Positions 1 to 64,000 of a stretch of 64,000 bases of DNA are shown in pieces. The stretch's first letter is position 1. Each line of letters opens with the position of its first letter. The notes under the pieces are model-generated. The model did not search any database and had not been told where the DNA came from. It saw only the letters and a program-made list of their open reading frames with translations. Location: the NCBI GenBank assembly GCA_963741945.1, contig CAVUKA010000006.1:128001-192000 (forward strand), read 5' to 3'. This stretch comes from an uncultured Gemmatimonadales bacterium (GTDB taxonomy: Bacteria; Gemmatimonadota; Gemmatimonadetes; Longimicrobiales; RSA9). A program made the translations under genes and the position numbers.

Positions 1-1
1 C

Positions 2-2836
2 GGCGAGTACGTGTTCGACCGCAAGTACCTGGAGGACCTGGTCGGCGAGCTCAAGGGCACGGTTCACGGCGTGGTGGAGGACCTGAACACGCTGACCGAG
101 AACCGGTACCCGGAGCTGTTCCAGGTCGTGGCTTCGGTGGATGCGGGCGTGTACGCCGCCCTCGAGTGCCGGACTCGCCTGCCGGAGGGGCCGTACATCA
201 TCCCGCTCCATGAAGCGGGGGTGGAGCAAGCGGAGCTGGTGGGCGAGAAGATGGGGCGCCTGGGCGAGATCGGCAGCCGCCTCGGTTGCCGCATCCCCGA
301 GGGCTTCGTCGTGACGACCCGGGCGTGCCGCGCCTACCTGGAGCACGCCGGCGTGGTGGAAGCGGCGGAAGCGCTCCGCACCCGGGTGGACGGCGAGCTC
401 CGGAGAATGGAGGCGGAAGCGCGCGAACTCCAGGCACACGTTCTCGCCACGTCGGTCCCGCGGGAGCTGGCGCGGGCCATCCGCCGCGAGGTGGACCGCC
501 TCCACACCACCCAGCCCGGCGCCCTGTTCGCGGTGCGCTCAAGCGCGGCGGAGGAGGACGGCACGCTCACGTTCGCCGGGCAATACGAGACCATCCTGGG
601 CGTGGACGCCGACGACGTGGTGGACGCGTACCAGCAGGTCGTGGCCAGTCTGTTCGCCCCGAGCGTCCTCCGCTATCAGCACAGCCACCGCCTCCCCCCG
701 GGGTGCGGACTGATGGCCGTGGGCTGTCTGTGCATGGTGCCCGCCCGCGCCAGCGGGGTGGCGTACACGTTGAACCCCGCCCCGGGCTTCGGCCGCGTGC
801 AGCTCGTCACGTCCACCTGGGGGCTCGGCAAGGCCGTGGTGGAGGGCGAAGCGCCGGTGGACCGCTTCGAGGTGCTGCGGGACGAGGGCTACCCCGTCGT
901 CGACAGCCGGATCGCCGAGAAGACGTGGAAGTACGTCGCCCGCCCCGGCCGCGGCACCGTTCGCGAGCCCGTCGCCGACGACGAGCGGCAGGTTCCGTCC
1001 ATGTCGCCGGCGCTGGTCTCGCGGCTCGCCGAAGCGGCCTGCCGCATCGAGCGCTACATGAAAGCGGCGCAGGACATCGAGTGGGCGGTGGATGACGATG
1101 ACCGCCTTTTCATCCTCCAGGCACGCCCGCTCAGCATCCCGCCCGCGGCTGGCGACGCGGAGCACGATGTCTCCGACGTGGTCGCGCGCTACCCGGTGCT
1201 GCTGAAGGGGCGAGGCGAGGTGGCGTGCCGCGGCATCGGGATCGGTCGGGTCCACCTCCTGGACGACGACCCGTCCGCCGCCGAGGTCCCCCCCGGTGCG
1301 GTCCTGGTCACGCGCACAGCCTCGCCGCGCCTGGGCGGCTTCCTGGCCGGTACCAGCGCCGTGGTCACCGACCTGGGAAGCGCCACCGGCCACTTCGCCG
1401 CCGTCGCCCGGGATTTCCGCGTCCCCACCATCGTGGCCACCGGCGTGGCCACGCGCGTGCTGCGAAACGGGATGGAAGTGACGGTGGACGCGGAGGAGAA
1501 CGTGGTCTACGAGGGGCGCATCGACGAGTTGCTCCGCCACCAGCTGCTGACGCGCTCTTCCTTCGAGGACACCAGCGAATTCCGCCTGCTGCGGCGTATG
1601 CTGCGGAGCATCGCACCGCTGCGCCTGCGCGACCCGCAGAGCTCTTCCTTCACCGCGTCGCAGTGCCGCACCTATCACGACATCATCCGCTTCGCCCACG
1701 AGAAGGCGATCGCAGCGCTGATCGACATCGGCTGGGTCAAGGCCACGGGCGAGCAGGCGCACCTGCGGCGACTGGACCTGCCGATCCCGCTGGACCTGAT
1801 CCTCATCGATCTGGGGAACGGCTTCGAACCCCGGCTCGGTCAGGCCACGGTGAAGCTCGAGGACATTACCTCCCGGCCGCTCATCCCCGTACTGCAAGCG
1901 CTCACGGCCGAAGGGGTCTGGGACACGGCCCCCGCCGAGATGGACATGGACGGGTTCATGTCCAGCGCCACGCGCTCCATGGCCCTCACCGGCCCCCTCG
2001 TCGGACGGCCGACGCAGAACCTCGCCATCGTGGGCGGCCGGTACATGCACCTCAGCCTTCGGCTCGGCTACCACTTCAACATCGTGGACGCCCATCTCGG
2101 CGACGCGCCGGCGGACAACTACATCTACTTCCGCTTTGCCGGCGGCGTAACGGAGCTGACGCGCCGGTCCCGCCGCGCGTCGCTGCTGAAGCAGATCCTG
2201 GAAGCGAACGGCTTCGTGACCGACGGCCGGGAGGACCTGGTCATCGGACGTGTGAAAGGGCTGGCAGCGGAGCTGATGGAGGAGCGGCTGCGAATGGTGG
2301 GCCGCCTCATCGGCTTCACGCGACAGCTGGATGTGTATCTCAAGAACGATCGCCTCGTGGACCGGTACGTGGAGCAGTTCACGGGCGGCAAACCGATCCG
2401 GGACGCCGTACTCCCGGACAGTGGAACGGAGACGCCAATGAGCAGCAACGCGGATGTCCTGGTCCTGGATGACGAGCCGATGGTGGCCGAGCGGCTCAAG
2501 GATCACCTGGACCGCAAGGGTTATCAGGTGGAAGTGTTCACCGACAGCCAGACGGCCATTGATCGGCTTTCGATCAAGCGCTTCGACGTGGTCATCACCG
2601 ATCTCAAGATGGCGGGGCCTGACGGCCTGGACGTGCTCCGGTTCGTGCGCGACCAGAGCTACGGCACCCAGGTCATCATCATCACCGGCTACGGGTCCAT
2701 GGATGCGGCGAGGAAGGCCGAGTTCACCGGCGCGTACGAGTTCGTCAACAAGCCGTTCAGCATGAAGAGCCTCGAGGACATAACACGGAAAGCGGTGCGC
2801 CGGGCCCAGAAGCTGAACGCCAAGGAGCCCACGTGA
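2..2836 (+). CDS. PEP-synthase/PPDK-like protein (nucleotide-binding domain + phospho-His swivel domain) with C-terminal receiver domain; 5'-truncated by window edge
   Basis: VGEKMGRLGEI, AVRSSAAEED..TFAGQYET, STWGLG, QDIEWA..LFILQARPL (ATP-grasp domain); TDLGSATGHFAAVARDFRVP (phospho-His motif); C-terminal VLVLDDEP..DVVITDLKM..IIITGYG..FVNKPF (REC). Frame is open to position 2. Confidence 0.85.
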   Translation, partial: GEYVFDRKYLEDLVGELKGTVHGVVEDLNTLTENRYPELFQVVASVDAGVYAALECRTRLPEGPYIIPLHEAGVEQAELVGEKMGRLGEIGSRLGCRIPEGFVVTTRACRAYLEHAGVVEAAEALRTRVDGELRRMEAEARELQAHVLATSVPRELARAIRREVDRLHTTQPGALFAVRSSAAEEDGTLTFAGQYETILGVDADDVVDAYQQVVASLFAPSVLRYQHSHRLPPGCGLMAVGCLCMVPARASGVAYTLNPAPGFGRVQLVTSTWGLGKAVVEGEAPVDRFEVLRDEGYPVVDSRIAEKTWKYVARPGRGTVREPVADDERQVPSMSPALVSRLAEAACRIERYMKAAQDIEWAVDDDDRLFILQARPLSIPPAAGDAEHDVSDVVARYPVLLKGRGEVACRGIGIGRVHLLDDDPSAAEVPPGAVLVTRTASPRLGGFLAGTSAVVTDLGSATGHFAAVARDFRVPTIVATGVATRVLRNGMEVTVDAEENVVYEGRIDELLRHQLLTRSSFEDTSEFRLLRRMLRSIAPLRLRDPQSSSFTASQCRTYHDIIRFAHEKAIAALIDIGWVKATGEQAHLRRLDLPIPLDLILIDLGNGFEPRLGQATVKLEDITSRPLIPVLQALTAEGVWDTAPAEMDMDGFMSSATRSMALTGPLVGRPTQNLAIVGGRYMHLSLRLGYHFNIVDAHLGDAPADNYIYFRFAGGVTELTRRSRRASLLKQILEANGFVTDGREDLVIGRVKGLAAELMEERLRMVGRLIGFTRQLDVYLKNDRLVDRYVEQFTGGKPIRDAVLPDSGTETPMSSNADVLVLDDEPMVAERLKDHLDRKGYQVEVFTDSQTAIDRLSIKRFDVVITDLKMAGPDGLDVLRFVRDQSYGTQVIIITGYGSMDAARKAEFTGAYEFVNKPFSMKSLEDITRKAVRRAQKLNAKEPT

Positions 2837-2882
2837 CGGAGCACAGCCCCGGACGTACCGGACCCGTGCGGAGACGGCGGCC

Positions 2883-3257
2883 ATGAAGACGCCGAAGAAG
2901 GTCCTGCTGCTGGACGACGAGCCGGTGGTCTGCGAGCGGCTCAAGCCGGCGCTGGAGAAGCTGGGGTTTTACGTGGAGTCCTACACCGAGAGCCAGCCGG
3001 TGGTGGACCGCGTGCTGGAGGAGCGCTTCGACGTGCTGGTGACGGACCTGAAGATGCAGAAGCCGGATGGGCTGGAGATCATGCGCTTCGTCAAGGAGCA
3101 CTCCCCCGGCACGAAGGTGATCATCATCACCGGGTTCGCCACCGTTGAGACGGCCACGGAAACGCTGAAGGGCGGCGCGGTGGACTTCATCGCGAAGCCG
3201 TTCAAGATCCGAACGCTCTGCGAGCGCATCGTCGAGCTGACCCGGGACGACGTGTGA
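2883..3257 (+). CDS. Single-domain response regulator (REC)
   Basis: LLLDDEP, DVLVTDLKM, IIITGF, FIAKPF. Confidence 0.92.
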   Translation: MKTPKKVLLLDDEPVVCERLKPALEKLGFYVESYTESQPVVDRVLEERFDVLVTDLKMQKPDGLEIMRFVKEHSPGTKVIIITGFATVETATETLKGGAVDFIAKPFKIRTLCERIVELTRDDV

Positions 3258-3261
3258 GCGC

Positions 3262-4074
3262 TCAGACCGTGTAGTCGGGCGCCGCCAGGTTCTCCCGGTC
3301 CACCCGCTCCACCCCCGGCACGCCGGAGGCCACCTCGATCACTGCGTCCACAAGCGACGGAGGCCGGAGCCGCCCTCGCACGTACACCACACCGTCCCGC
3401 GCCCGCAGCCTTACCTCCGCCGGGAACGTCCGCTCGTCCGCGGCCAGCGCCGCCTGGACCCGGCTCGCCAGCACCAGGTCCGCCATGGACCGCTGGCTCT
3501 CGACCGTCGGCTCAAAGCGGGGGGAGCGGGACGCCAGGACCACCAGCGCCACGGCATCTTCCATGGCCAGCGTCCGCACACTGATGCACAGGTCGTACAG
3601 GCGCGGATCCAGCCAGTCCACGCCATAGAGGAAGCGCGTCCATTTCTCCCGCTGACGGTCCAGCTTCTTGATCCGCGCCTCCGCCTCGGCCTCGGTCAGA
3701 TCCGACCGCTCCTTCAGGACCCGGTCACGGAAGTCCACCGGCGCGATCAGGCGGACCCGTACCACGTGCGCCACCCCGGGCAGCAGGAGGTGCCCCGCGT
3801 TGCCGTGATACACCACGCCGTCTGCCTGCGCCCGCTCCGTCAGCGCCGCCTGGACGTACGCCAGGTATCGCCGCCGCTCGTGCTGCACCCGGTCCCACAG
3901 CCGGGGTGGCTCGAGCAGCGCCTTCCGGAGCTCCTCCTCCGACGCGCCGAAGCGCGTGGCCTCGTGCACCACCTCCTCCCGGCTGACCACGTCATAGCCG
4001 AGCTCCTTCGCCACCGCTTCGGCGAGAACCCGCCCGCCGCTCCCCGAGCCCCTCGATATCGTTACGATCGCCAT
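3262..4074 (-). CDS. Cytidylate kinase-like family protein with C-terminal BON domain
   Basis: N-terminal IVTISRGSGSGGRVLA, VVYHGNAGHLLL, VRLIAP, YGVDWLDPRLYDLCI; BON-like tail DGVVYVRG..VPGVERV. Confidence 0.8.
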   Translation of the reverse strand: MAIVTISRGSGSGGRVLAEAVAKELGYDVVSREEVVHEATRFGASEEELRKALLEPPRLWDRVQHERRRYLAYVQAALTERAQADGVVYHGNAGHLLLPGVAHVVRVRLIAPVDFRDRVLKERSDLTEAEAEARIKKLDRQREKWTRFLYGVDWLDPRLYDLCISVRTLAMEDAVALVVLASRSPRFEPTVESQRSMADLVLASRVQAALAADERTFPAEVRLRARDGVVYVRGRLRPPSLVDAVIEVASGVPGVERVDRENLAAPDYTV

Positions 4075-4092
4075 GGATTCGCTTCGGTCCTG

Positions 4093-4767
4093 TCAGGATG
4101 AGAACGCCGTGACATCACGGGCGGGCTCCGCGTCCTCCGACGCCCGCACCAGCGCGCTCAGCCGCTTCATGCGGGTGTGCGCGCCGTAGTAGCCCTGCCC
4201 CGCCCAGACGATGACGACGAGACTCGCCAGCGCGAGCCCGCCGTCGAACAGCGTCCACCAGTTGAGCCCGAAATACCGGAACAGCGAGATCCCCAGCGCC
4301 AGGAACGCCAATCCCGTCCGGATGAACGCCAGGTACGTCCGGCCCCACGCCAGCTCCGTCCGCAGCGCGGAAAGGTGCGTCCGCCGCTGCGCATACCGCG
4401 TCCTCCCCTCCGCCAGGCCATTCCGCGCGGCCGCCAGATCCGTACGTCGGCGCGACAGCCCCGTCCGCTGTCCCGCCAGGTTCGTCCTCGCCCGCGCCAT
4501 GTCCGTGCGATGAACGGACAGGTCCGTTCGCTGACCGGCGAGCCCTGTCCGCTCCCGGCTCAGCTCGGTCCGGAGATTCCCCAGCTCCGTGCTGCGCGTC
4601 GACAGCCGCGTCTGCTCCCGCGTCAGCGCCGTCCGCTCCGACGCCATGTCCGTCCGCTGGCGGGAGTACCCGCTTTCCACCTGCTCCAGGTCCACCGACC
4701 GGGACACCAGACTCCGGATCGCCTCCAGCGTCTCCTGCGTCGGCGCCTCCCCCGCTGTCTTCGTCAT
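4093..4767 (-). CDS. DUF202/YidH-like membrane protein with long N-terminal heptad-repeat coiled coil
   Basis: RTELAWGRTYLAFIRTGL motif followed by two hydrophobic helices; ATG at 4767 with GAGGAG upstream. Confidence 0.75.
   Translation of the reverse strand: MTKTAGEAPTQETLEAIRSLVSRSVDLEQVESGYSRQRTDMASERTALTREQTRLSTRSTELGNLRTELSRERTGLAGQRTDLSVHRTDMARARTNLAGQRTGLSRRRTDLAAARNGLAEGRTRYAQRRTHLSALRTELAWGRTYLAFIRTGLAFLALGISLFRYFGLNWWTLFDGGLALASLVVIVWAGQGYYGAHTRMKRLSALVRASEDAEPARDVTAFSS
4309..4656 (-). repeat. Degenerate 21-nt / 7-aa tandem repeat (RTxLxxx), 16 units plus a partial one
   Basis: RTDMASE RTALTRE QTRLSTR STELGNL RTELSRE RTGLAGQ RTDLSVH RTDMARA RTNLAGQ RTGLSRR RTDLAAA RNGLAEG RTRYAQR RTHLSAL RTELAWG RTYLAFI RTGL. 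Confidence 0.85.
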
Positions 4768-4793
4768 GACGCGCCTCTCCTCAGCACCCGGCT

Positions 4794-5612
4794 TCACGAC
4801 TCCGCCAGCAACACCGGAGCATATCCGGGCTCGTAGGCGACCTCCCGATCGCCCGCCACTCGCCGGGCCACCTCCAGGACCTGCTCCCTCCGGGCGTCGT
4901 CCAGGTATGGCCCGGTGACCGTGATCCTTCCCTCCGCCACACGCGCCCCCGCTTCCACCTCCGCCGTCCCCGGATCCGAGACCAGCGCCGCTTCCACATG
5001 GCTCCCCAGCAGCAGCGAGTCCAGCTCCGCCCTGGACTCCGCCGTGGCCTGGCTCCCAGGATCCTCCGCCAGCGCGCAGATCACGTGTGCCGCCGTCTCC
5101 ACGCTCGTCCGACTCAGGTCCAGGCACACATCGTACTGCCCCGGATCCCGGATGTCCTTCCCGTACATCAATCTCGCCCACCGCACACGCGCCTCGTCAT
5201 CCCGCGCAATGTACTCCCGCGCCTCCTCCTCCGAGCACGACAGCCGCGCCATGGTCATCGAAACCCGCAGCGGAAGCGACGCATTGATCCGCACCCGCCG
5301 GAAATGGGCGATGCGTGGCACCAGCAGGTGACCGGAAAAACCGTGGTAGATGAGGTCCGCCTCCCGCGCGTACTCCAGGAGCGCCGTACGCATCAGGACC
5401 ACGTACGGACGCCGTAGCTCGCAGAACTCGTCATAGTCCTGCGTGGCCTTCCCCAGCCGCTCCACGATCCGCTGCGCCAGCTCGCCATGCCGGTTCACCA
5501 CCGCCACCAGGTCCTCGCGCGAGACGCAGCGCCACCCCGTGCACTCCGCCAGACGGCCCACCAGCAGGCGAACGCCCGACATGGTTCCCCGGGAGATCAG
5601 GAGTACGGACAA
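4794..5612 (-). CDS. Cytidylate kinase-like family protein with C-terminal BON domain
   Basis: LLISRGTMSG, LIYHGFSGHLLV, MYGKDIRDPGQYDVCL; probable TTG start at 5612 preceded by GGAGG. Confidence 0.78.
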   Translation of the reverse strand: MSVLLISRGTMSGVRLLVGRLAECTGWRCVSREDLVAVVNRHGELAQRIVERLGKATQDYDEFCELRRPYVVLMRTALLEYAREADLIYHGFSGHLLVPRIAHFRRVRINASLPLRVSMTMARLSCSEEEAREYIARDDEARVRWARLMYGKDIRDPGQYDVCLDLSRTSVETAAHVICALAEDPGSQATAESRAELDSLLLGSHVEAALVSDPGTAEVEAGARVAEGRITVTGPYLDDARREQVLEVARRVAGDREVAYEPGYAPVLLAES

Positions 5613-5711
5613 TGACGCAGCCTCCAACACACGCACGCGGAGCCAGGCCGATCCGGTCGGCGCGCGCCCCGAATGCCACCCGCTCTTTCCAGGTTGCCGG
5701 CGGCGCCGGCA

Positions 5712-5731
5712 ACCGTGCAATCCGTCACGAT
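5712..5731. promoter_or_regulatory. Candidate Rex operator
   Basis: ACCGTG-CAATCCGT-CACGAT, same GTG-N8-CAC spacing as the boxes at 17523, 17616 and 18775; lies upstream of the 5612 operon. Confidence 0.5.
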
Positions 5732-5790
5732 TTCACGATGCGCCCCACCACCGCCTCCGTCAAGAGGAAGCGGTGGGGCGCGGCGCCGAC

Positions 5791-6231
5791 TCAGGACGCC
5801 GACGGGGCAGCCGCGAGAAGCCGGTCCACGGCGGCGAGGAGCGCGTCGCGATCGATGGGCTTGGGGAAGAAGCCATCGGGCGGCGGGACGGCGTCGCTCT
5901 TCCGGATGAACTTCTCGTAGCCGTATGGATCGCCGCCGTAACCGGTGACGGCGGTGACGATGACGACGGGGACGCTCCTGAGCGCGGGATCGGTCTTCAC
6001 CGCGCGGTAGAAGCGGGTCCCCGAGGCTCGGGGCATGGAGATGTCGAGGGTGACGAGGTCGGGCGCCTGGGTGCGCATCAGCTCCAGCGCCGCCTCGCCG
6101 TCACCGGCGACTACGGTCTGGTAGCCGCTGTCGCGGAACAGCATGTCGAGGTATTCGACGACGTCCTGCTCATCGTCGACTATGAGGATCTTCCTGGCCG
6201 GTCCCTGCGCGGCCTGGTCCGGTGCGGGCAT
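5791..6231 (-). CDS. Single-domain response regulator (resembles DVU0259/DivK-like receivers of tmc-type operons)
   Basis: KILIVDDEQ, DLVTLDISMP, GTRFYR, FFPKPID; ATG 6231 with AAGGAGG. Confidence 0.88.
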   Translation of the reverse strand: MPAPDQAAQGPARKILIVDDEQDVVEYLDMLFRDSGYQTVVAGDGEAALELMRTQAPDLVTLDISMPRASGTRFYRAVKTDPALRSVPVVIVTAVTGYGGDPYGYEKFIRKSDAVPPPDGFFPKPIDRDALLAAVDRLLAAAPSAS

Positions 6232-6278
6232 GGCTCGCCTCCTTGCTCTGCGGTACGTCGCTGCCACCCGGTCCGCCA

Positions 6279-6809
6279 TCAGGCGCCGGGCGTGGTGCGT
6301 TTCAGAGCCTCCAGGGCGCGTCTGAGCGCGTGGGGCTCCGCCTGTGTCAGCTGGCGGCGAACCTCATCCTGGAGGGTGATGCGATCGTCGTCGCCGGGGC
6401 TCTCCTCGAGGCCGAGGGCGCGCTGGACGCAGCGGACGTAGTCCAGCGGCTTGACGGGCTTCTCGAGGTAGACGCCCGGCCCGGAGATGACGCGGCTCTC
6501 GACGATGTCCTCGAGCTCGGCGCGTCCGAGCTCATCGCGGGCGTGCGCGGTGACGATGAGGACGGGAATGCGGGAGAGCGCGTGGTCCTTGCGGAGCTCG
6601 TAGAGGAGCTTGTGGCCGCTCTTGCCGGGCATGACGAGGTCGAGGGAGATGAAGTCGGGCGGCTGCTGGCGGATGAGGTCGAGGGCCTCGTCGCCGTCGG
6701 AGGCCGTCCGGACGGCGAAGCCTGCGTCCCGGAGGATCTGGGCGAGGTATTCGCGGACGTCCGGCTCGTCGTCCACCACCAGCACGGTCTTGTCACTTGG
6801 CCGCTCCAT
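6279..6809 (-). CDS. Response regulator (REC + short helical tail)
   Basis: VLVVDDEP, DFISLDLVMP, YLEKPV. Confidence 0.88.
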   Translation of the reverse strand: MERPSDKTVLVVDDEPDVREYLAQILRDAGFAVRTASDGDEALDLIRQQPPDFISLDLVMPGKSGHKLLYELRKDHALSRIPVLIVTAHARDELGRAELEDIVESRVISGPGVYLEKPVKPLDYVRCVQRALGLEESPGDDDRITLQDEVRRQLTQAEPHALRRALEALKRTTPGA

Positions 6810-6813
6810 GGCG

Positions 6814-7953
6814 TCATCCCTTCGTGTGGTCCTGCCCGTCAGCCCCATCGGCCGGTTCGGCGGCCGCGTGGTCGGGCAGCGAGTCGCGAGGCAGCTCGAT
6901 GCGGAACACCGATCCTTCGCCCTCCTTCGACGTGAAGGAGATGCTGCCGCCGTGCTGGTGCACGATGCGGCGGGTGGTCAGCAGGCCGAGGCCCGTGCCC
7001 CGGTCCGAGCCCTTGGTCGTGAAGAACTTGGAGAACACTTTCCGGCTCAGCTCGTAGTCCATCCCCTTGCCGTTGTCGGCGACCTCGTAGACCAGGACGC
7101 CGTCCTCCTCGGAGACGGAGAGGCGGACGACGAATTCCCGCTGCTTCTCGGCCACCGTGCACGCGTCAATGGCGTTGGACACCAGGTTGGCGAGGCAGGT
7201 GTGGATCCCCGCCTCGTCCAGCAGCGCGGGGGCGATGCCGTCCTGCGGCTCGAAGTCGAGGCGGATGCCGGCGCGCGCGGCGCCGTCGCGGAAGAGGTCG
7301 GCGGCGTTCCTCGCCGGCAGCACGGGGTCGGTGAGTGCCACGACGGCCGGGCGTCCCTTGGCGAAGTCCAGGAACTCCTTGATGAAGGCGGAGATCCGGT
7401 TGACGTTCTGCTCCAGTGTGGTCCAGCCGCGAGCAATGCGCTCGTCGTCGCCGAGCTGGATGCCGGTATTCACGGCGTACATGCCGCCCTCGAGGCCCAT
7501 CAGGATGTTCTTCACGCCGTGGGCGACGCCGGCCACGGTCTCGCCTACGGCGGCGAGGCGCTCGGCTTCGCGCTTCTCACGCTCGAGGCGCTTTACGGCG
7601 GTGATGTCGGTGGACATCTCGATGACGTAGGGGATGTCGCCGTTGGGGCGGACCAGGGGTACCATGTGGACCAGGTAGTCGATCTCCCTGCCGTTCCCCA
7701 CCACGCCCTCCTCCTCCTGCTCCCGGATGGAGCCATCGGCAAACGTGGCGAGGGCGGCGCAGCGGAGGCAGGGCTCATCGCGCCCCTTGTGGACCTGATA
7801 ACAGGGGCGCCCCTGCCAGTCGCCGAACTCCGCCTCGAACGCCAGGTTCGCGTCCACGATCCCGTAGTTGCGACCGATGACGCTGATGGCCACCGGCACT
7901 TCGTCGTAGAGGTGGGCGTGGAGCCAGTCGCGGATCTCCGTGGTGTCCATCAT
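6814..7953 (-). CDS. Cytoplasmic PAS-domain histidine kinase
   Basis: H-box VAHGVKNIL, N-box NLVSNAIDA, DNGKGM, FFTTKG, GTGLGL; PAS with CYQVHKGRDEPCLRC; ATGA overlap with upstream gene. Confidence 0.92.
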   Translation of the reverse strand: MMDTTEIRDWLHAHLYDEVPVAISVIGRNYGIVDANLAFEAEFGDWQGRPCYQVHKGRDEPCLRCAALATFADGSIREQEEEGVVGNGREIDYLVHMVPLVRPNGDIPYVIEMSTDITAVKRLEREKREAERLAAVGETVAGVAHGVKNILMGLEGGMYAVNTGIQLGDDERIARGWTTLEQNVNRISAFIKEFLDFAKGRPAVVALTDPVLPARNAADLFRDGAARAGIRLDFEPQDGIAPALLDEAGIHTCLANLVSNAIDACTVAEKQREFVVRLSVSEEDGVLVYEVADNGKGMDYELSRKVFSKFFTTKGSDRGTGLGLLTTRRIVHQHGGSISFTSKEGEGSVFRIELPRDSLPDHAAAEPADGADGQDHTKG

Positions 7954-10007
7954 GGCAGCGACCCTCCTCCCCCGCTGGCCGGCGCGCGCGCGGCGGCCGT
8001 TCCCGCCACGGCGCGGGCGGCTTCCCCTGCCTGGCGGGCTGGCGCAAGCTCCTTCAGGCGGGCTCGACGATCCGCATCGTGGCACGTCTCACAGCGGGCC
8101 AGGTGCTCCGGGTGCTCGGCGGGAGCGTTCCGGACCTCGTCCTCGTGGCACTTCACGCACAGGCCGTGCATCGCGTCCATGTAGCCGGGTGCCGGGCGCC
8201 AGCGGGCATCCGCGGCGGGGATGATCCGGCTCTCGCCGGCGTCGCCGCCGTGGCATTCGCTGCACGCCGTGGCGGTGGCGTAGGTCTTGGTGGCCACGCC
8301 GGGGACGTGGCACTGGGCGCAGCCGTCGTCGCCCTGGAGCGCGGCCACGTGGGCCGCGTGGTCGAAGACCCCGGTGCTGTCGAACATGTCCCGGTGGCAG
8401 GCGGCGCAGCGGCTGGCGCGTTCCAGCGGGAGGTTGAGGTGGTGGCACGTGCCGCACGCCTGCTCGCCGCCGGTACGCTCGATGTGGGCGTCGTGGTCGA
8501 ACAGCACGGCGTTGCCGTCCCGGTCCCCATCCACGAGCAGGAGCATCGCTTCACGGGCGCGGGCGCTCCCCCCCGGGCCCTCCCCTGCGGATGCGCCCTC
8601 GACCGCGGCCACGGCCGACACGGGGGAGGAAGCCTCCTCGCCCACCCCGACCAGCGCCAGCGCCCTCCGGGCGCCGGGCCGCTCCAGGACCACGCCGGCC
8701 ACGGCGCGGGCATCCGTCACGGGGGCGGGCTTCGCCCGGGGCCCGGCCAGCGGCAGGAAGAGGAGCGCCACGGCGAACGCCACCACCGCGGCGGCGCTGT
8801 TCCTCCGGGGGCCGCCCAGGCGCGCCGGGAGCAGCCCGTGGACGGTGCCCGGGTCGAAGCTCCGGGGCCGTGCCCGGACGGTGTCGGTGGACACGTCGTC
8901 GTATACGTGCAGGTGCTCGGCGAAGAAGATGAAGACCAGCATGGCGCCGGCCACGATCCCAGCGCTGACCGCGAACTCCTCCCAGCTGGGGAAGTACGAC
9001 ATCCCCGCCGGCCGGGCGAACGCCAGCACGGAGACGTCGAGGCGGTAGAGGATCATCCCGGCCACGGTCATGGTGGCGGCAATGCCCACGCCCCGGATCG
9101 TGCGGCGGACCGCGGGGATGGCCATGAGCACCACGGGCACGCCCGCGCTCAGCGCCAGCTCGGCGACGAACAGCGCGCCGTGCCAGGAGGGGCGGAGCGC
9201 GCTCGTGAGGATGCCCCGGGCAGCCAGGTCCCCCAGGCGCAGGGCGAGGTAGAGGGAGAGCACCACGGCGGCGGCGGCGCCCAGCCCGGACATCTGGCGC
9301 GGGTGCAGCTCGTGGCCGAGAAAGCGTCGTGCGAACAGGGACTCCACCACCACCATGGAAAGCCCGAGGGCGACGGCGGAGACGAAGAAGAGCACGTAGA
9401 TGATCGGCGAGTACCAGAGCGGGTGCAGCCGGTAGGGCATGATCAGGAAGAGGGATCCCAACGACGACTGGTGCAGCGTGGACAGCATGATCCCGAGAAT
9501 GACCAGCGGGATCGTGGCCTTCCGGAGCACTCTCAGGGCGGCGCGGAACCCGCGCCAGCGGAAGAGCGGGTGCTCGAGGATCGCGGGGGCGAACTCGAGC
9601 CCGAGCACGGTGAGGTAGAGCATGACGCACATGGCCACTTCGAACAGCACGGAATGGTGCTGCCAGTGCACGAGCGGGTGCCAGATGCGCCACGGTAGGC
9701 CGAGGTCGTAGAGCAGCCCCACCGCCACGGCCACGTAGCCGAGGAACGCCGTAAGCACGGCGGGCCGGGCGAACGCGTGGTAGCGCTCAAGGTGGAAGAT
9801 GTAGACGGTGGCCGCCATGACGAAGCCGCCGGCGGCCAGCGCCACGCCGGACATGACGTCGAAGCCGATCCAGAGCCCCCACGGGGTGCCGTCGGAGAGA
9901 TGGGTCACGGCGCCGAGGCCGCGGGTGTAGCGCACCACGCTCACGGCCACGAGGACCCCCACGAGCGTCCACAGGACCAGCTTCAGCCGCGCCAGCCGCT
10001 CACGCAT
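7950..10007 (-). CDS. NrfD/HybB/HmcC-family membrane subunit fused to a hexaheme cytochrome c3-like domain
   Basis: PWGLWIGFDVMSGVALAAGGF, DLGLPWRIWHP, SVLFEVAMCV, LSTLHQSSLGSL, YFPSWEE; C-terminal CGTCH, CAACH, CAQCH, CSECH, CVKCH, CETCH; ATG 10007 with GGAGG. Confidence 0.9.
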   Translation of the reverse strand: MRERLARLKLVLWTLVGVLVAVSVVRYTRGLGAVTHLSDGTPWGLWIGFDVMSGVALAAGGFVMAATVYIFHLERYHAFARPAVLTAFLGYVAVAVGLLYDLGLPWRIWHPLVHWQHHSVLFEVAMCVMLYLTVLGLEFAPAILEHPLFRWRGFRAALRVLRKATIPLVILGIMLSTLHQSSLGSLFLIMPYRLHPLWYSPIIYVLFFVSAVALGLSMVVVESLFARRFLGHELHPRQMSGLGAAAAVVLSLYLALRLGDLAARGILTSALRPSWHGALFVAELALSAGVPVVLMAIPAVRRTIRGVGIAATMTVAGMILYRLDVSVLAFARPAGMSYFPSWEEFAVSAGIVAGAMLVFIFFAEHLHVYDDVSTDTVRARPRSFDPGTVHGLLPARLGGPRRNSAAAVVAFAVALLFLPLAGPRAKPAPVTDARAVAGVVLERPGARRALALVGVGEEASSPVSAVAAVEGASAGEGPGGSARAREAMLLLVDGDRDGNAVLFDHDAHIERTGGEQACGTCHHLNLPLERASRCAACHRDMFDSTGVFDHAAHVAALQGDDGCAQCHVPGVATKTYATATACSECHGGDAGESRIIPAADARWRPAPGYMDAMHGLCVKCHEDEVRNAPAEHPEHLARCETCHDADRRARLKELAPARQAGEAARAVAGTAAARAPASGGGGSLP

Positions 10008-10797
10008 GATCACCTCCCTCGGAGCCGGGCGCCGCGTGCACGTCCGCCGCTTCCGCCGCCCGCTGCATGCGACGCTGGATTACCCAGTAGACCCCGCCCA
10101 TGACCGTCCCCATCCCCAGGAACACGCCGGGCACCTTCTCCAGCGACGCCCAGGAGAGGAGCGGGAGCGGGCCGTCGCCCACGTGGCCACCCCATCCGAG
10201 GAAGCCGAGGGAAGCGTCGGAGATGTAGAGCACCGACGTGCCGCCCACTTCCTTCTCGCCCCACACGTGGTCGATGTAACGCTCGGGCGCGGCGGCAATG
10301 CGGGCGTGGGCCTCCCGCAGCACGTCGTCCCGGGAGCCGAAGTGGAGCGCCTTCTCCGGGCACGCCTCCACGCATGCCGGCTCCTTCCCCTCCTTCAGTC
10401 GCGGATAGCACATCTCGCACTTCCGCACGTAGGGCACGGCCTCGTCCCAGTCGTAGCGGGGAATCCCGTACGGGCAGGCCACCATGCAGTAGCGGCAGCC
10501 GATGCAGAGCGAGGAGTCGTAGAGCACCGGCCCTTCCGGCGACTTCTGCATGGCCCCCACCAGGCACGCGCTCACGCACGCCGGCTCCAGGCAATGGCGG
10601 CACTGCTGCTTCACGTACAGGTCGCCCGGGCGCCGGAGCACGGTGGAGAAGCGGCGAGCGGACAGGTCGTCCACCGCTTCCTGCCCGGGCCCCATGCCGT
10701 CGGGCGGAAGGTGGTTTTCCTCCTTGCACGCCACCACGCACGTCTCGCAGCCGACGCAGCGCGTGGTGTCCACCAGGATGGCAGGCGAGCGGATCAT
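10000..10797 (-). CDS. 4x[4Fe-4S] electron-transfer subunit (HybA/HmcB/FdnH-like) with C-terminal membrane anchor
   Basis: CVGCETCVVAC, CRHCLEPACVSAC, CIGCRYCMVACP, CEMC..PACVEACP, GEKEVGGTSVLY; TM VPGVFLGMGTVMGGVYWVI. Confidence 0.9.
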   Translation of the reverse strand: MIRSPAILVDTTRCVGCETCVVACKEENHLPPDGMGPGQEAVDDLSARRFSTVLRRPGDLYVKQQCRHCLEPACVSACLVGAMQKSPEGPVLYDSSLCIGCRYCMVACPYGIPRYDWDEAVPYVRKCEMCYPRLKEGKEPACVEACPEKALHFGSRDDVLREAHARIAAAPERYIDHVWGEKEVGGTSVLYISDASLGFLGWGGHVGDGPLPLLSWASLEKVPGVFLGMGTVMGGVYWVIQRRMQRAAEAADVHAAPGSEGGDHA

Positions 10798-11495
10798 ATC
10801 GGTTCACCCTCCTTCCCCAGCGCGGCGCCGACGCGGGCCCCGGCATCCCGGGGCCAGTGCCAGGCCGCTTCCGACACCAGCTGGGCCAGGGGCAGCAGGA
10901 ACATGTGGCTGAGCTTGCTTACGGGGACGAGCAGGAAGAGCAGGTCCCCGGCGAGCACGTGAGCGAGGAAGACCGGCTGGAACGCGAAGGGGTTCCACGC
11001 CGGGTGCATGGTCATGAAGCCCGTGGCGAACGTGGCGGCGATCATGACCGGGAGCGCGTAGTCCTGGAAGCGCCCCAGGGCGCGGGCGGCCCGGATCGTC
11101 GCCCGCTGGATGATGACAGCGAGGGCCGCGACCACCACGACCGTGGTGAGGACGGTGGCCACAGCGTTCGGCAGTGCGGGCCAGGACAGGCCGATGGCGC
11201 GCTCCCAGAGCGCGATGTGACCGGCCAGGAAGAGCGGCACCGCGATCACCGCCAGATGGAAGACCATGGTGGTGACGCTGTACGGCCAGCGCCGCAGCAG
11301 CCGGCGGGTGGGGAAAAGCCAGCCCGCCGTGGTCGCCGCCACCGTGCGGCCCGGGAACTTCCTGTCGCCCGCCAGGCGACGCACCCGGGCCAGCTCCCAC
11401 GCCACCAGGGCGAGCTCCCGGAGCAGCCCCAGGACCATGAACGCCAGCGCCGCCCAGAAGAGCGGTCCGCGGGCCCAGCTCAGCCATGCCTCCAT
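10794..11495 (-). CDS. NarI-like diheme cytochrome b (HmcE/TmcC-like)
   Basis: WLSWARGPLF, FHLAVIAVPLFLAGH, AHVLAG..VSKLSH; four His in TM helices. Confidence 0.8.
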   Translation of the reverse strand: MEAWLSWARGPLFWAALAFMVLGLLRELALVAWELARVRRLAGDRKFPGRTVAATTAGWLFPTRRLLRRWPYSVTTMVFHLAVIAVPLFLAGHIALWERAIGLSWPALPNAVATVLTTVVVVAALAVIIQRATIRAARALGRFQDYALPVMIAATFATGFMTMHPAWNPFAFQPVFLAHVLAGDLLFLLVPVSKLSHMFLLPLAQLVSEAAWHWPRDAGARVGAALGKEGEPI

Positions 11496-11498
11496 GGG

Positions 11499-12887
11499 TC
11501 AGCCCTCCCCGTTGCCGTGGCCGTTGCCGTCACGGCCGCCGAAGTCGATGACGCGGAGCAGGAGGTCGTGCAGGCCCACCACCTCCACCTCGTCCAGGCC
11601 GTTGTCCTGGCACAGCTCCTTCAGCTGCTTCTTGCAGTTGGCGCACGGCGCCACCACGTATTTCGCCCCCGTCTCCCGGATCTGGTCCGCCTTCCGCTTG
11701 CCCAGCGGGCCGGTGCGGAACGCCCGGATCTCGTCGATGGAGACCGTCCCGCCCCCACCGCCGCAGCAGTAGTTGCGCGTGCGGTTCGGCGTCATCTCGG
11801 CGTAGTCCGCGCAGATGGTCTTGAGGATCTCGCGGGGCTGCTCGGTGATGCGCCCCACCCGGGCGATGTTGCACGGGTCGTGGTAGGTGACCCGCTCCAG
11901 GATCTTCTCGTCCTTCAGTGGGATTCGCCCCGCTTCCAGCTGCTCGTGCGCGTACTCCAGGCAGTTCACCACCTGCGGCGCGTCGGGGCCGCAGAACGTG
12001 GGGATGAACCAGGCGGACCGCGTGGCGTGGCCGCACTCCCCCACCAGGATCTTCTTCGCCCCCAGCCGGTTCGCCTCCGCCACCACGTTTCGGACGATGC
12101 GCTCCATTATCCGGTCGCTGTAGAACAGGCCGTAGTTGATCCCGTCGTAGTTGTGCGTCCCGATGGTCCAGGAGCCGCCGGTGACGTGCATCACGGCCGC
12201 GTTTCCCATGAGCGTGTCCGCTTCCATGATGAAGTCGGAGACGGCAGGGAAGAACGCGAACTCGGACCCCTCCACGTCGAACGGGTACTTCACGTCCACG
12301 CCGTAGATCTCCTGGAGCTCCTCCTCCAGGAACTCGCACGTGTCCTTCAGCGCAGGGAGCGGAATCGCCGACGTGTTCCCTGTCTTCCCATCCAGCTGCT
12401 CGCGCACGGACACGAGCAGGGCGCGCGGAATGATTCCCACCTCCGCCAGGATCCAGCGCCCCAGGTGCGTGACCAGCCCGTGGTCCAGCCCCATGGGGCA
12501 GCTGTCCTTGCACCGGCGGCACGCCGTGCAGCGGTAGTAGTCCTCCGCCATCCGGTCGATATACGCGTCCGTGAGCGTGAAGCCCCCGCCCAGCCGCGCC
12601 TTCAGTATCCCCCAGGTCGTGAAGTAGCGGCGGTACACCCGCAGCAGCAGCTCCGAGCGCTCGCACGGGATGTCACGGTCCTCGCCCGTGGCCTCGTAGA
12701 GCTGGCACTCCGCGGCGCAGCGGCCGCAGCGGGCGCTCAGACGCGCGTACGTCTCCAGCGCCACCTGGTAGCTCCCGTGTTCCAGAATCGCCGAGAACGC
12801 TTCCAGGAACCGCCGCGGACGCTCCGTCAACTCCAGCGCCCGCTGCTCCACGTGATAGCTGTACTTCGTCGGTGTCGGCACCTTCAC
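11499..12887 (-). CDS. CCG-domain Fe-S protein (HdrD/DsrK/HmcF/TmcB family)
   Basis: SARCGRCAAEC, CTACRRCKDSCP, GECGHA, YHDPCN, NYCCGGGGG, PCANC; GTG start overlapping upstream stop. Confidence 0.88.
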   Translation of the reverse strand: MKVPTPTKYSYHVEQRALELTERPRRFLEAFSAILEHGSYQVALETYARLSARCGRCAAECQLYEATGEDRDIPCERSELLLRVYRRYFTTWGILKARLGGGFTLTDAYIDRMAEDYYRCTACRRCKDSCPMGLDHGLVTHLGRWILAEVGIIPRALLVSVREQLDGKTGNTSAIPLPALKDTCEFLEEELQEIYGVDVKYPFDVEGSEFAFFPAVSDFIMEADTLMGNAAVMHVTGGSWTIGTHNYDGINYGLFYSDRIMERIVRNVVAEANRLGAKKILVGECGHATRSAWFIPTFCGPDAPQVVNCLEYAHEQLEAGRIPLKDEKILERVTYHDPCNIARVGRITEQPREILKTICADYAEMTPNRTRNYCCGGGGGTVSIDEIRAFRTGPLGKRKADQIRETGAKYVVAPCANCKKQLKELCQDNGLDEVEVVGLHDLLLRVIDFGGRDGNGHGNGEG

Positions 12888-13252
12888 CGCTCCATGATCG
12901 GGTCACCCCCGGGAGGCGGCCCCTCGGCCACCGGCAGCTCGGTGCCCGGCACCAGCTGCCCCCGGATGTACATGTCGAGCAGATCCTCCACCCGCCCCAC
13001 CACCCACGAGATCACCTGGAACCCGCTCGCCCGCACCAGATCCTCGTAGTGGTCCTCCATCCCCCCGCAGATCAGTGTGTTCACCTCCTGATCTCGCAGC
13101 AGACGCACACGGTCGAACGGGTCGCGACTGCGCAGCGGGAAATCCATCTGGTCCACCACCCTGCCTCCCGACACTGTGAACACTGCCATCGTGGCGCAGT
13201 ACTCGAAGCACGGCGCCACCGTCTCACCCATCCGCGGAACCGCGATCTTCAT
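12884..13252 (-). CDS. NifB/NifX-family (FeMo-cofactor-binding fold, Orp-like) protein
   Basis: MKIAVP..VAPCFEYC, VNTLICGGM, ISWVVGRVEDLLDMYIRGQL; ATG 13252 with GGAGGAG. Confidence 0.75.
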   Translation of the reverse strand: MKIAVPRMGETVAPCFEYCATMAVFTVSGGRVVDQMDFPLRSRDPFDRVRLLRDQEVNTLICGGMEDHYEDLVRASGFQVISWVVGRVEDLLDMYIRGQLVPGTELPVAEGPPPGGDPIMER

Positions 13253-13286
13253 GGTGGCACTCCTCCGATGGCTGCCCCGGTACAGG

Positions 13287-13301
13287 GCAAGCGCCGGACC
13301 C
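13287..13301 (-). promoter_or_regulatory. Candidate sigma54 (-24/-12) promoter
   Basis: Minus strand GGGTCCGGCGCTTGC = GG-N10-GC with TTGC, about 35 nt upstream of the ATG at 13252 and directly downstream of a sigma54 activator gene. Confidence 0.6.
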
Positions 13302-13403
13302 ACCGGGGCACGGGCGGACAGGATCCGTCTAAGTGGCTGGGCTACAGTGCGTTAAGCGGAACATTCTGAGGTGGGGCCAGGGCCGCGGCCGCGCGGCCTT
13401 TGG

Positions 13404-13451
13404 TGCAACAGTGAAAGGATCGGTTGTTTCAGATGTTACACACCTGGAACA
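13404..13451. promoter_or_regulatory. Candidate enhancer (UAS) for the adjacent sigma54 activator
   Basis: TGTTTCAGATGTTACA (TGT-N10-ACA, 13425-13440) plus related half sites TGCAACA and TGGAACA, 100-150 bp upstream of the -24/-12 element in an AT-richer patch. Confidence 0.45.
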
Positions 13452-14812
13452 TGCCCGGGCGGCGTCGTGCGGAAACCGCCGGGCTCGATCCCGTACTTTT
13501 TCATCTTGCGCCAGAGCGTGGTGCGGCTGATGCGCAGCTCGTGGGCGGTTCGCCCCTGGTGACCGTGGTTGCGACTGAGGGCGAGGCGGATGGCGTCGGC
13601 CTCGCTGTCCTCGAGGGGGCGGGCGGGGCGGCGCTCCGTCGCGGTGGCGCCCTGGATGTCCTCGGGGAGGTGGCGGACATCGATGAAGCGGTTGTGACAG
13701 AGGACGAAGGCGTACTCGATGATGTTCTCGAGCTCGCGCACGTTGCCGGGGAAGTCGTGGCGCATGAGGATCTCCATGACGGCCGGCGTGACGCCCTGGA
13801 TGCTCTTGGCCTGCTTGGCGTTGAAGCGCTCGACGAAGTGTGCGACGAGGTGGGGGATGTCCTCGCGGCGCTTCAGGAGAGGCGGGATGGAGAGGCGGAC
13901 GACGGCGAGGCGGAAGTAGAGGTCGTCGCGGAATTGCGAATCGGCCACGAGGCGGGCGAGGTCCTTGTTGGTGGCGGCGACGATGCGGATGTCGGCGCGT
14001 TTGGTCTGCACGCTGCCGAGCGGGCTGTACTCCCGCTGTTGCACGACCCGGAGCAGCTTGACCTGGGTCTCGTGGGGGAGCTCCCCGATCTCATCGAAGA
14101 AGATGGTGCCACCCTGCGCCTCCGTGATCCGCCCCGGCTTGTCCTGGCGCGCGTCGGTGAAAGCGCCACGCTTGTAGCCGAAGAGCTCGGATTCGAAGAG
14201 GTTGGGCGGGAGCGTTCCGCAGTTCACGACCACGTACGGCTGGTCGCGGCGAGGGCTGAGGTTGTGGATCGCGCGCGCGAGCAGCTCCTTGCCGGACCCG
14301 CTCGGCCCCTCGATGAGGACCGTGCTGTCGCTGGCGGCAATGTCGGGGAGGAGCGCGAAGATCTTCTGGAAGGCCTCGCTCCGCCCGATGATGTCCTCGA
14401 ACGTGTAGCGGCTGTGGATCTCGCGCCGCAGCTGCTCGACGGTGGACATGTCGCGGAAGGTCTCCACGGCCCCGAGCAGCGTGCCATCGCGGGCGCGCAG
14501 CACCGCACTGCTCACCGCGATGGGGACGGAGCGGCCGCGCCGCGTCAGGATGCGGGCGGGTCGATCGATGACTTCGTGGTCCTGTTCGAGCGATTCACGG
14601 AGCGGGCAGGCGCACTCGCACAGGTCGGAGTGGAACACGTCCGAGCAGCGCCGCCCCACGGCGCGCTCCGCGGACACGCCGGTGATGCGGGCGGCAGCCG
14701 GGTTGAAGGACGTGATCCGCCATTCCCGGTCGATCGTGAAGACGCCCTCCGTGACACAACGGAGGACCGTCTCGAAGAACCGGTTCTCGTCTCCCAGGTC
14801 CTGTCCGGCCAT
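13436..14812 (-). CDS. PAS-domain sigma54-dependent transcriptional activator (OrpR-like architecture)
   Basis: PAS with CSDVFHSDLCECACPL; GPSGSGKE, ESELFGYKRGAFTDA, FFDEIGE, FPGNVRELEN; Fis HTH ISRTTLWRKM. Confidence 0.92.
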   Translation of the reverse strand: MAGQDLGDENRFFETVLRCVTEGVFTIDREWRITSFNPAAARITGVSAERAVGRRCSDVFHSDLCECACPLRESLEQDHEVIDRPARILTRRGRSVPIAVSSAVLRARDGTLLGAVETFRDMSTVEQLRREIHSRYTFEDIIGRSEAFQKIFALLPDIAASDSTVLIEGPSGSGKELLARAIHNLSPRRDQPYVVVNCGTLPPNLFESELFGYKRGAFTDARQDKPGRITEAQGGTIFFDEIGELPHETQVKLLRVVQQREYSPLGSVQTKRADIRIVAATNKDLARLVADSQFRDDLYFRLAVVRLSIPPLLKRREDIPHLVAHFVERFNAKQAKSIQGVTPAVMEILMRHDFPGNVRELENIIEYAFVLCHNRFIDVRHLPEDIQGATATERRPARPLEDSEADAIRLALSRNHGHQGRTAHELRISRTTLWRKMKKYGIEPGGFRTTPPGHVPGV

Positions 14813-14910
14813 GGGCGCCTCCTCACGAGCCGGGGCCCCCGATCCTCGCTCCCGCTGCGGCCGCCCGCGGTCTGTCGAGCCCGCCGCCTCGCCCGCCGCC
14901 TCGACTCCGC

Positions 14911-16515
14911 TCAGTGCATCTCCCAGTGGATGAACGGCTCTTCGACGTCCACCATGGCGTTCACGATGAGCTCCACGAGGCCGCCGTACGTGATGCCGCT
15001 CTTCTCCAGCGCGCCGTAGTAGTCCAGCATGTCCCGGATCTGACCCTTGCAGTTGGAGCACGGTGCGCACACGTACTTCTTCACGTCGGGTCCGGGCTGG
15101 TCCGCGAAGGCGTCCAGGATCTGCTTGAACTTCATGCGGCCGCCCACACTGACGCGCCAGTCCGTGAAGTTGTTCGGGCTCATGACCGCGAAGCCGCTCC
15201 CGCCGCCGCAGCAGTAGTTGTCCACGCCGTGGGGCGTCATCTCCCGGAACTGCGGGCAGAGGTAGCGCAGGATGCGCCGCTGCGGCTCGACGATGCCCAG
15301 GTTGCGGACGATGTTGCACGGGTCGTGGAGCGTGACGGGGAAGTCGTTCTTGGACGGGTCGAACTGGATCTTCCCGCTGAACACGATCTGCTCCAGCAGC
15401 GTGAAGCAGCTCTCGCGCGGCACCGACAGCTCCCCGGTGAGCACGCGGTCCGCGATGGTGACCAGGGCCTTGTGCTGGTGGCCGCACTCGCCCATGACGA
15501 TGCGGTTCACCTTCAGCTTCCTCGCCGTCTGCGCGTGCTTGAGCGCGATGCGGGCCAGCTGCATGTCGTCGTAGAAGAGGCCGTAATTCACCCCGTCGTA
15601 GCCCACTGGGTCCGATGCCAGTGTCCAGCTGACTCCGGCGGCGTTGAGGATGATGGCGAAGGCGCCGGGGTTCTCCGGCCACGCCAGGATCTCGCCCGCG
15701 TTGTGGATCAACAGGACGTCCGCCTCCTCCTCGTCGAAGGGCGTGTGCGCGTTCTGGCCCGTGGCCTCCTCCATGTCCTCATCGATGAACTCGATGTTGT
15801 CCTTCACCACCACCGGGTTCATCCCCGTCGAGCTGCCCACTTCGAGCTGCAGCACCGTCCCCTTCTCGTGCAGCTCCTTGGGCGCCCACCCCAGCTCCTG
15901 GCTGAACAGCTTGCGCAGCTCGTGCGTGATCAGCCCGTTGTCCACGCCGATGGGACACGTCTGCGCGCAGCGCCGGCACATCGTGCAGCGGTAGGCCAGC
16001 TCGTAGAGGCGCGTGATCGTCGCCCAGTTCAGCTCGATGTCCTCCCCCTTCAGCTTCGCCAGCGCCGCACTCCCCGGCTTCACGTACTTCCGCACCAGCC
16101 TGCGCAGCACTTCGGCCCGATAGGTGGGCCGGTACACCGGGTTGCGGCCACTCATGACGTACGTGGGGCAGGCCTCGTTGCACGTCTGGCACCCCACGCA
16201 GTACTCCGCCGACAGCGTCAGCGGCTGCAGGAACGTCCAGTTGTTCTCCTTCGAGAACAGCTTCTTCAGTCCCGCCTCGAAGCGATCCACGTACGCCTGC
16301 TTCTCCGCTTCCGACTCCGGCTGCGGAATGCTCACCCCGATCACGCCGTCCAGGTTGCACACCATCCGCTCGAGGGCCGCCGGCTGGATCTCCTTCCACG
16401 CCGGGTCCTCCACGTCGTACGGCGGAGGAAGCGGCGGCAGGTCCGCCACCGAAACCGGCGACAGCACCTCGGTCTCGCGCCGGCTGATGTCCTTCACACT
16501 CACCGGCTTGCTCAT
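14911..16515 (-). CDS. CCG-domain Fe-S protein (DsrK/HdrD-like)
   Basis: CVGCQTCNEACP, CTMCRRCAQTCP, GECGH, LHDPCN, NYCCGGGSG, PCSNC; ATG 16515 overlaps upstream TGA. Confidence 0.88.
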   Translation of the reverse strand: MSKPVSVKDISRRETEVLSPVSVADLPPLPPPYDVEDPAWKEIQPAALERMVCNLDGVIGVSIPQPESEAEKQAYVDRFEAGLKKLFSKENNWTFLQPLTLSAEYCVGCQTCNEACPTYVMSGRNPVYRPTYRAEVLRRLVRKYVKPGSAALAKLKGEDIELNWATITRLYELAYRCTMCRRCAQTCPIGVDNGLITHELRKLFSQELGWAPKELHEKGTVLQLEVGSSTGMNPVVVKDNIEFIDEDMEEATGQNAHTPFDEEEADVLLIHNAGEILAWPENPGAFAIILNAAGVSWTLASDPVGYDGVNYGLFYDDMQLARIALKHAQTARKLKVNRIVMGECGHQHKALVTIADRVLTGELSVPRESCFTLLEQIVFSGKIQFDPSKNDFPVTLHDPCNIVRNLGIVEPQRRILRYLCPQFREMTPHGVDNYCCGGGSGFAVMSPNNFTDWRVSVGGRMKFKQILDAFADQPGPDVKKYVCAPCSNCKGQIRDMLDYYGALEKSGITYGGLVELIVNAMVDVEEPFIHWEMH

Positions 16516-17426
16516 TTCCCCACCTCCGACGTCGCTATGTCCACCCAATTCTTCGAGCCGTCCGCACCCACGTGCGTGGCCGACCACGTGACCCGCTGTT
16601 GCATGAGCTCGAGCACTTCCGACTCCAGCTTGCCGCCCACTTCCAGTGGCCGATCCTCCCAGCGCACCTGGTGGTACGTGAAATACTTCGCCACGAAGTG
16701 CATCATCTGACTGAACGGCAGATAGGCCAGGAACACACCGGCCACCAGGACGTGCGCTGCCAGCGGCGCCGGCACCGTGACCGACGCATCCGCCGTCAGC
16801 AGCGCCCCGGCCACCCCCAGCGCCCTCGCCCCGAACGACGGCACGGCCACCACGGCCCACACGCCCGTGCCGAACAGCGCCAGCAGGAGCAGCAGGTTGA
16901 AATAGGCCACCCTCGTGGTCATCGCCCGCAGGCTCCCCATCGCCATCCGGCTCACCAGCAGCCCCAGCGCCCCGATGCCGCCCAGCACGAAGCTCGCGCC
17001 GGCGAGCACCGTGAGCCCGGTGCCCACCACGGCCGACGTCGCCGCCGCCACACCCAGCAGTCCCAGCACTGCCGCCAGGACCGCGAGACCCGTCAGCGCC
17101 ATGAGCACGTACAGACCGAGGTGGAACGGGTACGACGACCACCAGAGCGGGCGGTTGTGCTCCCACAGCGCCTTGAGGAATACGATCTCTTTCGCCATGT
17201 ACCCGAGCTCGCCCGCCAGCGATTCCTCCCGCGGCTTCTTCCACCACTCGTACTCTTCCAGGTACGAGCCACCATAACGGCCGCGCCCCTTCTCCTTCGG
17301 TACGGGCGCCAGCTCCCAGCGCAGGTGCACCGGCAGCCGCGCCAGCCCCACGGATCGGACCAGGAACGCGACGAGGAACGTGCCGAGAAGGACGTATCCA
17401 GCAGCCAACAGCAGGGGACCGGGCAT
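16512..17426 (-). CDS. NarI/DsrM-like membrane cytochrome b
   Basis: LRWELAPVP, YPFHLG, AHVLVAGVFLAYLPFSQMMHF; multiple TM helices; start 17426 (alternative 17435). Confidence 0.78.
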   Translation of the reverse strand: MPGPLLLAAGYVLLGTFLVAFLVRSVGLARLPVHLRWELAPVPKEKGRGRYGGSYLEEYEWWKKPREESLAGELGYMAKEIVFLKALWEHNRPLWWSSYPFHLGLYVLMALTGLAVLAAVLGLLGVAAATSAVVGTGLTVLAGASFVLGGIGALGLLVSRMAMGSLRAMTTRVAYFNLLLLLALFGTGVWAVVAVPSFGARALGVAGALLTADASVTVPAPLAAHVLVAGVFLAYLPFSQMMHFVAKYFTYHQVRWEDRPLEVGGKLESEVLELMQQRVTWSATHVGADGSKNWVDIATSEVGK

Positions 17427-17522
17427 TGTCGTCATCTCCGGAGCGCAGTGATGGTGCCGCTCACCGAAGCCCCCATGCGCGCGGCGCTGTCAAAGTTAAG
17501 AAGTCGCACACGTGCGCGGGCT

Positions 17523-17544
17523 AATCGTGGCAAACGTCACGATT
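17523..17544. promoter_or_regulatory. Candidate Rex operator (controls the - strand DsrMK-like operon)
   Basis: AATCGTG-N8-CACGATT with perfect 7-bp arms, just downstream of a minus-strand TTGACG-N17-CAAGCT promoter candidate (17575-17547). Confidence 0.65.
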
Positions 17545-17615
17545 GGAGCTTGCAGCGTCGGCGCCACGGCGTCAAGTACCCCGTTCGCGGAGGGTCGCGA
17601 GGGGCGGGCCCGGGA

Positions 17616-17666
17616 ATCGTGCCAAGTATCACGAGGGTTGACCTTTGGCTGCACTGGCGCCAGCAT
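17616..17666 (+). promoter_or_regulatory. Candidate Rex operator abutting rex sigma70 promoter
   Basis: ATCGTG-CCAAGTAT-CACGAG (17616-17635) followed by TTGACC-N17-CAGCAT (17638-17666). Confidence 0.6.
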
Positions 17667-17742
17667 TGTCGGGGGTGAGAGCTCATGTCGCGCGGCCGCC
17701 AGCCCGTCGCGCGTGTCCTGATCATGGAGGCACTGAATACCC

Positions 17743-18435
17743 GTGGTTCGCCTGCGACGCGTGGTGCTCGAGCGACTGATCCGATACTACCGGTACCTGA
17801 CGGAAGTCACAGCCAGGCGGCCGCTTCAGACCGTCACGAGTGGCCAGCTGGCAGCGGTGCTGGACGTGGATGCCAGCCAGGTGCGCAAGGACTTCAGCGC
17901 CGTGGGGCTTGTGGGTGTCAGCCGGGTGGGCTACGACGTCTGCGAGGTCTGCCGTACGATCCGAAGCGAGCTGGGCTTCGACAACTCGTACGAGGCGGTG
18001 CTGGTGGGCGCGGGGCACCTGGGAGTGGCGCTGGCGAACTACGGCGGCTTCGAGCGTTACGGCCTGCGTGTGGTGGCCGTGTTCGACAGCAACCCCGACG
18101 TGGTCGGCCAGCCGATCGGCAATCTCATGGTGAAGTCGGTGCACGACCTCAAGGGCTTCGTCGAGCAGCGCCGTGTCCCCGCTGCCATCCTGACCACGCC
18201 GGCCAGCGTCGCCCAGTCGCTCGCCGACCTGCTCGTGATGTCCGGCGTCAAGGCCATCTGGAACTTCACCCCCACACGCCTCAACGTGCCCGACGACGTC
18301 CTCGCCAGGAACGAGCACATCTCCGTGGGCCTGGCCCAGATCTCGTTCCATCTCAACGGCGTCCTCGAAGGCGATCGACCCGGCAACCCCGTCGGGCTCT
18401 GCTGCGCCGAGAACGGGACGAAGCTGTCCCGGTAG
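17743..18435 (+). CDS. rex: Redox-sensing transcriptional repressor Rex
   Basis: RLIRYYRYL, VTSGQLA..SQVRKDFS..GVSRVGY, VLVGAGHLGVAL, AVFD, AIWNFTP; start uncertain. Confidence 0.93.
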   Translation: MVRLRRVVLERLIRYYRYLTEVTARRPLQTVTSGQLAAVLDVDASQVRKDFSAVGLVGVSRVGYDVCEVCRTIRSELGFDNSYEAVLVGAGHLGVALANYGGFERYGLRVVAVFDSNPDVVGQPIGNLMVKSVHDLKGFVEQRRVPAAILTTPASVAQSLADLLVMSGVKAIWNFTPTRLNVPDDVLARNEHISVGLAQISFHLNGVLEGDRPGNPVGLCCAENGTKLSR

Positions 18436-18564
18436 CCCCGGCCCTGCCATCGCCAGCGACCGGGCCGCATCCGGACTTCCTCGCTCGCCACCCATACCCC
18501 CCGCATCCGCCTGCCGTTGGGCGACTTCTCTTTCCTCGGTCGTCAACCCCTGGCAAGGACCCCC

Positions 18565-18618
18565 TTGACAACCCCGATCCGGACCCCGTATAGATCGATT
18601 CGTGAATCTTATCTCGAA
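18565..18618 (+). promoter_or_regulatory. sigma70-type promoter with adjacent Rex-like box upstream of aprB
   Basis: TTGACA (18565-18570), TATAGA at 18-nt spacing, then TTCGTGAA-TCTT-ATCTCGAA (18599-18618). Confidence 0.6.
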
Positions 18619-18774
18619 TTCCGCCGACGCACCGCTGCACGCGGCCTTCCGGGATGAGATGATGGGTCTGCCGGCCCGTTGGACGCCGGACCCGACGGTG
18701 GATGCGGCCCCGCGCACGGCGCGCCGGGTGCGCGAAGGAAGCCGAGTTGGCGCAGTACGTTTTTTTTGCTGGTT

Positions 18775-18794
18775 TTCGTGATTGGTTTCACAAA
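18775..18794. promoter_or_regulatory. Rex operator upstream of aprB
   Basis: TTCGTGATTGGTTTCACAAA, close to the Rex consensus TTGTGAA-N4-TTCACAA. Confidence 0.75.
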
Positions 18795-18842
18795 TCGGGA
18801 TCCCCTCTGGCGCGCTGGCCCGCGCGGAAAGGACGAGAAGAC

Positions 18843-19310
18843 ATGCCGAGCTTCGTGATCCCGGACAAATGTGACGGCTGCAAGGCACTCGACAAGACTG
18901 CCTGCCAGTACATTTGCCCGAACGATCTCATGGTGTTGAACAAGGACACCATGAAGGCCTACAATCAGGACCCCTCGATGTGCTGGGAGTGCTACAGCTG
19001 CGTGAAGATCTGCCCGAACCAGGCGATCGAAGTGCGCGGCTACGCCGATTTCGTGCCGATGGGCGCGAAGGTGTCGGCGATGCGGAGCTCCGAGGACATC
19101 ATGTGGACGATTCAGTTCCGCGACTCTCAGATCCGGCCGAAGCGGTTCAAGTTCCCGATCCGCAGGGGCGTGTCCGAGGGACAGGCGGATCCGTTCGGTC
19201 ACTATTCCACAGGCGACAACGACATCAAGAGCCCGACCCTCATGTCCGAGCCGGAGGGGCTGAACACGGAACGTGGTCCGCTGAAGTTCGACGCGGTCCC
19301 GACGCTGTGA
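18843..19310 (+). CDS. aprB: Adenylylsulfate reductase beta subunit
   Basis: MPSFVIPDKCDGCKALDKTACQYICPNDLM, CWECYSCVKICP, IEVRGYADFVP, KRFKFPIR. Confidence 0.97.
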   Translation: MPSFVIPDKCDGCKALDKTACQYICPNDLMVLNKDTMKAYNQDPSMCWECYSCVKICPNQAIEVRGYADFVPMGAKVSAMRSSEDIMWTIQFRDSQIRPKRFKFPIRRGVSEGQADPFGHYSTGDNDIKSPTLMSEPEGLNTERGPLKFDAVPTL

Positions 19311-19365
19311 TCGCGAGCGGTATGCGACGCGGGTATCGAAAGCGAATCCAAGGAGACAAGGGACA

Positions 19366-21294
19366 ATGGCGGACTTCGAGACTGTAGTCGTCGACACCGA
19401 CCTCCTGATCTGCGGGGGCGGGATGGCCGCGTGTGGCGCGGCCGTGGAGGCGTCGTACTGGGCGCAGCAGAACGGTCTGAAGGTGACCGTGGTGGACAAG
19501 GCGGCCATGGACCGTTCGGGAGCGGTGGCCATGGGGCTGAGCGCCATCAACCAGTACGTGGATCTGAACAGCGGGAAGAACACCCTGAAGGATTACTGCG
19601 ACTACGTGCGCAACGACCTGATGGGGATCACGCGCGAGGACCTGGTGGCGAGCATCGCGCGGCACGTGGATGACACGGTGCACCTGTTCGAGAAGTGGGG
19701 TCTTCCGATCTGGAAGGATCAGGAAGGCAACTTTGTGCACGAGGGTCGCTGGCAGCTGATGATCAACGGCGAGTCGTACAAGATCATCGTGGCCGAGGCG
19801 GCGAAGAACGCGCTGGCGAAGGCGAACGGTGAGTACTTCGAGCGCGTGTTCATCACGCACCCGCTGATGGACGGCAACAAGTGCGTGGGGGCGATCGGCT
19901 TCAGCGTGCGCGAGAACAAGGTGTATGTGTTCCGTGCGAAGGCGGTCCTCGCATCGATGGGCGGAGCGGTGCACGTGTTCAAGCCGCGGTCGACGGGTGA
20001 GGGCTTCGGCCGCAGCTGGTATCCGCCGTTCAACTCGGGCGCGAGCACGTTCTTCACGCTGTACGCGGGCGCCGAGCAGACGTGCCAGGAAGTGCGCTTC
20101 ATCCCGGTTCGGTTCAAGGACGCGTACGGCCCGGTGGGCGCGTGGTTCCTGCTGTTCAAGTCGATCGCGACGAACGCGTACGGCGGCAACTACATGAAGG
20201 ACAACGCCGCCGAGCTGGAGAAGTGGATGCCGTACGGCAGCGTCAAGCCGAGCCCGGCGAACATCCGCAACTGGCTGATGATGCTGGACGTGATGGATGG
20301 CAAGAGCCCGATCTACATGCAGACGGCCGAGGCCATCAAGCGTATCGCCGACACGGCGCCGGACGAGAAGGCGGCCGCGCGGAAGCTGAAGGAGCTGGAG
20401 GCGGAGGCGTGGGAGGACTTCCTGGACATGACGATCTCGCAGGCGATCCTGTGGGCCGCGTCGAACGTGGAGCCGGAGAAGAAGCCTTCGGAGATCATGG
20501 CATGCGATCCGTACTTCATTGGTTCGCACTCGGGCGCTTCGGGCGCGTGGGTGTCCGGTCCTGAGGACCTCCAGACGGCCGAGACGAAGGACGAGTACTT
20601 CTGGGGCTACCCCAACATGACGACGGTGGACGGGCTGTTCGCCGCCGGCGACGCGTCGGGCGCCTCCAGTCACAAGTTCTCGTCGGGCTCGTTCACGGAG
20701 GGTCGGATCGCAGGCAAGGCGGCGGTCGCCTACATCCTGGACCACAACCAGGCGCCGGAGGTGGACGCCGGCCAGGTCGAGGCGCTGAAGGACAAGATCC
20801 TCAAGCCGTTGAAGCTGTTCGAGGAGCACAAGGGCGCCACGACGGATCCGGAGATCAACCCGAACTACATCCGGCCGCGCCAGTTCATGTATCGGCTGCA
20901 GAAGATCATGGACGAGTACGCGGGTGGCGTGTCCTCGCAGTTCAAGACCAACGACAAGCTGCTTGAAAAGGGTCAGGAGCTGCTGGACTTCCTGAAGGAG
21001 GACGCCGATTCGCTGGCGGCCGAGAACCTCCACGAGCTCATGCGCTCGTGGGAGGCAGTCCACCGGATGTATCAGGGCGAGGCGCACGTGCGCTCGATCC
21101 TGTTCCGCGAGGAGACCCGCTGGCCGGGCTACTACTTCCGAGCGGACAAGCCGTCGATGGACAACGAGAACTGGCTGGCCTTCTGCAACTGTCAGTATGA
21201 CCGCACGACGGGCGAGTGGAAGATGATCAAGCGCCCGGTGAAGTACATCACGCAGGCATCACCGGCTGCGAAGCCGGAGATGGTGAACGCCTGA
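19366..21294 (+). CDS. aprA: Adenylylsulfate reductase alpha subunit
   Basis: RSGAVAMGLSAIN, WQLMINGESYK, RFKDAYGPVGAWFL, WEDFLDM, HKFSSGS, REETRWPGYY. Confidence 0.98.
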   Translation: MADFETVVVDTDLLICGGGMAACGAAVEASYWAQQNGLKVTVVDKAAMDRSGAVAMGLSAINQYVDLNSGKNTLKDYCDYVRNDLMGITREDLVASIARHVDDTVHLFEKWGLPIWKDQEGNFVHEGRWQLMINGESYKIIVAEAAKNALAKANGEYFERVFITHPLMDGNKCVGAIGFSVRENKVYVFRAKAVLASMGGAVHVFKPRSTGEGFGRSWYPPFNSGASTFFTLYAGAEQTCQEVRFIPVRFKDAYGPVGAWFLLFKSIATNAYGGNYMKDNAAELEKWMPYGSVKPSPANIRNWLMMLDVMDGKSPIYMQTAEAIKRIADTAPDEKAAARKLKELEAEAWEDFLDMTISQAILWAASNVEPEKKPSEIMACDPYFIGSHSGASGAWVSGPEDLQTAETKDEYFWGYPNMTTVDGLFAAGDASGASSHKFSSGSFTEGRIAGKAAVAYILDHNQAPEVDAGQVEALKDKILKPLKLFEEHKGATTDPEINPNYIRPRQFMYRLQKIMDEYAGGVSSQFKTNDKLLEKGQELLDFLKEDADSLAAENLHELMRSWEAVHRMYQGEAHVRSILFREETRWPGYYFRADKPSMDNENWLAFCNCQYDRTTGEWKMIKRPVKYITQASPAAKPEMVNA

Positions 21295-21302
21295 CCGGTA
21301 TA

Positions 21303-21330
21303 CCCGGGCCGTGCGCCTGCGCGGCCCGGG
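21303..21330 (+). other. GC-rich stem-loop after aprA
   Basis: CCCGGGCCGTGC-GCCT-GCGCGGCCCGGG, 12-bp stem with one G-U pair; no U tract. Confidence 0.55.
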
Positions 21331-21428
21331 GCCGGCGAGGGGGGACAGGCAACAGGGAGGCACTCTCCGGGCGGCGCATCGGTCGCCCGGAGGGGGCACC
21401 CGGGAAATCAGGGGAAGCGAGGCCGCTT

Positions 21429-21716
21429 ATGCCGGACACTCCATTGACCTGCCCGTATTGCGGGTCACGCATGAAGAAATGGCGCGTGCCCGACGGGACG
21501 AGTTGGGATGCGGAGTACTTCATGGTCTGTTTCGACGATGAATGCTCGTACTACCGCGACGGATGGACCTGGATGCGGGAGCAGTTCAGGCAGGAGGCCT
21601 CGTACCGCTACGCCGTGGACCCGCGCGAGGGTCAGCGCTGGATGATTCCCGTCTGGTCGCCCACCGCCACGAAGGAAATGATCGTGGAGGAGAGCGTGGA
21701 GGGAGCGGCGCAATGA
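21429..21716 (+). CDS. Small zinc-ribbon-like protein
   Basis: CPYC..VCFDDECSYY..GW; ATGA-coupled to next gene. Confidence 0.75.
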   Translation: MPDTPLTCPYCGSRMKKWRVPDGTSWDAEYFMVCFDDECSYYRDGWTWMREQFRQEASYRYAVDPREGQRWMIPVWSPTATKEMIVEESVEGAAQ

Positions 21717-22606
21717 CCCCGACGACGATATCCACGGTGGAAGGGGAGCACGCGAAGCTCCGGGAGCAGATTCTGGCGGAGCGTCCGCGCCTCGGCCGGG
21801 ACGACACCTTCCGCTTCGGCTGCCACGCGGGCGTGGCGTGCTTCAATCGCTGTTGCAACGACGTCAACATCTTCCTCTCCCCCTATGACGTGCTTCGCAT
21901 GCGCGAGCGTCTGGGGATGGGCTCCACCGAGTTCCTCGAGAAGCACACGCTGCTCCCCGTGCAGAAGGACATGAGGACTCCGGTCGTCGTGCTCCGGATG
22001 CGCGACGAGGAGGGGCACCCCTGTCCGTTCGTGGGGGCGGCCGGGTGCAGCATCTACGCGGACCGGCCGTGGCCGTGCCGCATGTACCCGCTGGGGCTCG
22101 CGACATCGAAGGACACGGCGGACGGCTGGAGGGGGGAGCGCTTCTACTTCCTCCTGGAGGAAGAGAAGTGTCTTGGTCACCGCGACGCGACGGAGTGGAC
22201 CGTCGACGGCTGGCTCGAGAACCAGGGTGTGGAGGAGTTCGACCGCTGGGGCGAGGCATACAAGGAGATGGCGCTGCACGACTACTTCGAGAAGGGCGGC
22301 GTCCTCAGTCCCGAAAAGATGGAGATGTTCTACACCGCCTGCTACGACCTGGACAAGTTCCGCACGTTCGTCTTCGAGACCTCGCTGCTGAAGAAGTTCG
22401 AGGTGGACGAGGACTTCGTCGACGAGATGCGCTACAGCGACGAGGCACTGCTTCGCTTCGGCTTCCTCTGGCTCCGCTTCAGCCTGTTCGGTGAGGCGAC
22501 CATGAAGATGCGCGAGGAGGCGGTCCGCGAAGCGCAGGACCGGCTGGAGCGACGCGTCATCCAGGACAGCAGGCGCACGCGCGCGGCGCAGGAAGGGGTG
22601 CGATGA
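21713..22606 (+). CDS. YkgJ-family (CxxCxxCC) cysteine-cluster protein
   Basis: FRFGCHAGVACFNRCC, LSPYD, CPFV..GCSIYADRPWPCRMYPLG, CLGH. Confidence 0.85.
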   Translation: MTPTTISTVEGEHAKLREQILAERPRLGRDDTFRFGCHAGVACFNRCCNDVNIFLSPYDVLRMRERLGMGSTEFLEKHTLLPVQKDMRTPVVVLRMRDEEGHPCPFVGAAGCSIYADRPWPCRMYPLGLATSKDTADGWRGERFYFLLEEEKCLGHRDATEWTVDGWLENQGVEEFDRWGEAYKEMALHDYFEKGGVLSPEKMEMFYTACYDLDKFRTFVFETSLLKKFEVDEDFVDEMRYSDEALLRFGFLWLRFSLFGEATMKMREEAVREAQDRLERRVIQDSRRTRAAQEGVR

Positions 22607-23925
22607 ACGGCAACGGCACGCGCGGCCGGATCCTGGTGATCGGAGGTGGGATCAGCGGGATCACGGCGGCCGTGGAAGCGTCGGAGGCCGGCGCGGAGGT
22701 GGTGCTGGTGGAGCGGGAGGCGTTCGTGGGCGGCCGTGTGGCGGCGCTCAACGAGTATTTCCCGAAGCTCTGCCCGCCGAGCTGCGGTCTCGAGATCAAC
22801 GTGCGGCGGATCAAGACCAGTCCGCGGATCCGGGTGCTGACGCTCTCGGAGGTCGAGAAGGTGACGGGGGAGCCCGGGAGCTACCGGGCCACGATCCGCA
22901 AGAACCCACGCTACGTGCGGGACAACTGCACGGCGTGCGGTGCGTGCGTGGATGCCTGTCCGGTGGAGCGGCCGGATGCCTACAACCTGGGCATGGGGAC
23001 GACCAGAGCGGTCTACCTCCCCCACGACATGGCGTATCCGTTCCGCTTCGCGATCGATGACAGCGTCTGCCCGGGCGAATCGTGCGGCAAGTGCGTGCCG
23101 GCGTGTCCGTTCGACGCCATCGACCTGGGAATGGAGCCCGAGACGCTGGAGCTGGACGTGAGCTCGGTGATCTGGGCCACGGGGTGGTCTCCGCCGGACG
23201 CGGAGAAAATCGAGGGCCTGGGCTTCGGCACGCATCCGGACATCATCACGAACGTCATGATGGAGCGCCTGGCCGCGCCGGCCGGTCCCACCGGCGGTGT
23301 GATCCGCAAGCGCTCCGACGGCGAGCCGATCCGGTCCATCGCCTTCGTGCAGTGCGCGGGCTCCCGGGACGAGAACTACCTGCGCCAGTGCTCCGGCGTG
23401 TGCTGCATGGCCTCCCTGAAGCAGGCCCGCTACGTCCGGGCGCAGTACCCGGATGCCGACATCTACGTCTTCTACATCGACATCCGCGCGCCCGGTCGGC
23501 TCGAGGACTTCTACCAGGCGTCGCAGGAGGACGAGAAGCTCCATCTCATCAAGGGGAAGGTGGCGAAAGTCACGCCGCTCCCCGACGGCGGGATCGAGGT
23601 GATGGCGGAGGACACGCTCTCGGGCGGCCGCGTCCACCAGGCCGTGGACATGGTGGTCCTCGCCACGGGCATGGCGCCCGTGGGCGCGGGTGGCACCGAG
23701 GTCGAGGGGGGCCTCCGCACGGATGACTTCGGGTTCTTCACCGTCGAGCAGCCGCAGGCCGGGCTGCTGGCGGCGGGGTGTGCGCGGCAGCCGCTGGACG
23801 TGGCCGCGTGCGTGAGAGACGCGACGGGGGCGGCGCTCAAGGCGCTCAGCTTCTGCGGGGCGGGACGTGAGTCAAGGGGGGCCGACGCCCAGGCTCCCGC
23901 GTTCTCGGAGGCGGGACGTGGATAA
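22603..23925 (+). CDS. qmoA: Quinone-interacting membrane oxidoreductase subunit A (HdrA-like)
   Basis: VIGGGISG, YFPKLCPPSCGLEI, FVQCAGSRDENYL..CSGVCCMASLKQ, DATGAALKA. Confidence 0.95.
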   Translation: MNGNGTRGRILVIGGGISGITAAVEASEAGAEVVLVEREAFVGGRVAALNEYFPKLCPPSCGLEINVRRIKTSPRIRVLTLSEVEKVTGEPGSYRATIRKNPRYVRDNCTACGACVDACPVERPDAYNLGMGTTRAVYLPHDMAYPFRFAIDDSVCPGESCGKCVPACPFDAIDLGMEPETLELDVSSVIWATGWSPPDAEKIEGLGFGTHPDIITNVMMERLAAPAGPTGGVIRKRSDGEPIRSIAFVQCAGSRDENYLRQCSGVCCMASLKQARYVRAQYPDADIYVFYIDIRAPGRLEDFYQASQEDEKLHLIKGKVAKVTPLPDGGIEVMAEDTLSGGRVHQAVDMVVLATGMAPVGAGGTEVEGGLRTDDFGFFTVEQPQAGLLAAGCARQPLDVAACVRDATGAALKALSFCGAGRESRGADAQAPAFSEAGRG

Positions 23926-26167
23926 GAACACTGCCGTTTACATCTGTCGCGGCTGCGACATTGGGAGTTCGCTCGATCTCTCCGCCCTGTCGGAGCTGGC
24001 CACCGGCGAACTGGGCCTCAAGCGTTGCCAGGAGCACGCGTGCCTGTGCGGCGACGAGGGTCGCGAGCTGATCAGCCAGGACATCCGGGACGAGGGCGTG
24101 AACACCATCGTGGTGGCCGCGTGCTCCCCGCGCGTCATGGCGGACGCGTTCACCTTCGACGGCGTCTTTACCGAGCGCGTGAACCTGCGCGAGCACGTGG
24201 TCTGGAGCCACGCGCCGAACGACGAGGACACGCAGATGCTCGCGCAGGACTACCTGCGCATGGGCGCGGCCCGGGCGCAGAAAGCGCAGCTGCCGGAGCC
24301 ATTCGAAGCGGAGATCGACAAGACGCTGCTGGTGGTGGGTGGCGGCGTAGCCGGCATGGGCGCGGCGCTGGATGCCGCGAACGCCGGCTACTCCGTGGTG
24401 CTGGTGGAAAAGGAGAAGGAGCTGGGTGGCTGGATGGGCCGCTTCGCCCGCCACATCCCGCATGCGCCGCCATACCGGGAGCCCACGGCCTCGAGCATCG
24501 TGGACCAGGTGGCACGGGTCCATGGCCACGAGCGGATCACGGTCCACACGGGCGCCACGATCGGCAAGATCACCGGTCAGCCCGGCCAGTTCGACGTCGC
24601 GCTGAACGCCAACGGCTCCAGCACGGAGCTGCGGGTGGGCGCCATCGTCCAGGCCACCGGCTGGCAGCCGTACGACGCCTCACGGCTCGGCCACCTCGGC
24701 TACGGCAAGTCGCCGGACGTGATCACGAACGTCGAGATGGAGGAGATGATCGCGGCGGGCGCGGTCAGGCGGCCGAGCGACGGCCAGCCACCGGCCCGGA
24801 TCGCGTTCATCCAGTGCGCGGGATCGCGGGACAAGGAGCACCTGCCGTACTGCTCCGCGGTGTGCTGCCGCGCCAGCATCAAGCACGCGCTGGTGGCCCG
24901 GGAGCTGAACCCGGACGCGCAGGTCTTCGTCCTCTACAAGGACATCCGGGCGCCCGGACAGTACGAGGAGCTGTACCGCCGGGCCCAGGAAGACGCGGGC
25001 ATCTTCTTCACGAAGGTGGATGTCACGGGCGTGGAGACGGGCTCCGGCTCGCTCGTGGTGAAGGGCGAGCACTCGCTGCTCGGGGACGCGGTCGACGTGG
25101 AGGCCGACCTGGTCGTGCTCGCCACGGGCATGGTCCCCCGCTCCGCCGACGGCGAGCTGCTGCGGCGCTACACGGACGCGAAGGCGGTGGTCGCGAAGGA
25201 CGAGGCCGGCGCCCAGCTCGAGACGGCGAAGACCACCGTCGGTGAGCTGGAGCACCTGGAAGGCACCTCGATCCTGAACCTGGGCTACCGGCAGGGGCCG
25301 GACCTCCCGGTCCTGCGCCACGATTTCCCGGACTCGCACTTCATCTGCTTCCCGTACGAGACCCGGCGGACGGGCATCTACACGGCGGGGGCCGTGCGCG
25401 CGCCGCAGGACGCACTGATGGCCGCCGGTGATGGTTCGGGCGCGGCGCTGAAGGCGATCCAGACCATGGAGCTCGCCACGCGGGGCGAAGCCGTGCACCC
25501 GCGCTGGGGCGACATGTCCTACCCGGACTTCGCGCTCCAGCGCTGCACGCAGTGCAAGCGCTGCACGGAGGAGTGCCCCTTCGGCACGCTGAACGAGGAT
25601 GTGAAGGGGACGCCGCAGCCGAATCTGACGCGCTGCCGCCGCTGCGGGATCTGCATGGGCGCCTGCCCCGAGCGGATCATTTCCTTCAAGGACTACTCGG
25701 TGGACATCATCTCCTCGATGATCAAGGCGGTGGACATCCCCGACGAGTTCGAGGAGAAGCCGCGCCTGCTCGGGCTGATCTGCGAGAACGATGCCTACCC
25801 GGCGCTGGACACCGCGGGGCTGAACCGGATGCAGCACTCGGCGAATATCCGCTTCATCCCGGTCCGGTGCCTCGGCAGCGTGAACGTGGTGTGGGTGGCC
25901 GACGCACTGGCCCGCGGCTTCGATGGTGTGCTCATGGTGGGGTGCCGCTCCGGCGAGGACTACCAGTGCCACTACATCCGCGGCAGTGAGCTGATGGAGA
26001 CCCGCAGCAAGAACGTGCGGGAGAAGCTCCAGCAGCTGGCGCTCGAGGAAGAGCGGGTCCGCCTCGAGCAGCTTCCGATCGACCAGTTCGCGCGACTCCC
26101 GCAGATCATCAACGAGTTCGCCGAGCAGATCGATGCCATCGGGTTGAACCCCTTCAAGGGAATGTGA
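23918..26167 (+). CDS. qmoB: QmoB (HdrA-like + ferredoxin + MvhD domain)
   Basis: VYICRGC, NLREHVVW, DSHFICFPYETRRTGIY, CTQCKRCTEECP, CENDAYPALD, PVRCLGSVN, YQCH; GTG 23918 with GGAGG. Confidence 0.96.
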   Translation: MDKNTAVYICRGCDIGSSLDLSALSELATGELGLKRCQEHACLCGDEGRELISQDIRDEGVNTIVVAACSPRVMADAFTFDGVFTERVNLREHVVWSHAPNDEDTQMLAQDYLRMGAARAQKAQLPEPFEAEIDKTLLVVGGGVAGMGAALDAANAGYSVVLVEKEKELGGWMGRFARHIPHAPPYREPTASSIVDQVARVHGHERITVHTGATIGKITGQPGQFDVALNANGSSTELRVGAIVQATGWQPYDASRLGHLGYGKSPDVITNVEMEEMIAAGAVRRPSDGQPPARIAFIQCAGSRDKEHLPYCSAVCCRASIKHALVARELNPDAQVFVLYKDIRAPGQYEELYRRAQEDAGIFFTKVDVTGVETGSGSLVVKGEHSLLGDAVDVEADLVVLATGMVPRSADGELLRRYTDAKAVVAKDEAGAQLETAKTTVGELEHLEGTSILNLGYRQGPDLPVLRHDFPDSHFICFPYETRRTGIYTAGAVRAPQDALMAAGDGSGAALKAIQTMELATRGEAVHPRWGDMSYPDFALQRCTQCKRCTEECPFGTLNEDVKGTPQPNLTRCRRCGICMGACPERIISFKDYSVDIISSMIKAVDIPDEFEEKPRLLGLICENDAYPALDTAGLNRMQHSANIRFIPVRCLGSVNVVWVADALARGFDGVLMVGCRSGEDYQCHYIRGSELMETRSKNVREKLQQLALEEERVRLEQLPIDQFARLPQIINEFAEQIDAIGLNPFKGM

Positions 26168-26175
26168 GGCGAGCC

Positions 26176-27393
26176 ATGTCCCAGGCCGTACTCCTCCAGC
26201 CGGATCGCGCGTTCATCGACGCCGTCATGGCGTCAGGCGGCGGGGACCTGAAGAAATGCTTTCAGTGTGCCACGTGCTCGGCCGTCTGCGCCCTCTCCAT
26301 GGACGGGGATCCGTTCCCTCGCAAGGAGATGCACTGGGCCCAGTGGGGGCTGAAGGACCGCCTCATGGCCGACCCGGACATCTGGCTCTGCCACCAGTGC
26401 AACGATTGCTCCCGCCGCTGCCCGCGCGGCGCCCGTCCGGGCGATGTGCTGGCCGCGGTGCGGCAGCAGGCCGTGCAGAACTACGCGTTCCCACGTTTCA
26501 TGGGGCGATGGGTGAATCGCATGCCCACGCTGCCCCTCATGCTCTTTATCCCGGCCGTGCTCCTCGCCCTGGCGCTTCTGGTACGCGACCCCCTCGCCCA
26601 GGCGTTCAGGGTCGGGGAGCCGGACGGGTTCTATGCTGAATTCTTCCCGCACTGGCTCCTCATCGGCTTCTTCTCCTTCTTCGTGGGCCTCGCCCTCGTG
26701 GGGGCAGTGGTCGGAGCCACACGGTTCTGGCGCGCCATGAAGGCGGCCGACGCCAGAGCCGGGATCACCCGGACCGGTGCGAGCGTGCCCGCCAGCATCG
26801 GCATCACCCTGTCTTCCATCTTCCGCCACGACCGCTTCGGTGAGTGCGAGACACAGCGGTCGCGGCGCGCGACGCACCTGATGGCGTTCTACGGCTTCCT
26901 GGCTCTGTTCATCACCACGGTATACGCGGTGATCGACCTCTACGTCCTTCCCACTCTGGGGATGGAGTCGGGATACCCGTTCGGTCTCACCCACCCGATG
27001 AAGTTCCTGGCCAACGCAGGCGCGATCCTGCTGACGGTGGGCGCGGGGAAGGCGATATGGGACCGTGTGAGGGCGGAGGAGGGAGTCGAGCAGAGCACAT
27101 CGTTCGACTGGATCTTCGCCTGGCTGCTGCTGACCATCGGCATTTCCGGACTGCTGACGGAGGCACTCCGGTTCGTGGTCCAGCCGGGCGCGGGCGCGGA
27201 GCTCGTGGCCACGGCGTACTCGCTGTACTTCGTGCACCTCATGCTGGTGTTCGCGCTCCTGGTTTACCTCCCGTACTCGAAGTTCGCCCACGTGCTCTAC
27301 CGCACCGTGGCGCTCGTGTACGCGGAGCATACGGGTCGTACACGGGGGACGCGCCGCGTGGCGGCGCCGGCCCCTGCGGTCATTGGTGCATAG
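26176..27393 (+). CDS. qmoC: QmoC (HdrC-like Fe-S domain + heme b membrane domain)
   Basis: CFQCATCSAVC, FPRKEMHWAQWG, WLCHQCNDCSRRCPRGARPG, YLPYSKFAH. Confidence 0.96.
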   Translation: MSQAVLLQPDRAFIDAVMASGGGDLKKCFQCATCSAVCALSMDGDPFPRKEMHWAQWGLKDRLMADPDIWLCHQCNDCSRRCPRGARPGDVLAAVRQQAVQNYAFPRFMGRWVNRMPTLPLMLFIPAVLLALALLVRDPLAQAFRVGEPDGFYAEFFPHWLLIGFFSFFVGLALVGAVVGATRFWRAMKAADARAGITRTGASVPASIGITLSSIFRHDRFGECETQRSRRATHLMAFYGFLALFITTVYAVIDLYVLPTLGMESGYPFGLTHPMKFLANAGAILLTVGAGKAIWDRVRAEEGVEQSTSFDWIFAWLLLTIGISGLLTEALRFVVQPGAGAELVATAYSLYFVHLMLVFALLVYLPYSKFAHVLYRTVALVYAEHTGRTRGTRRVAAPAPAVIGA

Positions 27394-27438
27394 CCCCACG
27401 GGGCATGCGGGGACTCCTAACGCGATGAGGGAACGGAC

Positions 27439-28665
27439 ATGAGCCAGCTCGTGAATCCGCATGGCAAGGAAAAGAAGCTGAAGCCCCTCCTGCTGGAGGG
27501 CGCGGAGCTGACGGACGCGCAGAAGAAGGTCCCGACGCTGAAGAAGATCCCCATCACGTCGAGGGAGGCGGGTGATGCCATCATGCTGGGCATCGGCGGC
27601 TTCACTCCCCTGGACGGGTTCATGGGGAAGGACGACTGGAAGGGCGTCGTCACGCAGATGCAGATGACGGACGGCACGTTCTGGCCGATCCCCATCACAC
27701 TGTCGGCTTCGAAGGCGGACGCGGACACCATCAAGGAGGGCGACGAGGTCGTCCTGCTGGACGTGGAGACGGGGACGGACCTGGCGATCCTGAAGGTCAA
27801 CGAGAAGTACACGATCGACAAGGCGTTGGAGTGCCAGGAAGTCTTCAAGACGACCGACCCGGAGCACCCCGGCGTGGCGCAGGTGATGGCGCAGAAGGAA
27901 GTGAACCTGGGCGGCACGCTGCAGGTGCTGAGCGAGAGCTACTTCCCCGTCGAGTTCGGCGACGTCTACATGCGGCCGGCGGAGTCCCGCAAGCTGTTCG
28001 AGGAGCGCGGGTGGCGGACGGTGGCCGCGCTGCAGCTGCGCAACCCGATGCACCGCTCCCACGAGTACCTGGCGAAGATCGCCCTCGAAGTTCTCGATGG
28101 GCTCTTCATCCACCAGCTCGTGGGCAAGCTCAAGCCCGGTGACATCCCGGCCGACGTGCGCGTGAAGTGCATCGACACGCTGGTGGAGCACTACTTCGTC
28201 AAGAACTCGGTCATCCAGGGCGGCTATCCGCTGGACATGCGCTACGCCGGTCCGCGCGAAGCGCTGCTCCACGCCCTCTTCCGCCAGAACTACGGCTGCA
28301 GCCACCTCATCGTCGGGCGCGACCACGCCGGCGTGGGCGACTACTACGGGCCGTTCGACGCGCAGGAGATCTTCAACGAGATCCCCGAGGGCGCGCTGGA
28401 GACGCAGCCGTTGAAGATCGACTGGACCTTCTACTGCCACAAGTGCCGCGGCATGGCTTCCATGAAGACCTGCCCGCACGGCAAGGAAGACCGGCTGCTG
28501 TTGAGCGGAACCGTTCTGCGCAAGACGCTGTCCGAGGGCGGCGATCCGCCAGCGGACTTCAGCCGTCCCGAGGTGCTGGCCATCCTGAAGGAGTACTACG
28601 CCAACCTCGAGGACAAGGTGGAAGTGAAGCTGCACGGCGCCGCTACGGGCGCGGCGGCGAAGTAG
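27439..28665 (+). CDS. sat: Sulfate adenylyltransferase
   Basis: [50 protein letters not shown]. Confidence 0.97.
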
Positions 28666-28693
28666 GGCATCGGCGACGGGTGAGGGTGAGGCA

Positions 28694-29080
28694 ATGGACC
28701 TGATCACGGTCTCCAGGCAGTCCGGACTGCAGTTCGACATCCGGGTGCGGAGCCATTCGGTGCGGAGCGACTTCTCGGTGGACGACGGCGGCGAGGATGC
28801 CGGCCCGTCGCCGTCGGAGCTCTTCGCCGGCTCGCTGGGGGCGTGCATCGCCATGATGGTCCAGGGCTACTGTGACCGCCACGGCCACGGCGACGTGGAA
28901 GTGGCGATGACGGTGGAACTGGGCACGGATCCGAAACGGATCGCGGCCATCGCGGTGGACGTGGAGCTTTCCCGGGAAGTCCCGGAAGCGGAGCTCCCGG
29001 TCCTGCGCCGGATCGCGGAAACCTGCGTGATCCATCACACCCTCGCCCGGCCGCCCCGGGTGGACATCGAGTTCGTGTAG
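28694..29080 (+). CDS. OsmC/YhfA-family protein
   Basis: GGEDAGPSPSELFAGSLGAC ... ETCVIHHTL. Confidence 0.82.
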   Translation: MDLITVSRQSGLQFDIRVRSHSVRSDFSVDDGGEDAGPSPSELFAGSLGACIAMMVQGYCDRHGHGDVEVAMTVELGTDPKRIAAIAVDVELSREVPEAELPVLRRIAETCVIHHTLARPPRVDIEFV

Positions 29081-29135
29081 CGCGCCTGCGGCCGAAGGGC
29101 GGCGGCAACGCGGCACGGGAACACAGGGAGGAATC

Positions 29136-29450
29136 ATGGAAACGCAGCTCGGCGGTAAGACGATGGAGATCGACGAGGACGGGTTCATCCAGGACCCGAC
29201 CGAGTGGGATGAGGCAGTGGCCGCGGACCTCGCGAAGACCGAGGGCGTGGACGAGCTGACGGAGCAGCACTGGAAGCTCGTGAACTATCTGCGGCAGTAC
29301 TACCTGGACTACAACATGGCTCCGATGATCCGGAAGCTGTGCAAGGAGACCGGGTTGAAGCTGAAGGACGTCTACGACCTGTTCCCGAGCGGCCCCGCGA
29401 AGGGGGCGTGCAAGGTGGCCGGGCTGCCGAAGCCCACGGGCTGCGTCTGA
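29136..29450 (+). CDS. dsrC: DsrC sulfur-carrier protein
   Basis: EIDEDGF..HWKLVNYLR..LFPSGPAKGACKVAGLPKPTGCV with both C-terminal Cys (C-X10-C). Confidence 0.97.
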   Translation: METQLGGKTMEIDEDGFIQDPTEWDEAVAADLAKTEGVDELTEQHWKLVNYLRQYYLDYNMAPMIRKLCKETGLKLKDVYDLFPSGPAKGACKVAGLPKPTGCV

Positions 29451-29458
29451 GGAATGGC

Positions 29459-29495
29459 TCCGGCGGCGTCGGGGGAATGCCCCGGCGTCGCCGGA
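29459..29495 (+). other. GC-rich stem-loop between dsrC and dsrT
   Basis: TCCGGCGGCGTCGGGG-GAATG-CCCCGGCGTCGCCGGA, 16-bp stem with two G-U pairs. Confidence 0.6.
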
Positions 29496-29509
29496 ACGGA
29501 GTCAATGGC

Positions 29510-30091
29510 ATGAGCACGATACGGCAGGTTCTGGAGACGAAGAAGGAGGCAGTCCTCGAGCGGTGGCTCGAAGACGTCGTCGCCGCGTATCCGGCGGAGG
29601 GCGGCGCCTTCTTCCGCGCCCGTCGCGACCCGTTCGCGAACCCGGTGGGCCACAGCATCCGTGAGGGCACGCGGGAAGTGCTGGACGGTGTGCTGGCGAG
29701 CGCGGAAATGTCGACGTTCCGTGAGCCGCTGGCACGCATGCTCAAGGTGAGGGCGGTGCAGGAGATGTCCGCGTCGCAGGCGGTGGGCTTCGTGCTGGGG
29801 CTGAAGCGGGCGATCCGGGCCGAGGCGGGGCAGCCGGAGAACTGCGCGCGGGCGGAGGAACTGGTGTCGCTGGAGGAGTCGGTGGACCGGGTGGCCCTGC
29901 TGGCTTTCGACCTGTTCACCGAGCTGCGGGAGGAGCTGGCCAGGGTGCGGATCCGGGAAGTGGAGCGCCACGTCTCCTGGATCACGAGCCGGCTGAACGG
30001 GCGCGACCTGCGGCGGCCGACGGCGGCGGCGGAGGGCGCGGGCGAGGATGCACCAGCAGACGCGAAAGTGAGGCGAGGGACTCTCCCATGA
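29510..30091 (+). CDS. dsrT: DsrT (RsbRD N-terminal-like domain)
   Basis: ERW..YP..DPFANPVG..KVRAVQE..SQAVGFV..LK..LLAFDLF; immediately upstream of dsrM. Confidence 0.88.
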   Translation: MSTIRQVLETKKEAVLERWLEDVVAAYPAEGGAFFRARRDPFANPVGHSIREGTREVLDGVLASAEMSTFREPLARMLKVRAVQEMSASQAVGFVLGLKRAIRAEAGQPENCARAEELVSLEESVDRVALLAFDLFTELREELARVRIREVERHVSWITSRLNGRDLRRPTAAAEGAGEDAPADAKVRRGTLP

Positions 30092-31077
30092 AGGTGATTC
30101 TTCCCCTGCTGCTCGTGGCGGCGCTGTTCGTGACGGGGATGCTCGGCGCCGGGCTGGCGTCCGGGTGGGTATTCGGCGTGGTGATCCCATACGTGGCAGT
30201 GACCATCCTGCTCACCGGGCTCGTGTATCGAGTGCTCACGTGGGCGAGCGCTCCGGTGCCGTTCCGGATCCCGACCACGAGCGGACAGCAGAAGTCGCTC
30301 CCCTGGATCCGGCACAGCCGCCTGGACAACCCGAGCGGAAAGCTGGGCGTCCTGGGCCGCATGGTGCTGGAGGTCTGCTGCTTCCGGTCGCTCATGAAGA
30401 ACACGCGCACGGAGATGGCAGCAGGGCGGCGGCTGGTGTACGCCACGTCGCTCACGCTCTGGGCGGCGGCGCTGGCCATGCACTGGTCGCTCCTGATCAT
30501 CGTGACGCGTCATCTGCGCCTGTTCATGGACCCGGTACCGGGCTTCGTACGGGCGATCCAGGCGCTGGACGGCTTCCTCGAGGTGGGGCTGCCGGTCTTC
30601 TACATCACCACGATCCTCTTCCTGCTGGGCGCGGGATACCTGCTGTACCGGCGCCTCGCGGACGCGCGCGTGCGCTACATCTCCCTGTTCGGCGACTACT
30701 TCCCCCTCTTCCTGCTCCTGGGGATCGGGTTGAGCGGGTTCTGGCTTCGCCACCTGGCCCGCACGGACGTGCGCGCCATCAAGGAGCTGGCGATGGGCCT
30801 GGTGAGCTTCGCGCCCGTCGTGCCGACCGGAATCGCGCCCCTGTTCTTCGGGCACCTGTTCCTGGTGTCCGTGCTGCTGGCCTACTTCCCGTTCAGCAAG
30901 CTGCTCCACGCCCCCGGCGTGTTCCTTAGCCCGACGCGCAATCTGGCGAACAGCAATCGCCGCGTCCGGCACGTGAACCCGTGGGATTATCCGGTCCCCG
31001 TGCACACCTACGAGGAGTACGAGGACGAGTTCAGGGAGAAGATGATCGCTGCCGGTATCCCGGTGGAGAAATCATAG
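30088..31077 (+). CDS. dsrM: DsrM cytochrome b subunit
   Basis: PVPFRIPTTSGQQKSLPW, FRSL, MHWSLLIIVTRHLR, HLFLV..YFPFSKLLHAPGVFLSPTRN. Confidence 0.96.
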   Translation: MKVILPLLLVAALFVTGMLGAGLASGWVFGVVIPYVAVTILLTGLVYRVLTWASAPVPFRIPTTSGQQKSLPWIRHSRLDNPSGKLGVLGRMVLEVCCFRSLMKNTRTEMAAGRRLVYATSLTLWAAALAMHWSLLIIVTRHLRLFMDPVPGFVRAIQALDGFLEVGLPVFYITTILFLLGAGYLLYRRLADARVRYISLFGDYFPLFLLLGIGLSGFWLRHLARTDVRAIKELAMGLVSFAPVVPTGIAPLFFGHLFLVSVLLAYFPFSKLLHAPGVFLSPTRNLANSNRRVRHVNPWDYPVPVHTYEEYEDEFREKMIAAGIPVEKS

Positions 31078-31079
31078 CC

Positions 31080-32765
31080 ATGTCGCGCTTCGACGAACCG
31101 GAACACTACGAGATGGACGAGCTCCTGAGGGTAGACTGGACCCCACCCTCCTCGCCCTGGATGGACACGCCCGTCCAGATCCAGCCGGGCCGCTTCATCT
31201 ATCCCGGCAAAGCCAAGAACCTGGAGGCGCTGGGCCTGCCCAACCCCCGGGAGTGGGCGGTCACGGACGTGGACTGGAAGCTGCCCCACGACTGGCAGCG
31301 GATCATCCTGGAAGGGATGGCCGAGCGCCTGAAGAAGTACCGCAGCTTCAAGCTCTACATGGACATCTGCGTCCGGTGCGGAGCGTGTGCGGACAAGTGC
31401 CACTTCTTCATCGGCGGCGGCGATCCGAAGAACATGCCGGTGCTCCGCGCCGAGCTGCTGCGCTCCATCTACCGCCACGACTTCACCGCCATGGGGAAGG
31501 TCTTCGGCAAGATGGCTGGCGCGCGGCCGCTCACGGAGGACGTGATCAAGGAGTGGTTCTACTACTTCTTCCAGTGCACGGAATGTCGGCGCTGCTCGGT
31601 GTTCTGCCCGTACGGGATCGACACGGCCGAGATCACGATGATGGGGCGCGAGCTGCTGGGGCTGCTCGGGCTGTACGTGAACTGGGTGATCGAGCCCGTG
31701 GCCAACTGCTCGCGGACCGGGAACCACCTCGGCATCCCGCCCCACGGGCTGGTGGACACCCTCGAGTTCATGCGCGACGACATCGAGGAGGCCACCGGCA
31801 TCCGCGTGGACCTGCCCATCAACAAGAAGGGCGCCGAGATCCTGTTCGTCACGCCGTCCGGTGACTACGTGGCGGCGCCGGGCATCTACACGTGCATGTC
31901 CTACATGCTCCTCTTCCACGAGCTGGGCATCGACTACACGTGGAGCACCTACGCGTCAGAGGGGGGCAACTTCGGCCTGTTCACCTCGCACGAGATGATC
32001 AAGCGCCTGAACGCCAAGATGTACCGGGAGGCGAAGCGGCTCGGGGTGAAGTGGATCCTGGGCGGGGAGTGCGGCCACATGTGGCGGGTCGTCAACCAGT
32101 ACATGGACACCGTGAATGGGCCCGCCGACTTCCTGGAAGTTCCGAAGTCGCCGGTGACGGGCACGGTGTTCGAGAACGCCCGCTCGACCAAGATGGTCCA
32201 CCTGATGGAGTTCCTGGCGGACGTGATCCGGCACGACAAGCTCGAGCTGGACCCGTCGAGGAACGATCACAACAGCGTCACGTTCCACGACTCCTGCAAC
32301 CCCGCGCGTGCCATGGGGATCTTCGAGGAGCCGCGCTACGTGATCCGGAACGTGTGCAACCACTTCCACGAGATGCCCGCCAATACGATCCGCGAACAGA
32401 CGTTCTGCTGCGGTGGCGGGGCCGGTCTCGGCACGGACGAGAACATGGAAATGCGGCTCCGGGGCGGCATGCCGCGCGGGCTGGCCGTGCGCCACGTGCA
32501 GGAGAAGCATGGCGTCAACCAGCTGGCGGCGATGTGCGCCATTGACCGCGCCACGCTGAGCACGGTGTGCGACTACTGGGCTCCCGGCGTCCAGGTGACG
32601 GGGATCAGTGAGCTGGTGGCCAACGCCACGGTGTTCAAGGGAGAGAAGCGCCGGACCGTGAATCTGCGTCTGGAGCCGATCCCGGGGATGGAAGAAGAGC
32701 CGGAAACAGACGAGCCGCTGACCGAGCCAATGCCGGTGGTGGCGGGAGGTGCCGTCCATGGGTGA
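31080..32765 (+). CDS. dsrK: DsrK CCG-domain Fe-S subunit
   Basis: MDICVRCGACADKCH, CTECRRCSVFCPYGIDT, ASEGGNFG, GGECGHMWR, FHDSCN, TFCCGGG, CAID. Confidence 0.97.
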   Translation: MSRFDEPEHYEMDELLRVDWTPPSSPWMDTPVQIQPGRFIYPGKAKNLEALGLPNPREWAVTDVDWKLPHDWQRIILEGMAERLKKYRSFKLYMDICVRCGACADKCHFFIGGGDPKNMPVLRAELLRSIYRHDFTAMGKVFGKMAGARPLTEDVIKEWFYYFFQCTECRRCSVFCPYGIDTAEITMMGRELLGLLGLYVNWVIEPVANCSRTGNHLGIPPHGLVDTLEFMRDDIEEATGIRVDLPINKKGAEILFVTPSGDYVAAPGIYTCMSYMLLFHELGIDYTWSTYASEGGNFGLFTSHEMIKRLNAKMYREAKRLGVKWILGGECGHMWRVVNQYMDTVNGPADFLEVPKSPVTGTVFENARSTKMVHLMEFLADVIRHDKLELDPSRNDHNSVTFHDSCNPARAMGIFEEPRYVIRNVCNHFHEMPANTIREQTFCCGGGAGLGTDENMEMRLRGGMPRGLAVRHVQEKHGVNQLAAMCAIDRATLSTVCDYWAPGVQVTGISELVANATVFKGEKRRTVNLRLEPIPGMEEEPETDEPLTEPMPVVAGGAVHG

Positions 32766-33126
32766 CCGCAAGTGGATCTACACGGGGCTGGGTCTTTTCC
32801 TGGCCATCGCGCTGCTCCCGGTCTGGCTCGGGATGACGTCCGGCACCGAGCGGACGCCGCCGGTCCTCGTACTCCCCGACAGCGGGAGCTGCATCGAAGA
32901 CACGACGTTCATGATCCCGAACCACCCCGCCCTCCTGAGCGACTGGCGGACGCGCGTGGTGCGCGACGGGGAACGGGATTTCACCGCCTCGGACGGCCAT
33001 GTCTACACCATGAGCCTGACCGGTACGTGCATGAACTGCCACGACAGCCGCGCGACGTTCTGCCAGCGCTGTCACGACTACGCGAACGTTCAGCCCACCT
33101 GCTGGAACTGCCATGTCGAACCGTGA
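32758..33126 (+). CDS. dsrJ: DsrJ triheme cytochrome c
   Basis: N-terminal TM; CIED..H..L..WR..VVRDG; CMNCH, CQRCH, CWNCH. Confidence 0.93.
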   Translation: MGDRKWIYTGLGLFLAIALLPVWLGMTSGTERTPPVLVLPDSGSCIEDTTFMIPNHPALLSDWRTRVVRDGERDFTASDGHVYTMSLTGTCMNCHDSRATFCQRCHDYANVQPTCWNCHVEP

Positions 33127-33961
33127 TCGCGAGGAAGGGCCCCGGCAGGGGACCGATCGGCGCACGTTCCTGAAGGAAGCGGGATCAGCCGCGCTCGGAC
33201 TGGGCTGGGGACTGCCGATTCTGAGCGCAGCCTGTCGCCCGGCCACGGCCGCAACGGCGATGCAGGCCGGGGCCGGCGAAGCCGCCGGGCGTCAGCTGGG
33301 GCTGGTGGTGGACGTGGAGAAGTGCCGGTCCGCCGCCGTGCAGCAGGCGGCTACGGAAGCGTGCCGCCGGGCGCACAACATCCCGCGCATCCCGGATCCC
33401 GAGGACGAGGTGAAGTGGATCTGGAGCGAAAAGTACGAGCACGTGTTCGAGGACCGTGTGCACGACCGCATGCCGGAACGGCTTCTCGAGACGCCGGTGC
33501 TCGTGCTCTGCAACCACTGCACGAACCCGCCGTGTGTGCGCGTGTGCCCCACACAGGCCACGTGGAAGCGGGAGTCCGACGGCATCGTGATGATGGACAT
33601 GCACCGCTGCATTGGCTGCCGGTACTGCATGGCCGCGTGTCCGTTCGGTGCCCGCAGCTTCAACTGGCGCGACCCCAGGCCCTACGTGGAGACCGACGGG
33701 GATGGGAAGTACGCCTCCGACTACCCGACGCGGACGCGTGGGGTGGTGGAGAAGTGCGACCTGTGCGCCGAGCGTCTGCGCGACGGCAAGCTGCCGGCGT
33801 GCGTGGAAGCGGTGACGTCCCTGCCGGAAGGGGAAGGGGCGCTGCTATTCGGGGAAGTGACGGATCCGTCGTCCGAAGTGAGTCGCGTACTGAGCGAGAG
33901 GGACAGTGCGGTCCGGCGAGCCGAGCTCGGCACCGGTCCGAACGTCTATTACCTGATCTGA
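33113..33961 (+). CDS. dsrO: DsrO periplasmic Fe-S protein
   Basis: Tat motif DRRTFLK; CNHCTNPPCVRVCP, MDMHRCIGCRYCMAACP, RSFNW, GVVEKC. Confidence 0.93.
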   Translation: MSNRDREEGPRQGTDRRTFLKEAGSAALGLGWGLPILSAACRPATAATAMQAGAGEAAGRQLGLVVDVEKCRSAAVQQAATEACRRAHNIPRIPDPEDEVKWIWSEKYEHVFEDRVHDRMPERLLETPVLVLCNHCTNPPCVRVCPTQATWKRESDGIVMMDMHRCIGCRYCMAACPFGARSFNWRDPRPYVETDGDGKYASDYPTRTRGVVEKCDLCAERLRDGKLPACVEAVTSLPEGEGALLFGEVTDPSSEVSRVLSERDSAVRRAELGTGPNVYYLI

Positions 33962-34001
33962 GGCGCGTCCCGGCCTGATCCGGGACAACCGTGAGGTGGA
34001 C

Positions 34002-35162
34002 ATGCTGGAAGCGGCATTTCGCGGGGGCAGGCGGTACTGGACGCTGATGGCCATATGGGCCGTGCTCATCACCATCGGCGTGCTGGCCTATGGCCGTCAA
34101 TTCAGTGAGGGGCTCACCGTGACCGGGATGAGCCGCGACGTGACGTGGGGGCTCTACATCGCGCAGTTCACGTTCCTCGTGGGCGTGGCCGCCTCCGCGG
34201 TCATGGTGGTGCTCCCGTATTACCTGCACGACTACAAGACCTTCGGGAAGCTGGTGGTGCTGGGCGAGTTCCTGGCCGTGTCCGCCGTGATCATGTGCAT
34301 GGCGTTCATCTTCGTCGACATGGGCCAGCCGCGGCGCGTGCTCAACATCTTCCTCCACCCGACTCCGAACTCGGTCATGTTCTGGGACAGCGTGGTCCTG
34401 TTCGGCTATCTCGTCCTCAACCTGGTCATCGGCGCCACCACGTTCGACGCCGAGCGCAAGGGCGCCCCCCCGCCCCGCTGGGTGAAGCCGCTCATCTACC
34501 TGTCCATTCCGTGGGCGGTGAGCATTCATACGGTGACCGCGTTCCTATACTCGGGGCTGGAAGCCCGGACGTTCTGGATGACGGCGATTCTGGCGCCGCG
34601 CTTCCTGGCCTCCGCGTTCGCGTCCGGTCCCAGCCTGCTGATCCTGCTGGCTGTCCTGCTCCGGCATACCACCCGGTTCGACGCGGGGCAGAAAGCCATT
34701 GGCAAGCTCGCGGTGATCGTCACGTACGCCCTGACCATCAACCTGTTCTTCGTGGTCGTGGAGCTGTTCACGGGCCTGTACAGCGACATGCCCGGACACA
34801 TGCGCGCGTTCCAGTACCTCTACCTGGGGATCGAGGGGCACACGGCCCTGGTCCCGTGGATGTGGACCAACGCCGCGCTCACCCTCGTCTGCGTGGGGCT
34901 GTTGATGACGCCTGCGGTGCGCCGACGCGAGGGGCTGCTGGCCGCCACGGCCGTGGCGGTGATCGTCGCCGTGTGGATCGAGAAGGGGATGGGGCTCGTG
35001 ATCGGCGGCTTCATTCCGAACCCGCTCGGCCATGTCACGGAGTACGCTCCCACCCTTCCGGAGATCGCCATCACGGTGGGGGTCTACGCGATGGGATTCA
35101 TGATCCTGACCCTGCTGGTCCGGATCGTCGTGAATGTTAGAGAGGCACTCGAAGCGGCCTGA
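34002..35162 (+). CDS. dsrP: DsrP NrfD-family membrane subunit
   Basis: TGMSRDVTWGLYIAQFTFLVGVAASAVM, WAVSIHTVTAFLY, APRFLASAF. Confidence 0.95.
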   Translation: MLEAAFRGGRRYWTLMAIWAVLITIGVLAYGRQFSEGLTVTGMSRDVTWGLYIAQFTFLVGVAASAVMVVLPYYLHDYKTFGKLVVLGEFLAVSAVIMCMAFIFVDMGQPRRVLNIFLHPTPNSVMFWDSVVLFGYLVLNLVIGATTFDAERKGAPPPRWVKPLIYLSIPWAVSIHTVTAFLYSGLEARTFWMTAILAPRFLASAFASGPSLLILLAVLLRHTTRFDAGQKAIGKLAVIVTYALTINLFFVVVELFTGLYSDMPGHMRAFQYLYLGIEGHTALVPWMWTNAALTLVCVGLLMTPAVRRREGLLAATAVAVIVAVWIEKGMGLVIGGFIPNPLGHVTEYAPTLPEIAITVGVYAMGFMILTLLVRIVVNVREALEAA

Positions 35163-35211
35163 CACGGGGGTGTCAGAAGACCGCCCCGATACCCGGTGAA
35201 AGGAGATCAGG

Positions 35212-36456
35212 ATGGCAGACGCCAAACGAAACGGCACCCCTCTCCTGGACGAACTGGACAAGGGCCCATGGCCTTCGTTCGTCCGGCAGATCAAGGAGAT
35301 GGCCGACGAGAAGGAGCAGTGCGGACAGCTGCTGGAGCTGCTCGAGCGCTCCTACGAGGAGAAGAAGGGTCACTGGAAGCACGGCGGCATCGTCGGCGTG
35401 ATGGGATATGGCGGCGGGGTGATCGGGCGTTACAACGACGACCCGGAGAGCTACCCGGCGATCGCGCACTTCCACACGCTGCGGGTGAATCAGCCGAGCG
35501 GCTGGTTCTACACCGCGGACGTGCTGAACAAGATCTGCGACATCTGGGATGAGCACGGCTCCGGGCTGACGAACATGCACGGCTCGACCGGTGACATGGT
35601 GCTCCTGGGCACCACCACCGACGAGTTGGAGCCGACGTTCGCAGCGCTCAGCGAGATCGACTTCGACCTGGGCGGCAGTGGCTCGGACGTGCGCACGCCG
35701 AGCGCCTGTGTGGGCCCGGCCCGCTGCGAGTGGGCATGCTACGACACGCTCGACCTGTGCAACGACCTGACCCAGACGTACCAGGACGAGCTGCACCGGC
35801 CGGCCTTCCCGTACAAGTGGAAGTTCAAGTGCTCCGGCTGCCCGAACGACTGCGTGGCGTCCATCGCCCGCTCCGACATGGCGATCATCGGCACGTGGCG
35901 CGACGACATCCGCATTGATGCCGATGCGGTGACGGCGTACGCCGAGGCCGGGATGAACATCGAGCGGGACGTGGTGGGCAAGTGCCCGACGGGCTGCATG
36001 GAGTGGGATGGGCAGACGCTGGCGATCGACAACAGCAACTGCGTCAACTGCATGCACTGCATCAACGCCATGCCGAAGGCGCTGCGGCCCGGTGTGGACA
36101 CGGGTGCGACGATCCTGGTCGGCGCGAAGGCGCCCATCGTGGAAGGTGCGCAGCTCGCGTCGGTGATGGTGCCGTTCATGAAGATGGAGCCGCCGTACGA
36201 GGAGCTGAAGGACCTCACCGAGCGGATCTGGGACTTCTGGGGCGAGAACGGGAAGAACCGCGAGCGCGTGGGCGAGCTGATCCAGCGCGTGGGGCTGGGC
36301 AACTTCCTCGAGGCGATCGAGCTGGATCCGATCCCGCAGATGATCGCGCACCCGAGAGACAACCCGTACGTGTTCTACGAGGAATACTACGAGGAAGAGG
36401 AAGAAGAAGAAGAAGTGGCGGAAGCGCCGGACGCCGTGCCCGCGGGAGGGGCATGA
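35212..36456 (+). CDS. dsrA: Dissimilatory sulfite reductase alpha subunit
   Basis: [74 protein letters not shown]. Confidence 0.98.
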
Positions 36457-36515
36457 TCGGCCGGACCGTCTTCAATTGACCGCGCTTTGAACCATAGAAC
36501 GTGAGGAGAGATTCG

Positions 36516-37595
36516 ATGGCGACGGAACAGAGACGAACCGATTTCGGGCCACCCGATTTTCGGCGCTTCCTCCCGCCCGTGATCAAGGAGAACTACGGGA
36601 AGTGGAAGTACCACGAGATCCTGAAGCCCGGCGTGATGGTGCACGTGGCCGAGTCCGGCGACGAGCTGATCACGGTGCGGGCGGGGTCGCCCCGACTGCT
36701 GAGCACGAAGCGGATCCGGAAGTACTCGGACCTGGCCACGAAGTATTGCGACGGCTTCCTCCGCTTCACGAGCCGGCACAACGTGGAGTTCCTGCTGACG
36801 AAGCGGGAGAACGTGGACCCGCTGATCGCGGATCTGGCGGAGCTGGGTCATCCGGTGGGCGGGATCGGCCCGGCCATCTCCAGCATCGTGCACACGCAGG
36901 GGTGGGTGCACTGTCACTCGGCGGCCACGGACGCATCGGGCGTGGTGAAGGCCGTGATGGACGACCTGCACGAGTTCTTCGACGGGACGCGGCCGATCCC
37001 GGGCAAGCTGCGCGTCGCGCTGGCGTGCTGCCTGAACATGTGCGGCGCCGTGCACTGCTCGGACATCGCGATCCTGGGCGTGCACCGTCGTCCGCCGAAG
37101 GTGCAGGACGACAACCTGAACAAGCTGTGCGAGATCCCGAACGTGATCGCGTCGTGCCCGACGGGTGCGATCCGTCCGGCCACGGTGAACGGCAAGCAGA
37201 CGGTGGAGATCGAGGAAGAGAACTGCATGTTCTGCGCGAACTGCTTCTCGGTCTGCCCGGCGCTCCCCATCGCCGACCCGCTGAACGACGGCGTGAGCAT
37301 CTGGGTGGGTGGCAAGGTCTCGAACGCACGGCACGAGCCGATGTTCTCCAAGCTCGCGATCCCGTTCATCGAGAACGAGCCGCCGCGCTGGCCGACGGTG
37401 GTGCAGAGCGTCCGGAAGATCGTCGAGGTCTGGGCGGACGGCGCGCGGCCGTACGAGCGGATGGGCGAGTTCATCGAGCGGATCGGTTGGCCGAAGTTCT
37501 TCGAGCTGGCCGACATCGAGTTCACGAAGGAGCACATCGACGACTACCGGTACGCCGGTCTGACGTACAAGCGCTCCACGCAGTTGAGGCACTAG
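36516..37595 (+). CDS. dsrB: Dissimilatory sulfite reductase beta subunit
   Basis: [57 protein letters not shown]. Confidence 0.98.
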
Positions 37596-37603
37596 GAGGA
37601 ACA

Positions 37604-37852
37604 ATGGCTGTCACCACTGAACAGGTCGCCGACGCCATGTACCAGCTGGTGAGCGAGTACCAGGGCAAGAAGAAGTTCAAGGCCCTGGACCTCACCAAGG
37701 CGATGAAGGAGAAGTTCGGCGCGGACGCCGACCGGAACACGTGCAAGGACGCGATCCGAAGCCTGATCGACTCGGGTCGCTGCGTCTACACGTATTTCGG
37801 TGGCAGCTACATCGAGGTCCCGCACAAGGAAGGGGCTGCCGAGGGCGCCTGA
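37604..37852 (+). CDS. dsrD: DsrD winged-helix protein
   Basis: 82-aa basic protein directly after dsrB with AGGAGG RBS; GKKKFKALDL..KDAIRSLIDSG..Y..GGSY. Confidence 0.85.
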   Translation: MAVTTEQVADAMYQLVSEYQGKKKFKALDLTKAMKEKFGADADRNTCKDAIRSLIDSGRCVYTYFGGSYIEVPHKEGAAEGA

Positions 37853-37892
37853 CGCCCCGAGCGGTCGCTGCGGGAATACACGAAGCACCCGA

Positions 37893-37922
37893 CTCCGTCG
37901 CCCCCTCCGGGGGGCGGCGGGG
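37893..37922 (+). other. Stem-loop with cUCCGg (UNCG) tetraloop after dsrD
   Basis: CTCCGTCGCCCCC-TCCG-GGGGGCGGCGGGG, 13-bp stem incl. two G-U pairs. Confidence 0.6.
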
Positions 37923-37968
37923 GATGGGCTGAACGATACGAGCGTGAACCGGTCGCGTGAGGTGACGT

Positions 37969-39648
37969 ATGGCTGTCAAGAAAGTAGTCAAGAAGAAGAA
38001 GTCGTTCGGTTCCCGCGGAGGCGGGGGCGGGCGCGAGCAGTCACCGCTGCGGCCGAAGCACGTGGAGAAGCGTCCCCCATGTCAGGACACGTGTCCCAGC
38101 GGCAATCGCATCCGTGAATTCCTGACCACGCTGGCGCAGGCGGAAAAGCTGGGCAAGACGCGGGAGCAGGCGCTTACGGAGGCGTGGGAGATCTACACGG
38201 ACACGAGTCCCTTCCCATCGGTGTGCGGGCGTGTCTGCCCCGCGCCGTGCGAAACGGAATGCAACCGTCGCGAGCTGGATGGCGCGCTGAGCGTGAACAA
38301 GGTCGAGCGTTCCATCGGCGAGTGGGGACTGGAGCAGAAGCTGGGGCTGAAGCGCCTGTCGGAGGAGATGAAGCCGCAGAAGGTGGCGGTGGTGGGCGGC
38401 GGGCCGAGTGGCCTGTCGTGCGCGTACCAGCTGGCGCGCCGGGGCTACGGGGTCACGGTGTTCGAGGCCATGGAGAAGGCGGGCGGGATGCTGCGCTACG
38501 GCATTCCGGGCTACCGTCTTCCGGAGCCGGTGCTGGACCAGGAGATCCAGCGGATCCTGGATCTCGGCGTGGAGCTGGAGACGGGCGTGAAGATCGGGCA
38601 GCAGATCACGATGCCCGAGCTGCGAGAGCGCTTCGACGCGGTGTACGTGGCGCTGGGGGCGCAGCAGGGCGTGCGCCTGGGCGTCGAGGGGGAGGACGCG
38701 CCGAACGTGTTCAGCGGCGTGGATTTCCTGAACCGGTTCCATCACGGGGAGAAGCTGGATCTGGGGCCGGACGTGGTGGCGATCGTGGTGGGCGGTGGGG
38801 ACACGGCCATCGACGCCGCGCGCATCGCGAAGCGGCTCGGCGCGAACGTGACGGTCCTCTACCGGCGGACGCTCGATGAGATGCCGGCGGTGAGGGAGGA
38901 AGTGGAGGAGGCGATCGCCGAGGGCGTGAAAGTGGAGTTCCTGGCCGCGCCGGTGGGCTTCGTGAAGGAGAACGGCCGCGTCACGGCGATGCGGGCGATC
39001 CGGATGGAGCTGGGCGAGCCTGATACGTCCGGGCGTCGTCGCCCGGTGCCGATCGAGGGTTCGGAGTTCGAGATCCCGGCCAGTGCGGTCATCTCGGCGG
39101 TGAGCCAGGCGCCGGACTTCACCGGCTTCGAGGACCTGATCGAGGGCAGGGACTGGGTGAAGGTGAACGACCGCGGCGCTACGAAGGTGGATGGCGTGTG
39201 GGCGGGCGGTGACGTAACGCGGCTGGCGCTGGTGACGGACGCCATCGGCCAGGGTCGTCGCGCGGCCGAGTCCATTGTCAGTGCCTTCACGGGCGAGTCG
39301 GTTCCGGTGGACACGCGGAAGGTGATCCGCACGGACAAGATGATCCTGGACCATTACGAGAAGAAGGCCAGGAACGAGCCGGCGACGCTCGAGGTGGACA
39401 AGCGGTTCGATGCCGTGGACCGGGAGGTGAACCTCGGCCTCACCATGGACGAGGCCTTTGACGAGGCCACGCGCTGCATGAGCTGCGGCTACTGCTTCGA
39501 CTGCGAGAAGTGCTGGATGTACTGCTCGGAGGCGGGAATCGAGAAGCCGCCGCAGAAGGGGCAGCTGTACATCTTCAAGCTGGGCAAGTGCACCGGGTGC
39601 GCCAAGTGCGCCGAGATCTGCCCCTGCGGGTTCATCGAAATGGCGTGA
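37969..39648 (+). CDS. dsrL: DsrL Fe-S flavoprotein (YRR motif, DsrL-2 type)
   Basis: PPCQDTCPSG, CGRVCPAPCETECNR, VVGGGPSG, VGGGDTAID, LYRR, RCMSCGYCFDCEKC, CTGCAKCAEICPCGFIEM. Confidence 0.93.
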   Translation: MAVKKVVKKKKSFGSRGGGGGREQSPLRPKHVEKRPPCQDTCPSGNRIREFLTTLAQAEKLGKTREQALTEAWEIYTDTSPFPSVCGRVCPAPCETECNRRELDGALSVNKVERSIGEWGLEQKLGLKRLSEEMKPQKVAVVGGGPSGLSCAYQLARRGYGVTVFEAMEKAGGMLRYGIPGYRLPEPVLDQEIQRILDLGVELETGVKIGQQITMPELRERFDAVYVALGAQQGVRLGVEGEDAPNVFSGVDFLNRFHHGEKLDLGPDVVAIVVGGGDTAIDAARIAKRLGANVTVLYRRTLDEMPAVREEVEEAIAEGVKVEFLAAPVGFVKENGRVTAMRAIRMELGEPDTSGRRRPVPIEGSEFEIPASAVISAVSQAPDFTGFEDLIEGRDWVKVNDRGATKVDGVWAGGDVTRLALVTDAIGQGRRAAESIVSAFTGESVPVDTRKVIRTDKMILDHYEKKARNEPATLEVDKRFDAVDREVNLGLTMDEAFDEATRCMSCGYCFDCEKCWMYCSEAGIEKPPQKGQLYIFKLGKCTGCAKCAEICPCGFIEMA

Positions 39649-39652
39649 TGCC

Positions 39653-41077
39653 ATGACGACGCCCCGGGTTCTCGTAGCCGGACTTCGCGGCGGGAGCGGC
39701 AAAACGCTCCTCGCTGTGGGACTCGAGGACGCGTGGCGGCGGCGTGGGCTGCGGGTGGTCCCCTTCAAGAAGGGGCCGGACTACATCGATGCGGCATGGT
39801 CCTCCGCGGCCGCGGGGAGGCCATGCCGCAATCTGGACCTTTTCCTCCACTCCCCGGACATGGCCGTCCGCTCGTTCATCGGCGGGTCGGGCGACGCCGA
39901 TGTGGCGGTCATCGAGGGCAACCGCGGCCTGTTCGACGGCGCGGACGCCCAGGGTTCCTGCAGCACTGCGGAGCTGGCCAAACTCCTGCGCGCGCCGGTG
40001 GTGCTCGTGGTGGACTGCACGAAGGTGACGCGAACCGTGGCCGCCACCGTCCTCGGGTGCCAGCACCTGGACCCGGCCGTGGACATTCGCGGGGTGGTGC
40101 TGAACCAGACGGCCGGACTCCGGCACGAGGAAGTGGTGCGGGCCTCCATCGAGGACGCCACCGGGCTGCCGGTGCTCGGGGCCCTGCCCCGCCTCCGCAC
40201 CGAGATCCTCCCGGAGCGGCACCTGGGGCTCCTCCCTCCCGCGGAGCACGGCGCGCGGGCGGATGCCGTGCGGGAAGTGGGCGAGCTGGCGGAGCGATTC
40301 CTGAACCTTGACGCGATCCTGACCGTCGCCCGTTCGGCCCCGCCGCTCGCGGCGCCATCGGCCGAAGCGGCTGTGGTCCCGGACGGCTCGATCGCCGGGC
40401 CGGATCCGCGGTCCGAAATCCGGATCGGCGTCTTCCAGGACGCGGCGTTCCAGTTCTACTACCCGGAAAACCTGGAAGCGCTCGAGCGCGCCGGAGCGCG
40501 GCTGGTGGAGATCTCGCCCCTCCGGGATCGGGAGCTTCCGGACGTGGACGGTCTCTACCTGGGGGGAGGATTCCCCGAGACGCAGGCGGCGGGACTCGCG
40601 GAGAATCGATCGTTCCGGACCGCCGTGCGGGACGCGGCCATGGCAGGGATGCCGATGTACGCGGAGTGCGGCGGTGCCGTGTACCTGGGGCAGGACCTGG
40701 ACTATCAGGGAGAGCGCTATCCCATGGCGGGTGTCTTCCCGGTGGCGTTCGGGTTCCAGCAGCGGCCGCGGGGGCATGGCTATGCGGTGCTCGAGGCGGT
40801 GCAGGAGAACCCGTTCCATCCGGTCGGCACGGAGGTCCGCGGCCACGAGTTCCACTACACCTTCATGCGCGCTGCGCCGGTGGCAGAGCTCAGGTTCGCG
40901 TTCCGCGTTCGACGCGGGTACGGGTTCGACGGCGAGCACGAAGGACTGTGCCGTCAGAACGTGATGGCCTGCTACACCCACATCCACGCCCTCACGGTTC
41001 CGCAGTGGGCGCCTTCCCTGGTCCGGGCAGCCCTGCGCTTCCGGTCCGAAGCGGGCGCGGCCGCTTCGGCGCGATGA
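39653..41077 (+). CDS. dsrN: DsrN siroheme amidase (cobyrinate a,c-diamide synthase family)
   Basis: GLRGGSGKT, FKKGPDYID, IEGNRGLFDG, PERHLGL, FYYPEN, YAECGG, GHEFHY, YTHIH. Confidence 0.92.
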   Translation: MTTPRVLVAGLRGGSGKTLLAVGLEDAWRRRGLRVVPFKKGPDYIDAAWSSAAAGRPCRNLDLFLHSPDMAVRSFIGGSGDADVAVIEGNRGLFDGADAQGSCSTAELAKLLRAPVVLVVDCTKVTRTVAATVLGCQHLDPAVDIRGVVLNQTAGLRHEEVVRASIEDATGLPVLGALPRLRTEILPERHLGLLPPAEHGARADAVREVGELAERFLNLDAILTVARSAPPLAAPSAEAAVVPDGSIAGPDPRSEIRIGVFQDAAFQFYYPENLEALERAGARLVEISPLRDRELPDVDGLYLGGGFPETQAAGLAENRSFRTAVRDAAMAGMPMYAECGGAVYLGQDLDYQGERYPMAGVFPVAFGFQQRPRGHGYAVLEAVQENPFHPVGTEVRGHEFHYTFMRAAPVAELRFAFRVRRGYGFDGEHEGLCRQNVMACYTHIHALTVPQWAPSLVRAALRFRSEAGAAASAR

Positions 41078-41090
41078 CGGGAGAGCGAGC

Positions 41091-41744
41091 ATGGCCATCA
41101 TCACAATCTCTCGTGGATCCCTCAGCGGAGGGCGCACCGTGGCCGAGTGCTTGGCGGAGCGCCTCGGCTATCCGTGCGTGGCGCACGAAGTGCTCCGGGG
41201 GGCGGCCCGGAAGCTCGGTCTGGCGGAGGACGTCGTCCGGGACAAGTTCGAGACACCGCCCGGACTCTGGTCCCGGCTGAGCCGCGACCGGGAGATCTAC
41301 CTCCTGGCGGTGAAGACGGCGCTCGCCGACAAGTGCCGGGACGGGTGCCTGGTCTATCACGGCCCCGCGGGCCAGTTCTTCCTGGCCGGCCTCCCGGGCG
41401 TTCTTGCCGTTCGGCTCATTGCGCCGCTGCAGCAGCGGGTCCGGGCGTTGACGGGCCCACACCACCGCCTCGCGCGGAAGGCCGCGCTCGAATTCATCGA
41501 GAACGTCGACGAGGAGCGGCGCCGGTGGGCCCGGTTGATGTTCAACGCGGACGTCGAGGACCCGGGCCTCTACGACCTCACGGTGAACCAGCGCTTCCTC
41601 TCCGTGGAGACGGCGTGTGTGGCCATCGCCGAGGCCGCGGGGCAGCCCGAGCTCCAGGTCACGGAGGACGTGCTGTCGGACCTTGCTTCATTCGCGACCG
41701 CATGCCACGAGCAGCTGGACGCGCTGCTGGACGGGGAGGAGTGA
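41091..41744 (+). CDS. Cytidylate kinase-like family protein (no BON)
   Basis: MAIITISRGSLSGGRTVA, LVYHGPAGQFFL, VRLIAP, DPGLYDLTVN. Confidence 0.8.
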   Translation: MAIITISRGSLSGGRTVAECLAERLGYPCVAHEVLRGAARKLGLAEDVVRDKFETPPGLWSRLSRDREIYLLAVKTALADKCRDGCLVYHGPAGQFFLAGLPGVLAVRLIAPLQQRVRALTGPHHRLARKAALEFIENVDEERRRWARLMFNADVEDPGLYDLTVNQRFLSVETACVAIAEAAGQPELQVTEDVLSDLASFATACHEQLDALLDGEE

Positions 41745-41748
41745 GACC

Positions 41749-42567
41749 ATGGCCATCATCGCCATCTGTCGCGGCACGAAGAGCGGTGGGGCGGCCATGG
41801 CCGAGTGCCTGGCCAATGGCCTCGACTATCCGGTCCTGGGCCGCGAGGTCGTGCAGGATGCGGCCGCGGAGCTGGGCGTCCCGGCCCAGCTCCTCGAACA
41901 GCGCATGGATGCGCGGCCCACGCTGTGGAGCCGGTTCTCCAATCTGAGGCGCACCTACATGGTGGCCATTCAGGCCGCCATGGCGGAGTACGCCGTGGAG
42001 GGCGACCTGGTCTACCACGGCCTCGCCGGCGGGCTCCTGCTGCGCGGCCTTCCCGCCACGCTCTGGCTCCGGCTCATCGCGCCGATGCGTTATCGGAAGC
42101 GGGTGGTCATGGGCGAGTCGGACATGGATGACGCGCTGGCGGAATCCTACATCCGCGAGATGGACGAGACCCGTGCTCGCTGGGTGAAGGTGATGTACGG
42201 CGAGGACATTGGAGATCCGGACCTTTTCGACATGGTGGTCAGCCTGGACAAGCTGACCATCGACGGTGCCTGCTCGGTGGTGGTGAAGACGGTCGAACAG
42301 CCCGAGTACACGATCACGGACGAGATCCGGTCCCGGCTGCTGAACTTCCGGACGGCGTGCCGGGTGAAGCTGGCGCTGGTCCGGGACAGCGAGCTGCGCA
42401 GCCTCGAACTCGACGCCCGCGTCGAGGACGGTGCTGTGGTGATCACGGGGGAAGCGCCCCTCATGAAGGGTGGACGGACGGGGAACCGCATGGTCGACCT
42501 CGCACGATCGGTACAGGGCGTGGAGGAGGTCCGGCTCAAGGTGGAGTGGTTCGACCCGTATCCGTAG
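41749..42567 (+). CDS. Cytidylate kinase-like family protein with BON domain
   Basis: MAIIAICRGTKSGG, LVYHGLAGGLLL, RLIAP, MYGEDIGDPDLFD; BON tail DGAVVITG..VQGVEEV. Confidence 0.8.
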   Translation: MAIIAICRGTKSGGAAMAECLANGLDYPVLGREVVQDAAAELGVPAQLLEQRMDARPTLWSRFSNLRRTYMVAIQAAMAEYAVEGDLVYHGLAGGLLLRGLPATLWLRLIAPMRYRKRVVMGESDMDDALAESYIREMDETRARWVKVMYGEDIGDPDLFDMVVSLDKLTIDGACSVVVKTVEQPEYTITDEIRSRLLNFRTACRVKLALVRDSELRSLELDARVEDGAVVITGEAPLMKGGRTGNRMVDLARSVQGVEEVRLKVEWFDPYP

Positions 42568-42623
42568 GCCGAACGACGATCCGGCACGCCCGCGTCGAGA
42601 GCGGGCGGCCAGGAGTGAACGAT

Positions 42624-43619
42624 ATGCACCAGCGCTTCGTTTGCGCCGCCGGCAGTGTGATTCCACTCACGCTCCTGCTCCTCCTGTGCCTGTGCGCGCC
42701 CGCCGTGGCGCAGCACGCGACGCCGGATGCTGCCGAGATGGCCGGCATGGAGGCGGCCATCAGCGACCACGTCTGGTGGTTCTGGCCCGCCGTTCTCTTC
42801 GGGATGACCTTCGTGATGGGGATCCTGGCGGCGGTGGCGGGCGTGGGTGGCGGCGTCCTGTTCGTGCCCATCGTGAGTGGATTCTGCCCGTTCCACCTGG
42901 ACTTCGTCCGCGGGACGGGGCTGCTGGTGGCCATGTCGGGAGCCCTTGCGGCGGGACCCGGGTTCCTGCGGATGAACCTGGCGAGCCTTCGCCTGGCCAT
43001 GCCCGTGGCGCTCATCGCGTCTGCGTGCGCCATAGCCGGTGCGATGGTGGGGCTGGCGCTCCCCACCAACGTGGTGCAGACGGCGCTCGGCGCGTCGATC
43101 CTGGGGATCGTGGTGATCATGATCCGGGCGAAGAAATCGGCATTCCCCGTGGTCCCCCGGGCGGACCGGCTGTCCACGGCTCTGGGCATTTCCGGTGTGT
43201 ACATGGAGGCGAGCCTGGGCCGCGAAGTGGACTGGAAGATCCACCGGACCCTCCCGGGTTTGATCCTGTTCATCCTCATCGGGTTCATGGCCGGCATGTT
43301 CGGGCTCGGCGCCGGGTGGGCCAACGTCCCCGTGCTGAACCTGCTGCTGGGCGCCCCACTCAAGGTGAGCGTGGCCACGAGCAAGTTCCTCCTCTCCATC
43401 ACGGACACGTCCGCCGCCTGGATCTATCTGAATCAGGGGTGCGTGATCCCGCTGCTCGTGGTCCCGTCGCTCGTGGGAATCATGCTCGGGTCGTTCGTGG
43501 GCGTGCGGGTCCTCAAGGTGGCGAAGCCGGCGTTCGTGCGGTGGATGGTCATCGCGCTCCTGATCTTCTCGGGGGCGAAGGCGATGACGAAGGGGCTCGG
43601 ACTCCCGTTCTTCTTCTGA
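42624..43619 (+). CDS. TauE/SafE (TSUP) family transporter
   Basis: GILAAVAGVGGGVLFVP, GMFGLGAGWANVP, PLKVSVATS; signal-peptide-like N terminus; AGGAG RBS. Confidence 0.88.
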   Translation: MHQRFVCAAGSVIPLTLLLLLCLCAPAVAQHATPDAAEMAGMEAAISDHVWWFWPAVLFGMTFVMGILAAVAGVGGGVLFVPIVSGFCPFHLDFVRGTGLLVAMSGALAAGPGFLRMNLASLRLAMPVALIASACAIAGAMVGLALPTNVVQTALGASILGIVVIMIRAKKSAFPVVPRADRLSTALGISGVYMEASLGREVDWKIHRTLPGLILFILIGFMAGMFGLGAGWANVPVLNLLLGAPLKVSVATSKFLLSITDTSAAWIYLNQGCVIPLLVVPSLVGIMLGSFVGVRVLKVAKPAFVRWMVIALLIFSGAKAMTKGLGLPFFF

Positions 43620-43644
43620 CCTGGTCGATGGTGGAGGTGTGGAA

Positions 43645-44094
43645 ATGAGCGAACAGGCGAGCGGGGCTCGACCCTCGGAGGAACAGCGGCTCTATGCCAC
43701 CATCCTGGCTGCCGGGATGTACACGGGGCTGGGTCTGCTGCTTCTGACCTTCGCGCTCTACATCTTCGGGGTCGTGGAGCCGGCCGTCCCCATCGACCGC
43801 CTCGAGACGTACTGGACGCTGAGCGTCGACCGGTTCAACGAGGTGATCAACGCCGAGTACCTGCATCGGGAGCACGGGCTCACCGGCTGGTGGTGGCTCT
43901 CCGCGTTGGGGCGGGGCGACTACCTGAACCTGGTGGGAATCGCGGTGCTGTCGGGCGTCACGGTGATCTCCTTCATCGGCATCATCCCGGTCCTCATCCG
44001 GAAGCGGGACTGGGTCTATGCCGCCATCGCCGTGGTCGAGGTACTCATCCTCGTTCTGGCGGCCAGCGGCATCCTGGCCGTGGGCGGGCATTGA
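43645..44094 (+). CDS. DUF1634-like membrane protein (TSUP-associated)
   Basis: EQRLYATIL, GWWWL..GDYLNLVGIAVL, EVLILVLAASG; three TM segments. Confidence 0.7.
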   Translation: MSEQASGARPSEEQRLYATILAAGMYTGLGLLLLTFALYIFGVVEPAVPIDRLETYWTLSVDRFNEVINAEYLHREHGLTGWWWLSALGRGDYLNLVGIAVLSGVTVISFIGIIPVLIRKRDWVYAAIAVVEVLILVLAASGILAVGGH

Positions 44095-44939
44095 TGCGCT
44101 TCCTCCCCGTTGGCCTCGACCTGCGCGACCGGCCGTGCCTGGTGGTTGGCGGTGGTGCCGTAGGAACGCGCAAGGTGCGCACGCTCGCGCGTGTGGGCGC
44201 GCGCGTCACCGTGGTAGCGCCGGCGCTGACCGATGAGCTGGCCGGCGAGGCCCGGGCGGGGCGCATCCGCTGGCTGCGCGAGCCTTTCCGCCCGGAACAC
44301 CTGGAGGGCGCCCGTCTGGCCGTGCTCGCCACCGATGACCCGGCGGTGAACGCCAGCGCGGCCCGCGAGGCTTCGGCGCGTGGGATCCTGACGTGTGACG
44401 CGTCGTCGGCCGAAAGCTCCGACCTGATCTTCGGCGCGCTCCTGGAGCACGACGGCGTGACCATGGGTGCGTTCACCGATGGCCGGGATCCGGCGCGGGC
44501 GAAGCAGGTGCGCGATGAAGTGGCACTCTGGCTGGGCGCGCCGCGCGTGAACGGCGATGCACCGGCGCCCACGGATGCGCTCCTCGTCCTGGCTGCACAC
44601 GGCAGCCGCGATCCCGGGTGGGGGCGCCCGCTGGAAGTGCTCGCCGAATCGCTGTGCCGGCGCATGGGCGACGACCGCGTGCGCCTGGCATACGTCCAGT
44701 TCGCAACCCCTTCGCTGGAGGACGTGGTGGCCGACGCCGCGCGCTCCGGCTACCGGCGCGTCCGCGTGCTCCCACTGTTCATGACGGCGGAAGGCCACGT
44801 GGAGCGCGACATCCGCCCGGCGGTGGAGCGACTCCGCCGGGACCACGCAGAGCTCGAGGTGACCCTGCTCCCCGCCGTGGGACAGCTCCCCTCGTTTGAA
44901 CAGCTTGTTGCTGATATCGCATTGGAGGTAACCCGATGA
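44094..44939 (+). CDS. Precorrin-2 dehydrogenase (SirC/CysG-N-like) fused to SirB/CbiX-type chelatase
   Basis: LPVGLDLRDRPCLVVGGGAVGTRK, ATDDPAVN; then AAHGSRD, QFATPSL, PLFMTAEGHVERDI. Confidence 0.82.
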   Translation: MRFLPVGLDLRDRPCLVVGGGAVGTRKVRTLARVGARVTVVAPALTDELAGEARAGRIRWLREPFRPEHLEGARLAVLATDDPAVNASAAREASARGILTCDASSAESSDLIFGALLEHDGVTMGAFTDGRDPARAKQVRDEVALWLGAPRVNGDAPAPTDALLVLAAHGSRDPGWGRPLEVLAESLCRRMGDDRVRLAYVQFATPSLEDVVADAARSGYRRVRVLPLFMTAEGHVERDIRPAVERLRRDHAELEVTLLPAVGQLPSFEQLVADIALEVTR

Positions 44940-44976
44940 GCAGTCCTGTGTCCAACCCCCGACGCCGGAGGAACGC

Positions 44977-46533
44977 ATGATCACCCCGGCTCGCCCGAAA
45001 CCCGGAACGGTGTACCTCGTCGGAGCGGGACCGGGGCATCCGGGACTGCTCACGCTGCGGGCCGTGGAATGCCTGAAGAAGGCGGACCTGGTCATGTACG
45101 ACTACCTGGCGAACGCGTCGCTCGTCGAGCACGCGCGCCCGGATGCCGAGCTCATGCGGCTCGGTCACCACAACGGCGGCCCGCGTCTCTCGCCGAGCGA
45201 GATCATCTCGCTGATGGTGGAGGAAGCCCTGAAAGGGCGGTCCGTGGTCCGCCTGAAAGGCGGGGACCCGAGCATCTTCGCTCGTGGCGGCGACGAGGCG
45301 ACCGCGCTCCGCGACGCGGGCGTCCCCTTCGAGATCGTACCCGGCATCACGTCCGGCCTGGCACTGGCCGCGTTCGCCGAGATCCCGCTCACCCATTTCG
45401 AGGACGCGTCCGCAGTGGCGCTCGTCACCGGGCGGGAGCGGAACGCAAAGCTTGAAAACGACGACTGCCACCTGGACTATGCCGGCCTGGCGTCGTTTCC
45501 CGGCACCCTCGTGTTCTACATGGCCGTGAAAGGCACGCAGGCGTGGAGCAGCGCGCTCATGGAGGAGGGCAAGTCACCGGACACGCCCGTGGGCATCGTG
45601 CGCTGGTGCAGCCGGGCGTGGCAGCAGACCGTCCGCTGCACGCTGGGCACGGTGGCAGAGGTCGTGGAGACGCACGGGCTCCGTCCGCCCTGCCTGTTCG
45701 TGGTGGGGAAGGTCGTCGACCGCACGCCTCGCCTGAGCTGGTTCGAGTCGCGGCCCCTGTTCGGATCCACGGTCCTCGTGGCAGGCTCGGCCAGCAGCGC
45801 GGGCCGCCTGCGCGAGCGGCTGGCGGAAACAGGGGCGGAAGTGATCATGCAGCCGGCGATCCGGGTCACGCCGCCGCCTACGTGGGTGCCCGTGGACGAT
45901 ACGCTTGAGCGCATTGACGACTACCAGTGGCTGGTCTTCTCCACGCCGAACGCCGTGGACGCGCTCATGGACCATATCGATGCCCGGGGCGGCGACGCGC
46001 GCTGGCTGGGCCGCGTGCGCATCGTCGCGCTCGGGTCGGGCACGGTGGACCGGCTGCGGGCGCGCCAGATCCGCCCCGACCTGACCCCCGACGGCTACCA
46101 GCCTGCCGTGCTGGCCCGGACGCTGACGGCGGCGGGGCCGACCCGCGTGCTCCTGGCACGCTCCAATGGTGAACGGCCGGTCCTGGCCGCGGAGCTGGAA
46201 GCGGCGGGCGCGAGGGTGGGCGAGATCGTCGTCTACGCGACGGCTGAAGTGGACGAGCCGGACCCGGACGTGGCGCTCTCGCTGGCTGAAGACGAGCTGG
46301 ACTGGGTGGCCGTGACCAGCCCGGCCACGGCCCGATCGCTGGACCGGCTGTACGGGAGCGCACTGCGCCGCGCGCGCATCGCCTCCATCAGTCCCCTCAC
46401 TTCGGAAGCACTGCGTGAGCTGGGGCTGGAACCGGACGTGGAAGCCGCCCCGGCCAGCGTGGCGGGGCTCGTGGACGCCATAGCCGCGGCGGTGCCCCGC
46501 GTGGCCGTCGCCGAGACCGCAGGAGTTCCGTAA
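44977..46533 (+). CDS. cobA: Uroporphyrinogen-III C-methyltransferase / uroporphyrinogen-III synthase fusion (CobA-HemD)
   Basis: VYLVGAGPG, VVRLKGGDPSIFARGGDE, VPGITS, WFESRPLFG; HemD-like WLVFSTPNAV, VTSPAT. Confidence 0.9.
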   Translation: MITPARPKPGTVYLVGAGPGHPGLLTLRAVECLKKADLVMYDYLANASLVEHARPDAELMRLGHHNGGPRLSPSEIISLMVEEALKGRSVVRLKGGDPSIFARGGDEATALRDAGVPFEIVPGITSGLALAAFAEIPLTHFEDASAVALVTGRERNAKLENDDCHLDYAGLASFPGTLVFYMAVKGTQAWSSALMEEGKSPDTPVGIVRWCSRAWQQTVRCTLGTVAEVVETHGLRPPCLFVVGKVVDRTPRLSWFESRPLFGSTVLVAGSASSAGRLRERLAETGAEVIMQPAIRVTPPPTWVPVDDTLERIDDYQWLVFSTPNAVDALMDHIDARGGDARWLGRVRIVALGSGTVDRLRARQIRPDLTPDGYQPAVLARTLTAAGPTRVLLARSNGERPVLAAELEAAGARVGEIVVYATAEVDEPDPDVALSLAEDELDWVAVTSPATARSLDRLYGSALRRARIASISPLTSEALRELGLEPDVEAAPASVAGLVDAIAAAVPRVAVAETAGVP

Positions 46534-48140
46534 TGCAGATCGTCTGCGTATCCAGGGGATCGCTCGCAGCGGGCCGTGAGCTGGCCGATACCCTCGCCGC
46601 CAAGCTGGGCTATCCCGTCCTGAGCCGGGAGAAGCTGATCGAGGAAGCGACGCACGAGGGCATCCAGGTCGGGAAGCTCGAGACGGCCATGATGAACCCC
46701 CGGGCGTTCAACGAGCGCCTCGCCCGGGAGCGGGATCACTACCTGGCCTTCTGCACCGCGTACCTGTGCGACCGGCTGGAGGAGGGCCCGCTGGTCTATC
46801 ACGGGCGCACCGGCCACCTCCTGCTGCGCGGGATCAGCCACGTCATGCGCGTTCGCGTGGTGGCCGATGAGGAGTACCGCATCGCCAGCGTGATGCGCGA
46901 GCTCGGCATCGAGCGGGAGAAGGCGCGGGCATACCTCAAGGCCGTGGAAGAGGACCGGCGCAACTGGACGCGGGCGATGTACGGGGTCTCCTCGGAGGAG
47001 GCCGAGCAGTACGACGTGGTGGTGAACATCGAGCGGATGAGCGTCGGCAATGCCGCCGCTTCGCTCGTCGACATGTGCCAGCTCCCGGACTTCCAGGCGA
47101 CACCGGCATCCCGGCGCGCCATGGAGGACCTGCGCCTCTCGGCGCGCGCCCGGCTGATGCTGGCCCGCGACCCGCGCACCAACCGCTTCGGGTTCTCCGT
47201 GGGCGCGCACGACGGCGTGCTCACGGTCACTTACCTGCCCCACGATGCGGAGGTGGCACCGCACATCGAGCCCGTCCTCCAGCCGCTCGCCGGCGTGGAC
47301 GAGATCCGGGCCACCATGGCGGCCACCACCATCCTCTGGGTCCAGGAGTCGTTCGACCCGGCCTCGGACACGTTCCGCGACGTGGTGGAGATCGCGGGGA
47401 AGTGGAACGCGGCGGTGGAGCTCGTACGCTACACGCCGGACAAGCCATCGGAGTCGAGGCTCGACGTCGAGTCCGTGGCCACCGCCGCTCCGGCAGGAAC
47501 GGGCGCCCCCGCACCGGTGAGTGCTGGAGTCGCCGCGGGCGAAGGCGGGACGGCCATGGCCGGAGCCGTGGCCGTCGCTCCGCCGGCCATCACGACGCCT
47601 CCCGGCGGCATCGAGGAGGACGACGACGAGGAGCCCGCGCTGGATGAGGGACTGAAGGCCACGCTCGACGCGCTGGCCCGGCTCGGGCGGGCCGGCGGCG
47701 CCCGTCACGTGCATGGCACGCGAGGCAGTCTGGTCGCCTCGTGCTGCGGCGGCGTTCCGCACTCGATGGTCGTTCTCGGCGACCTGTTCCTGGGGAGCCC
47801 GCATGCGGCGAGGCTGCGGCTCACGCGCGAGCTGCGCGGCTCCATCACGGAACGGGTGAAAGTGCCCGTGGTGACCGCGGACGAGCTGCGCACGCAGTAC
47901 CTGTTCGGCCGCCGTGACCTGTTCCGTCTGCTCGGGTGGGTGGCCCTCGTCCTCCTGCTGTTCATCGTGGTCTTCACCAACCAGGACGCGGTGATCCAGT
48001 TCCTGTCGGGCGGCGAGGAAGAGCGGAGCCGCGTGATGAGGCTGCTGGTGGCCGCCGCGGTGTTCGCGTTCGTGCCGATCGTCGCCTACTCCTACGGGAC
48101 GGTGGCACGGCTGGTCATGAAGCTGATCCGGATGGAGTAG
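46533..48140 (+). CDS. Membrane-anchored cytidylate kinase-like + BON multidomain protein
   Basis: IVCVSRGSLAAG, LVYHGRTGHLLL, MYG..YDVVVN; BON-like DGVLTV..LAGVDEI; Ala/Pro linker; two C-terminal TM helices. Confidence 0.75.
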   Translation: MQIVCVSRGSLAAGRELADTLAAKLGYPVLSREKLIEEATHEGIQVGKLETAMMNPRAFNERLARERDHYLAFCTAYLCDRLEEGPLVYHGRTGHLLLRGISHVMRVRVVADEEYRIASVMRELGIEREKARAYLKAVEEDRRNWTRAMYGVSSEEAEQYDVVVNIERMSVGNAAASLVDMCQLPDFQATPASRRAMEDLRLSARARLMLARDPRTNRFGFSVGAHDGVLTVTYLPHDAEVAPHIEPVLQPLAGVDEIRATMAATTILWVQESFDPASDTFRDVVEIAGKWNAAVELVRYTPDKPSESRLDVESVATAAPAGTGAPAPVSAGVAAGEGGTAMAGAVAVAPPAITTPPGGIEEDDDEEPALDEGLKATLDALARLGRAGGARHVHGTRGSLVASCCGGVPHSMVVLGDLFLGSPHAARLRLTRELRGSITERVKVPVVTADELRTQYLFGRRDLFRLLGWVALVLLLFIVVFTNQDAVIQFLSGGEEERSRVMRLLVAAAVFAFVPIVAYSYGTVARLVMKLIRME

Positions 48141-48144
48141 CGAA

Positions 48145-49245
48145 ATGGACCCGACTCTTCTGTTCCAGCATTTCATCACGATCGACGCCACCACCGCCGT
48201 GAAGGTGGTCCTGCTGGGGTTCATCGGCGGCATCCTGTCCGGATTCATAGGGAGCGGCGGCGCGTTCTTCATGACGCCCGGGATGATGAACCTGGGCGTT
48301 CCCGGCGTGGTCGCGGTGGGGAGCAACATCACGCACAAGTTCGGCAAGGCCATGGTCGGCTCGCGCAAGCACAGCGAGCTGGGCAACGTGGACAAGCGGC
48401 TGGGCGTGTACCTGATCTTCACTTCCTTCATCGGCATCCGCATCGCGGTCTGGATCAACAGCGCCCTGTTCGGCAGCGGCGGCGACGGCCACGGCGCGGG
48501 CGGCTCGGCGGCGGCGGACCTCTACATCAGCGCGGTCTTCATCTTCATCCTCTCGCTGGTGGCCATCTCCATGCTGCGCGACGTGCTGCGTCCGGCCGGC
48601 CAGGGCGACGACGAGGGCGGCCCATCGCGGCGGATCGCCAACTTCATCGGCACCCTCAACCTGCCCCCCTACGTGTCGTTCAGGGTGGCGGACGTCCGGG
48701 TATCGGTGTGGGTGCTGGCGCTGGTCGGGCTGGCGACGGGATACCTGGCGGGGACCATTGGCGTGGGCGGCTTCATCGGCGTCCCCTGCATGATCTACGT
48801 GTTCGGCGTGCCGACGGCGGTCGCCGCGGGCACCGAGCTGTACCTGGCCATGTTCATGGGCGGATGGGGCGCGCTGAACTACGCGTTCGAAGGGTTCGTG
48901 GACCTCCGCCTCACCATGCTCCTCTACCTGGGCTCCCTGCTGGGCATCTACGTGGGCGTCTACGGGACCAAGGTGGTGAAGGAGCGGCTGATCCGGCTGG
49001 TAACGGGCGTGGTCATCCTGCTGTGCGTGGTCAGCCGCGCCGTTGCGGCGCCGGCGTACCTGCGGCAGCTGGGCTGGATCCAGTTCGACCCGGCCTGGGA
49101 CGCGCATTTCAACATGGCGAGCGAAGTGATGCTGTTTGCGGCCGGTATGTCGGGCTCCGGTCTGATCCTGTACCACGTGGTCCGCTCCTACCGACTGCGG
49201 CTGCGGGTGCAGAAGCGGCTGGTGGAGGCGAGGCAGGCCGGCTGA
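48145..49245 (+). CDS. TauE/SafE (TSUP) family transporter
   Basis: GFIGGILSGFIGSGGAFFMTPGMM, HKFGKAMVG, GTIGVGGFIGVP, AAGTEL. Confidence 0.9.
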   Translation: MDPTLLFQHFITIDATTAVKVVLLGFIGGILSGFIGSGGAFFMTPGMMNLGVPGVVAVGSNITHKFGKAMVGSRKHSELGNVDKRLGVYLIFTSFIGIRIAVWINSALFGSGGDGHGAGGSAAADLYISAVFIFILSLVAISMLRDVLRPAGQGDDEGGPSRRIANFIGTLNLPPYVSFRVADVRVSVWVLALVGLATGYLAGTIGVGGFIGVPCMIYVFGVPTAVAAGTELYLAMFMGGWGALNYAFEGFVDLRLTMLLYLGSLLGIYVGVYGTKVVKERLIRLVTGVVILLCVVSRAVAAPAYLRQLGWIQFDPAWDAHFNMASEVMLFAAGMSGSGLILYHVVRSYRLRLRVQKRLVEARQAG

Positions 49246-49315
49246 GGCCGGGCAAGGCGGGAAAAACGGGTGGGGGGGAGCGGAGGGTGAAGGGTCTGTC
49301 GGCTGGAGGGGCGCG

Positions 49316-49921
49316 ATGGCGGACATGAAGAAGAAGATCGAGGACTGGATGGTCCGGGTTTCCTTCGCGGAGGCGAACGCGGACGAGGAAGGGTTCCGCG
49401 CGACGGGGGAGACGGTGGACCGGAAGACCAGCCTCGCGCTGGATCGGATCCGCATGGTGCGGGACGAGCGAGCGCCGGGGCGCGGCACGGAGGGCGACAT
49501 GGCGGAGACCGATGAGACGTTCGCGGCGCGAGTCGGCGGCGACCTGAGCGTCATGGTGATCGATGATGAGCCGATCGTGGGGAAGCGGCTGAAGCCCGCG
49601 CTGGAGAAGGCGGGGTTCACCGTGGAGTGCTACGAGCATCCGGCGGCCGCGGTATCCCGGCTTTCGGAGAAGGAGTTCGACATTGTCGTGACCGACCTGC
49701 GCATGGAGGGTATGGACGGGATCGAGATCCTGGAGCACGTGATGTCGCACAGCGAGCACACGCGGGTCATCCTGATCACCGGCTACGCCACGGTGGAAGT
49801 GGCGCGGGAAGCGCTGGTGAAGGGTGCATTCGACTTCATCTCGAAGCCGTTCAAGCCCCGTGACCTGCGGGCGGTCATCAACAAGGCCGCGCTCTCGCTG
49901 GGCTACCAGGGAATCATCTAG
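49316..49921 (+). CDS. Response regulator with N-terminal FAEA-motif extension
   Basis: VMVIDDEP, DIVVTDLRM, LITGYA, FISKPF; second in-frame SD+ATG at 49499. Confidence 0.85.
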   Translation: MADMKKKIEDWMVRVSFAEANADEEGFRATGETVDRKTSLALDRIRMVRDERAPGRGTEGDMAETDETFAARVGGDLSVMVIDDEPIVGKRLKPALEKAGFTVECYEHPAAAVSRLSEKEFDIVVTDLRMEGMDGIEILEHVMSHSEHTRVILITGYATVEVAREALVKGAFDFISKPFKPRDLRAVINKAALSLGYQGII

Positions 49922-49930
49922 GAGGCCCCA

Positions 49931-51475
49931 GTGCCCCCGCCATCCACGGGCGCCAGGGGCGCCTCTCCGCTGGACGCGATGGCGGACGAGGCGCAGCGGG
50001 CGTTGAAGGCCAGGCGCAGCCTGTCCATCCGCACGCGGCTCACGCTCGGGCTGCTGCTCTGGCTCGCGCTGAGCCTGGGCGTGACGCTCGTGTCCATCCT
50101 CATCCTGGGCCGCGTCCAGGCGAAGCTCGATTCCGTGGGCGCGATAGAGCGCTACGCCTTCGAGATTCAGCAGGCCAGGCGGTTCGAGAAGAACTACTTC
50201 CTCTATGGGACGAACCTGCCCGACGCCCTGGACGGTGTCCATACGGCAGGCTCCCTTCTGGACCGCGAGCAGGGCAGCATCGCGTCCGTGCTGGGCCAGG
50301 CGGCGCTCGACACCATGCGGCTGCACGTGCGGCGGTACGAGGAGCTGCTGACACGGCTGCCCGCGCTGCGGGCGGATGCGGACGCCCGGCAGCTGACGGA
50401 GATCGAAGCGGAGCTGCGCGTCCACGGCGCCGAGATGGTGCTCATGGCAGAGGAGCTGTCGACGCGAGAGCGCCGGAGCGTGCAGGCGCTGCTGGTTGCG
50501 TCCCAGCGGATCGCGCTCGCCTTCCTGGTGCTGCTCCTGTTCGTGATCGTGCTCTTCGGCGTGTTCGTGGTGCGCCAGATCCTGGCCCCTCTCGATCGGA
50601 TCATGCGAGCGACGCGTCGCATCGCCGAGGGGGACCTGACGCCCATCACGCCGCGGCGGCGCTACCACGACGAGTTCAGCGAGCTGGCCACAGCCATCAA
50701 CTACATGATGAGCGAGCTGGTGCGCCGGCAGCAGTTGCTGGTGCAGACGCACAAGCTGCAGGCGATCGGCACGCTCACCGCCGGCGTCGCCCACGAGCTG
50801 AACAACCCGATCAACAACATCATGCTCACGGCGGACAGTCTCCAGGAGGACTACACCGAACTCTCCGACGCCGAGCGGCTGGACATGGTGGCGGATCTGG
50901 TCCACGAGTCCGAGCGCGCCCGCGGCATCGTGCGCAACCTCCTGGACTTCGCGCGCCAGACGGAGACGGAGCTCACCCCGCTGGACGTGGAGCAGATCGT
51001 GGGCGAGACGCTCCAGCTGGCGAGCAATCAGGTGAAGATCGCGAAAGTGAAAGTCCAGGGTGAGGTGGAGGAGAACGTGCCGCCGATCTTCGGTGACCGG
51101 CAGCAGCTGATCCAGGTCTTCCTCAACCTGGTCCTGAACGCGCTGCACGCCATGCCGGGCGGCGGAACGCTGGTCATCGGCGTGGAGAAGTCGGAGGATC
51201 GGAACTTCGTCGAGGTCTCGTTCGCGGACACCGGAACGGGGATCGCGCCGCAGCACCTGTCGCGGATCTTCGACCCGTTCTTCAGCACGAAGAAACAGGC
51301 GCGGGGGACGGGACTCGGCCTGAGCGTCTCACTGGGGATCATCAAGCAGCACGGCGGCGACATCCGGGTCCGGAGCAGCGAGGGCGAGGGGACGGTATTC
51401 ACGGTCTCGCTGCCCGTGGCGCGCGTCCCTGCCACCATGGCGGAGGCAGAGGCGGAGGTGGCGGCCGGCACGTGA
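49931..51475 (+). CDS. Membrane sensor histidine kinase (periplasmic domain, HAMP)
   Basis: Two TM, ARRFEKNYFLY, HAMP DEFSELA, VAHELNNP, NLVLNA, DTGTGI, PFFSTK, GTGLGL. Confidence 0.93.
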   Translation: MPPPSTGARGASPLDAMADEAQRALKARRSLSIRTRLTLGLLLWLALSLGVTLVSILILGRVQAKLDSVGAIERYAFEIQQARRFEKNYFLYGTNLPDALDGVHTAGSLLDREQGSIASVLGQAALDTMRLHVRRYEELLTRLPALRADADARQLTEIEAELRVHGAEMVLMAEELSTRERRSVQALLVASQRIALAFLVLLLFVIVLFGVFVVRQILAPLDRIMRATRRIAEGDLTPITPRRRYHDEFSELATAINYMMSELVRRQQLLVQTHKLQAIGTLTAGVAHELNNPINNIMLTADSLQEDYTELSDAERLDMVADLVHESERARGIVRNLLDFARQTETELTPLDVEQIVGETLQLASNQVKIAKVKVQGEVEENVPPIFGDRQQLIQVFLNLVLNALHAMPGGGTLVIGVEKSEDRNFVEVSFADTGTGIAPQHLSRIFDPFFSTKKQARGTGLGLSVSLGIIKQHGGDIRVRSSEGEGTVFTVSLPVARVPATMAEAEAEVAAGT

Positions 51476-51555
51476 GGCCGGGAGGGTCACAGGCGCAACG
51501 CAGGTGCGGAAGGCAAGGGGCAGTGGTCTCCCTCGAGAACGTGAGCTGAGCTACA

Positions 51556-52233
51556 ATGTCGATCATGAGTGAGTCTTCCCTTCCGGTCACGTCGTCCGTG
51601 CCGAACACGGAAGCAGCGGCCTTCATGGGCCGCATCACGGCCGCAGCCACGCACGAGCTCAGGAACGTGTTGGCGATCATCCGGGAGTCGGCCGGACTGG
51701 TGGACGACCTGCTCGCCAGGTCGTCCACACGTGCCCTGGATGCCGACAAGCTGGAGTGGGCGACGGGGCGGATCGCGGCGCAGGTGACGAGGGGCGCGGA
51801 GCTGTGCACGTCGTTGAACCACGTGGCGCATGGCCTGGACCGGCCTGCGGAAGCGGTGGCGCTGAATGTGGCGGTGGCCGACACTACGCTGCTGTGCGGG
51901 CGCTCGGCGCGGCAGCGGCAGCGTCGGCTGGCTATACTCGCCGGTGATGGGAACCCAACGGTCGAGCGGAATGCGCTCCAGCTGTACATGGGGCTGGCCG
52001 CCGTGGTGGAATGGTGTGTGGAGCGGGTGCCGGAAGGTGGGACGTTGGCGATCCGGGGCGAGATGCTGCCGACCGGGCCGGCAGTGGTATTCCGGTCCGA
52101 GCCCGTGTGGCAGACGGAGCTGGCGGAGAACGGGGATCTGCGGATGGCGCTGGATACGGAGCCCCTGCGCTCGCTGGCCGTCAGCATGGAGGTGCCGCCC
52201 CCCGGGTCGGAGCTACTCCTCTGCTTCCATTGA
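51556..52233 (+). CDS. HisKA-like protein with degenerate ATPase domain (putative phosphotransferase)
   Basis: GRITAAATHELRNVLAII H-box; no recognisable N, G1, F or G2 boxes. Confidence 0.65.
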   Translation: MSIMSESSLPVTSSVPNTEAAAFMGRITAAATHELRNVLAIIRESAGLVDDLLARSSTRALDADKLEWATGRIAAQVTRGAELCTSLNHVAHGLDRPAEAVALNVAVADTTLLCGRSARQRQRRLAILAGDGNPTVERNALQLYMGLAAVVEWCVERVPEGGTLAIRGEMLPTGPAVVFRSEPVWQTELAENGDLRMALDTEPLRSLAVSMEVPPPGSELLLCFH

Positions 52234-52281
52234 TCCCGCGGGTGCGTCCCAACGGAGCCAAGATCGGGTGAGGAAGGAACC

Positions 52282-53202
52282 ATGAGCAAAATGAAGCTCC
52301 TGCTGGTCGACGACGAGGAGGAGTACGTCCGGACCATGGCAGCGCGGCTGTCCATGCGGAACGTCTCCAGCCAGGTTGCCCTTACAGGTGAAGACGCCCT
52401 CGCGGCCGTGGCGGCAGACGCTCCGCACGTGATGGTACTGGATCTGCGCATGCCCGGCATCGACGGCATGGCGGTGCTGGAGCGGGTGAAGCGCGAGCAC
52501 CCACACGTACAGGTCATCATCCTCACGGGACATGGATCGGAAGACGAGAAACGGAAGGCGCTGCAACTGGGCGCGTTCGACTACCTGGAGAAGCCCGCGG
52601 ACACGGGGCAGCTCTTGGGCGTGATCCGGGAGGCGTGGAAGCGAGCGCTCCGACTGCTCAAGGAGTCGGAGGCGGAATTCAGTCGCTCGATGGTGGCCGC
52701 GGCGATGGCGGAAGCGGGCGACGCGGACTCGGCGCTGGAGCACCTGGCCCGGACCCGCGAGACCGGGTCGCCGGCTCCGGTGCTGGAGCCAGAGCCGGCG
52801 CTGAAGGTCCTGTTCGTGGACGACGAGGAGGACTTCGTCCGCACGCTGGCGCAGCGCATGGAGATGCGGGACATGGGCGGCGACGTGGCGCTGAGTGGGC
52901 AGGAGGCGCTCGCGGCGCTGGAGCGGGAGCCGCCGGACGTGATCGTGCTGGACCTGAAGATGCCCGGCCTGGGCGGAATGGAGGTCCTGCGTCGCGTGAA
53001 GAAGCTGGACCCGGCGATCGAGATCATCATCATGACCGGCCACGGCTCCGTGCAGGACGAGGAGGAGGCGAAGCGCCTGGGCGCGTTCGAGTACCTGCGC
53101 AAGCCGGTGGAGATCGAGGTGCTGATGGACGCCGTGCGCCAGGCCGGGCAGCAGCGACGCGCCAGCCCCGGCTCGCGGGGCGGTGAAGCGGTCGGGGACT
53201 GA
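52282..53202 (+). CDS. Tandem REC-REC response regulator
   Basis: LLVDDEE..VLDLRMP..LTGHG..YLEKP and LFVDDEE..VLDLKMP..MTGHG..YLRKP; linker MVAAAMAEAGDADSA. Confidence 0.9.
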   Translation: MSKMKLLLVDDEEEYVRTMAARLSMRNVSSQVALTGEDALAAVAADAPHVMVLDLRMPGIDGMAVLERVKREHPHVQVIILTGHGSEDEKRKALQLGAFDYLEKPADTGQLLGVIREAWKRALRLLKESEAEFSRSMVAAAMAEAGDADSALEHLARTRETGSPAPVLEPEPALKVLFVDDEEDFVRTLAQRMEMRDMGGDVALSGQEALAALEREPPDVIVLDLKMPGLGGMEVLRRVKKLDPAIEIIIMTGHGSVQDEEEAKRLGAFEYLRKPVEIEVLMDAVRQAGQQRRASPGSRGGEAVGD

Positions 53203-53217
53203 CCGGCGCCGATTCCA

Positions 53218-54987
53218 ATGAGCGAGCGGGCAAGGAAGCCGCCGGGCCCGGCAGCGGACGCCGAGGGCCTCATCTCCGGCAATCGGTATCGCCGGATGCT
53301 GCTCACGGCCGTCCTGGCCATATCGGCGGTGGCGCTTCTACCGCTGGGCCTCATGTCCTGGGTCAGCTACCGCCAGTACCGGGAAGCGTTCCGGGCGGAG
53401 CTGACGCGGCCGATGCTGCGCTTCGCCGAAGCGGGGCAGCATTCCATGGAATCGTACCTGGCGGACCGGCTGTCCGCGCTGGCCGGCGTGGGCCGCACGA
53501 GCAGCTACGACCAGCTCACGGCCCCGGCGCGGCTGGACTCGGTGCTGGCGGCGATGAACCAGCGTTTCGGCGGTGTCGTGGACCTGGGCGTGATCCGTGA
53601 CGATGGCACCCAGGTGGCCTACGCCGGCCCCTACGGCCTCACCGGTCGCGACTACAGCCAGCAGAAGTGGTTCCGGGAAGTGGCGACCGCCGGATCGTAC
53701 GTGAGCGACGTCTTCCTCGGCTACCGGAACCTGCCCCACATCGTCGTCGCCATCCAGGGCGACCGGGGCGGCGGCGGGTGGTATGCGCTCCGCGCCACCA
53801 TCGATACGGACGTGCTGCACTGGCTGGTGCGGGACCGGGGCAGCCGTCGCCCGGAGCAGGGCTCGGTGTGCAACCGGTGCCACTCCCTGGGCGTGCCGCC
53901 GTTCAGCGATGCGTTCATCATCAATGGCCAGGGCGTGCTCCAGACGCCGTCCCGCCGGTACGGCGCGGTGCTGGACACCGCGCTGCTGCCGCCGCTGCCG
54001 CCGGCGCCGGATCCACGCTTCGCCTCGTTCACGGACGGGACCGGCGAGCCGGTGGTGGCCGCATACGCCGGCATCGCCCGGTCGCCGTTCACGCTGGTGC
54101 TGCTCAGTCCGCTGGACGCCTTCCACGCCGGCTGGCGCTCGCTCCGCCGCGAGCTGGTGATCATCCCGCTGGTGAGCGGTCTGGTCATTCTGCTGGTGAT
54201 CATCTTCGGTGCGGTCTGGGCGGTGCGCTCGGCACGGGAGACGGACCGGAAGCGGGCTGCGCTGTTCCACGAGATGGAGTACACGAACAAGCTGGCGGCC
54301 ATCGGGCGGCTGGCCGCGGGCGTGGCGCACGAGATCAACAATCCGCTCGCCATCATCTCACAGAAGGCGGGGCTCCTGCACGACCTCCTGACCATGTCGG
54401 AGGAGCCGCCGCCCCGGGAGAAGTCGCTGGATCTCGTGGAGAGCGTGCTTCGCTCGGCCGAGCGCTGCGGCGGGATCACGCACCGGCTGCTGGGCTTCGC
54501 CAAGCACATGGACGTGCAGCACGAGCCCATCAGCCTGGAGGCCCTCCTCCGGGAGGTCCTCAGCTTCCTGGAGAAGGAGGCGGAGCACCGGAACCTGCGG
54601 GTCTCGCTGAACGAGGCGGAGGACACGCCGGCCATCGTAAGCGACCGGGGCCAGCTGCAGCAGGTCTTCCTGAACATCATCAACAACGCGTTCGCGGCCG
54701 TGGCGGACGGAGGGCGGATCGGGATCGACATCCGCCCGGCCGGTGAGGGGCGGGTGGCGGTGAGCGTGTCGGACGACGGGGTCGGGATCCCGGAATCCAA
54801 CCTGGAGCACATTTTCGACCCGTTCTTCACCACGAAGCAGGGGGCCGGGACCGGGCTGGGGCTGTCGATCACCTACGGAATCGTGGAGAAGCTGGGCGGC
54901 GAGATCGGGGTGCGGAGCAAGGTGGGCGAGGGCACGACCTTCACCGTCACGCTCCCCATCGAGCCGCCGGGGGTGAGGAGCCGGTGA
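53218..54987 (+). CDS. Membrane sensor histidine kinase with Cache-like periplasmic domain carrying a CxxCH motif
   Basis: TM, VDLGVI..YAGPY..WF..VSDVFLGYR, CNRCH, DAFIIN; VAHEINNP, NIINNA, DDGVGI, PFFTTK, GTGLGL. Confidence 0.92.
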   Translation: MSERARKPPGPAADAEGLISGNRYRRMLLTAVLAISAVALLPLGLMSWVSYRQYREAFRAELTRPMLRFAEAGQHSMESYLADRLSALAGVGRTSSYDQLTAPARLDSVLAAMNQRFGGVVDLGVIRDDGTQVAYAGPYGLTGRDYSQQKWFREVATAGSYVSDVFLGYRNLPHIVVAIQGDRGGGGWYALRATIDTDVLHWLVRDRGSRRPEQGSVCNRCHSLGVPPFSDAFIINGQGVLQTPSRRYGAVLDTALLPPLPPAPDPRFASFTDGTGEPVVAAYAGIARSPFTLVLLSPLDAFHAGWRSLRRELVIIPLVSGLVILLVIIFGAVWAVRSARETDRKRAALFHEMEYTNKLAAIGRLAAGVAHEINNPLAIISQKAGLLHDLLTMSEEPPPREKSLDLVESVLRSAERCGGITHRLLGFAKHMDVQHEPISLEALLREVLSFLEKEAEHRNLRVSLNEAEDTPAIVSDRGQLQQVFLNIINNAFAAVADGGRIGIDIRPAGEGRVAVSVSDDGVGIPESNLEHIFDPFFTTKQGAGTGLGLSITYGIVEKLGGEIGVRSKVGEGTTFTVTLPIEPPGVRSR

Positions 54988-55364
54988 TGGAGCCGATACG
55001 CGTGCTGATCGTGGACGACGAGGAGGAGCTGGTGAGCGCCCTGCGCGAGCGCCTGGAGCTGCGCGGATTCGTCGTCCGCGGGGAGACGAGCGGTGAGGCG
55101 GCGCTGGCCGCGCTGGAGGAGACGCCGTGGGACGTCCTGCTGGCCGACATCCGAATGCCGGGCATCGGCGGGTTCGAGCTGACGCGGTGCGCGAAGGAGC
55201 AGCACCCGTCCACGGCCGTGGTGCTGCTCACGGGCCGGAGCGCGGCCGGGGATGCCGAGCAGGGGCTGGCGCTGGGCGCCCGTGACTGTCTGGTGAAGCC
55301 GGTGGCGATCGAGGAGCTGACCCGGGTCCTCCGGGCGGCCGCTGAACGGGAGAGCGAGACGTGA
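54987..55364 (+). CDS. Single-domain response regulator
   Basis: VLIVDDEE, DVLLADIRMP, LLTG, LVKPV. Confidence 0.9.
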   Translation: MEPIRVLIVDDEEELVSALRERLELRGFVVRGETSGEAALAALEETPWDVLLADIRMPGIGGFELTRCAKEQHPSTAVVLLTGRSAAGDAEQGLALGARDCLVKPVAIEELTRVLRAAAERESET

Positions 55365-55792
55365 ACACGACCACTGTGCTGCTGGTGGACGACGAGGAGG
55401 ACTTCGTCGCCGTCCTGGCGGAGCGGCTGCAGAACCGGGGGATGACGGTGGACACGGCGCCGGACGGTATGACGGCGCTGGAGAAGGCCGCCGCCCGGGC
55501 ATACGACGCCGTGCTGCTGGACATGGCCATGCCGGGGCTGGACGGGGTGGAGACACTGAAGCGGTTGCGGGAGATCAACCCGGACGTGCAGGTCATCGTG
55601 CTGACCGGGAAGGCCACGCTGGCGCAGGGCGTGGAGTCCATCAAGGCCGGCGCGCTCGACCTCGTGGAGAAGCCCGCGTCCATCACCACCCTGGTGGAGC
55701 GAATCGACGAGGCGGCGCGGCAGCGTGCCCGCCTGCAGGACGAGCGGATGCAGCGCCGGATCACGGAGATAACGAGGAAGAAGGGGTGGTGA
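55361..55792 (+). CDS. Single-domain response regulator
   Basis: VLLVDDEE, DAVLLDMAMP, VLTG, VEKP. Confidence 0.9.
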   Translation: MNTTTVLLVDDEEDFVAVLAERLQNRGMTVDTAPDGMTALEKAAARAYDAVLLDMAMPGLDGVETLKRLREINPDVQVIVLTGKATLAQGVESIKAGALDLVEKPASITTLVERIDEAARQRARLQDERMQRRITEITRKKGW

Positions 55793-55795
55793 GCC

Positions 55796-57379
55796 ATGAG
55801 CGATCCGGTGATGGCCTCGACCGTATCGGAGACCGCGGCGCCGGTCGTTGAAGTACCGGTCACCCCCGGGCGGGCCTCACCCGCAGCCCGCGGCGGGGCA
55901 CCCCCTCCCCCCGCCCCGGAGGTCCTCGCGCCGGCCGGCGGCCGCTTCGACTGGAAACGCGTCGGCTTCATCCTTCTGGGCGCTGCGCTCTTCGCCGCCG
56001 TCTACCTGGCCCCGACCCCCGGCCCCGCCATCGACCCGCGGGGCCAGGCGTTCCCGCTCCCGCCCGAGGGGAAGGCGGCGCTGGCGCTGTTCCTCTTCGC
56101 GGCCACCTGGTGGATCGCGGAGGTGGTCCCCATCGGCGTGACCAGCATCGCCATCGGCGTGCTCCAGGCGCTCTTCCTCATCCGGCCGGCGCGCACCGCG
56201 TTCACCGACTTCATGGACCCGTCGGTGTGGTTCATCTTCGGCTCGCTGGCGTTCGGGATGGTGTTCACCAAGACGGGACTCACCCGGCGGCTCGCGTATC
56301 GCATGCTGTCACTCGTGGGTGAGCGCACGAGCATGATCTACCTGGGCTGCTTCGCCATGACGTCGCTGCTCACGCTCATCATGGCCCACACTGCCGTGGC
56401 CGCCACGGTCTTCCCCCTCCTGGTGGCCATCTACGCGCTCTACACCGACGAGACCGCGCCCACCCGGTTCGGGAAGGGGCTGTTCATGGGGATGGCCTTC
56501 GTGGCCGGCGCGGGGAGCATCATGACGCTGCTCGGCGCCGCCCGGGGCGCCGTCGCCATCGGCTTCTACAACGACATCGCCGGCGGCAACATCGGCTTCT
56601 TCCAGCTCAGCTACTACATGGTCCCCGTCGGGCTCACCATGACGCTGCTGCTGTGGGGCTACTTCATGCTGTACTACACCCCCGAGCGAAAGACCATCCC
56701 CGGGCTGCGCGAGCGGGCCCGGGAGCTGTATCGGGACCTCGGCCCGATGACGCGCAACGAGATCCTGGCGCTCGTGCTCGTCCTCGGCGCCATCCTGATC
56801 CTCAGCCTGCGCAACTTCGTTCCCCTCCTCGCCCCCGTGGACAAGAGCGCCATCATCCTCACCGCCACGGTGCTGTTCTTCGCGCTCCGCATCGTGAACG
56901 TCGAGGACCTGGAAGGGACGTCGTGGAACATCGTGCTGCTCTTCGGCGGCGCCATGAGCCTGGGCTTCTGCCTGTGGCAGACGGGCGCGGCGGCGTGGCT
57001 GGCCATCCACTGGCTCAGCCTCTTCACCGAAGCGCACTGGATGATCTTCGTGCTCGGGATCGCGTTCTTCGTCCTCATCATGACGAACTTCATCATGAAC
57101 GTGGCCGCCATCGCCATCACCATGCCCGTGGCCCTGGTCATGGCCCCGTACCTGAACGTGTCGCTGGAGGTGGTGCTGTTCGCGTCGCTGGTCACCGCGG
57201 GCATGCCCTTCCTCCTGCTCATCGGCGCCGCCCCCAACGCCATCGCCTACACCAGCAACCAGTTCACGACCAAGGAGTTCTTCATGGCCGGCGTCCCGGC
57301 CAGCCTGATGCTCATGGCCGTGCTCGCGCTGTTCGTGTGGATCATCTGGCCGGCCATGGGGATGCCGGTGCTGGGGTGA
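55796..57379 (+). CDS. SLC13/DASS family anion permease
   Basis: WWIAEVVPIG, FTKTGLTRR, MAHTAVAA, TLLGAARG, WNIVLLFGG, TNFIMNVAA, GAAPNAIAY. Confidence 0.9.
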   Translation: MSDPVMASTVSETAAPVVEVPVTPGRASPAARGGAPPPPAPEVLAPAGGRFDWKRVGFILLGAALFAAVYLAPTPGPAIDPRGQAFPLPPEGKAALALFLFAATWWIAEVVPIGVTSIAIGVLQALFLIRPARTAFTDFMDPSVWFIFGSLAFGMVFTKTGLTRRLAYRMLSLVGERTSMIYLGCFAMTSLLTLIMAHTAVAATVFPLLVAIYALYTDETAPTRFGKGLFMGMAFVAGAGSIMTLLGAARGAVAIGFYNDIAGGNIGFFQLSYYMVPVGLTMTLLLWGYFMLYYTPERKTIPGLRERARELYRDLGPMTRNEILALVLVLGAILILSLRNFVPLLAPVDKSAIILTATVLFFALRIVNVEDLEGTSWNIVLLFGGAMSLGFCLWQTGAAAWLAIHWLSLFTEAHWMIFVLGIAFFVLIMTNFIMNVAAIAITMPVALVMAPYLNVSLEVVLFASLVTAGMPFLLLIGAAPNAIAYTSNQFTTKEFFMAGVPASLMLMAVLALFVWIIWPAMGMPVLG

Positions 57380-57394
57380 GCCGGCTGCGGCGGG

Positions 57395-58309
57395 CTACCT
57401 TTCGCGTACGGCGAAGCGGGCGGCGATGCTGGTGAGGAGCACCACGGCGATGAGCACCAGCGCGGCCGCCCAGGCCTGGCGGTGCCAGTCGTCGTATGGC
57501 GAGATGGCGTAGTTGAAGATCTGGAGTGGCAGCGCGGCCATGGGGTGGCCGGGATTCAGTGTCCAGAAATTGTTGCCGAGGGTGGTGAAGAGGAGTGGCG
57601 CGGTCTCGCCGGCGATGCGGGCGAGCGCGACGAGCACGCCGGTCACGATCCCCCTGCGCGCGGCGGGGAGGATGATGCTGAGCGTGGTGCGCCAGCGGCT
57701 GGCGCCGAGGGCGAGGCCGCCCTCGCGCAGCTCGGAGGGGACGAGGCGCACCATCTCCTCGGTGGTCCTGGTCACCATGGGGATCAGCATGATGGCGAGG
57801 GCCACACTGCCGGCGAACGCGGAGAAGTGGCCCATGGCCACCACGATCCACGCCCAGACGAAGATCCCCACAACGATGGAGGGGATCCCGTTCATCACGT
57901 CGGCAATGAAGCGCACGACCATGGCCACCCGGCTGCGGTCGCGCTCCGCGAGGTAGACGCCCGCGCCCACGGCGATGGGGATTCCCATGGCTGCGGCGAC
58001 CGCCACGATCAGGAAGGTGCCCGCGAGCCCGTTGGCCATGCCCCCGCCCGTCTCCCCCGGCGGCGCGGGCATGTGGGTGAAGAAGTCCACGCCGAGCGAG
58101 GTCAGCCCTGCCTCGAGCAGGTGCCAGAGAATGAGCACGAGGGGCACGACTGTCGCCACGGCGGCGACACCGGTCAGCGTGAGCATGATGGCGTTCACCA
58201 GCTTGCGACGCCGGTCCCGCCACGTGGGCGGGCGTCCCCATGCCGAGTGCGCCCGGGCGCCCGCGGCCTGGCCGCCGCCTCCCGCACCCACGCCACTGCC
58301 GCGGTTCAC
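57395..58309 (-). CDS. pstA: Phosphate ABC transporter permease PstA
   Basis: NGIPSIVVGIF, LREGGLALGA, LARIAGETAPLLFT, QAWAAALVL. Confidence 0.95.
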   Translation of the reverse strand: MNRGSGVGAGGGGQAAGARAHSAWGRPPTWRDRRRKLVNAIMLTLTGVAAVATVVPLVLILWHLLEAGLTSLGVDFFTHMPAPPGETGGGMANGLAGTFLIVAVAAAMGIPIAVGAGVYLAERDRSRVAMVVRFIADVMNGIPSIVVGIFVWAWIVVAMGHFSAFAGSVALAIMLIPMVTRTTEEMVRLVPSELREGGLALGASRWRTTLSIILPAARRGIVTGVLVALARIAGETAPLLFTTLGNNFWTLNPGHPMAALPLQIFNYAISPYDDWHRQAWAAALVLIAVVLLTSIAARFAVRER

Positions 58310-59304
58310 GCCTGCCCCCGGGCGATGCGCCAGACCAGGGCCCGCGCCAGCGCGTTCACCACGATGGTCACGCCGAGCAGGACCAGCCCGATCTCCATGA
58401 GCGCGGACAGGTAGAGATCACTCGATGCCTCGGTGAACTCGTTCGCCAGCACGCTGGCCATGGTATAGCCGGGGTGAAAGATCGAGGACGGGATCTCGGG
58501 GCGGTTCCCGATCACCATCGTCACGGCCATGGTTTCGCCCAGGGCACGGCCGAGCCCGAGCATGATGGCGCCGAAGATCCCGGGGAGTGCCGCCGGGACC
58601 ACGGCCCCTCGCACGGTCTCCCACTTCGTCGCGCCGAGCGCGAGCGCCGCTTCGCGCTGCTCCCTGGGCACAGCCGCGATCACTTCCCGCGAGACGGCGG
58701 AGATGAAGGGGACGATCATGATGGCCAGGATCACGCCGGCGGCGAAGATGCTGACGCCGTACGCGGGGCCTGCCAGGAAGTCGAGGCGGTCGCCGAACGT
58801 GTGGGCCAGCGGCTCCTCGATGGCCTTTCTCAGCCACGGCACCAGGACGAATATGCCCCAGAGCCCGTAGACGACGCTGGGGATGGCGGCGAGCAGGTCG
58901 GTGGCGAACGCCACGGGCGCGGCCAGCCATCGGGGCGAGAGCTCGGTCAGGAAGAGCGCGAGGCCGAGCGCGAAGGGGACCGCCACCGCAACCGCAATGA
59001 CCGAGGACACGACCGTGCCGAAGATGAACGGGAGCGCCCCGAACTTCCCGGCCACCGGATCCCATTCCGAGCTGGTGACGAACGCGGCGCCGAACGCTTT
59101 CATGGCCGGCCACGCCGACACGCCCACGCGGTAGAGAATGAACGCGAAAAGGACCGGGAGGACGAGACCCAGGATGAGGAGGCTGACGTCGTAGACACGG
59201 TCCGGGGCGTGGCCGTGCCGCAGTCGCCGCCGGATCCTGCCCGCGATGGCGCGGAGCCCCCGGCCAGGGGCCTCCGCGCCATCGCCACCGGGCGACGGTG
59301 TCAC
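58306..59304 (-). CDS. pstC: Phosphate ABC transporter permease PstC
   Basis: WDPV..FGALPFIFGT, LLAAIPSVVYGLWG, LGLGRALGETMAVTMVIGN, LANEFTEA. Confidence 0.95.
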   Translation of the reverse strand: MTPSPGGDGAEAPGRGLRAIAGRIRRRLRHGHAPDRVYDVSLLILGLVLPVLFAFILYRVGVSAWPAMKAFGAAFVTSSEWDPVAGKFGALPFIFGTVVSSVIAVAVAVPFALGLALFLTELSPRWLAAPVAFATDLLAAIPSVVYGLWGIFVLVPWLRKAIEEPLAHTFGDRLDFLAGPAYGVSIFAAGVILAIMIVPFISAVSREVIAAVPREQREAALALGATKWETVRGAVVPAALPGIFGAIMLGLGRALGETMAVTMVIGNRPEIPSSIFHPGYTMASVLANEFTEASSDLYLSALMEIGLVLLGVTIVVNALARALVWRIARGQA

Positions 59305-59346
59305 CGCCGCTCCCGGATCCGTCGGGAGCCGGTCCGAGCCGTCACG

Positions 59347-60495
59347 TCAGCCGGCGGTCGAGTCTGTGCTCGTGGCCGGGCCGCCCATCTCTGCGGCGGT
59401 CACCGGCTGGTTGTTGGGACCGCAGGTGACCGAGTTCAGCTTCTCGAGCACACGGCCCTGGACATTGTCCGGGAGCGGAGCGTAGTCGAGGTTCCGGGCC
59501 GCCTGGTCGCCGTTCTGAAGCGCCCACGCGAAGACGTTCACCAGCGCACTGGCTTTGCGGCAGTCGTCGATGTGCTGGTGCACCAGGACGTAGGACCACG
59601 AGGCCAGCGGGTAGGCCTGCTCACCGGGCGCGTTCACGATGGACAGCTTGAAGTCGGGATGTGCCTCCAGCTGCTGGTCCAGCGCTGCGGCCGCGGCCGC
59701 GGTGCTCTCCACGGACGGCTGCACGAAGTTCCCCTCGCTGTTCTTCAGCTGCGCCGTCGGCAGGTCGTTCTGGGTCGCGTACGCCAGCTCGATGTAGCCG
59801 ATGGCGCCCTCGGTCTGCTTGACCTGGCCGGCCACTCCCTCGTTCCCTTTCGCGCCCAGCCCCGTGGGCCAGGAGAGCGATTTGCCCACTCCGGGGCCGC
59901 TCTTCCACGCGTCGCTCACGGCCGCCAGGTAGTCGCTGAAGATGTAGGTGGTGCCGCTCCCGTCGGAGCGGTGGACCACGAGGATGTCCTCGTCCGGCAG
60001 GCTGACGCCCGGGTTCATCTGCTGGATCGCCGGCGCGTTCCACCGGGTGATGCTGCCCAGGAAGATCTCCGCCAGCACCGGGCCGCTCAGCTTGAGCGGC
60101 TGCTGCACCGATGGCAGGTTGAACGTCACCGTTACCGCGCCCAGGATCACCGGGAGGTTCATCGCCTCCGGAATCTTCGCCTGCTCCTCGTCGCTCAGCG
60201 GCGCGTCCGTGGCGCCGAAGTCCACCGTCCCCTCCGTGAACTGGCGGATCCCGCCGCCCGAGCCGATGGCCTGGTAGTTCACCCGGACGTCATGGCCCTT
60301 GCCGTAATCCGCGAACCAGCGGGAGAAGATCGGATAATCGAAGCTGGAGCCGGCGCCCGTGAGCGTGACGGCCCCGCCGCCGCCGGCCGCGGACCCGCTC
60401 ATCTCCCCTGGCGTCGCCCCGCCCTGGTCCCCGCCGCAGGCCGCGAGCGTCGCCGCCGCCATCAGCACCAGGACCATCTTCCTCGTGTCGAACAT
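59347..60495 (-). CDS. pstS: Phosphate-binding lipoprotein PstS
   Basis: Lipobox LAAC; TGAGSSF, NYQAIGSGGG, VDFGATD, HRSDGSGTT, KGNEGVA. Confidence 0.95.
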   Translation of the reverse strand: MFDTRKMVLVLMAAATLAACGGDQGGATPGEMSGSAAGGGGAVTLTGAGSSFDYPIFSRWFADYGKGHDVRVNYQAIGSGGGIRQFTEGTVDFGATDAPLSDEEQAKIPEAMNLPVILGAVTVTFNLPSVQQPLKLSGPVLAEIFLGSITRWNAPAIQQMNPGVSLPDEDILVVHRSDGSGTTYIFSDYLAAVSDAWKSGPGVGKSLSWPTGLGAKGNEGVAGQVKQTEGAIGYIELAYATQNDLPTAQLKNSEGNFVQPSVESTAAAAAALDQQLEAHPDFKLSIVNAPGEQAYPLASWSYVLVHQHIDDCRKASALVNVFAWALQNGDQAARNLDYAPLPDNVQGRVLEKLNSVTCGPNNQPVTAAEMGGPATSTDSTAG

Positions 60496-60584
60496 TGGTT
60501 GCCTTTCTCTCGTGTCCCGACTGTTCCGCCCGGAATGCGCCGGCATGATCCGCCCGTCCTGGGCGTGCATCGTCCGGGCCCTCC

Positions 60585-61607
60585 TCAGAACGTGAACTCC
60601 ACCTGGAACAGCGCGCGGGAGCGGAACGCCTCGATCTCGGGGTCCAGGATGTCGCTCTGGTAGAGCCCGTGGTCCACGTCCGCCAGCAGGAGCACGTTCG
60701 GGGAAAGCTGGTACGACACGCCCCCGACCAGGACCGTGTGCCCGTCGTCCCGCGCGTCCGTGTTCGGGTCGACCACGTCCACGCGACCGATCACCTGGAA
60801 CGGTGAGCGGGGCAAGCGAAGGACGCCGAGCGCGCTCATCACCGTGCCGTTCACGATATCGGCATCGCCAGGGGCGTCGCGCGTGACCGCGTATTCCCCC
60901 GCCATCGTGAGCGCGCTGGATCGATACGAGAGCATGCCCGCGAACCGGTCCCGCGCACCGCCGCCGGTGTAGGCGCCCAGCTGGCCGTATCCCGTCAGGC
61001 GCAGACCGCCCACACGGCTGGCGTCATCCGTGCCCATCAGCCTGTACGACGCCCGGGCCTCGAAGTCCTTCCGGCGGTCACCGGGCGTGCCGTGGTACCC
61101 CTCCCCGTTCACCACCACCGCCTGCATGTTGAATTTCTCGCCGCCCCACGAACCGTCCACGCCGAATCCCAGGTCCGAAGAGGTGATGTAGCCGGCCCTC
61201 TCAATGGCCATCGGGCTCTGAAGGCGATAGCCCCAGAGCGCCTCGACCCAGTCCAGCCATGGCGTGTGGATCTGGCCGAACTTCAGCGTCACCGGACTCG
61301 ATTCCGGGGTCCAGGTGACGTACGCATACTTCAGCCGGAGATCCAGGGAACCGTTCGCCGCCCGATAGATGTCGGTGGTGACGCGCGTCCCGATGCCATG
61401 GTCGAACGATCCCCGGAGGTTCACGTACGCCCGCGTGATGTCGAAGTTGTTGCCGCGTCCGATCGTGTCGGAGATCTGGTAGGAGTACTGGGCGTACACG
61501 AGCCCGCCCACCTTCAGCGTCGGGCCCTGTGCTGTCGCGCCTCCGGCGGCCATGGCCATCCCGAGCGTGGCCAGCGCCACACCGGCGGTCCATCCATGCA
61601 GCCTCAT
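60585..61607 (-). CDS. Putative phosphate-associated outer-membrane porin
   Basis: Signal peptide, beta-strand pattern (FDITRAYVN, RLKYAYV), C-terminal FQVEFTF; first gene of pst operon. Confidence 0.7.
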   Translation of the reverse strand: MRLHGWTAGVALATLGMAMAAGGATAQGPTLKVGGLVYAQYSYQISDTIGRGNNFDITRAYVNLRGSFDHGIGTRVTTDIYRAANGSLDLRLKYAYVTWTPESSPVTLKFGQIHTPWLDWVEALWGYRLQSPMAIERAGYITSSDLGFGVDGSWGGEKFNMQAVVVNGEGYHGTPGDRRKDFEARASYRLMGTDDASRVGGLRLTGYGQLGAYTGGGARDRFAGMLSYRSSALTMAGEYAVTRDAPGDADIVNGTVMSALGVLRLPRSPFQVIGRVDVVDPNTDARDDGHTVLVGGVSYQLSPNVLLLADVDHGLYQSDILDPEIEAFRSRALFQVEFTF

Positions 61608-61672
61608 GCATCGTCCCCTGAGGAGGTGTGCTCACGTTTCCCGTGTAACGTGGCCTCCAGGGGTCAGCGAGC

Positions 61673-61700
61673 CGTCACGCCGGTGTAACGGTGATGTAAC
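61673..61700 (-). promoter_or_regulatory. Candidate Pho-box-like direct repeats
   Basis: Minus strand GTTACA-N5-GTTACA-N5-GTGACG (11-bp period), extra GTTACA at 61649-61644, upstream of porin-pstSCA. Confidence 0.55.
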
Positions 61701-62376
61701 CCGCGGCGAGGTCGGCCACAGAGACCCGCTCGATGTGGCCGCCCTCGTAGAAATCGAACATGCCGGGGTCATGGAACAGGGAAGGGTTCGCGGCGACCAC
61801 GTCAGCGCGGCCGACGGACAGGAGCGCCTGGACGGCCGGCCCGCGCACGCCGGCATCGGGGTAGCGTGCGGCGGCGACGAGGGCGGGCATGATCGAATCC
61901 GCCTCTGTCCGGGCCAGCGGACCGAGGCGGGCGATGGCCCGGAGCACCGATGGGCGGAAATGCCGCAGGTCCTCCTCGGCGAGCTCGACGAGGAAATGGA
62001 CGATGATCGGGATGTAGGCGCGGAGCTCTCCGGGCCTGCGCACCACGACTTCGGCCATGGCTTCCGGCGCGCGCCAGCAGATGCCGCCGGACTCTTCGGT
62101 CATGAGCCAGTTGAGGCGCCGGACGATCTCGCGGGCGGCGGCGGCGCCTCCCGTCTCGGCGGCGCGGTCAGCGGCGAGGCCGAGGGCGTCGATGGCGCGC
62201 CAGCTGATGATCGGATCGGCATCGTAGGTGAGCGCGATGAGGAGGCCGAGGACCCGGCGCCGCTCGGCTGCCCGGGCCGCTATCTCATCGAGGGCGCCCT
62301 CGGCGAGGAGGGCGCGCAGCGCGGGGCGGGAGAAGCGGGAGCTGGGCGGGCGCCCTGCGTCCTTCCTGTCAGTCAT
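61675..62376 (-). CDS. HEAT-repeat protein, DVU0298-like family
   Basis: RRLNWLMTEESGGICWRAPEAMAE motif, LTYD..WRAIDALG. Confidence 0.65.
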   Translation of the reverse strand: MTDRKDAGRPPSSRFSRPALRALLAEGALDEIAARAAERRRVLGLLIALTYDADPIISWRAIDALGLAADRAAETGGAAAAREIVRRLNWLMTEESGGICWRAPEAMAEVVVRRPGELRAYIPIIVHFLVELAEEDLRHFRPSVLRAIARLGPLARTEADSIMPALVAAARYPDAGVRGPAVQALLSVGRADVVAANPSLFHDPGMFDFYEGGHIERVSVADLAAGYITVTPA

Positions 62377-64000
62377 GGCTGAGCGCGCGACGAATCGCGG
62401 CCTTCACATCCACGCGCACTTCCTTCTTCTCGGCCGCTTCGAGAGCGGCGCGCGCTTCGGGAGTGCCGAGGCGGGCCAGCGCCTGCACGGCGGCGGTGGC
62501 GAAGAGCGGGTCGTAGTCTTTCAGGCCGCGGCCGGCCACGGCGAGGGCGCGGGCCGTATCCCCGGTGGCGACCAGGCCGAAGAGGGCACTGCTGCGGAGC
62601 CCCCGGGACTCGGTGGCCGCAGTCAGGCGAACGAGTGCATCCACCGTCCGCGGATCGTGGAAGTCGGACATCACGCGGGCCGCCGCGCGCCGCATGGCCT
62701 CCGGGTGGCCGGGCTCACTGGCCTCGATGACCGTCGCAAGCGCTTCGTCGCCGGCGAGCGCCGCGTAGGTGGTGAGCGCCGCCGTGCGGACCTGTGTGGC
62801 CGGGTCGTGCTCGACCATGTCCAGCGCCGTACGGGCCAGTCCCTCGGGGTCCAGGCGCTGCATCACCCGGAGCGCTTCCGCGCGCACGTCGGCATCGGGG
62901 TCTCGCAGCGCAGACCTGATCACGGCGACGTCTTCCGGCGCCGCGGCGGTCGGCTGACCGTCGGGGGGCGCTCCAACGGCAGCGCTCCGCGCCCCGCGAC
63001 TGTTGCGGCCGTGCGGCTCCCCGCCCGCGATCTGCCGGATCGCCTCGACCCGGAGCTGGGGGACGTGCTCGTTCAGCACGATGAAGCGACGCGCGGCGGC
63101 GGCAGCGCTGTCACGGGAGGCGGCGAGGGCGTGGAGCGCCCAGTTCCGGGCGGCGGTGTCCAGGTCGTGCCGTGCCATGCGGGCGAGCTCGGCCGCGCTC
63201 TGGTCCGTGTGCACGCTTCCCATGAGCCATCCGCCCTCGTCGAAACGGAAGGACAGGGGCGCGGAGGGGAGCGGGATGCGGAAGGCCTCGCGCGCCTTCG
63301 ACACCATCACGTCGTGGCGCACCACGGAATCGGCAGTCACCACGCGGATGGTGGTCGGAAACCGGAACACGGGGCGGACGGAGTCCACCGGCTGCGTCTG
63401 CTGGACGGTGACGGTGAGGACACGCGCGTCCCGGTCCCACTGGCGGGTGACGTCCAGCCGCGGATAGCCCACGCCGTAGGCCCACTGATCGAAGAACCAG
63501 TCCAGGTCGCAGCCGCACGTCTTCTCGAAGGCAACGGCGAAGTCCGGGGTGGTCACGGGCTTGTGGGCGTTGTCCACGAGGAACCGGTGCATCCCTGCCC
63601 AGAAGACGGAGTCACCCAGGAGCCGTCTCAGCTGGTGGGCGACCTGCGCGCCTTTCGGGTAGATGTGGCCGCTGAAGAAGAGCACGATGGGGTCGCTCCC
63701 CGGGTACTCACCCCACACGAGCGGCCGCGCCTGCCGCTCGTCCGCCTGCATGGCCTGCTGCTGCTGGCCATACCACTCGAGCTGCCCCTCGCCCCACCCC
63801 CGCGTCTTCTCCGCGTAAACCGATTCCATGTACGTGGTCAGCCCCTCGTTCAACCACGCGTTCGCCCAGTTCGCCGTGGTCGTATAATCGCCGAACCACT
63901 GGTGGGCCAGCTCGTGCGCGACGAGCCCGCGGCTCCCGCTGGGCTCGGTCCCCGGGCCCTCGAGGGCATCATCCGTCTGCGTGGTGGCGGAAACGTTCTC
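62369..64000 (-). CDS. M1-family aminopeptidase with C-terminal HEAT repeats; 5'-truncated by window edge
   Basis: ENVSATTQT at window end, LVAHELAHQWFGD (HExxH), WLNEG, YPKGA, WFFDQW. Confidence 0.92.
   Translation of the reverse strand, partial: ENVSATTQTDDALEGPGTEPSGSRGLVAHELAHQWFGDYTTTANWANAWLNEGLTTYMESVYAEKTRGWGEGQLEWYGQQQQAMQADERQARPLVWGEYPGSDPIVLFFSGHIYPKGAQVAHQLRRLLGDSVFWAGMHRFLVDNAHKPVTTPDFAVAFEKTCGCDLDWFFDQWAYGVGYPRLDVTRQWDRDARVLTVTVQQTQPVDSVRPVFRFPTTIRVVTADSVVRHDVMVSKAREAFRIPLPSAPLSFRFDEGGWLMGSVHTDQSAAELARMARHDLDTAARNWALHALAASRDSAAAAARRFIVLNEHVPQLRVEAIRQIAGGEPHGRNSRGARSAAVGAPPDGQPTAAAPEDVAVIRSALRDPDADVRAEALRVMQRLDPEGLARTALDMVEHDPATQVRTAALTTYAALAGDEALATVIEASEPGHPEAMRRAAARVMSDFHDPRTVDALVRLTAATESRGLRSSALFGLVATGDTARALAVAGRGLKDYDPLFATAAVQALARLGTPEARAALEAAEKKEVRVDVKAAIRRALSHD

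What the first reader, a model, noticed from the sequence alone, without database searches (positions are those of the whole stretch)
3262..48140. Five paralogous cytidylate-kinase-like proteins (four with BON) flanking the sulfate-reduction island
Seen: paralogues at 3262-4074, 4794-5612, 41091-41744, 41749-42567, 46533-48140 share (I/V)(S/C)RGxxxG, VYHG and Y/FD motifs. None has the Walker A Lys (GxxxxGK[ST]) and none has a signal peptide, so the BON domains are cytoplasmic. They sit next to membrane proteins (DUF202, two TSUPs), dsrN and siroheme genes; one is TM-anchored and one operon has a Rex-like box. Inference: a nucleotide-sensing (AMP/ADP/APS?) pseudo-kinase family that regulates sulfate/sulfite transporters. 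I know of no described function; best candidate for an undescribed system here.
Basis: partly seen in the sequence, partly recalled or inferred. Interest (0 to 1): 0.78.

Follow-up and report, generated by a model that had tools for sequence, protein, structure and literature searches.

The report
Kinase-like partners of TauE membrane transporters
Five related genes around a sulfate-reduction gene island encode catalytically doubtful, kinase-shaped proteins that almost always sit beside TauE-type anion transporters and an unusual ATP-driven phosphotransfer enzyme, which points to an undescribed control module for sulfur-anion transport.

Summary
All five ORFs are paralogues (33-36% identity) that match Pfam Cytidylate_kin2. 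None has the Walker-A lysine and all carry YHG at residue 89. Four have a BON or BON-like tail, and one ends in two membrane helices.

They belong to a large unstudied family: 988 clusters at E<=1e-30, all carrying only automatic names. In 79 related loci from at least nine phyla, the gene lies within 10 kb of a TauE transporter in 61. Among loci with full flanks, each count is 38 of 41.

Sulfur-energy genes are nearby in only 16 of those 41, so the link to sulfur is real but secondary. Each paralogue clade has its own partner: DUF202, TauE, or response regulator plus dikinase.

A controlled complex prediction supports binding of the membrane-anchored paralogue to its adjacent TauE (score 0.67, best control 0.01).

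Most likely these are membrane-attached accessory or regulatory subunits of anion transporters inside a two-component and dikinase signalling module. Nucleotide sensing is plausible but untested. I found no described function in the literature.

The parts
2..2836 (+). PEP-synthase-like dikinase. It has an ATP-grasp domain (PPDK_N), a swivel-His domain (PEP-utilizers), a conserved ~280-aa domain of unknown fold, and a C-terminal receiver. The 5' end is cut by the window edge.
   Evidence: Pfam hits. It falls below the NCBIfam PEP synthase cutoffs. The full-length orthologue in L006 is 1002 aa. The C-domain is conserved in 78 dikinase ORFs of the loci. That domain has no Pfam hit and no Foldseek PDB hit at E<=0.001.
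2883..3257 (+). Single-domain response regulator (receiver only), convergent on CK-BON1.
   Evidence: Pfam Response_reg, E 4e-26. A relative lies within 1.2 kb of 26 of 33 non-window CK1-clade genes.
3262..4074 (-). CK-BON1: lysine-less NMP-kinase-fold domain plus BON domain, 270 aa.
   Evidence: AF2 model with pLDDT 89. Nearest structures are 3fdi and 3hdt. The 119 other listed homologues are 57-86% identical.
4096..4773 (-). DUF202-type membrane protein with a run of 17 'RTxLxxx' heptads before its first membrane helix.
   Evidence: Pfam DUF202 at 22.5 bits, cutoff 23.4. Heptad run. Conserved directly downstream of CK2-clade genes.
4794..5612 (-). CK-BON2, 272 aa, TTG start with a GGAGG ribosome-binding site.
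   Evidence: The CK2 clade has 14 rows.
41091..41744 (+). CK3: kinase-like domain only, no BON, 217 aa, directly after dsrN.
   Evidence: It groups with CK4 on a long branch, SH-aLRT 98.
41749..42567 (+). CK-BON4, 272 aa, upstream of TauE1.
   Evidence: Atlas look-alike clusters are auto-named 'BON/Cytidylate kinase-like'.
42624..43619 (+). TauE1, a TSUP/TauE-family permease.
   Evidence: Pfam TauE, E 8e-35.
43639..44094 (+). Small membrane protein, weakly DUF1634-like.
   Evidence: Pfam DUF1634 at 16.5 bits, below its cutoff of 27.5. Hydrophobic sequence.
46533..48140 (+). CK5, 535 aa: kinase-like domain, BON-like segment, a further conserved segment, a variable linker, a conserved cytoplasmic segment, and two C-terminal membrane helices.
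   Evidence: The 119 other listed homologues are 50-83% identical and 486-539 aa long. Predicted to bind TauE2 through residues 476-535.
48145..49245 (+). TauE2, a TSUP/TauE-family permease, starting 4 nt after the CK5 stop.
   Evidence: Pfam TauE, E 8e-36. The 120 listed homologues are 70-94% identical. Complex prediction.
49316..49921 (+). Response regulator (receiver domain) following TauE2.
   Evidence: Pfam. The same order CK5-TauE2-RR-HK occurs in L033, L039 and L046.
49931..51475 (+). HAMP-HisKA-HATPase sensor histidine kinase.
   Evidence: Pfam. Relatives at >=100 bits occur in 29 of 79 loci.

Best explanation
The five genes encode members of one large, unstudied branch of the Cytidylate_kin2 family. 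I call it the 'YHG' branch. Each protein has an NMP-kinase-fold domain whose P-loop has lost the catalytic lysine and the Mg-binding Ser/Thr. Several phosphate-binding arginines remain. The domain is followed by a BON or BON-like membrane-binding domain.

The proteins sit on the cytoplasmic face of the membrane. Four are likely held there by BON, and one by two membrane helices of its own. I propose that they are accessory or regulatory subunits of the small membrane proteins encoded next to them: TauE/TSUP anion permeases, DUF202, and in two loci a DASS symporter.

They belong to a conserved signalling module. Its parts are a sensor histidine kinase, receiver-only response regulators, and a PEP-synthase-like His-swivel dikinase that lacks the PEP/pyruvate barrel and carries a domain of unknown fold instead.

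In this genome three such units flank the apr-qmo-sat-dsr island and the siroheme genes. The transported species is therefore most likely sulfate, sulfite or a related sulfur oxyanion, and the module would match its flux to a sensed signal.

What is shown:
- Family membership and the lost lysine.
- The conserved gene neighbourhoods.
- A model-supported CK5-TauE2 interface.

What is inferred:
- The regulatory role.
- The substrate.
- That the kinase-like domain binds a nucleotide or anion rather than catalysing a reaction.
- How the dikinase feeds in.
For: Family and fold:
- PF13189 hits for all five.
- AF2 model with pLDDT 89; the nearest structures are the PF13189 proteins 3fdi and 3hdt, followed by CoaE, CMP, shikimate and adenylate kinases.
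- No Walker-A lysine in any of the five. By regex it appears in 1 of 119 CK1 hits, 0 of 119 CK5 hits and 3 of 150 profile representatives.
- Columns R8, R32 and R108 are nearly invariant, and R116 and R142 are invariant, across 82 sequences.

Size of the family:
- 988 clusters at E<=1e-30, in two length classes of about 270 aa and about 450-520 aa.

Neighbourhood, from 79 loci in at least nine phyla:
- TauE in 61 of 79 loci, within 5 kb in 58.
- Dikinase in 68 of 79.
- Either one in 74 of 79.
- With >=9 kb on both sides: TauE 38 of 41 and dikinase 38 of 41.
- DASS stands in L044 and L058, where no TauE was found.

Clade-specific partners:
- CK2 clade: DUF202 directly downstream in 12 of 13 non-window rows.
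- Acidobacterial clade: TauE directly downstream in 23 of 40.
- CK1 clade: dikinase nearby in 27 of 33 and response regulator in 26 of 33.
- CK5 clade: dikinase directly upstream in 7 of 8.

Complex prediction, TauE2 with CK5:
- Score 0.67, best control 0.01.
- This mark was reached by 116 of 157 solved complexes and 2 of 215 mismatched pairs. The counts hold only roughly here because my own alignments were used.
- The three runs agree in at least 80% of contacts, and the partner's pLDDT is 70-71.
- The interface joins CK5 residues 476-535 to TauE2 residues 7-13, 63-71 and 240-273.
- No solved relative of TauE2 or of the CK5 tail is detectable by sequence, so recall of a known complex is unlikely.

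Sulfur link:
- dsr/apr/qmo/sat within 10 kb in 22 of 79 loci; siroheme genes in 26 of 79.
- A TauE-family protein has been shown to take up sulfate (PMC11535334, passages read).
- In Dissulfuribacter thermophilus, three adjacent genes annotated 'PEP synthase', 'TM protein co-occurring with TauE' and TauE all rise under thiosulfate disproportionation (PMC13490349, passages read). I did not check by sequence that this is the same module.
Against: - No binding or transport experiment exists for any member.
- The complex prediction covers only the TM-anchored paralogue, and its interface is helix-helix packing in the membrane. It says nothing about the BON-only paralogues or about regulation.
- In the CK1 clade, to which the best-conserved window paralogue belongs, the closest neighbours are the response regulator and the dikinase. 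TauE lies 4-5 kb away in the convergent operon.
- Sulfur-energy genes are absent from the 10-kb flanks of 25 of 41 loci with full flanks, so sulfur oxyanions need not be the general substrate.
- The 79 loci were found with motifs of the CK1 family and are phylogenetically related, so the counts are not independent. CK3/CK4-type relatives were not sampled.
- Pfam BON scores for two paralogues are below the cutoff, and one has no hit.
- The conserved arginines and the invariant YHG motif could equally serve catalysis.
Confidence: 0.5

Rival explanations
1. The kinase-like proteins are partners or regulators of the dikinase, not of the transporters. The analogy, which I recall rather than tested, is the P-loop regulatory proteins PSRP/PDRP that switch PEP synthase and PPDK on and off. 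Alternatively they are the dikinase's phospho-acceptor or substrate-presenting subunit. TauE would then be an output, or simply a co-regulated gene.
For: - The dikinase is the most frequent neighbour, in 68 of 79 loci and 38 of 41 with full flanks.
- It lies within 1.2 kb of 27 of 33 non-window CK1-clade genes and directly upstream of 7 of 8 non-window CK5-clade genes.
- The dikinase lacks the PEP/pyruvate barrel and has a conserved domain with no known fold neighbour, so its substrate is open.
- Two conserved histidines (YHGNAGH) sit in the kinase-like domain's active-site region.
Against: - The window's units CK3-CK4-TauE1 and CK5-TauE2 have no dikinase beside them.
- In the acidobacterial clade, a dikinase ORF lies within 1.2 kb of only 5 of 40 genes, while TauE is directly downstream in 23 of 40.
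- The CK2 clade pairs with DUF202.
- CK5 is predicted to pack against TauE2.
Confidence: 0.2
2. They are active small-molecule kinases with a non-canonical P-loop. The arginine at the head of the loop (R8) would replace the lysine. They would act at the membrane on a nucleotide or sulfur-nucleotide such as AMP, CMP or APS.
For: - They have the NMP-kinase fold, with LID and NMP-site arginines conserved.
- Homology to archaeal (d)CMP kinase is detectable, TIGR02173 at E 3e-9.
- R8 is nearly invariant.
- Sulfate activation and APS reduction release AMP, so a local nucleotide kinase would make metabolic sense (established pathway knowledge).
Against: - The Walker-A lysine and the following Ser/Thr are missing in all five and in nearly all relatives.
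- The position of the conserved Asp-Gly-Arg of CMP kinases is His-Gly-x here. This is my reading against kinase motifs that I recalled.
- All five score far below the (d)CMP kinase cutoff, 17-37 bits against 102.
- Five paralogues, each with its own membrane partner, is not the pattern of a housekeeping kinase.
Confidence: 0.15
3. They are general envelope or osmotic-stress proteins, in the manner of the BON proteins OsmY and DolP. Their position beside sulfur genes in this window would be incidental to a gene island.
For: - The BON part hits OsmY (8rjx) and YraP/DolP (7a2d) in the PDB profile search.
- More than half of the full-flank loci show no sulfur-energy gene.
- An OsmC-like gene lies in the island.
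Against: - There is no signal peptide, so unlike OsmY and DolP they are cytoplasmic.
- The association with TauE and the dikinase is far tighter than with any stress gene.
- Sulfur or siroheme genes lie within 10 kb in 35 of 79 loci, across Acidobacteriota, Gemmatimonadota and Binatota.
Confidence: 0.1

Closest known systems
PF13189 Cytidylate_kin2 proteins with solved structures: 3fdi (Eubacterium ventriosum) and 3hdt (Clostridium symbiosum)
   Same: Same Pfam family and same fold. The profile search gives E 4e-15 and 8e-12. Foldseek gives E 2e-9 with TM-scores normalised to the target of 0.78-0.86. They have the same lysine-less P-loop, 'GSGGH' and 'GSGGR' (alignments).
   Different: Those are ~200-aa single-domain structural-genomics proteins with no assigned function, no BON domain and no membrane anchor. 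They carry 'VGR' where the window family has the invariant 'YHG'.
Canonical (d)CMP kinase (Cmk; NCBIfam TIGR02173)
   Same: NMP-kinase fold, with detectable sequence homology across the whole domain.
   Different: The window proteins score 17-37 bits against a cutoff of 102. The Walker-A lysine is absent. They have extra BON or TM modules, and there are five copies with membrane-protein neighbours.
BON-domain proteins OsmY and DolP/YraP
   Same: The C-terminal domain is homologous: Pfam BON and PDB hits 8rjx and 7a2d. DolP's BON domain binds phospholipid, according to the title and abstract of PMC7806268 (seen in the listing). The preprint version lists BON plus PF13189 among eight major BON architectures (one passage read).
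   Different: OsmY and DolP are exported, whereas these proteins have no signal peptide. They carry a single BON fused to a kinase-like domain. No study of this architecture was found.
Cytoplasmic ligand-sensing regulatory subunits of transporters, such as CBS, RCK/TrkA, and PII-like SbtB (recalled, not tested here)
   Same: The proposed logic is the same: a soluble nucleotide-binding module sits at the cytoplasmic face of a transporter encoded next to it.
   Different: The fold differs (P-loop NMP-kinase-like). The membrane attachment by BON or by its own TM hairpin is different. The link to a dikinase and a two-component system is different. Ligand binding has not been shown.
PEP synthase/PPDK with their regulatory proteins, and the PTS Enzyme I phosphorelay (recalled)
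   Same: The neighbouring enzyme has the ATP-grasp and swivel-His domains of PEP synthase. PDB PEP synthases align to residues ~59-510 at E 5e-55. A His-swivel phosphorelay that controls transporters is known in principle from the PTS.
   Different: The PEP/pyruvate-binding barrel is absent. Instead there is a ~280-aa domain with no Pfam or PDB neighbour, plus a receiver domain. It falls below the NCBIfam PEP synthase cutoffs, 294 against 598 and 278 against 740.

Membership tests
Pfam PF13189 Cytidylate_kin2 | Match to the family HMM above the gathering score of 28 bits | tested here: met
   All five match, at 128.8, 73.0, 106.8, 100.6 and 102.7 bits, covering profile positions 1-4 to 173-175 of 176.
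Pfam PF13189 Cytidylate_kin2 | Fold shared with the solved members 3fdi and 3hdt | tested here: met
   In the Foldseek search with the CK-BON1 model, the top three hits are 3fdi_B, 3hdt_A and 3fdi_A, at E 2e-9 to 2e-8. Only CK-BON1 was modelled.
(d)CMP kinase (TIGR02173, equivalog) | Score above the curated cutoff of 102.1 bits | tested here: not met
   Scores are 37.2, 17.0, 33.5, 28.4 and 16.8 bits.
(d)CMP kinase / P-loop NMP kinases | Walker-A motif GxxxxGK[ST] with the catalytic lysine | tested here: not met
   The regex is absent from all five; the loop reads (S/C)RG(S/T)xxxG.
(d)CMP kinase / P-loop NMP kinases | Phosphotransfer activity | not testable with these tools
   This needs an enzyme assay.
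Pfam PF04972 BON | Match above the gathering score of 27 bits | tested here: inconclusive
   CK-BON1 scores 32.1 bits and passes. CK-BON2 (17.6) and CK-BON4 (18.9) are below the cutoff. CK5 has no hit, but it is homologous to CK-BON1 across the BON segment (hhalign, residues 1-258). CK3 lacks the segment.
Pfam PF04972 BON | Phospholipid or membrane binding | not testable with these tools
   Inferred from what is published for DolP. Not measured here.
TauE/SafE (TSUP) permeases, PF01925 | Match above the gathering score of 32.6 bits | tested here: met
   TauE1 scores 121.1 bits and TauE2 124.3 bits. The substrate was not tested.
PEP synthase (TIGR01418 / NF005057) | Score above the curated cutoffs, and presence of the C-terminal PEP/pyruvate-binding domain | tested here: not met
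   Scores are 278 against 739.75 and 294 against 598. The matches end at about residue 510. The following 300 aa have no Pfam hit and no PDB fold neighbour at E<=0.001.
DUF202 (PF02656) | Match above the gathering score of 23.4 bits | tested here: inconclusive
   It scores 22.5 bits at E 1.6e-4, over residues 138-196.

The most novel reading that the evidence does not exclude
The kinase-like proteins, the His-swivel dikinase with its unknown domain, the receiver proteins and the sensor kinase together form an undescribed signalling pathway that gates TSUP/TauE oxyanion transporters. The sensor kinase would set the state of the receiver on the dikinase. The dikinase would use ATP to load its swivel histidine and pass phosphate, or a nucleotide-derived group, to the lysine-less kinase-like subunit or to a ligand held in its arginine-lined pocket. 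That subunit is clamped to the permease by BON or by its own membrane hairpin, and would open or close sulfate/sulfite flux. This would be a new class of transporter control built from a dead kinase fold. It would be a key unrecognised step in dissimilatory sulfur metabolism of Acidobacteriota, Gemmatimonadota and their relatives.
Probability: 0.15. Interest if true: 0.85.

Novelty: new variant of a known kind. Interest (0 to 1): 0.66.

Why it matters
How sulfate enters, and how sulfite or sulfate leaves, the cells of the recently recognised non-classical sulfur-cycling phyla (Acidobacteriota, Gemmatimonadota, Binatota) is poorly known. TauE/TSUP proteins are among the least understood anion transporters.

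This work gives a concrete, testable module:
- a large conserved protein family, annotated only as 'cytidylate kinase', that is probably not a cytidylate kinase;
- a predicted physical partner, TauE;
- a companion dikinase with a domain of unknown fold.

If confirmed, three things would follow. About a thousand sequence clusters would be re-annotated. TSUP transporters would gain their first known accessory subunit. A regulatory layer of dissimilatory sulfur metabolism would become open to experiment.

Tried and rejected
- The search for related loci with the five-paralogue alignment A1 failed because it had no conserved stretch. I used an alignment of 16 CK-BON1 orthologues instead. This biases the loci towards CK1-like genes.
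- one DNA reference contained a stop codon. I corrected the coordinates and repeated the call.
- Rex box: a Rex consensus that I recalled gave a single hit at aprB and none near the CK genes. I dropped it as evidence.
- DsrD: the 82-aa ORF between dsrB and dsrL gave no Pfam DsrD hit. The reductive or oxidative type of the Dsr system was therefore not settled here.
- Dikinase C-domain: no Pfam hit, no Foldseek PDB hit at E<=0.001, and no usable Atlas hit. Its function remains open.
- Tandem Repeats Finder saw no DNA repeat under the DUF202 heptad array.
- Literature: 'cytidylate kinase-like' with 'BON domain' gave 0 papers. 'cytidylate kinase' with dsrAB and Acidobacteria gave 0. TIGR02186/Alph_Pro_TM/PF09608 gave 0. 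'cytidylate kinase' with 'sulfite exporter' gave only an unrelated mention. One search returned noise from 'dsRN...' word starts.
- The supplement of PMC13490349 held as text contained none of the neighbouring locus tags. I could therefore not check whether a kinase-like gene sits beside the Dissulfuribacter module.
- Table S1 of the DolP preprint (bioRxiv supplements are closed) was not seen.
Genome-wide co-occurrence with dsrAB was therefore not computed, and CK3/CK4-type relatives were not sampled.
- Only one complex job was available. CK-BON with DUF202, CK-BON4 with TauE1, and CK-BON1 with the response regulator or dikinase remain untested.

Full report
**The observation**

The window has 68% G+C. 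It carries a complete dissimilatory sulfur island (Pfam and NCBIfam):
- Rex, aprBA, qmoABC and sat;
- dsrC, dsrMKJOP and dsrAB (TIGR02064 and TIGR02066 above their cutoffs);
- a dsrL-like gene and dsrN;
- siroheme genes (sirC/cbiX, cobA/hemD).

All five match Pfam Cytidylate_kin2 well above its cutoff. They are 33-36% identical to the first paralogue. None has a Walker-A lysine, and all five have the tripeptide YHG at exactly residue 89.

Only one BON domain passes Pfam's cutoff. Two are sub-threshold. The 535-aa protein has none by Pfam, yet it is homologous to the first paralogue through the BON segment (hhalign probability 100, E 8e-61 over residues 1-258). The 217-aa protein stops before that segment.

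The P-loop strand begins at residue 3 in all five, so there is no signal peptide. The 535-aa protein ends in two hydrophobic helices that are conserved in its orthologues. The TTG start of the second gene is backed by a GGAGG eight bases upstream.

I could not confirm a Rex-like box near any of these genes.

**What family this is**

By sequence profile and by fold, the nearest solved structures are 3fdi and 3hdt. Both are structural-genomics PF13189 proteins with no function, and both also lack the lysine. Canonical CMP, adenylate, shikimate and dephospho-CoA kinases follow at lower scores. The (d)CMP kinase model is missed by a wide margin. These are therefore not cytidylate kinases in the annotated sense.

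The branch is large. A profile of 82 members finds 988 representative clusters at E<=1e-30. The best 150 fall into a ~270-aa class and a ~450-520-aa class.
- The ~270-aa protein of the window has 119 other listed relatives at 57-86% identity, nearly all exactly 270 aa.
- The 535-aa protein has 119 other listed relatives at 50-83% identity.
- All carry only automatic names, such as 'cytidylate kinase (-like) family protein'. Atlas clusters are auto-named 'BON/Cytidylate kinase-like' and 'Phospholipid-binding protein'.

A preprint on DolP lists BON plus PF13189 as one of eight major BON architectures, without studying it (one passage read). My literature searches found nothing on function.

**Neighbourhoods**

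One scan of species-representative genomes, using motifs of the 270-aa family, returned 79 loci. They come from Acidobacteriota (45), Gemmatimonadota (18), Myxococcota, Ignavibacteriota, Binatota, Thermodesulfobacteriota and others. I compared all six-frame ORFs of these loci with the window's proteins. Counts over all 79 loci:

| Neighbour within 10 kb | Loci of 79 |
|---|---|
| TauE permease | 61 (58 within 5 kb) |
| PPDK_N/PEP-utilizers protein related to window ORF 2-2836 | 68 |
| Either of the two | 74 |
| Small receiver protein | 36 |
| Histidine kinase | 35 |
| Second kinase-like paralogue (CK2-CK5 type, >=100 bits) | 21 |
| DUF202 | 13 |
| Siroheme genes | 26 |
| dsr/apr/qmo/sat genes | 22 |

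Several loci without TauE or the dikinase sit on short contigs. Among the 41 loci with at least 9 kb on both sides, TauE and the dikinase are each present in 38, and sulfur-energy genes in 16.
- In L044 and L058, a DASS symporter lies near the kinase-like gene and no TauE was found.
- Between dikinase and TauE, the Gemmatimonadota-type loci carry an Alph_Pro_TM membrane protein.
- In the window, this first module runs off the 5' edge. Only the dikinase (truncated) and the receiver protein are visible, convergent on the first kinase-like gene.

**Subfamilies**

A tree of 106 kinase-like domains resolves well-supported clades, each with its own context. Counts leave out the window's own rows.

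| Clade | Rows | SH-aLRT | Typical context |
|---|---|---|---|
| CK2 | 14 | 100 | DUF202 directly downstream in 12 of 13; the thirteenth has it under an overlapping ORF call |
| CK1 | 34 | 99 | dikinase within 1.2 kb in 27 of 33; receiver in 26 of 33 |
| CK5 | 9 | 100 | long membrane tail; dikinase directly upstream in 7 of 8; TauE2 directly downstream in 3 of 8 (four others end at the locus edge) |
| Six-member clade | 6 | 100 | receiver directly upstream in 6 of 6 |
| Acidobacterial | 40 | 100 | TauE directly downstream in 23 of 40; cobA/hemD upstream in 19 of 40 |

The window's CK3 and CK4 form their own long branch. Their relatives were not sampled.

**A test of binding**

CK5 stops 4 nt before TauE2 starts. 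Among the listed homologues, 28 CK5 hits share their longest-contig length with a TauE2 hit. I compared these by eye and took them as lying on the same contig. I used them to build row-matched alignments.

The complex prediction gave scores of 0.68, 0.67 and 0.67, against a best control of 0.01.
- This mark was reached by 116 of 157 solved complexes and 2 of 215 mismatched pairs. The counts hold only roughly because my own alignments were used.
- The runs agree in at least 80% of contacts, and the partner's pLDDT is 70-71.
- The confident interface is the C-terminal hairpin and tail of CK5 (476-535) against TauE2 residues 7-13, 63-71 and 240-273.
- No solved relative of either part is detectable by sequence.

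This supports binding but does not prove it. It concerns only the anchored paralogue.

**The dikinase**

Its first ~510 residues align with PEP synthases: PDB E 5e-55 and NCBIfam scores below the cutoffs. The PEP/pyruvate barrel is replaced by a ~280-aa domain. That domain is conserved in 78 dikinase ORFs of the loci, with invariant Cys, His, Asp and Arg columns. It has no Pfam match. Its model (pLDDT 79.6) has no PDB neighbour at E<=0.001. Its acceptor substrate is unknown.

**Interpretation**

The loss of the lysine and of the Ser/Thr after it argues against ordinary phosphotransfer. So does His-Gly-x at the position where, as I recall, CMP kinases have Asp-Gly-Arg. Arginines at the NMP-site and LID positions are retained. 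That fits a pocket which still holds a phosphorylated or sulfated ligand. This is inference, not measurement.

Three features fit cytoplasmic, membrane-attached accessory subunits of small anion permeases:
- the BON or transmembrane tails;
- a one-to-one pairing of each clade with a membrane protein;
- the predicted CK5-TauE2 interface.

The constant company of a sensor kinase, receivers and the dikinase places these proteins in a signalling module.

The position beside apr, qmo, sat, dsr and siroheme genes, here and in a substantial minority of loci, makes sulfur oxyanions the likely cargo in these organisms. Two published results agree with this:
- A TauE homologue has been shown experimentally to take up sulfate (PMC11535334, passages read).
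- Adjacent 'PEP synthase', TauE-associated membrane protein and TauE genes are co-induced under thiosulfate disproportionation in Dissulfuribacter (PMC13490349, passages read; not verified by sequence).

The module's presence without sulfur genes elsewhere warns against a sulfur-only reading.

I put the accessory-subunit model at about 0.5. Three rivals remain open: partners of the dikinase (0.2), unorthodox active kinases (0.15), and general envelope-stress proteins (0.1).

**Verdict**

The finding is real and more than chance. The protein family and its architecture are on record but unstudied. The conserved module and the predicted transporter contact appear not to be in print, according to the searches named above.

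Noticed in passing
window 4096-4773 (-): The DUF202-type protein carries an uninterrupted run of 17 heptads 'RTxLxxx' (residues 40-158) leading into its first membrane helix. Orthologues next to CK2-clade genes in 13 loci keep runs of 4-17 heptads. No DNA tandem repeat underlies it.
   Followed up: partly
window 1541-2440 (+), within ORF 2-2836: The ~280-aa domain after the swivel-His domain of the dikinase is conserved in 78 ORFs of the related loci, with invariant Cys/His/Asp/Arg columns. It has no Pfam hit and no PDB fold neighbour at E<=0.001. Some acidobacterial loci (L044, L055, L058, L068) carry three such dikinase genes.
   Followed up: partly
window 37604-37852 (+): An 82-aa ORF sits between dsrB and the dsrL-like gene, in the place where DsrD usually lies. 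It gave no Pfam DsrD hit, only weak winged-helix hints at E about 0.15.
   Followed up: partly
L044 4562-6139 and L058 12444-14099: In these two acidobacterial loci a DASS (Na_sulph_symp) symporter lies near the kinase-like gene and no TauE was found. It scores 752-760 bits to the window's own DASS gene at 55796-57376.
   Followed up: partly
window 51556-57376 (+): A further signalling block lies directly upstream of a DASS anion symporter: an unassigned 225-aa ORF, a double-receiver protein, a Cache histidine kinase and a receiver. Relatives of these kinase and receiver genes recur in the acidobacterial loci next to dikinase genes.
   Followed up: no
window 7953-12887 (-): A second DsrMKJOP/Hme-like membrane complex. 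It includes an NrfD-type subunit fused to a multihaem cytochrome c domain, a Fer4_11 protein and a CCG-domain protein. A PAS histidine kinase and two receiver genes follow it and lead into the CK-BON2 operon. The same block recurs in L029 and L032.
   Followed up: no
L006 14205-15000 (-) and equivalent gaps in other Gemmatimonadota-type loci: An Alph_Pro_TM (PF09608) membrane protein lies between the dikinase and TauE (E 4e-41). It matches the annotation 'transmembrane protein co-occurring with TauE' reported as induced in Dissulfuribacter.
   Followed up: partly
L059 8570-9553 and 9872-10804: Two kinase-like genes of the acidobacterial clade stand in tandem.
   Followed up: no
window 28694-29080 (+): An OsmC-like peroxiredoxin-type gene sits between sat and dsrC.
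   Followed up: no
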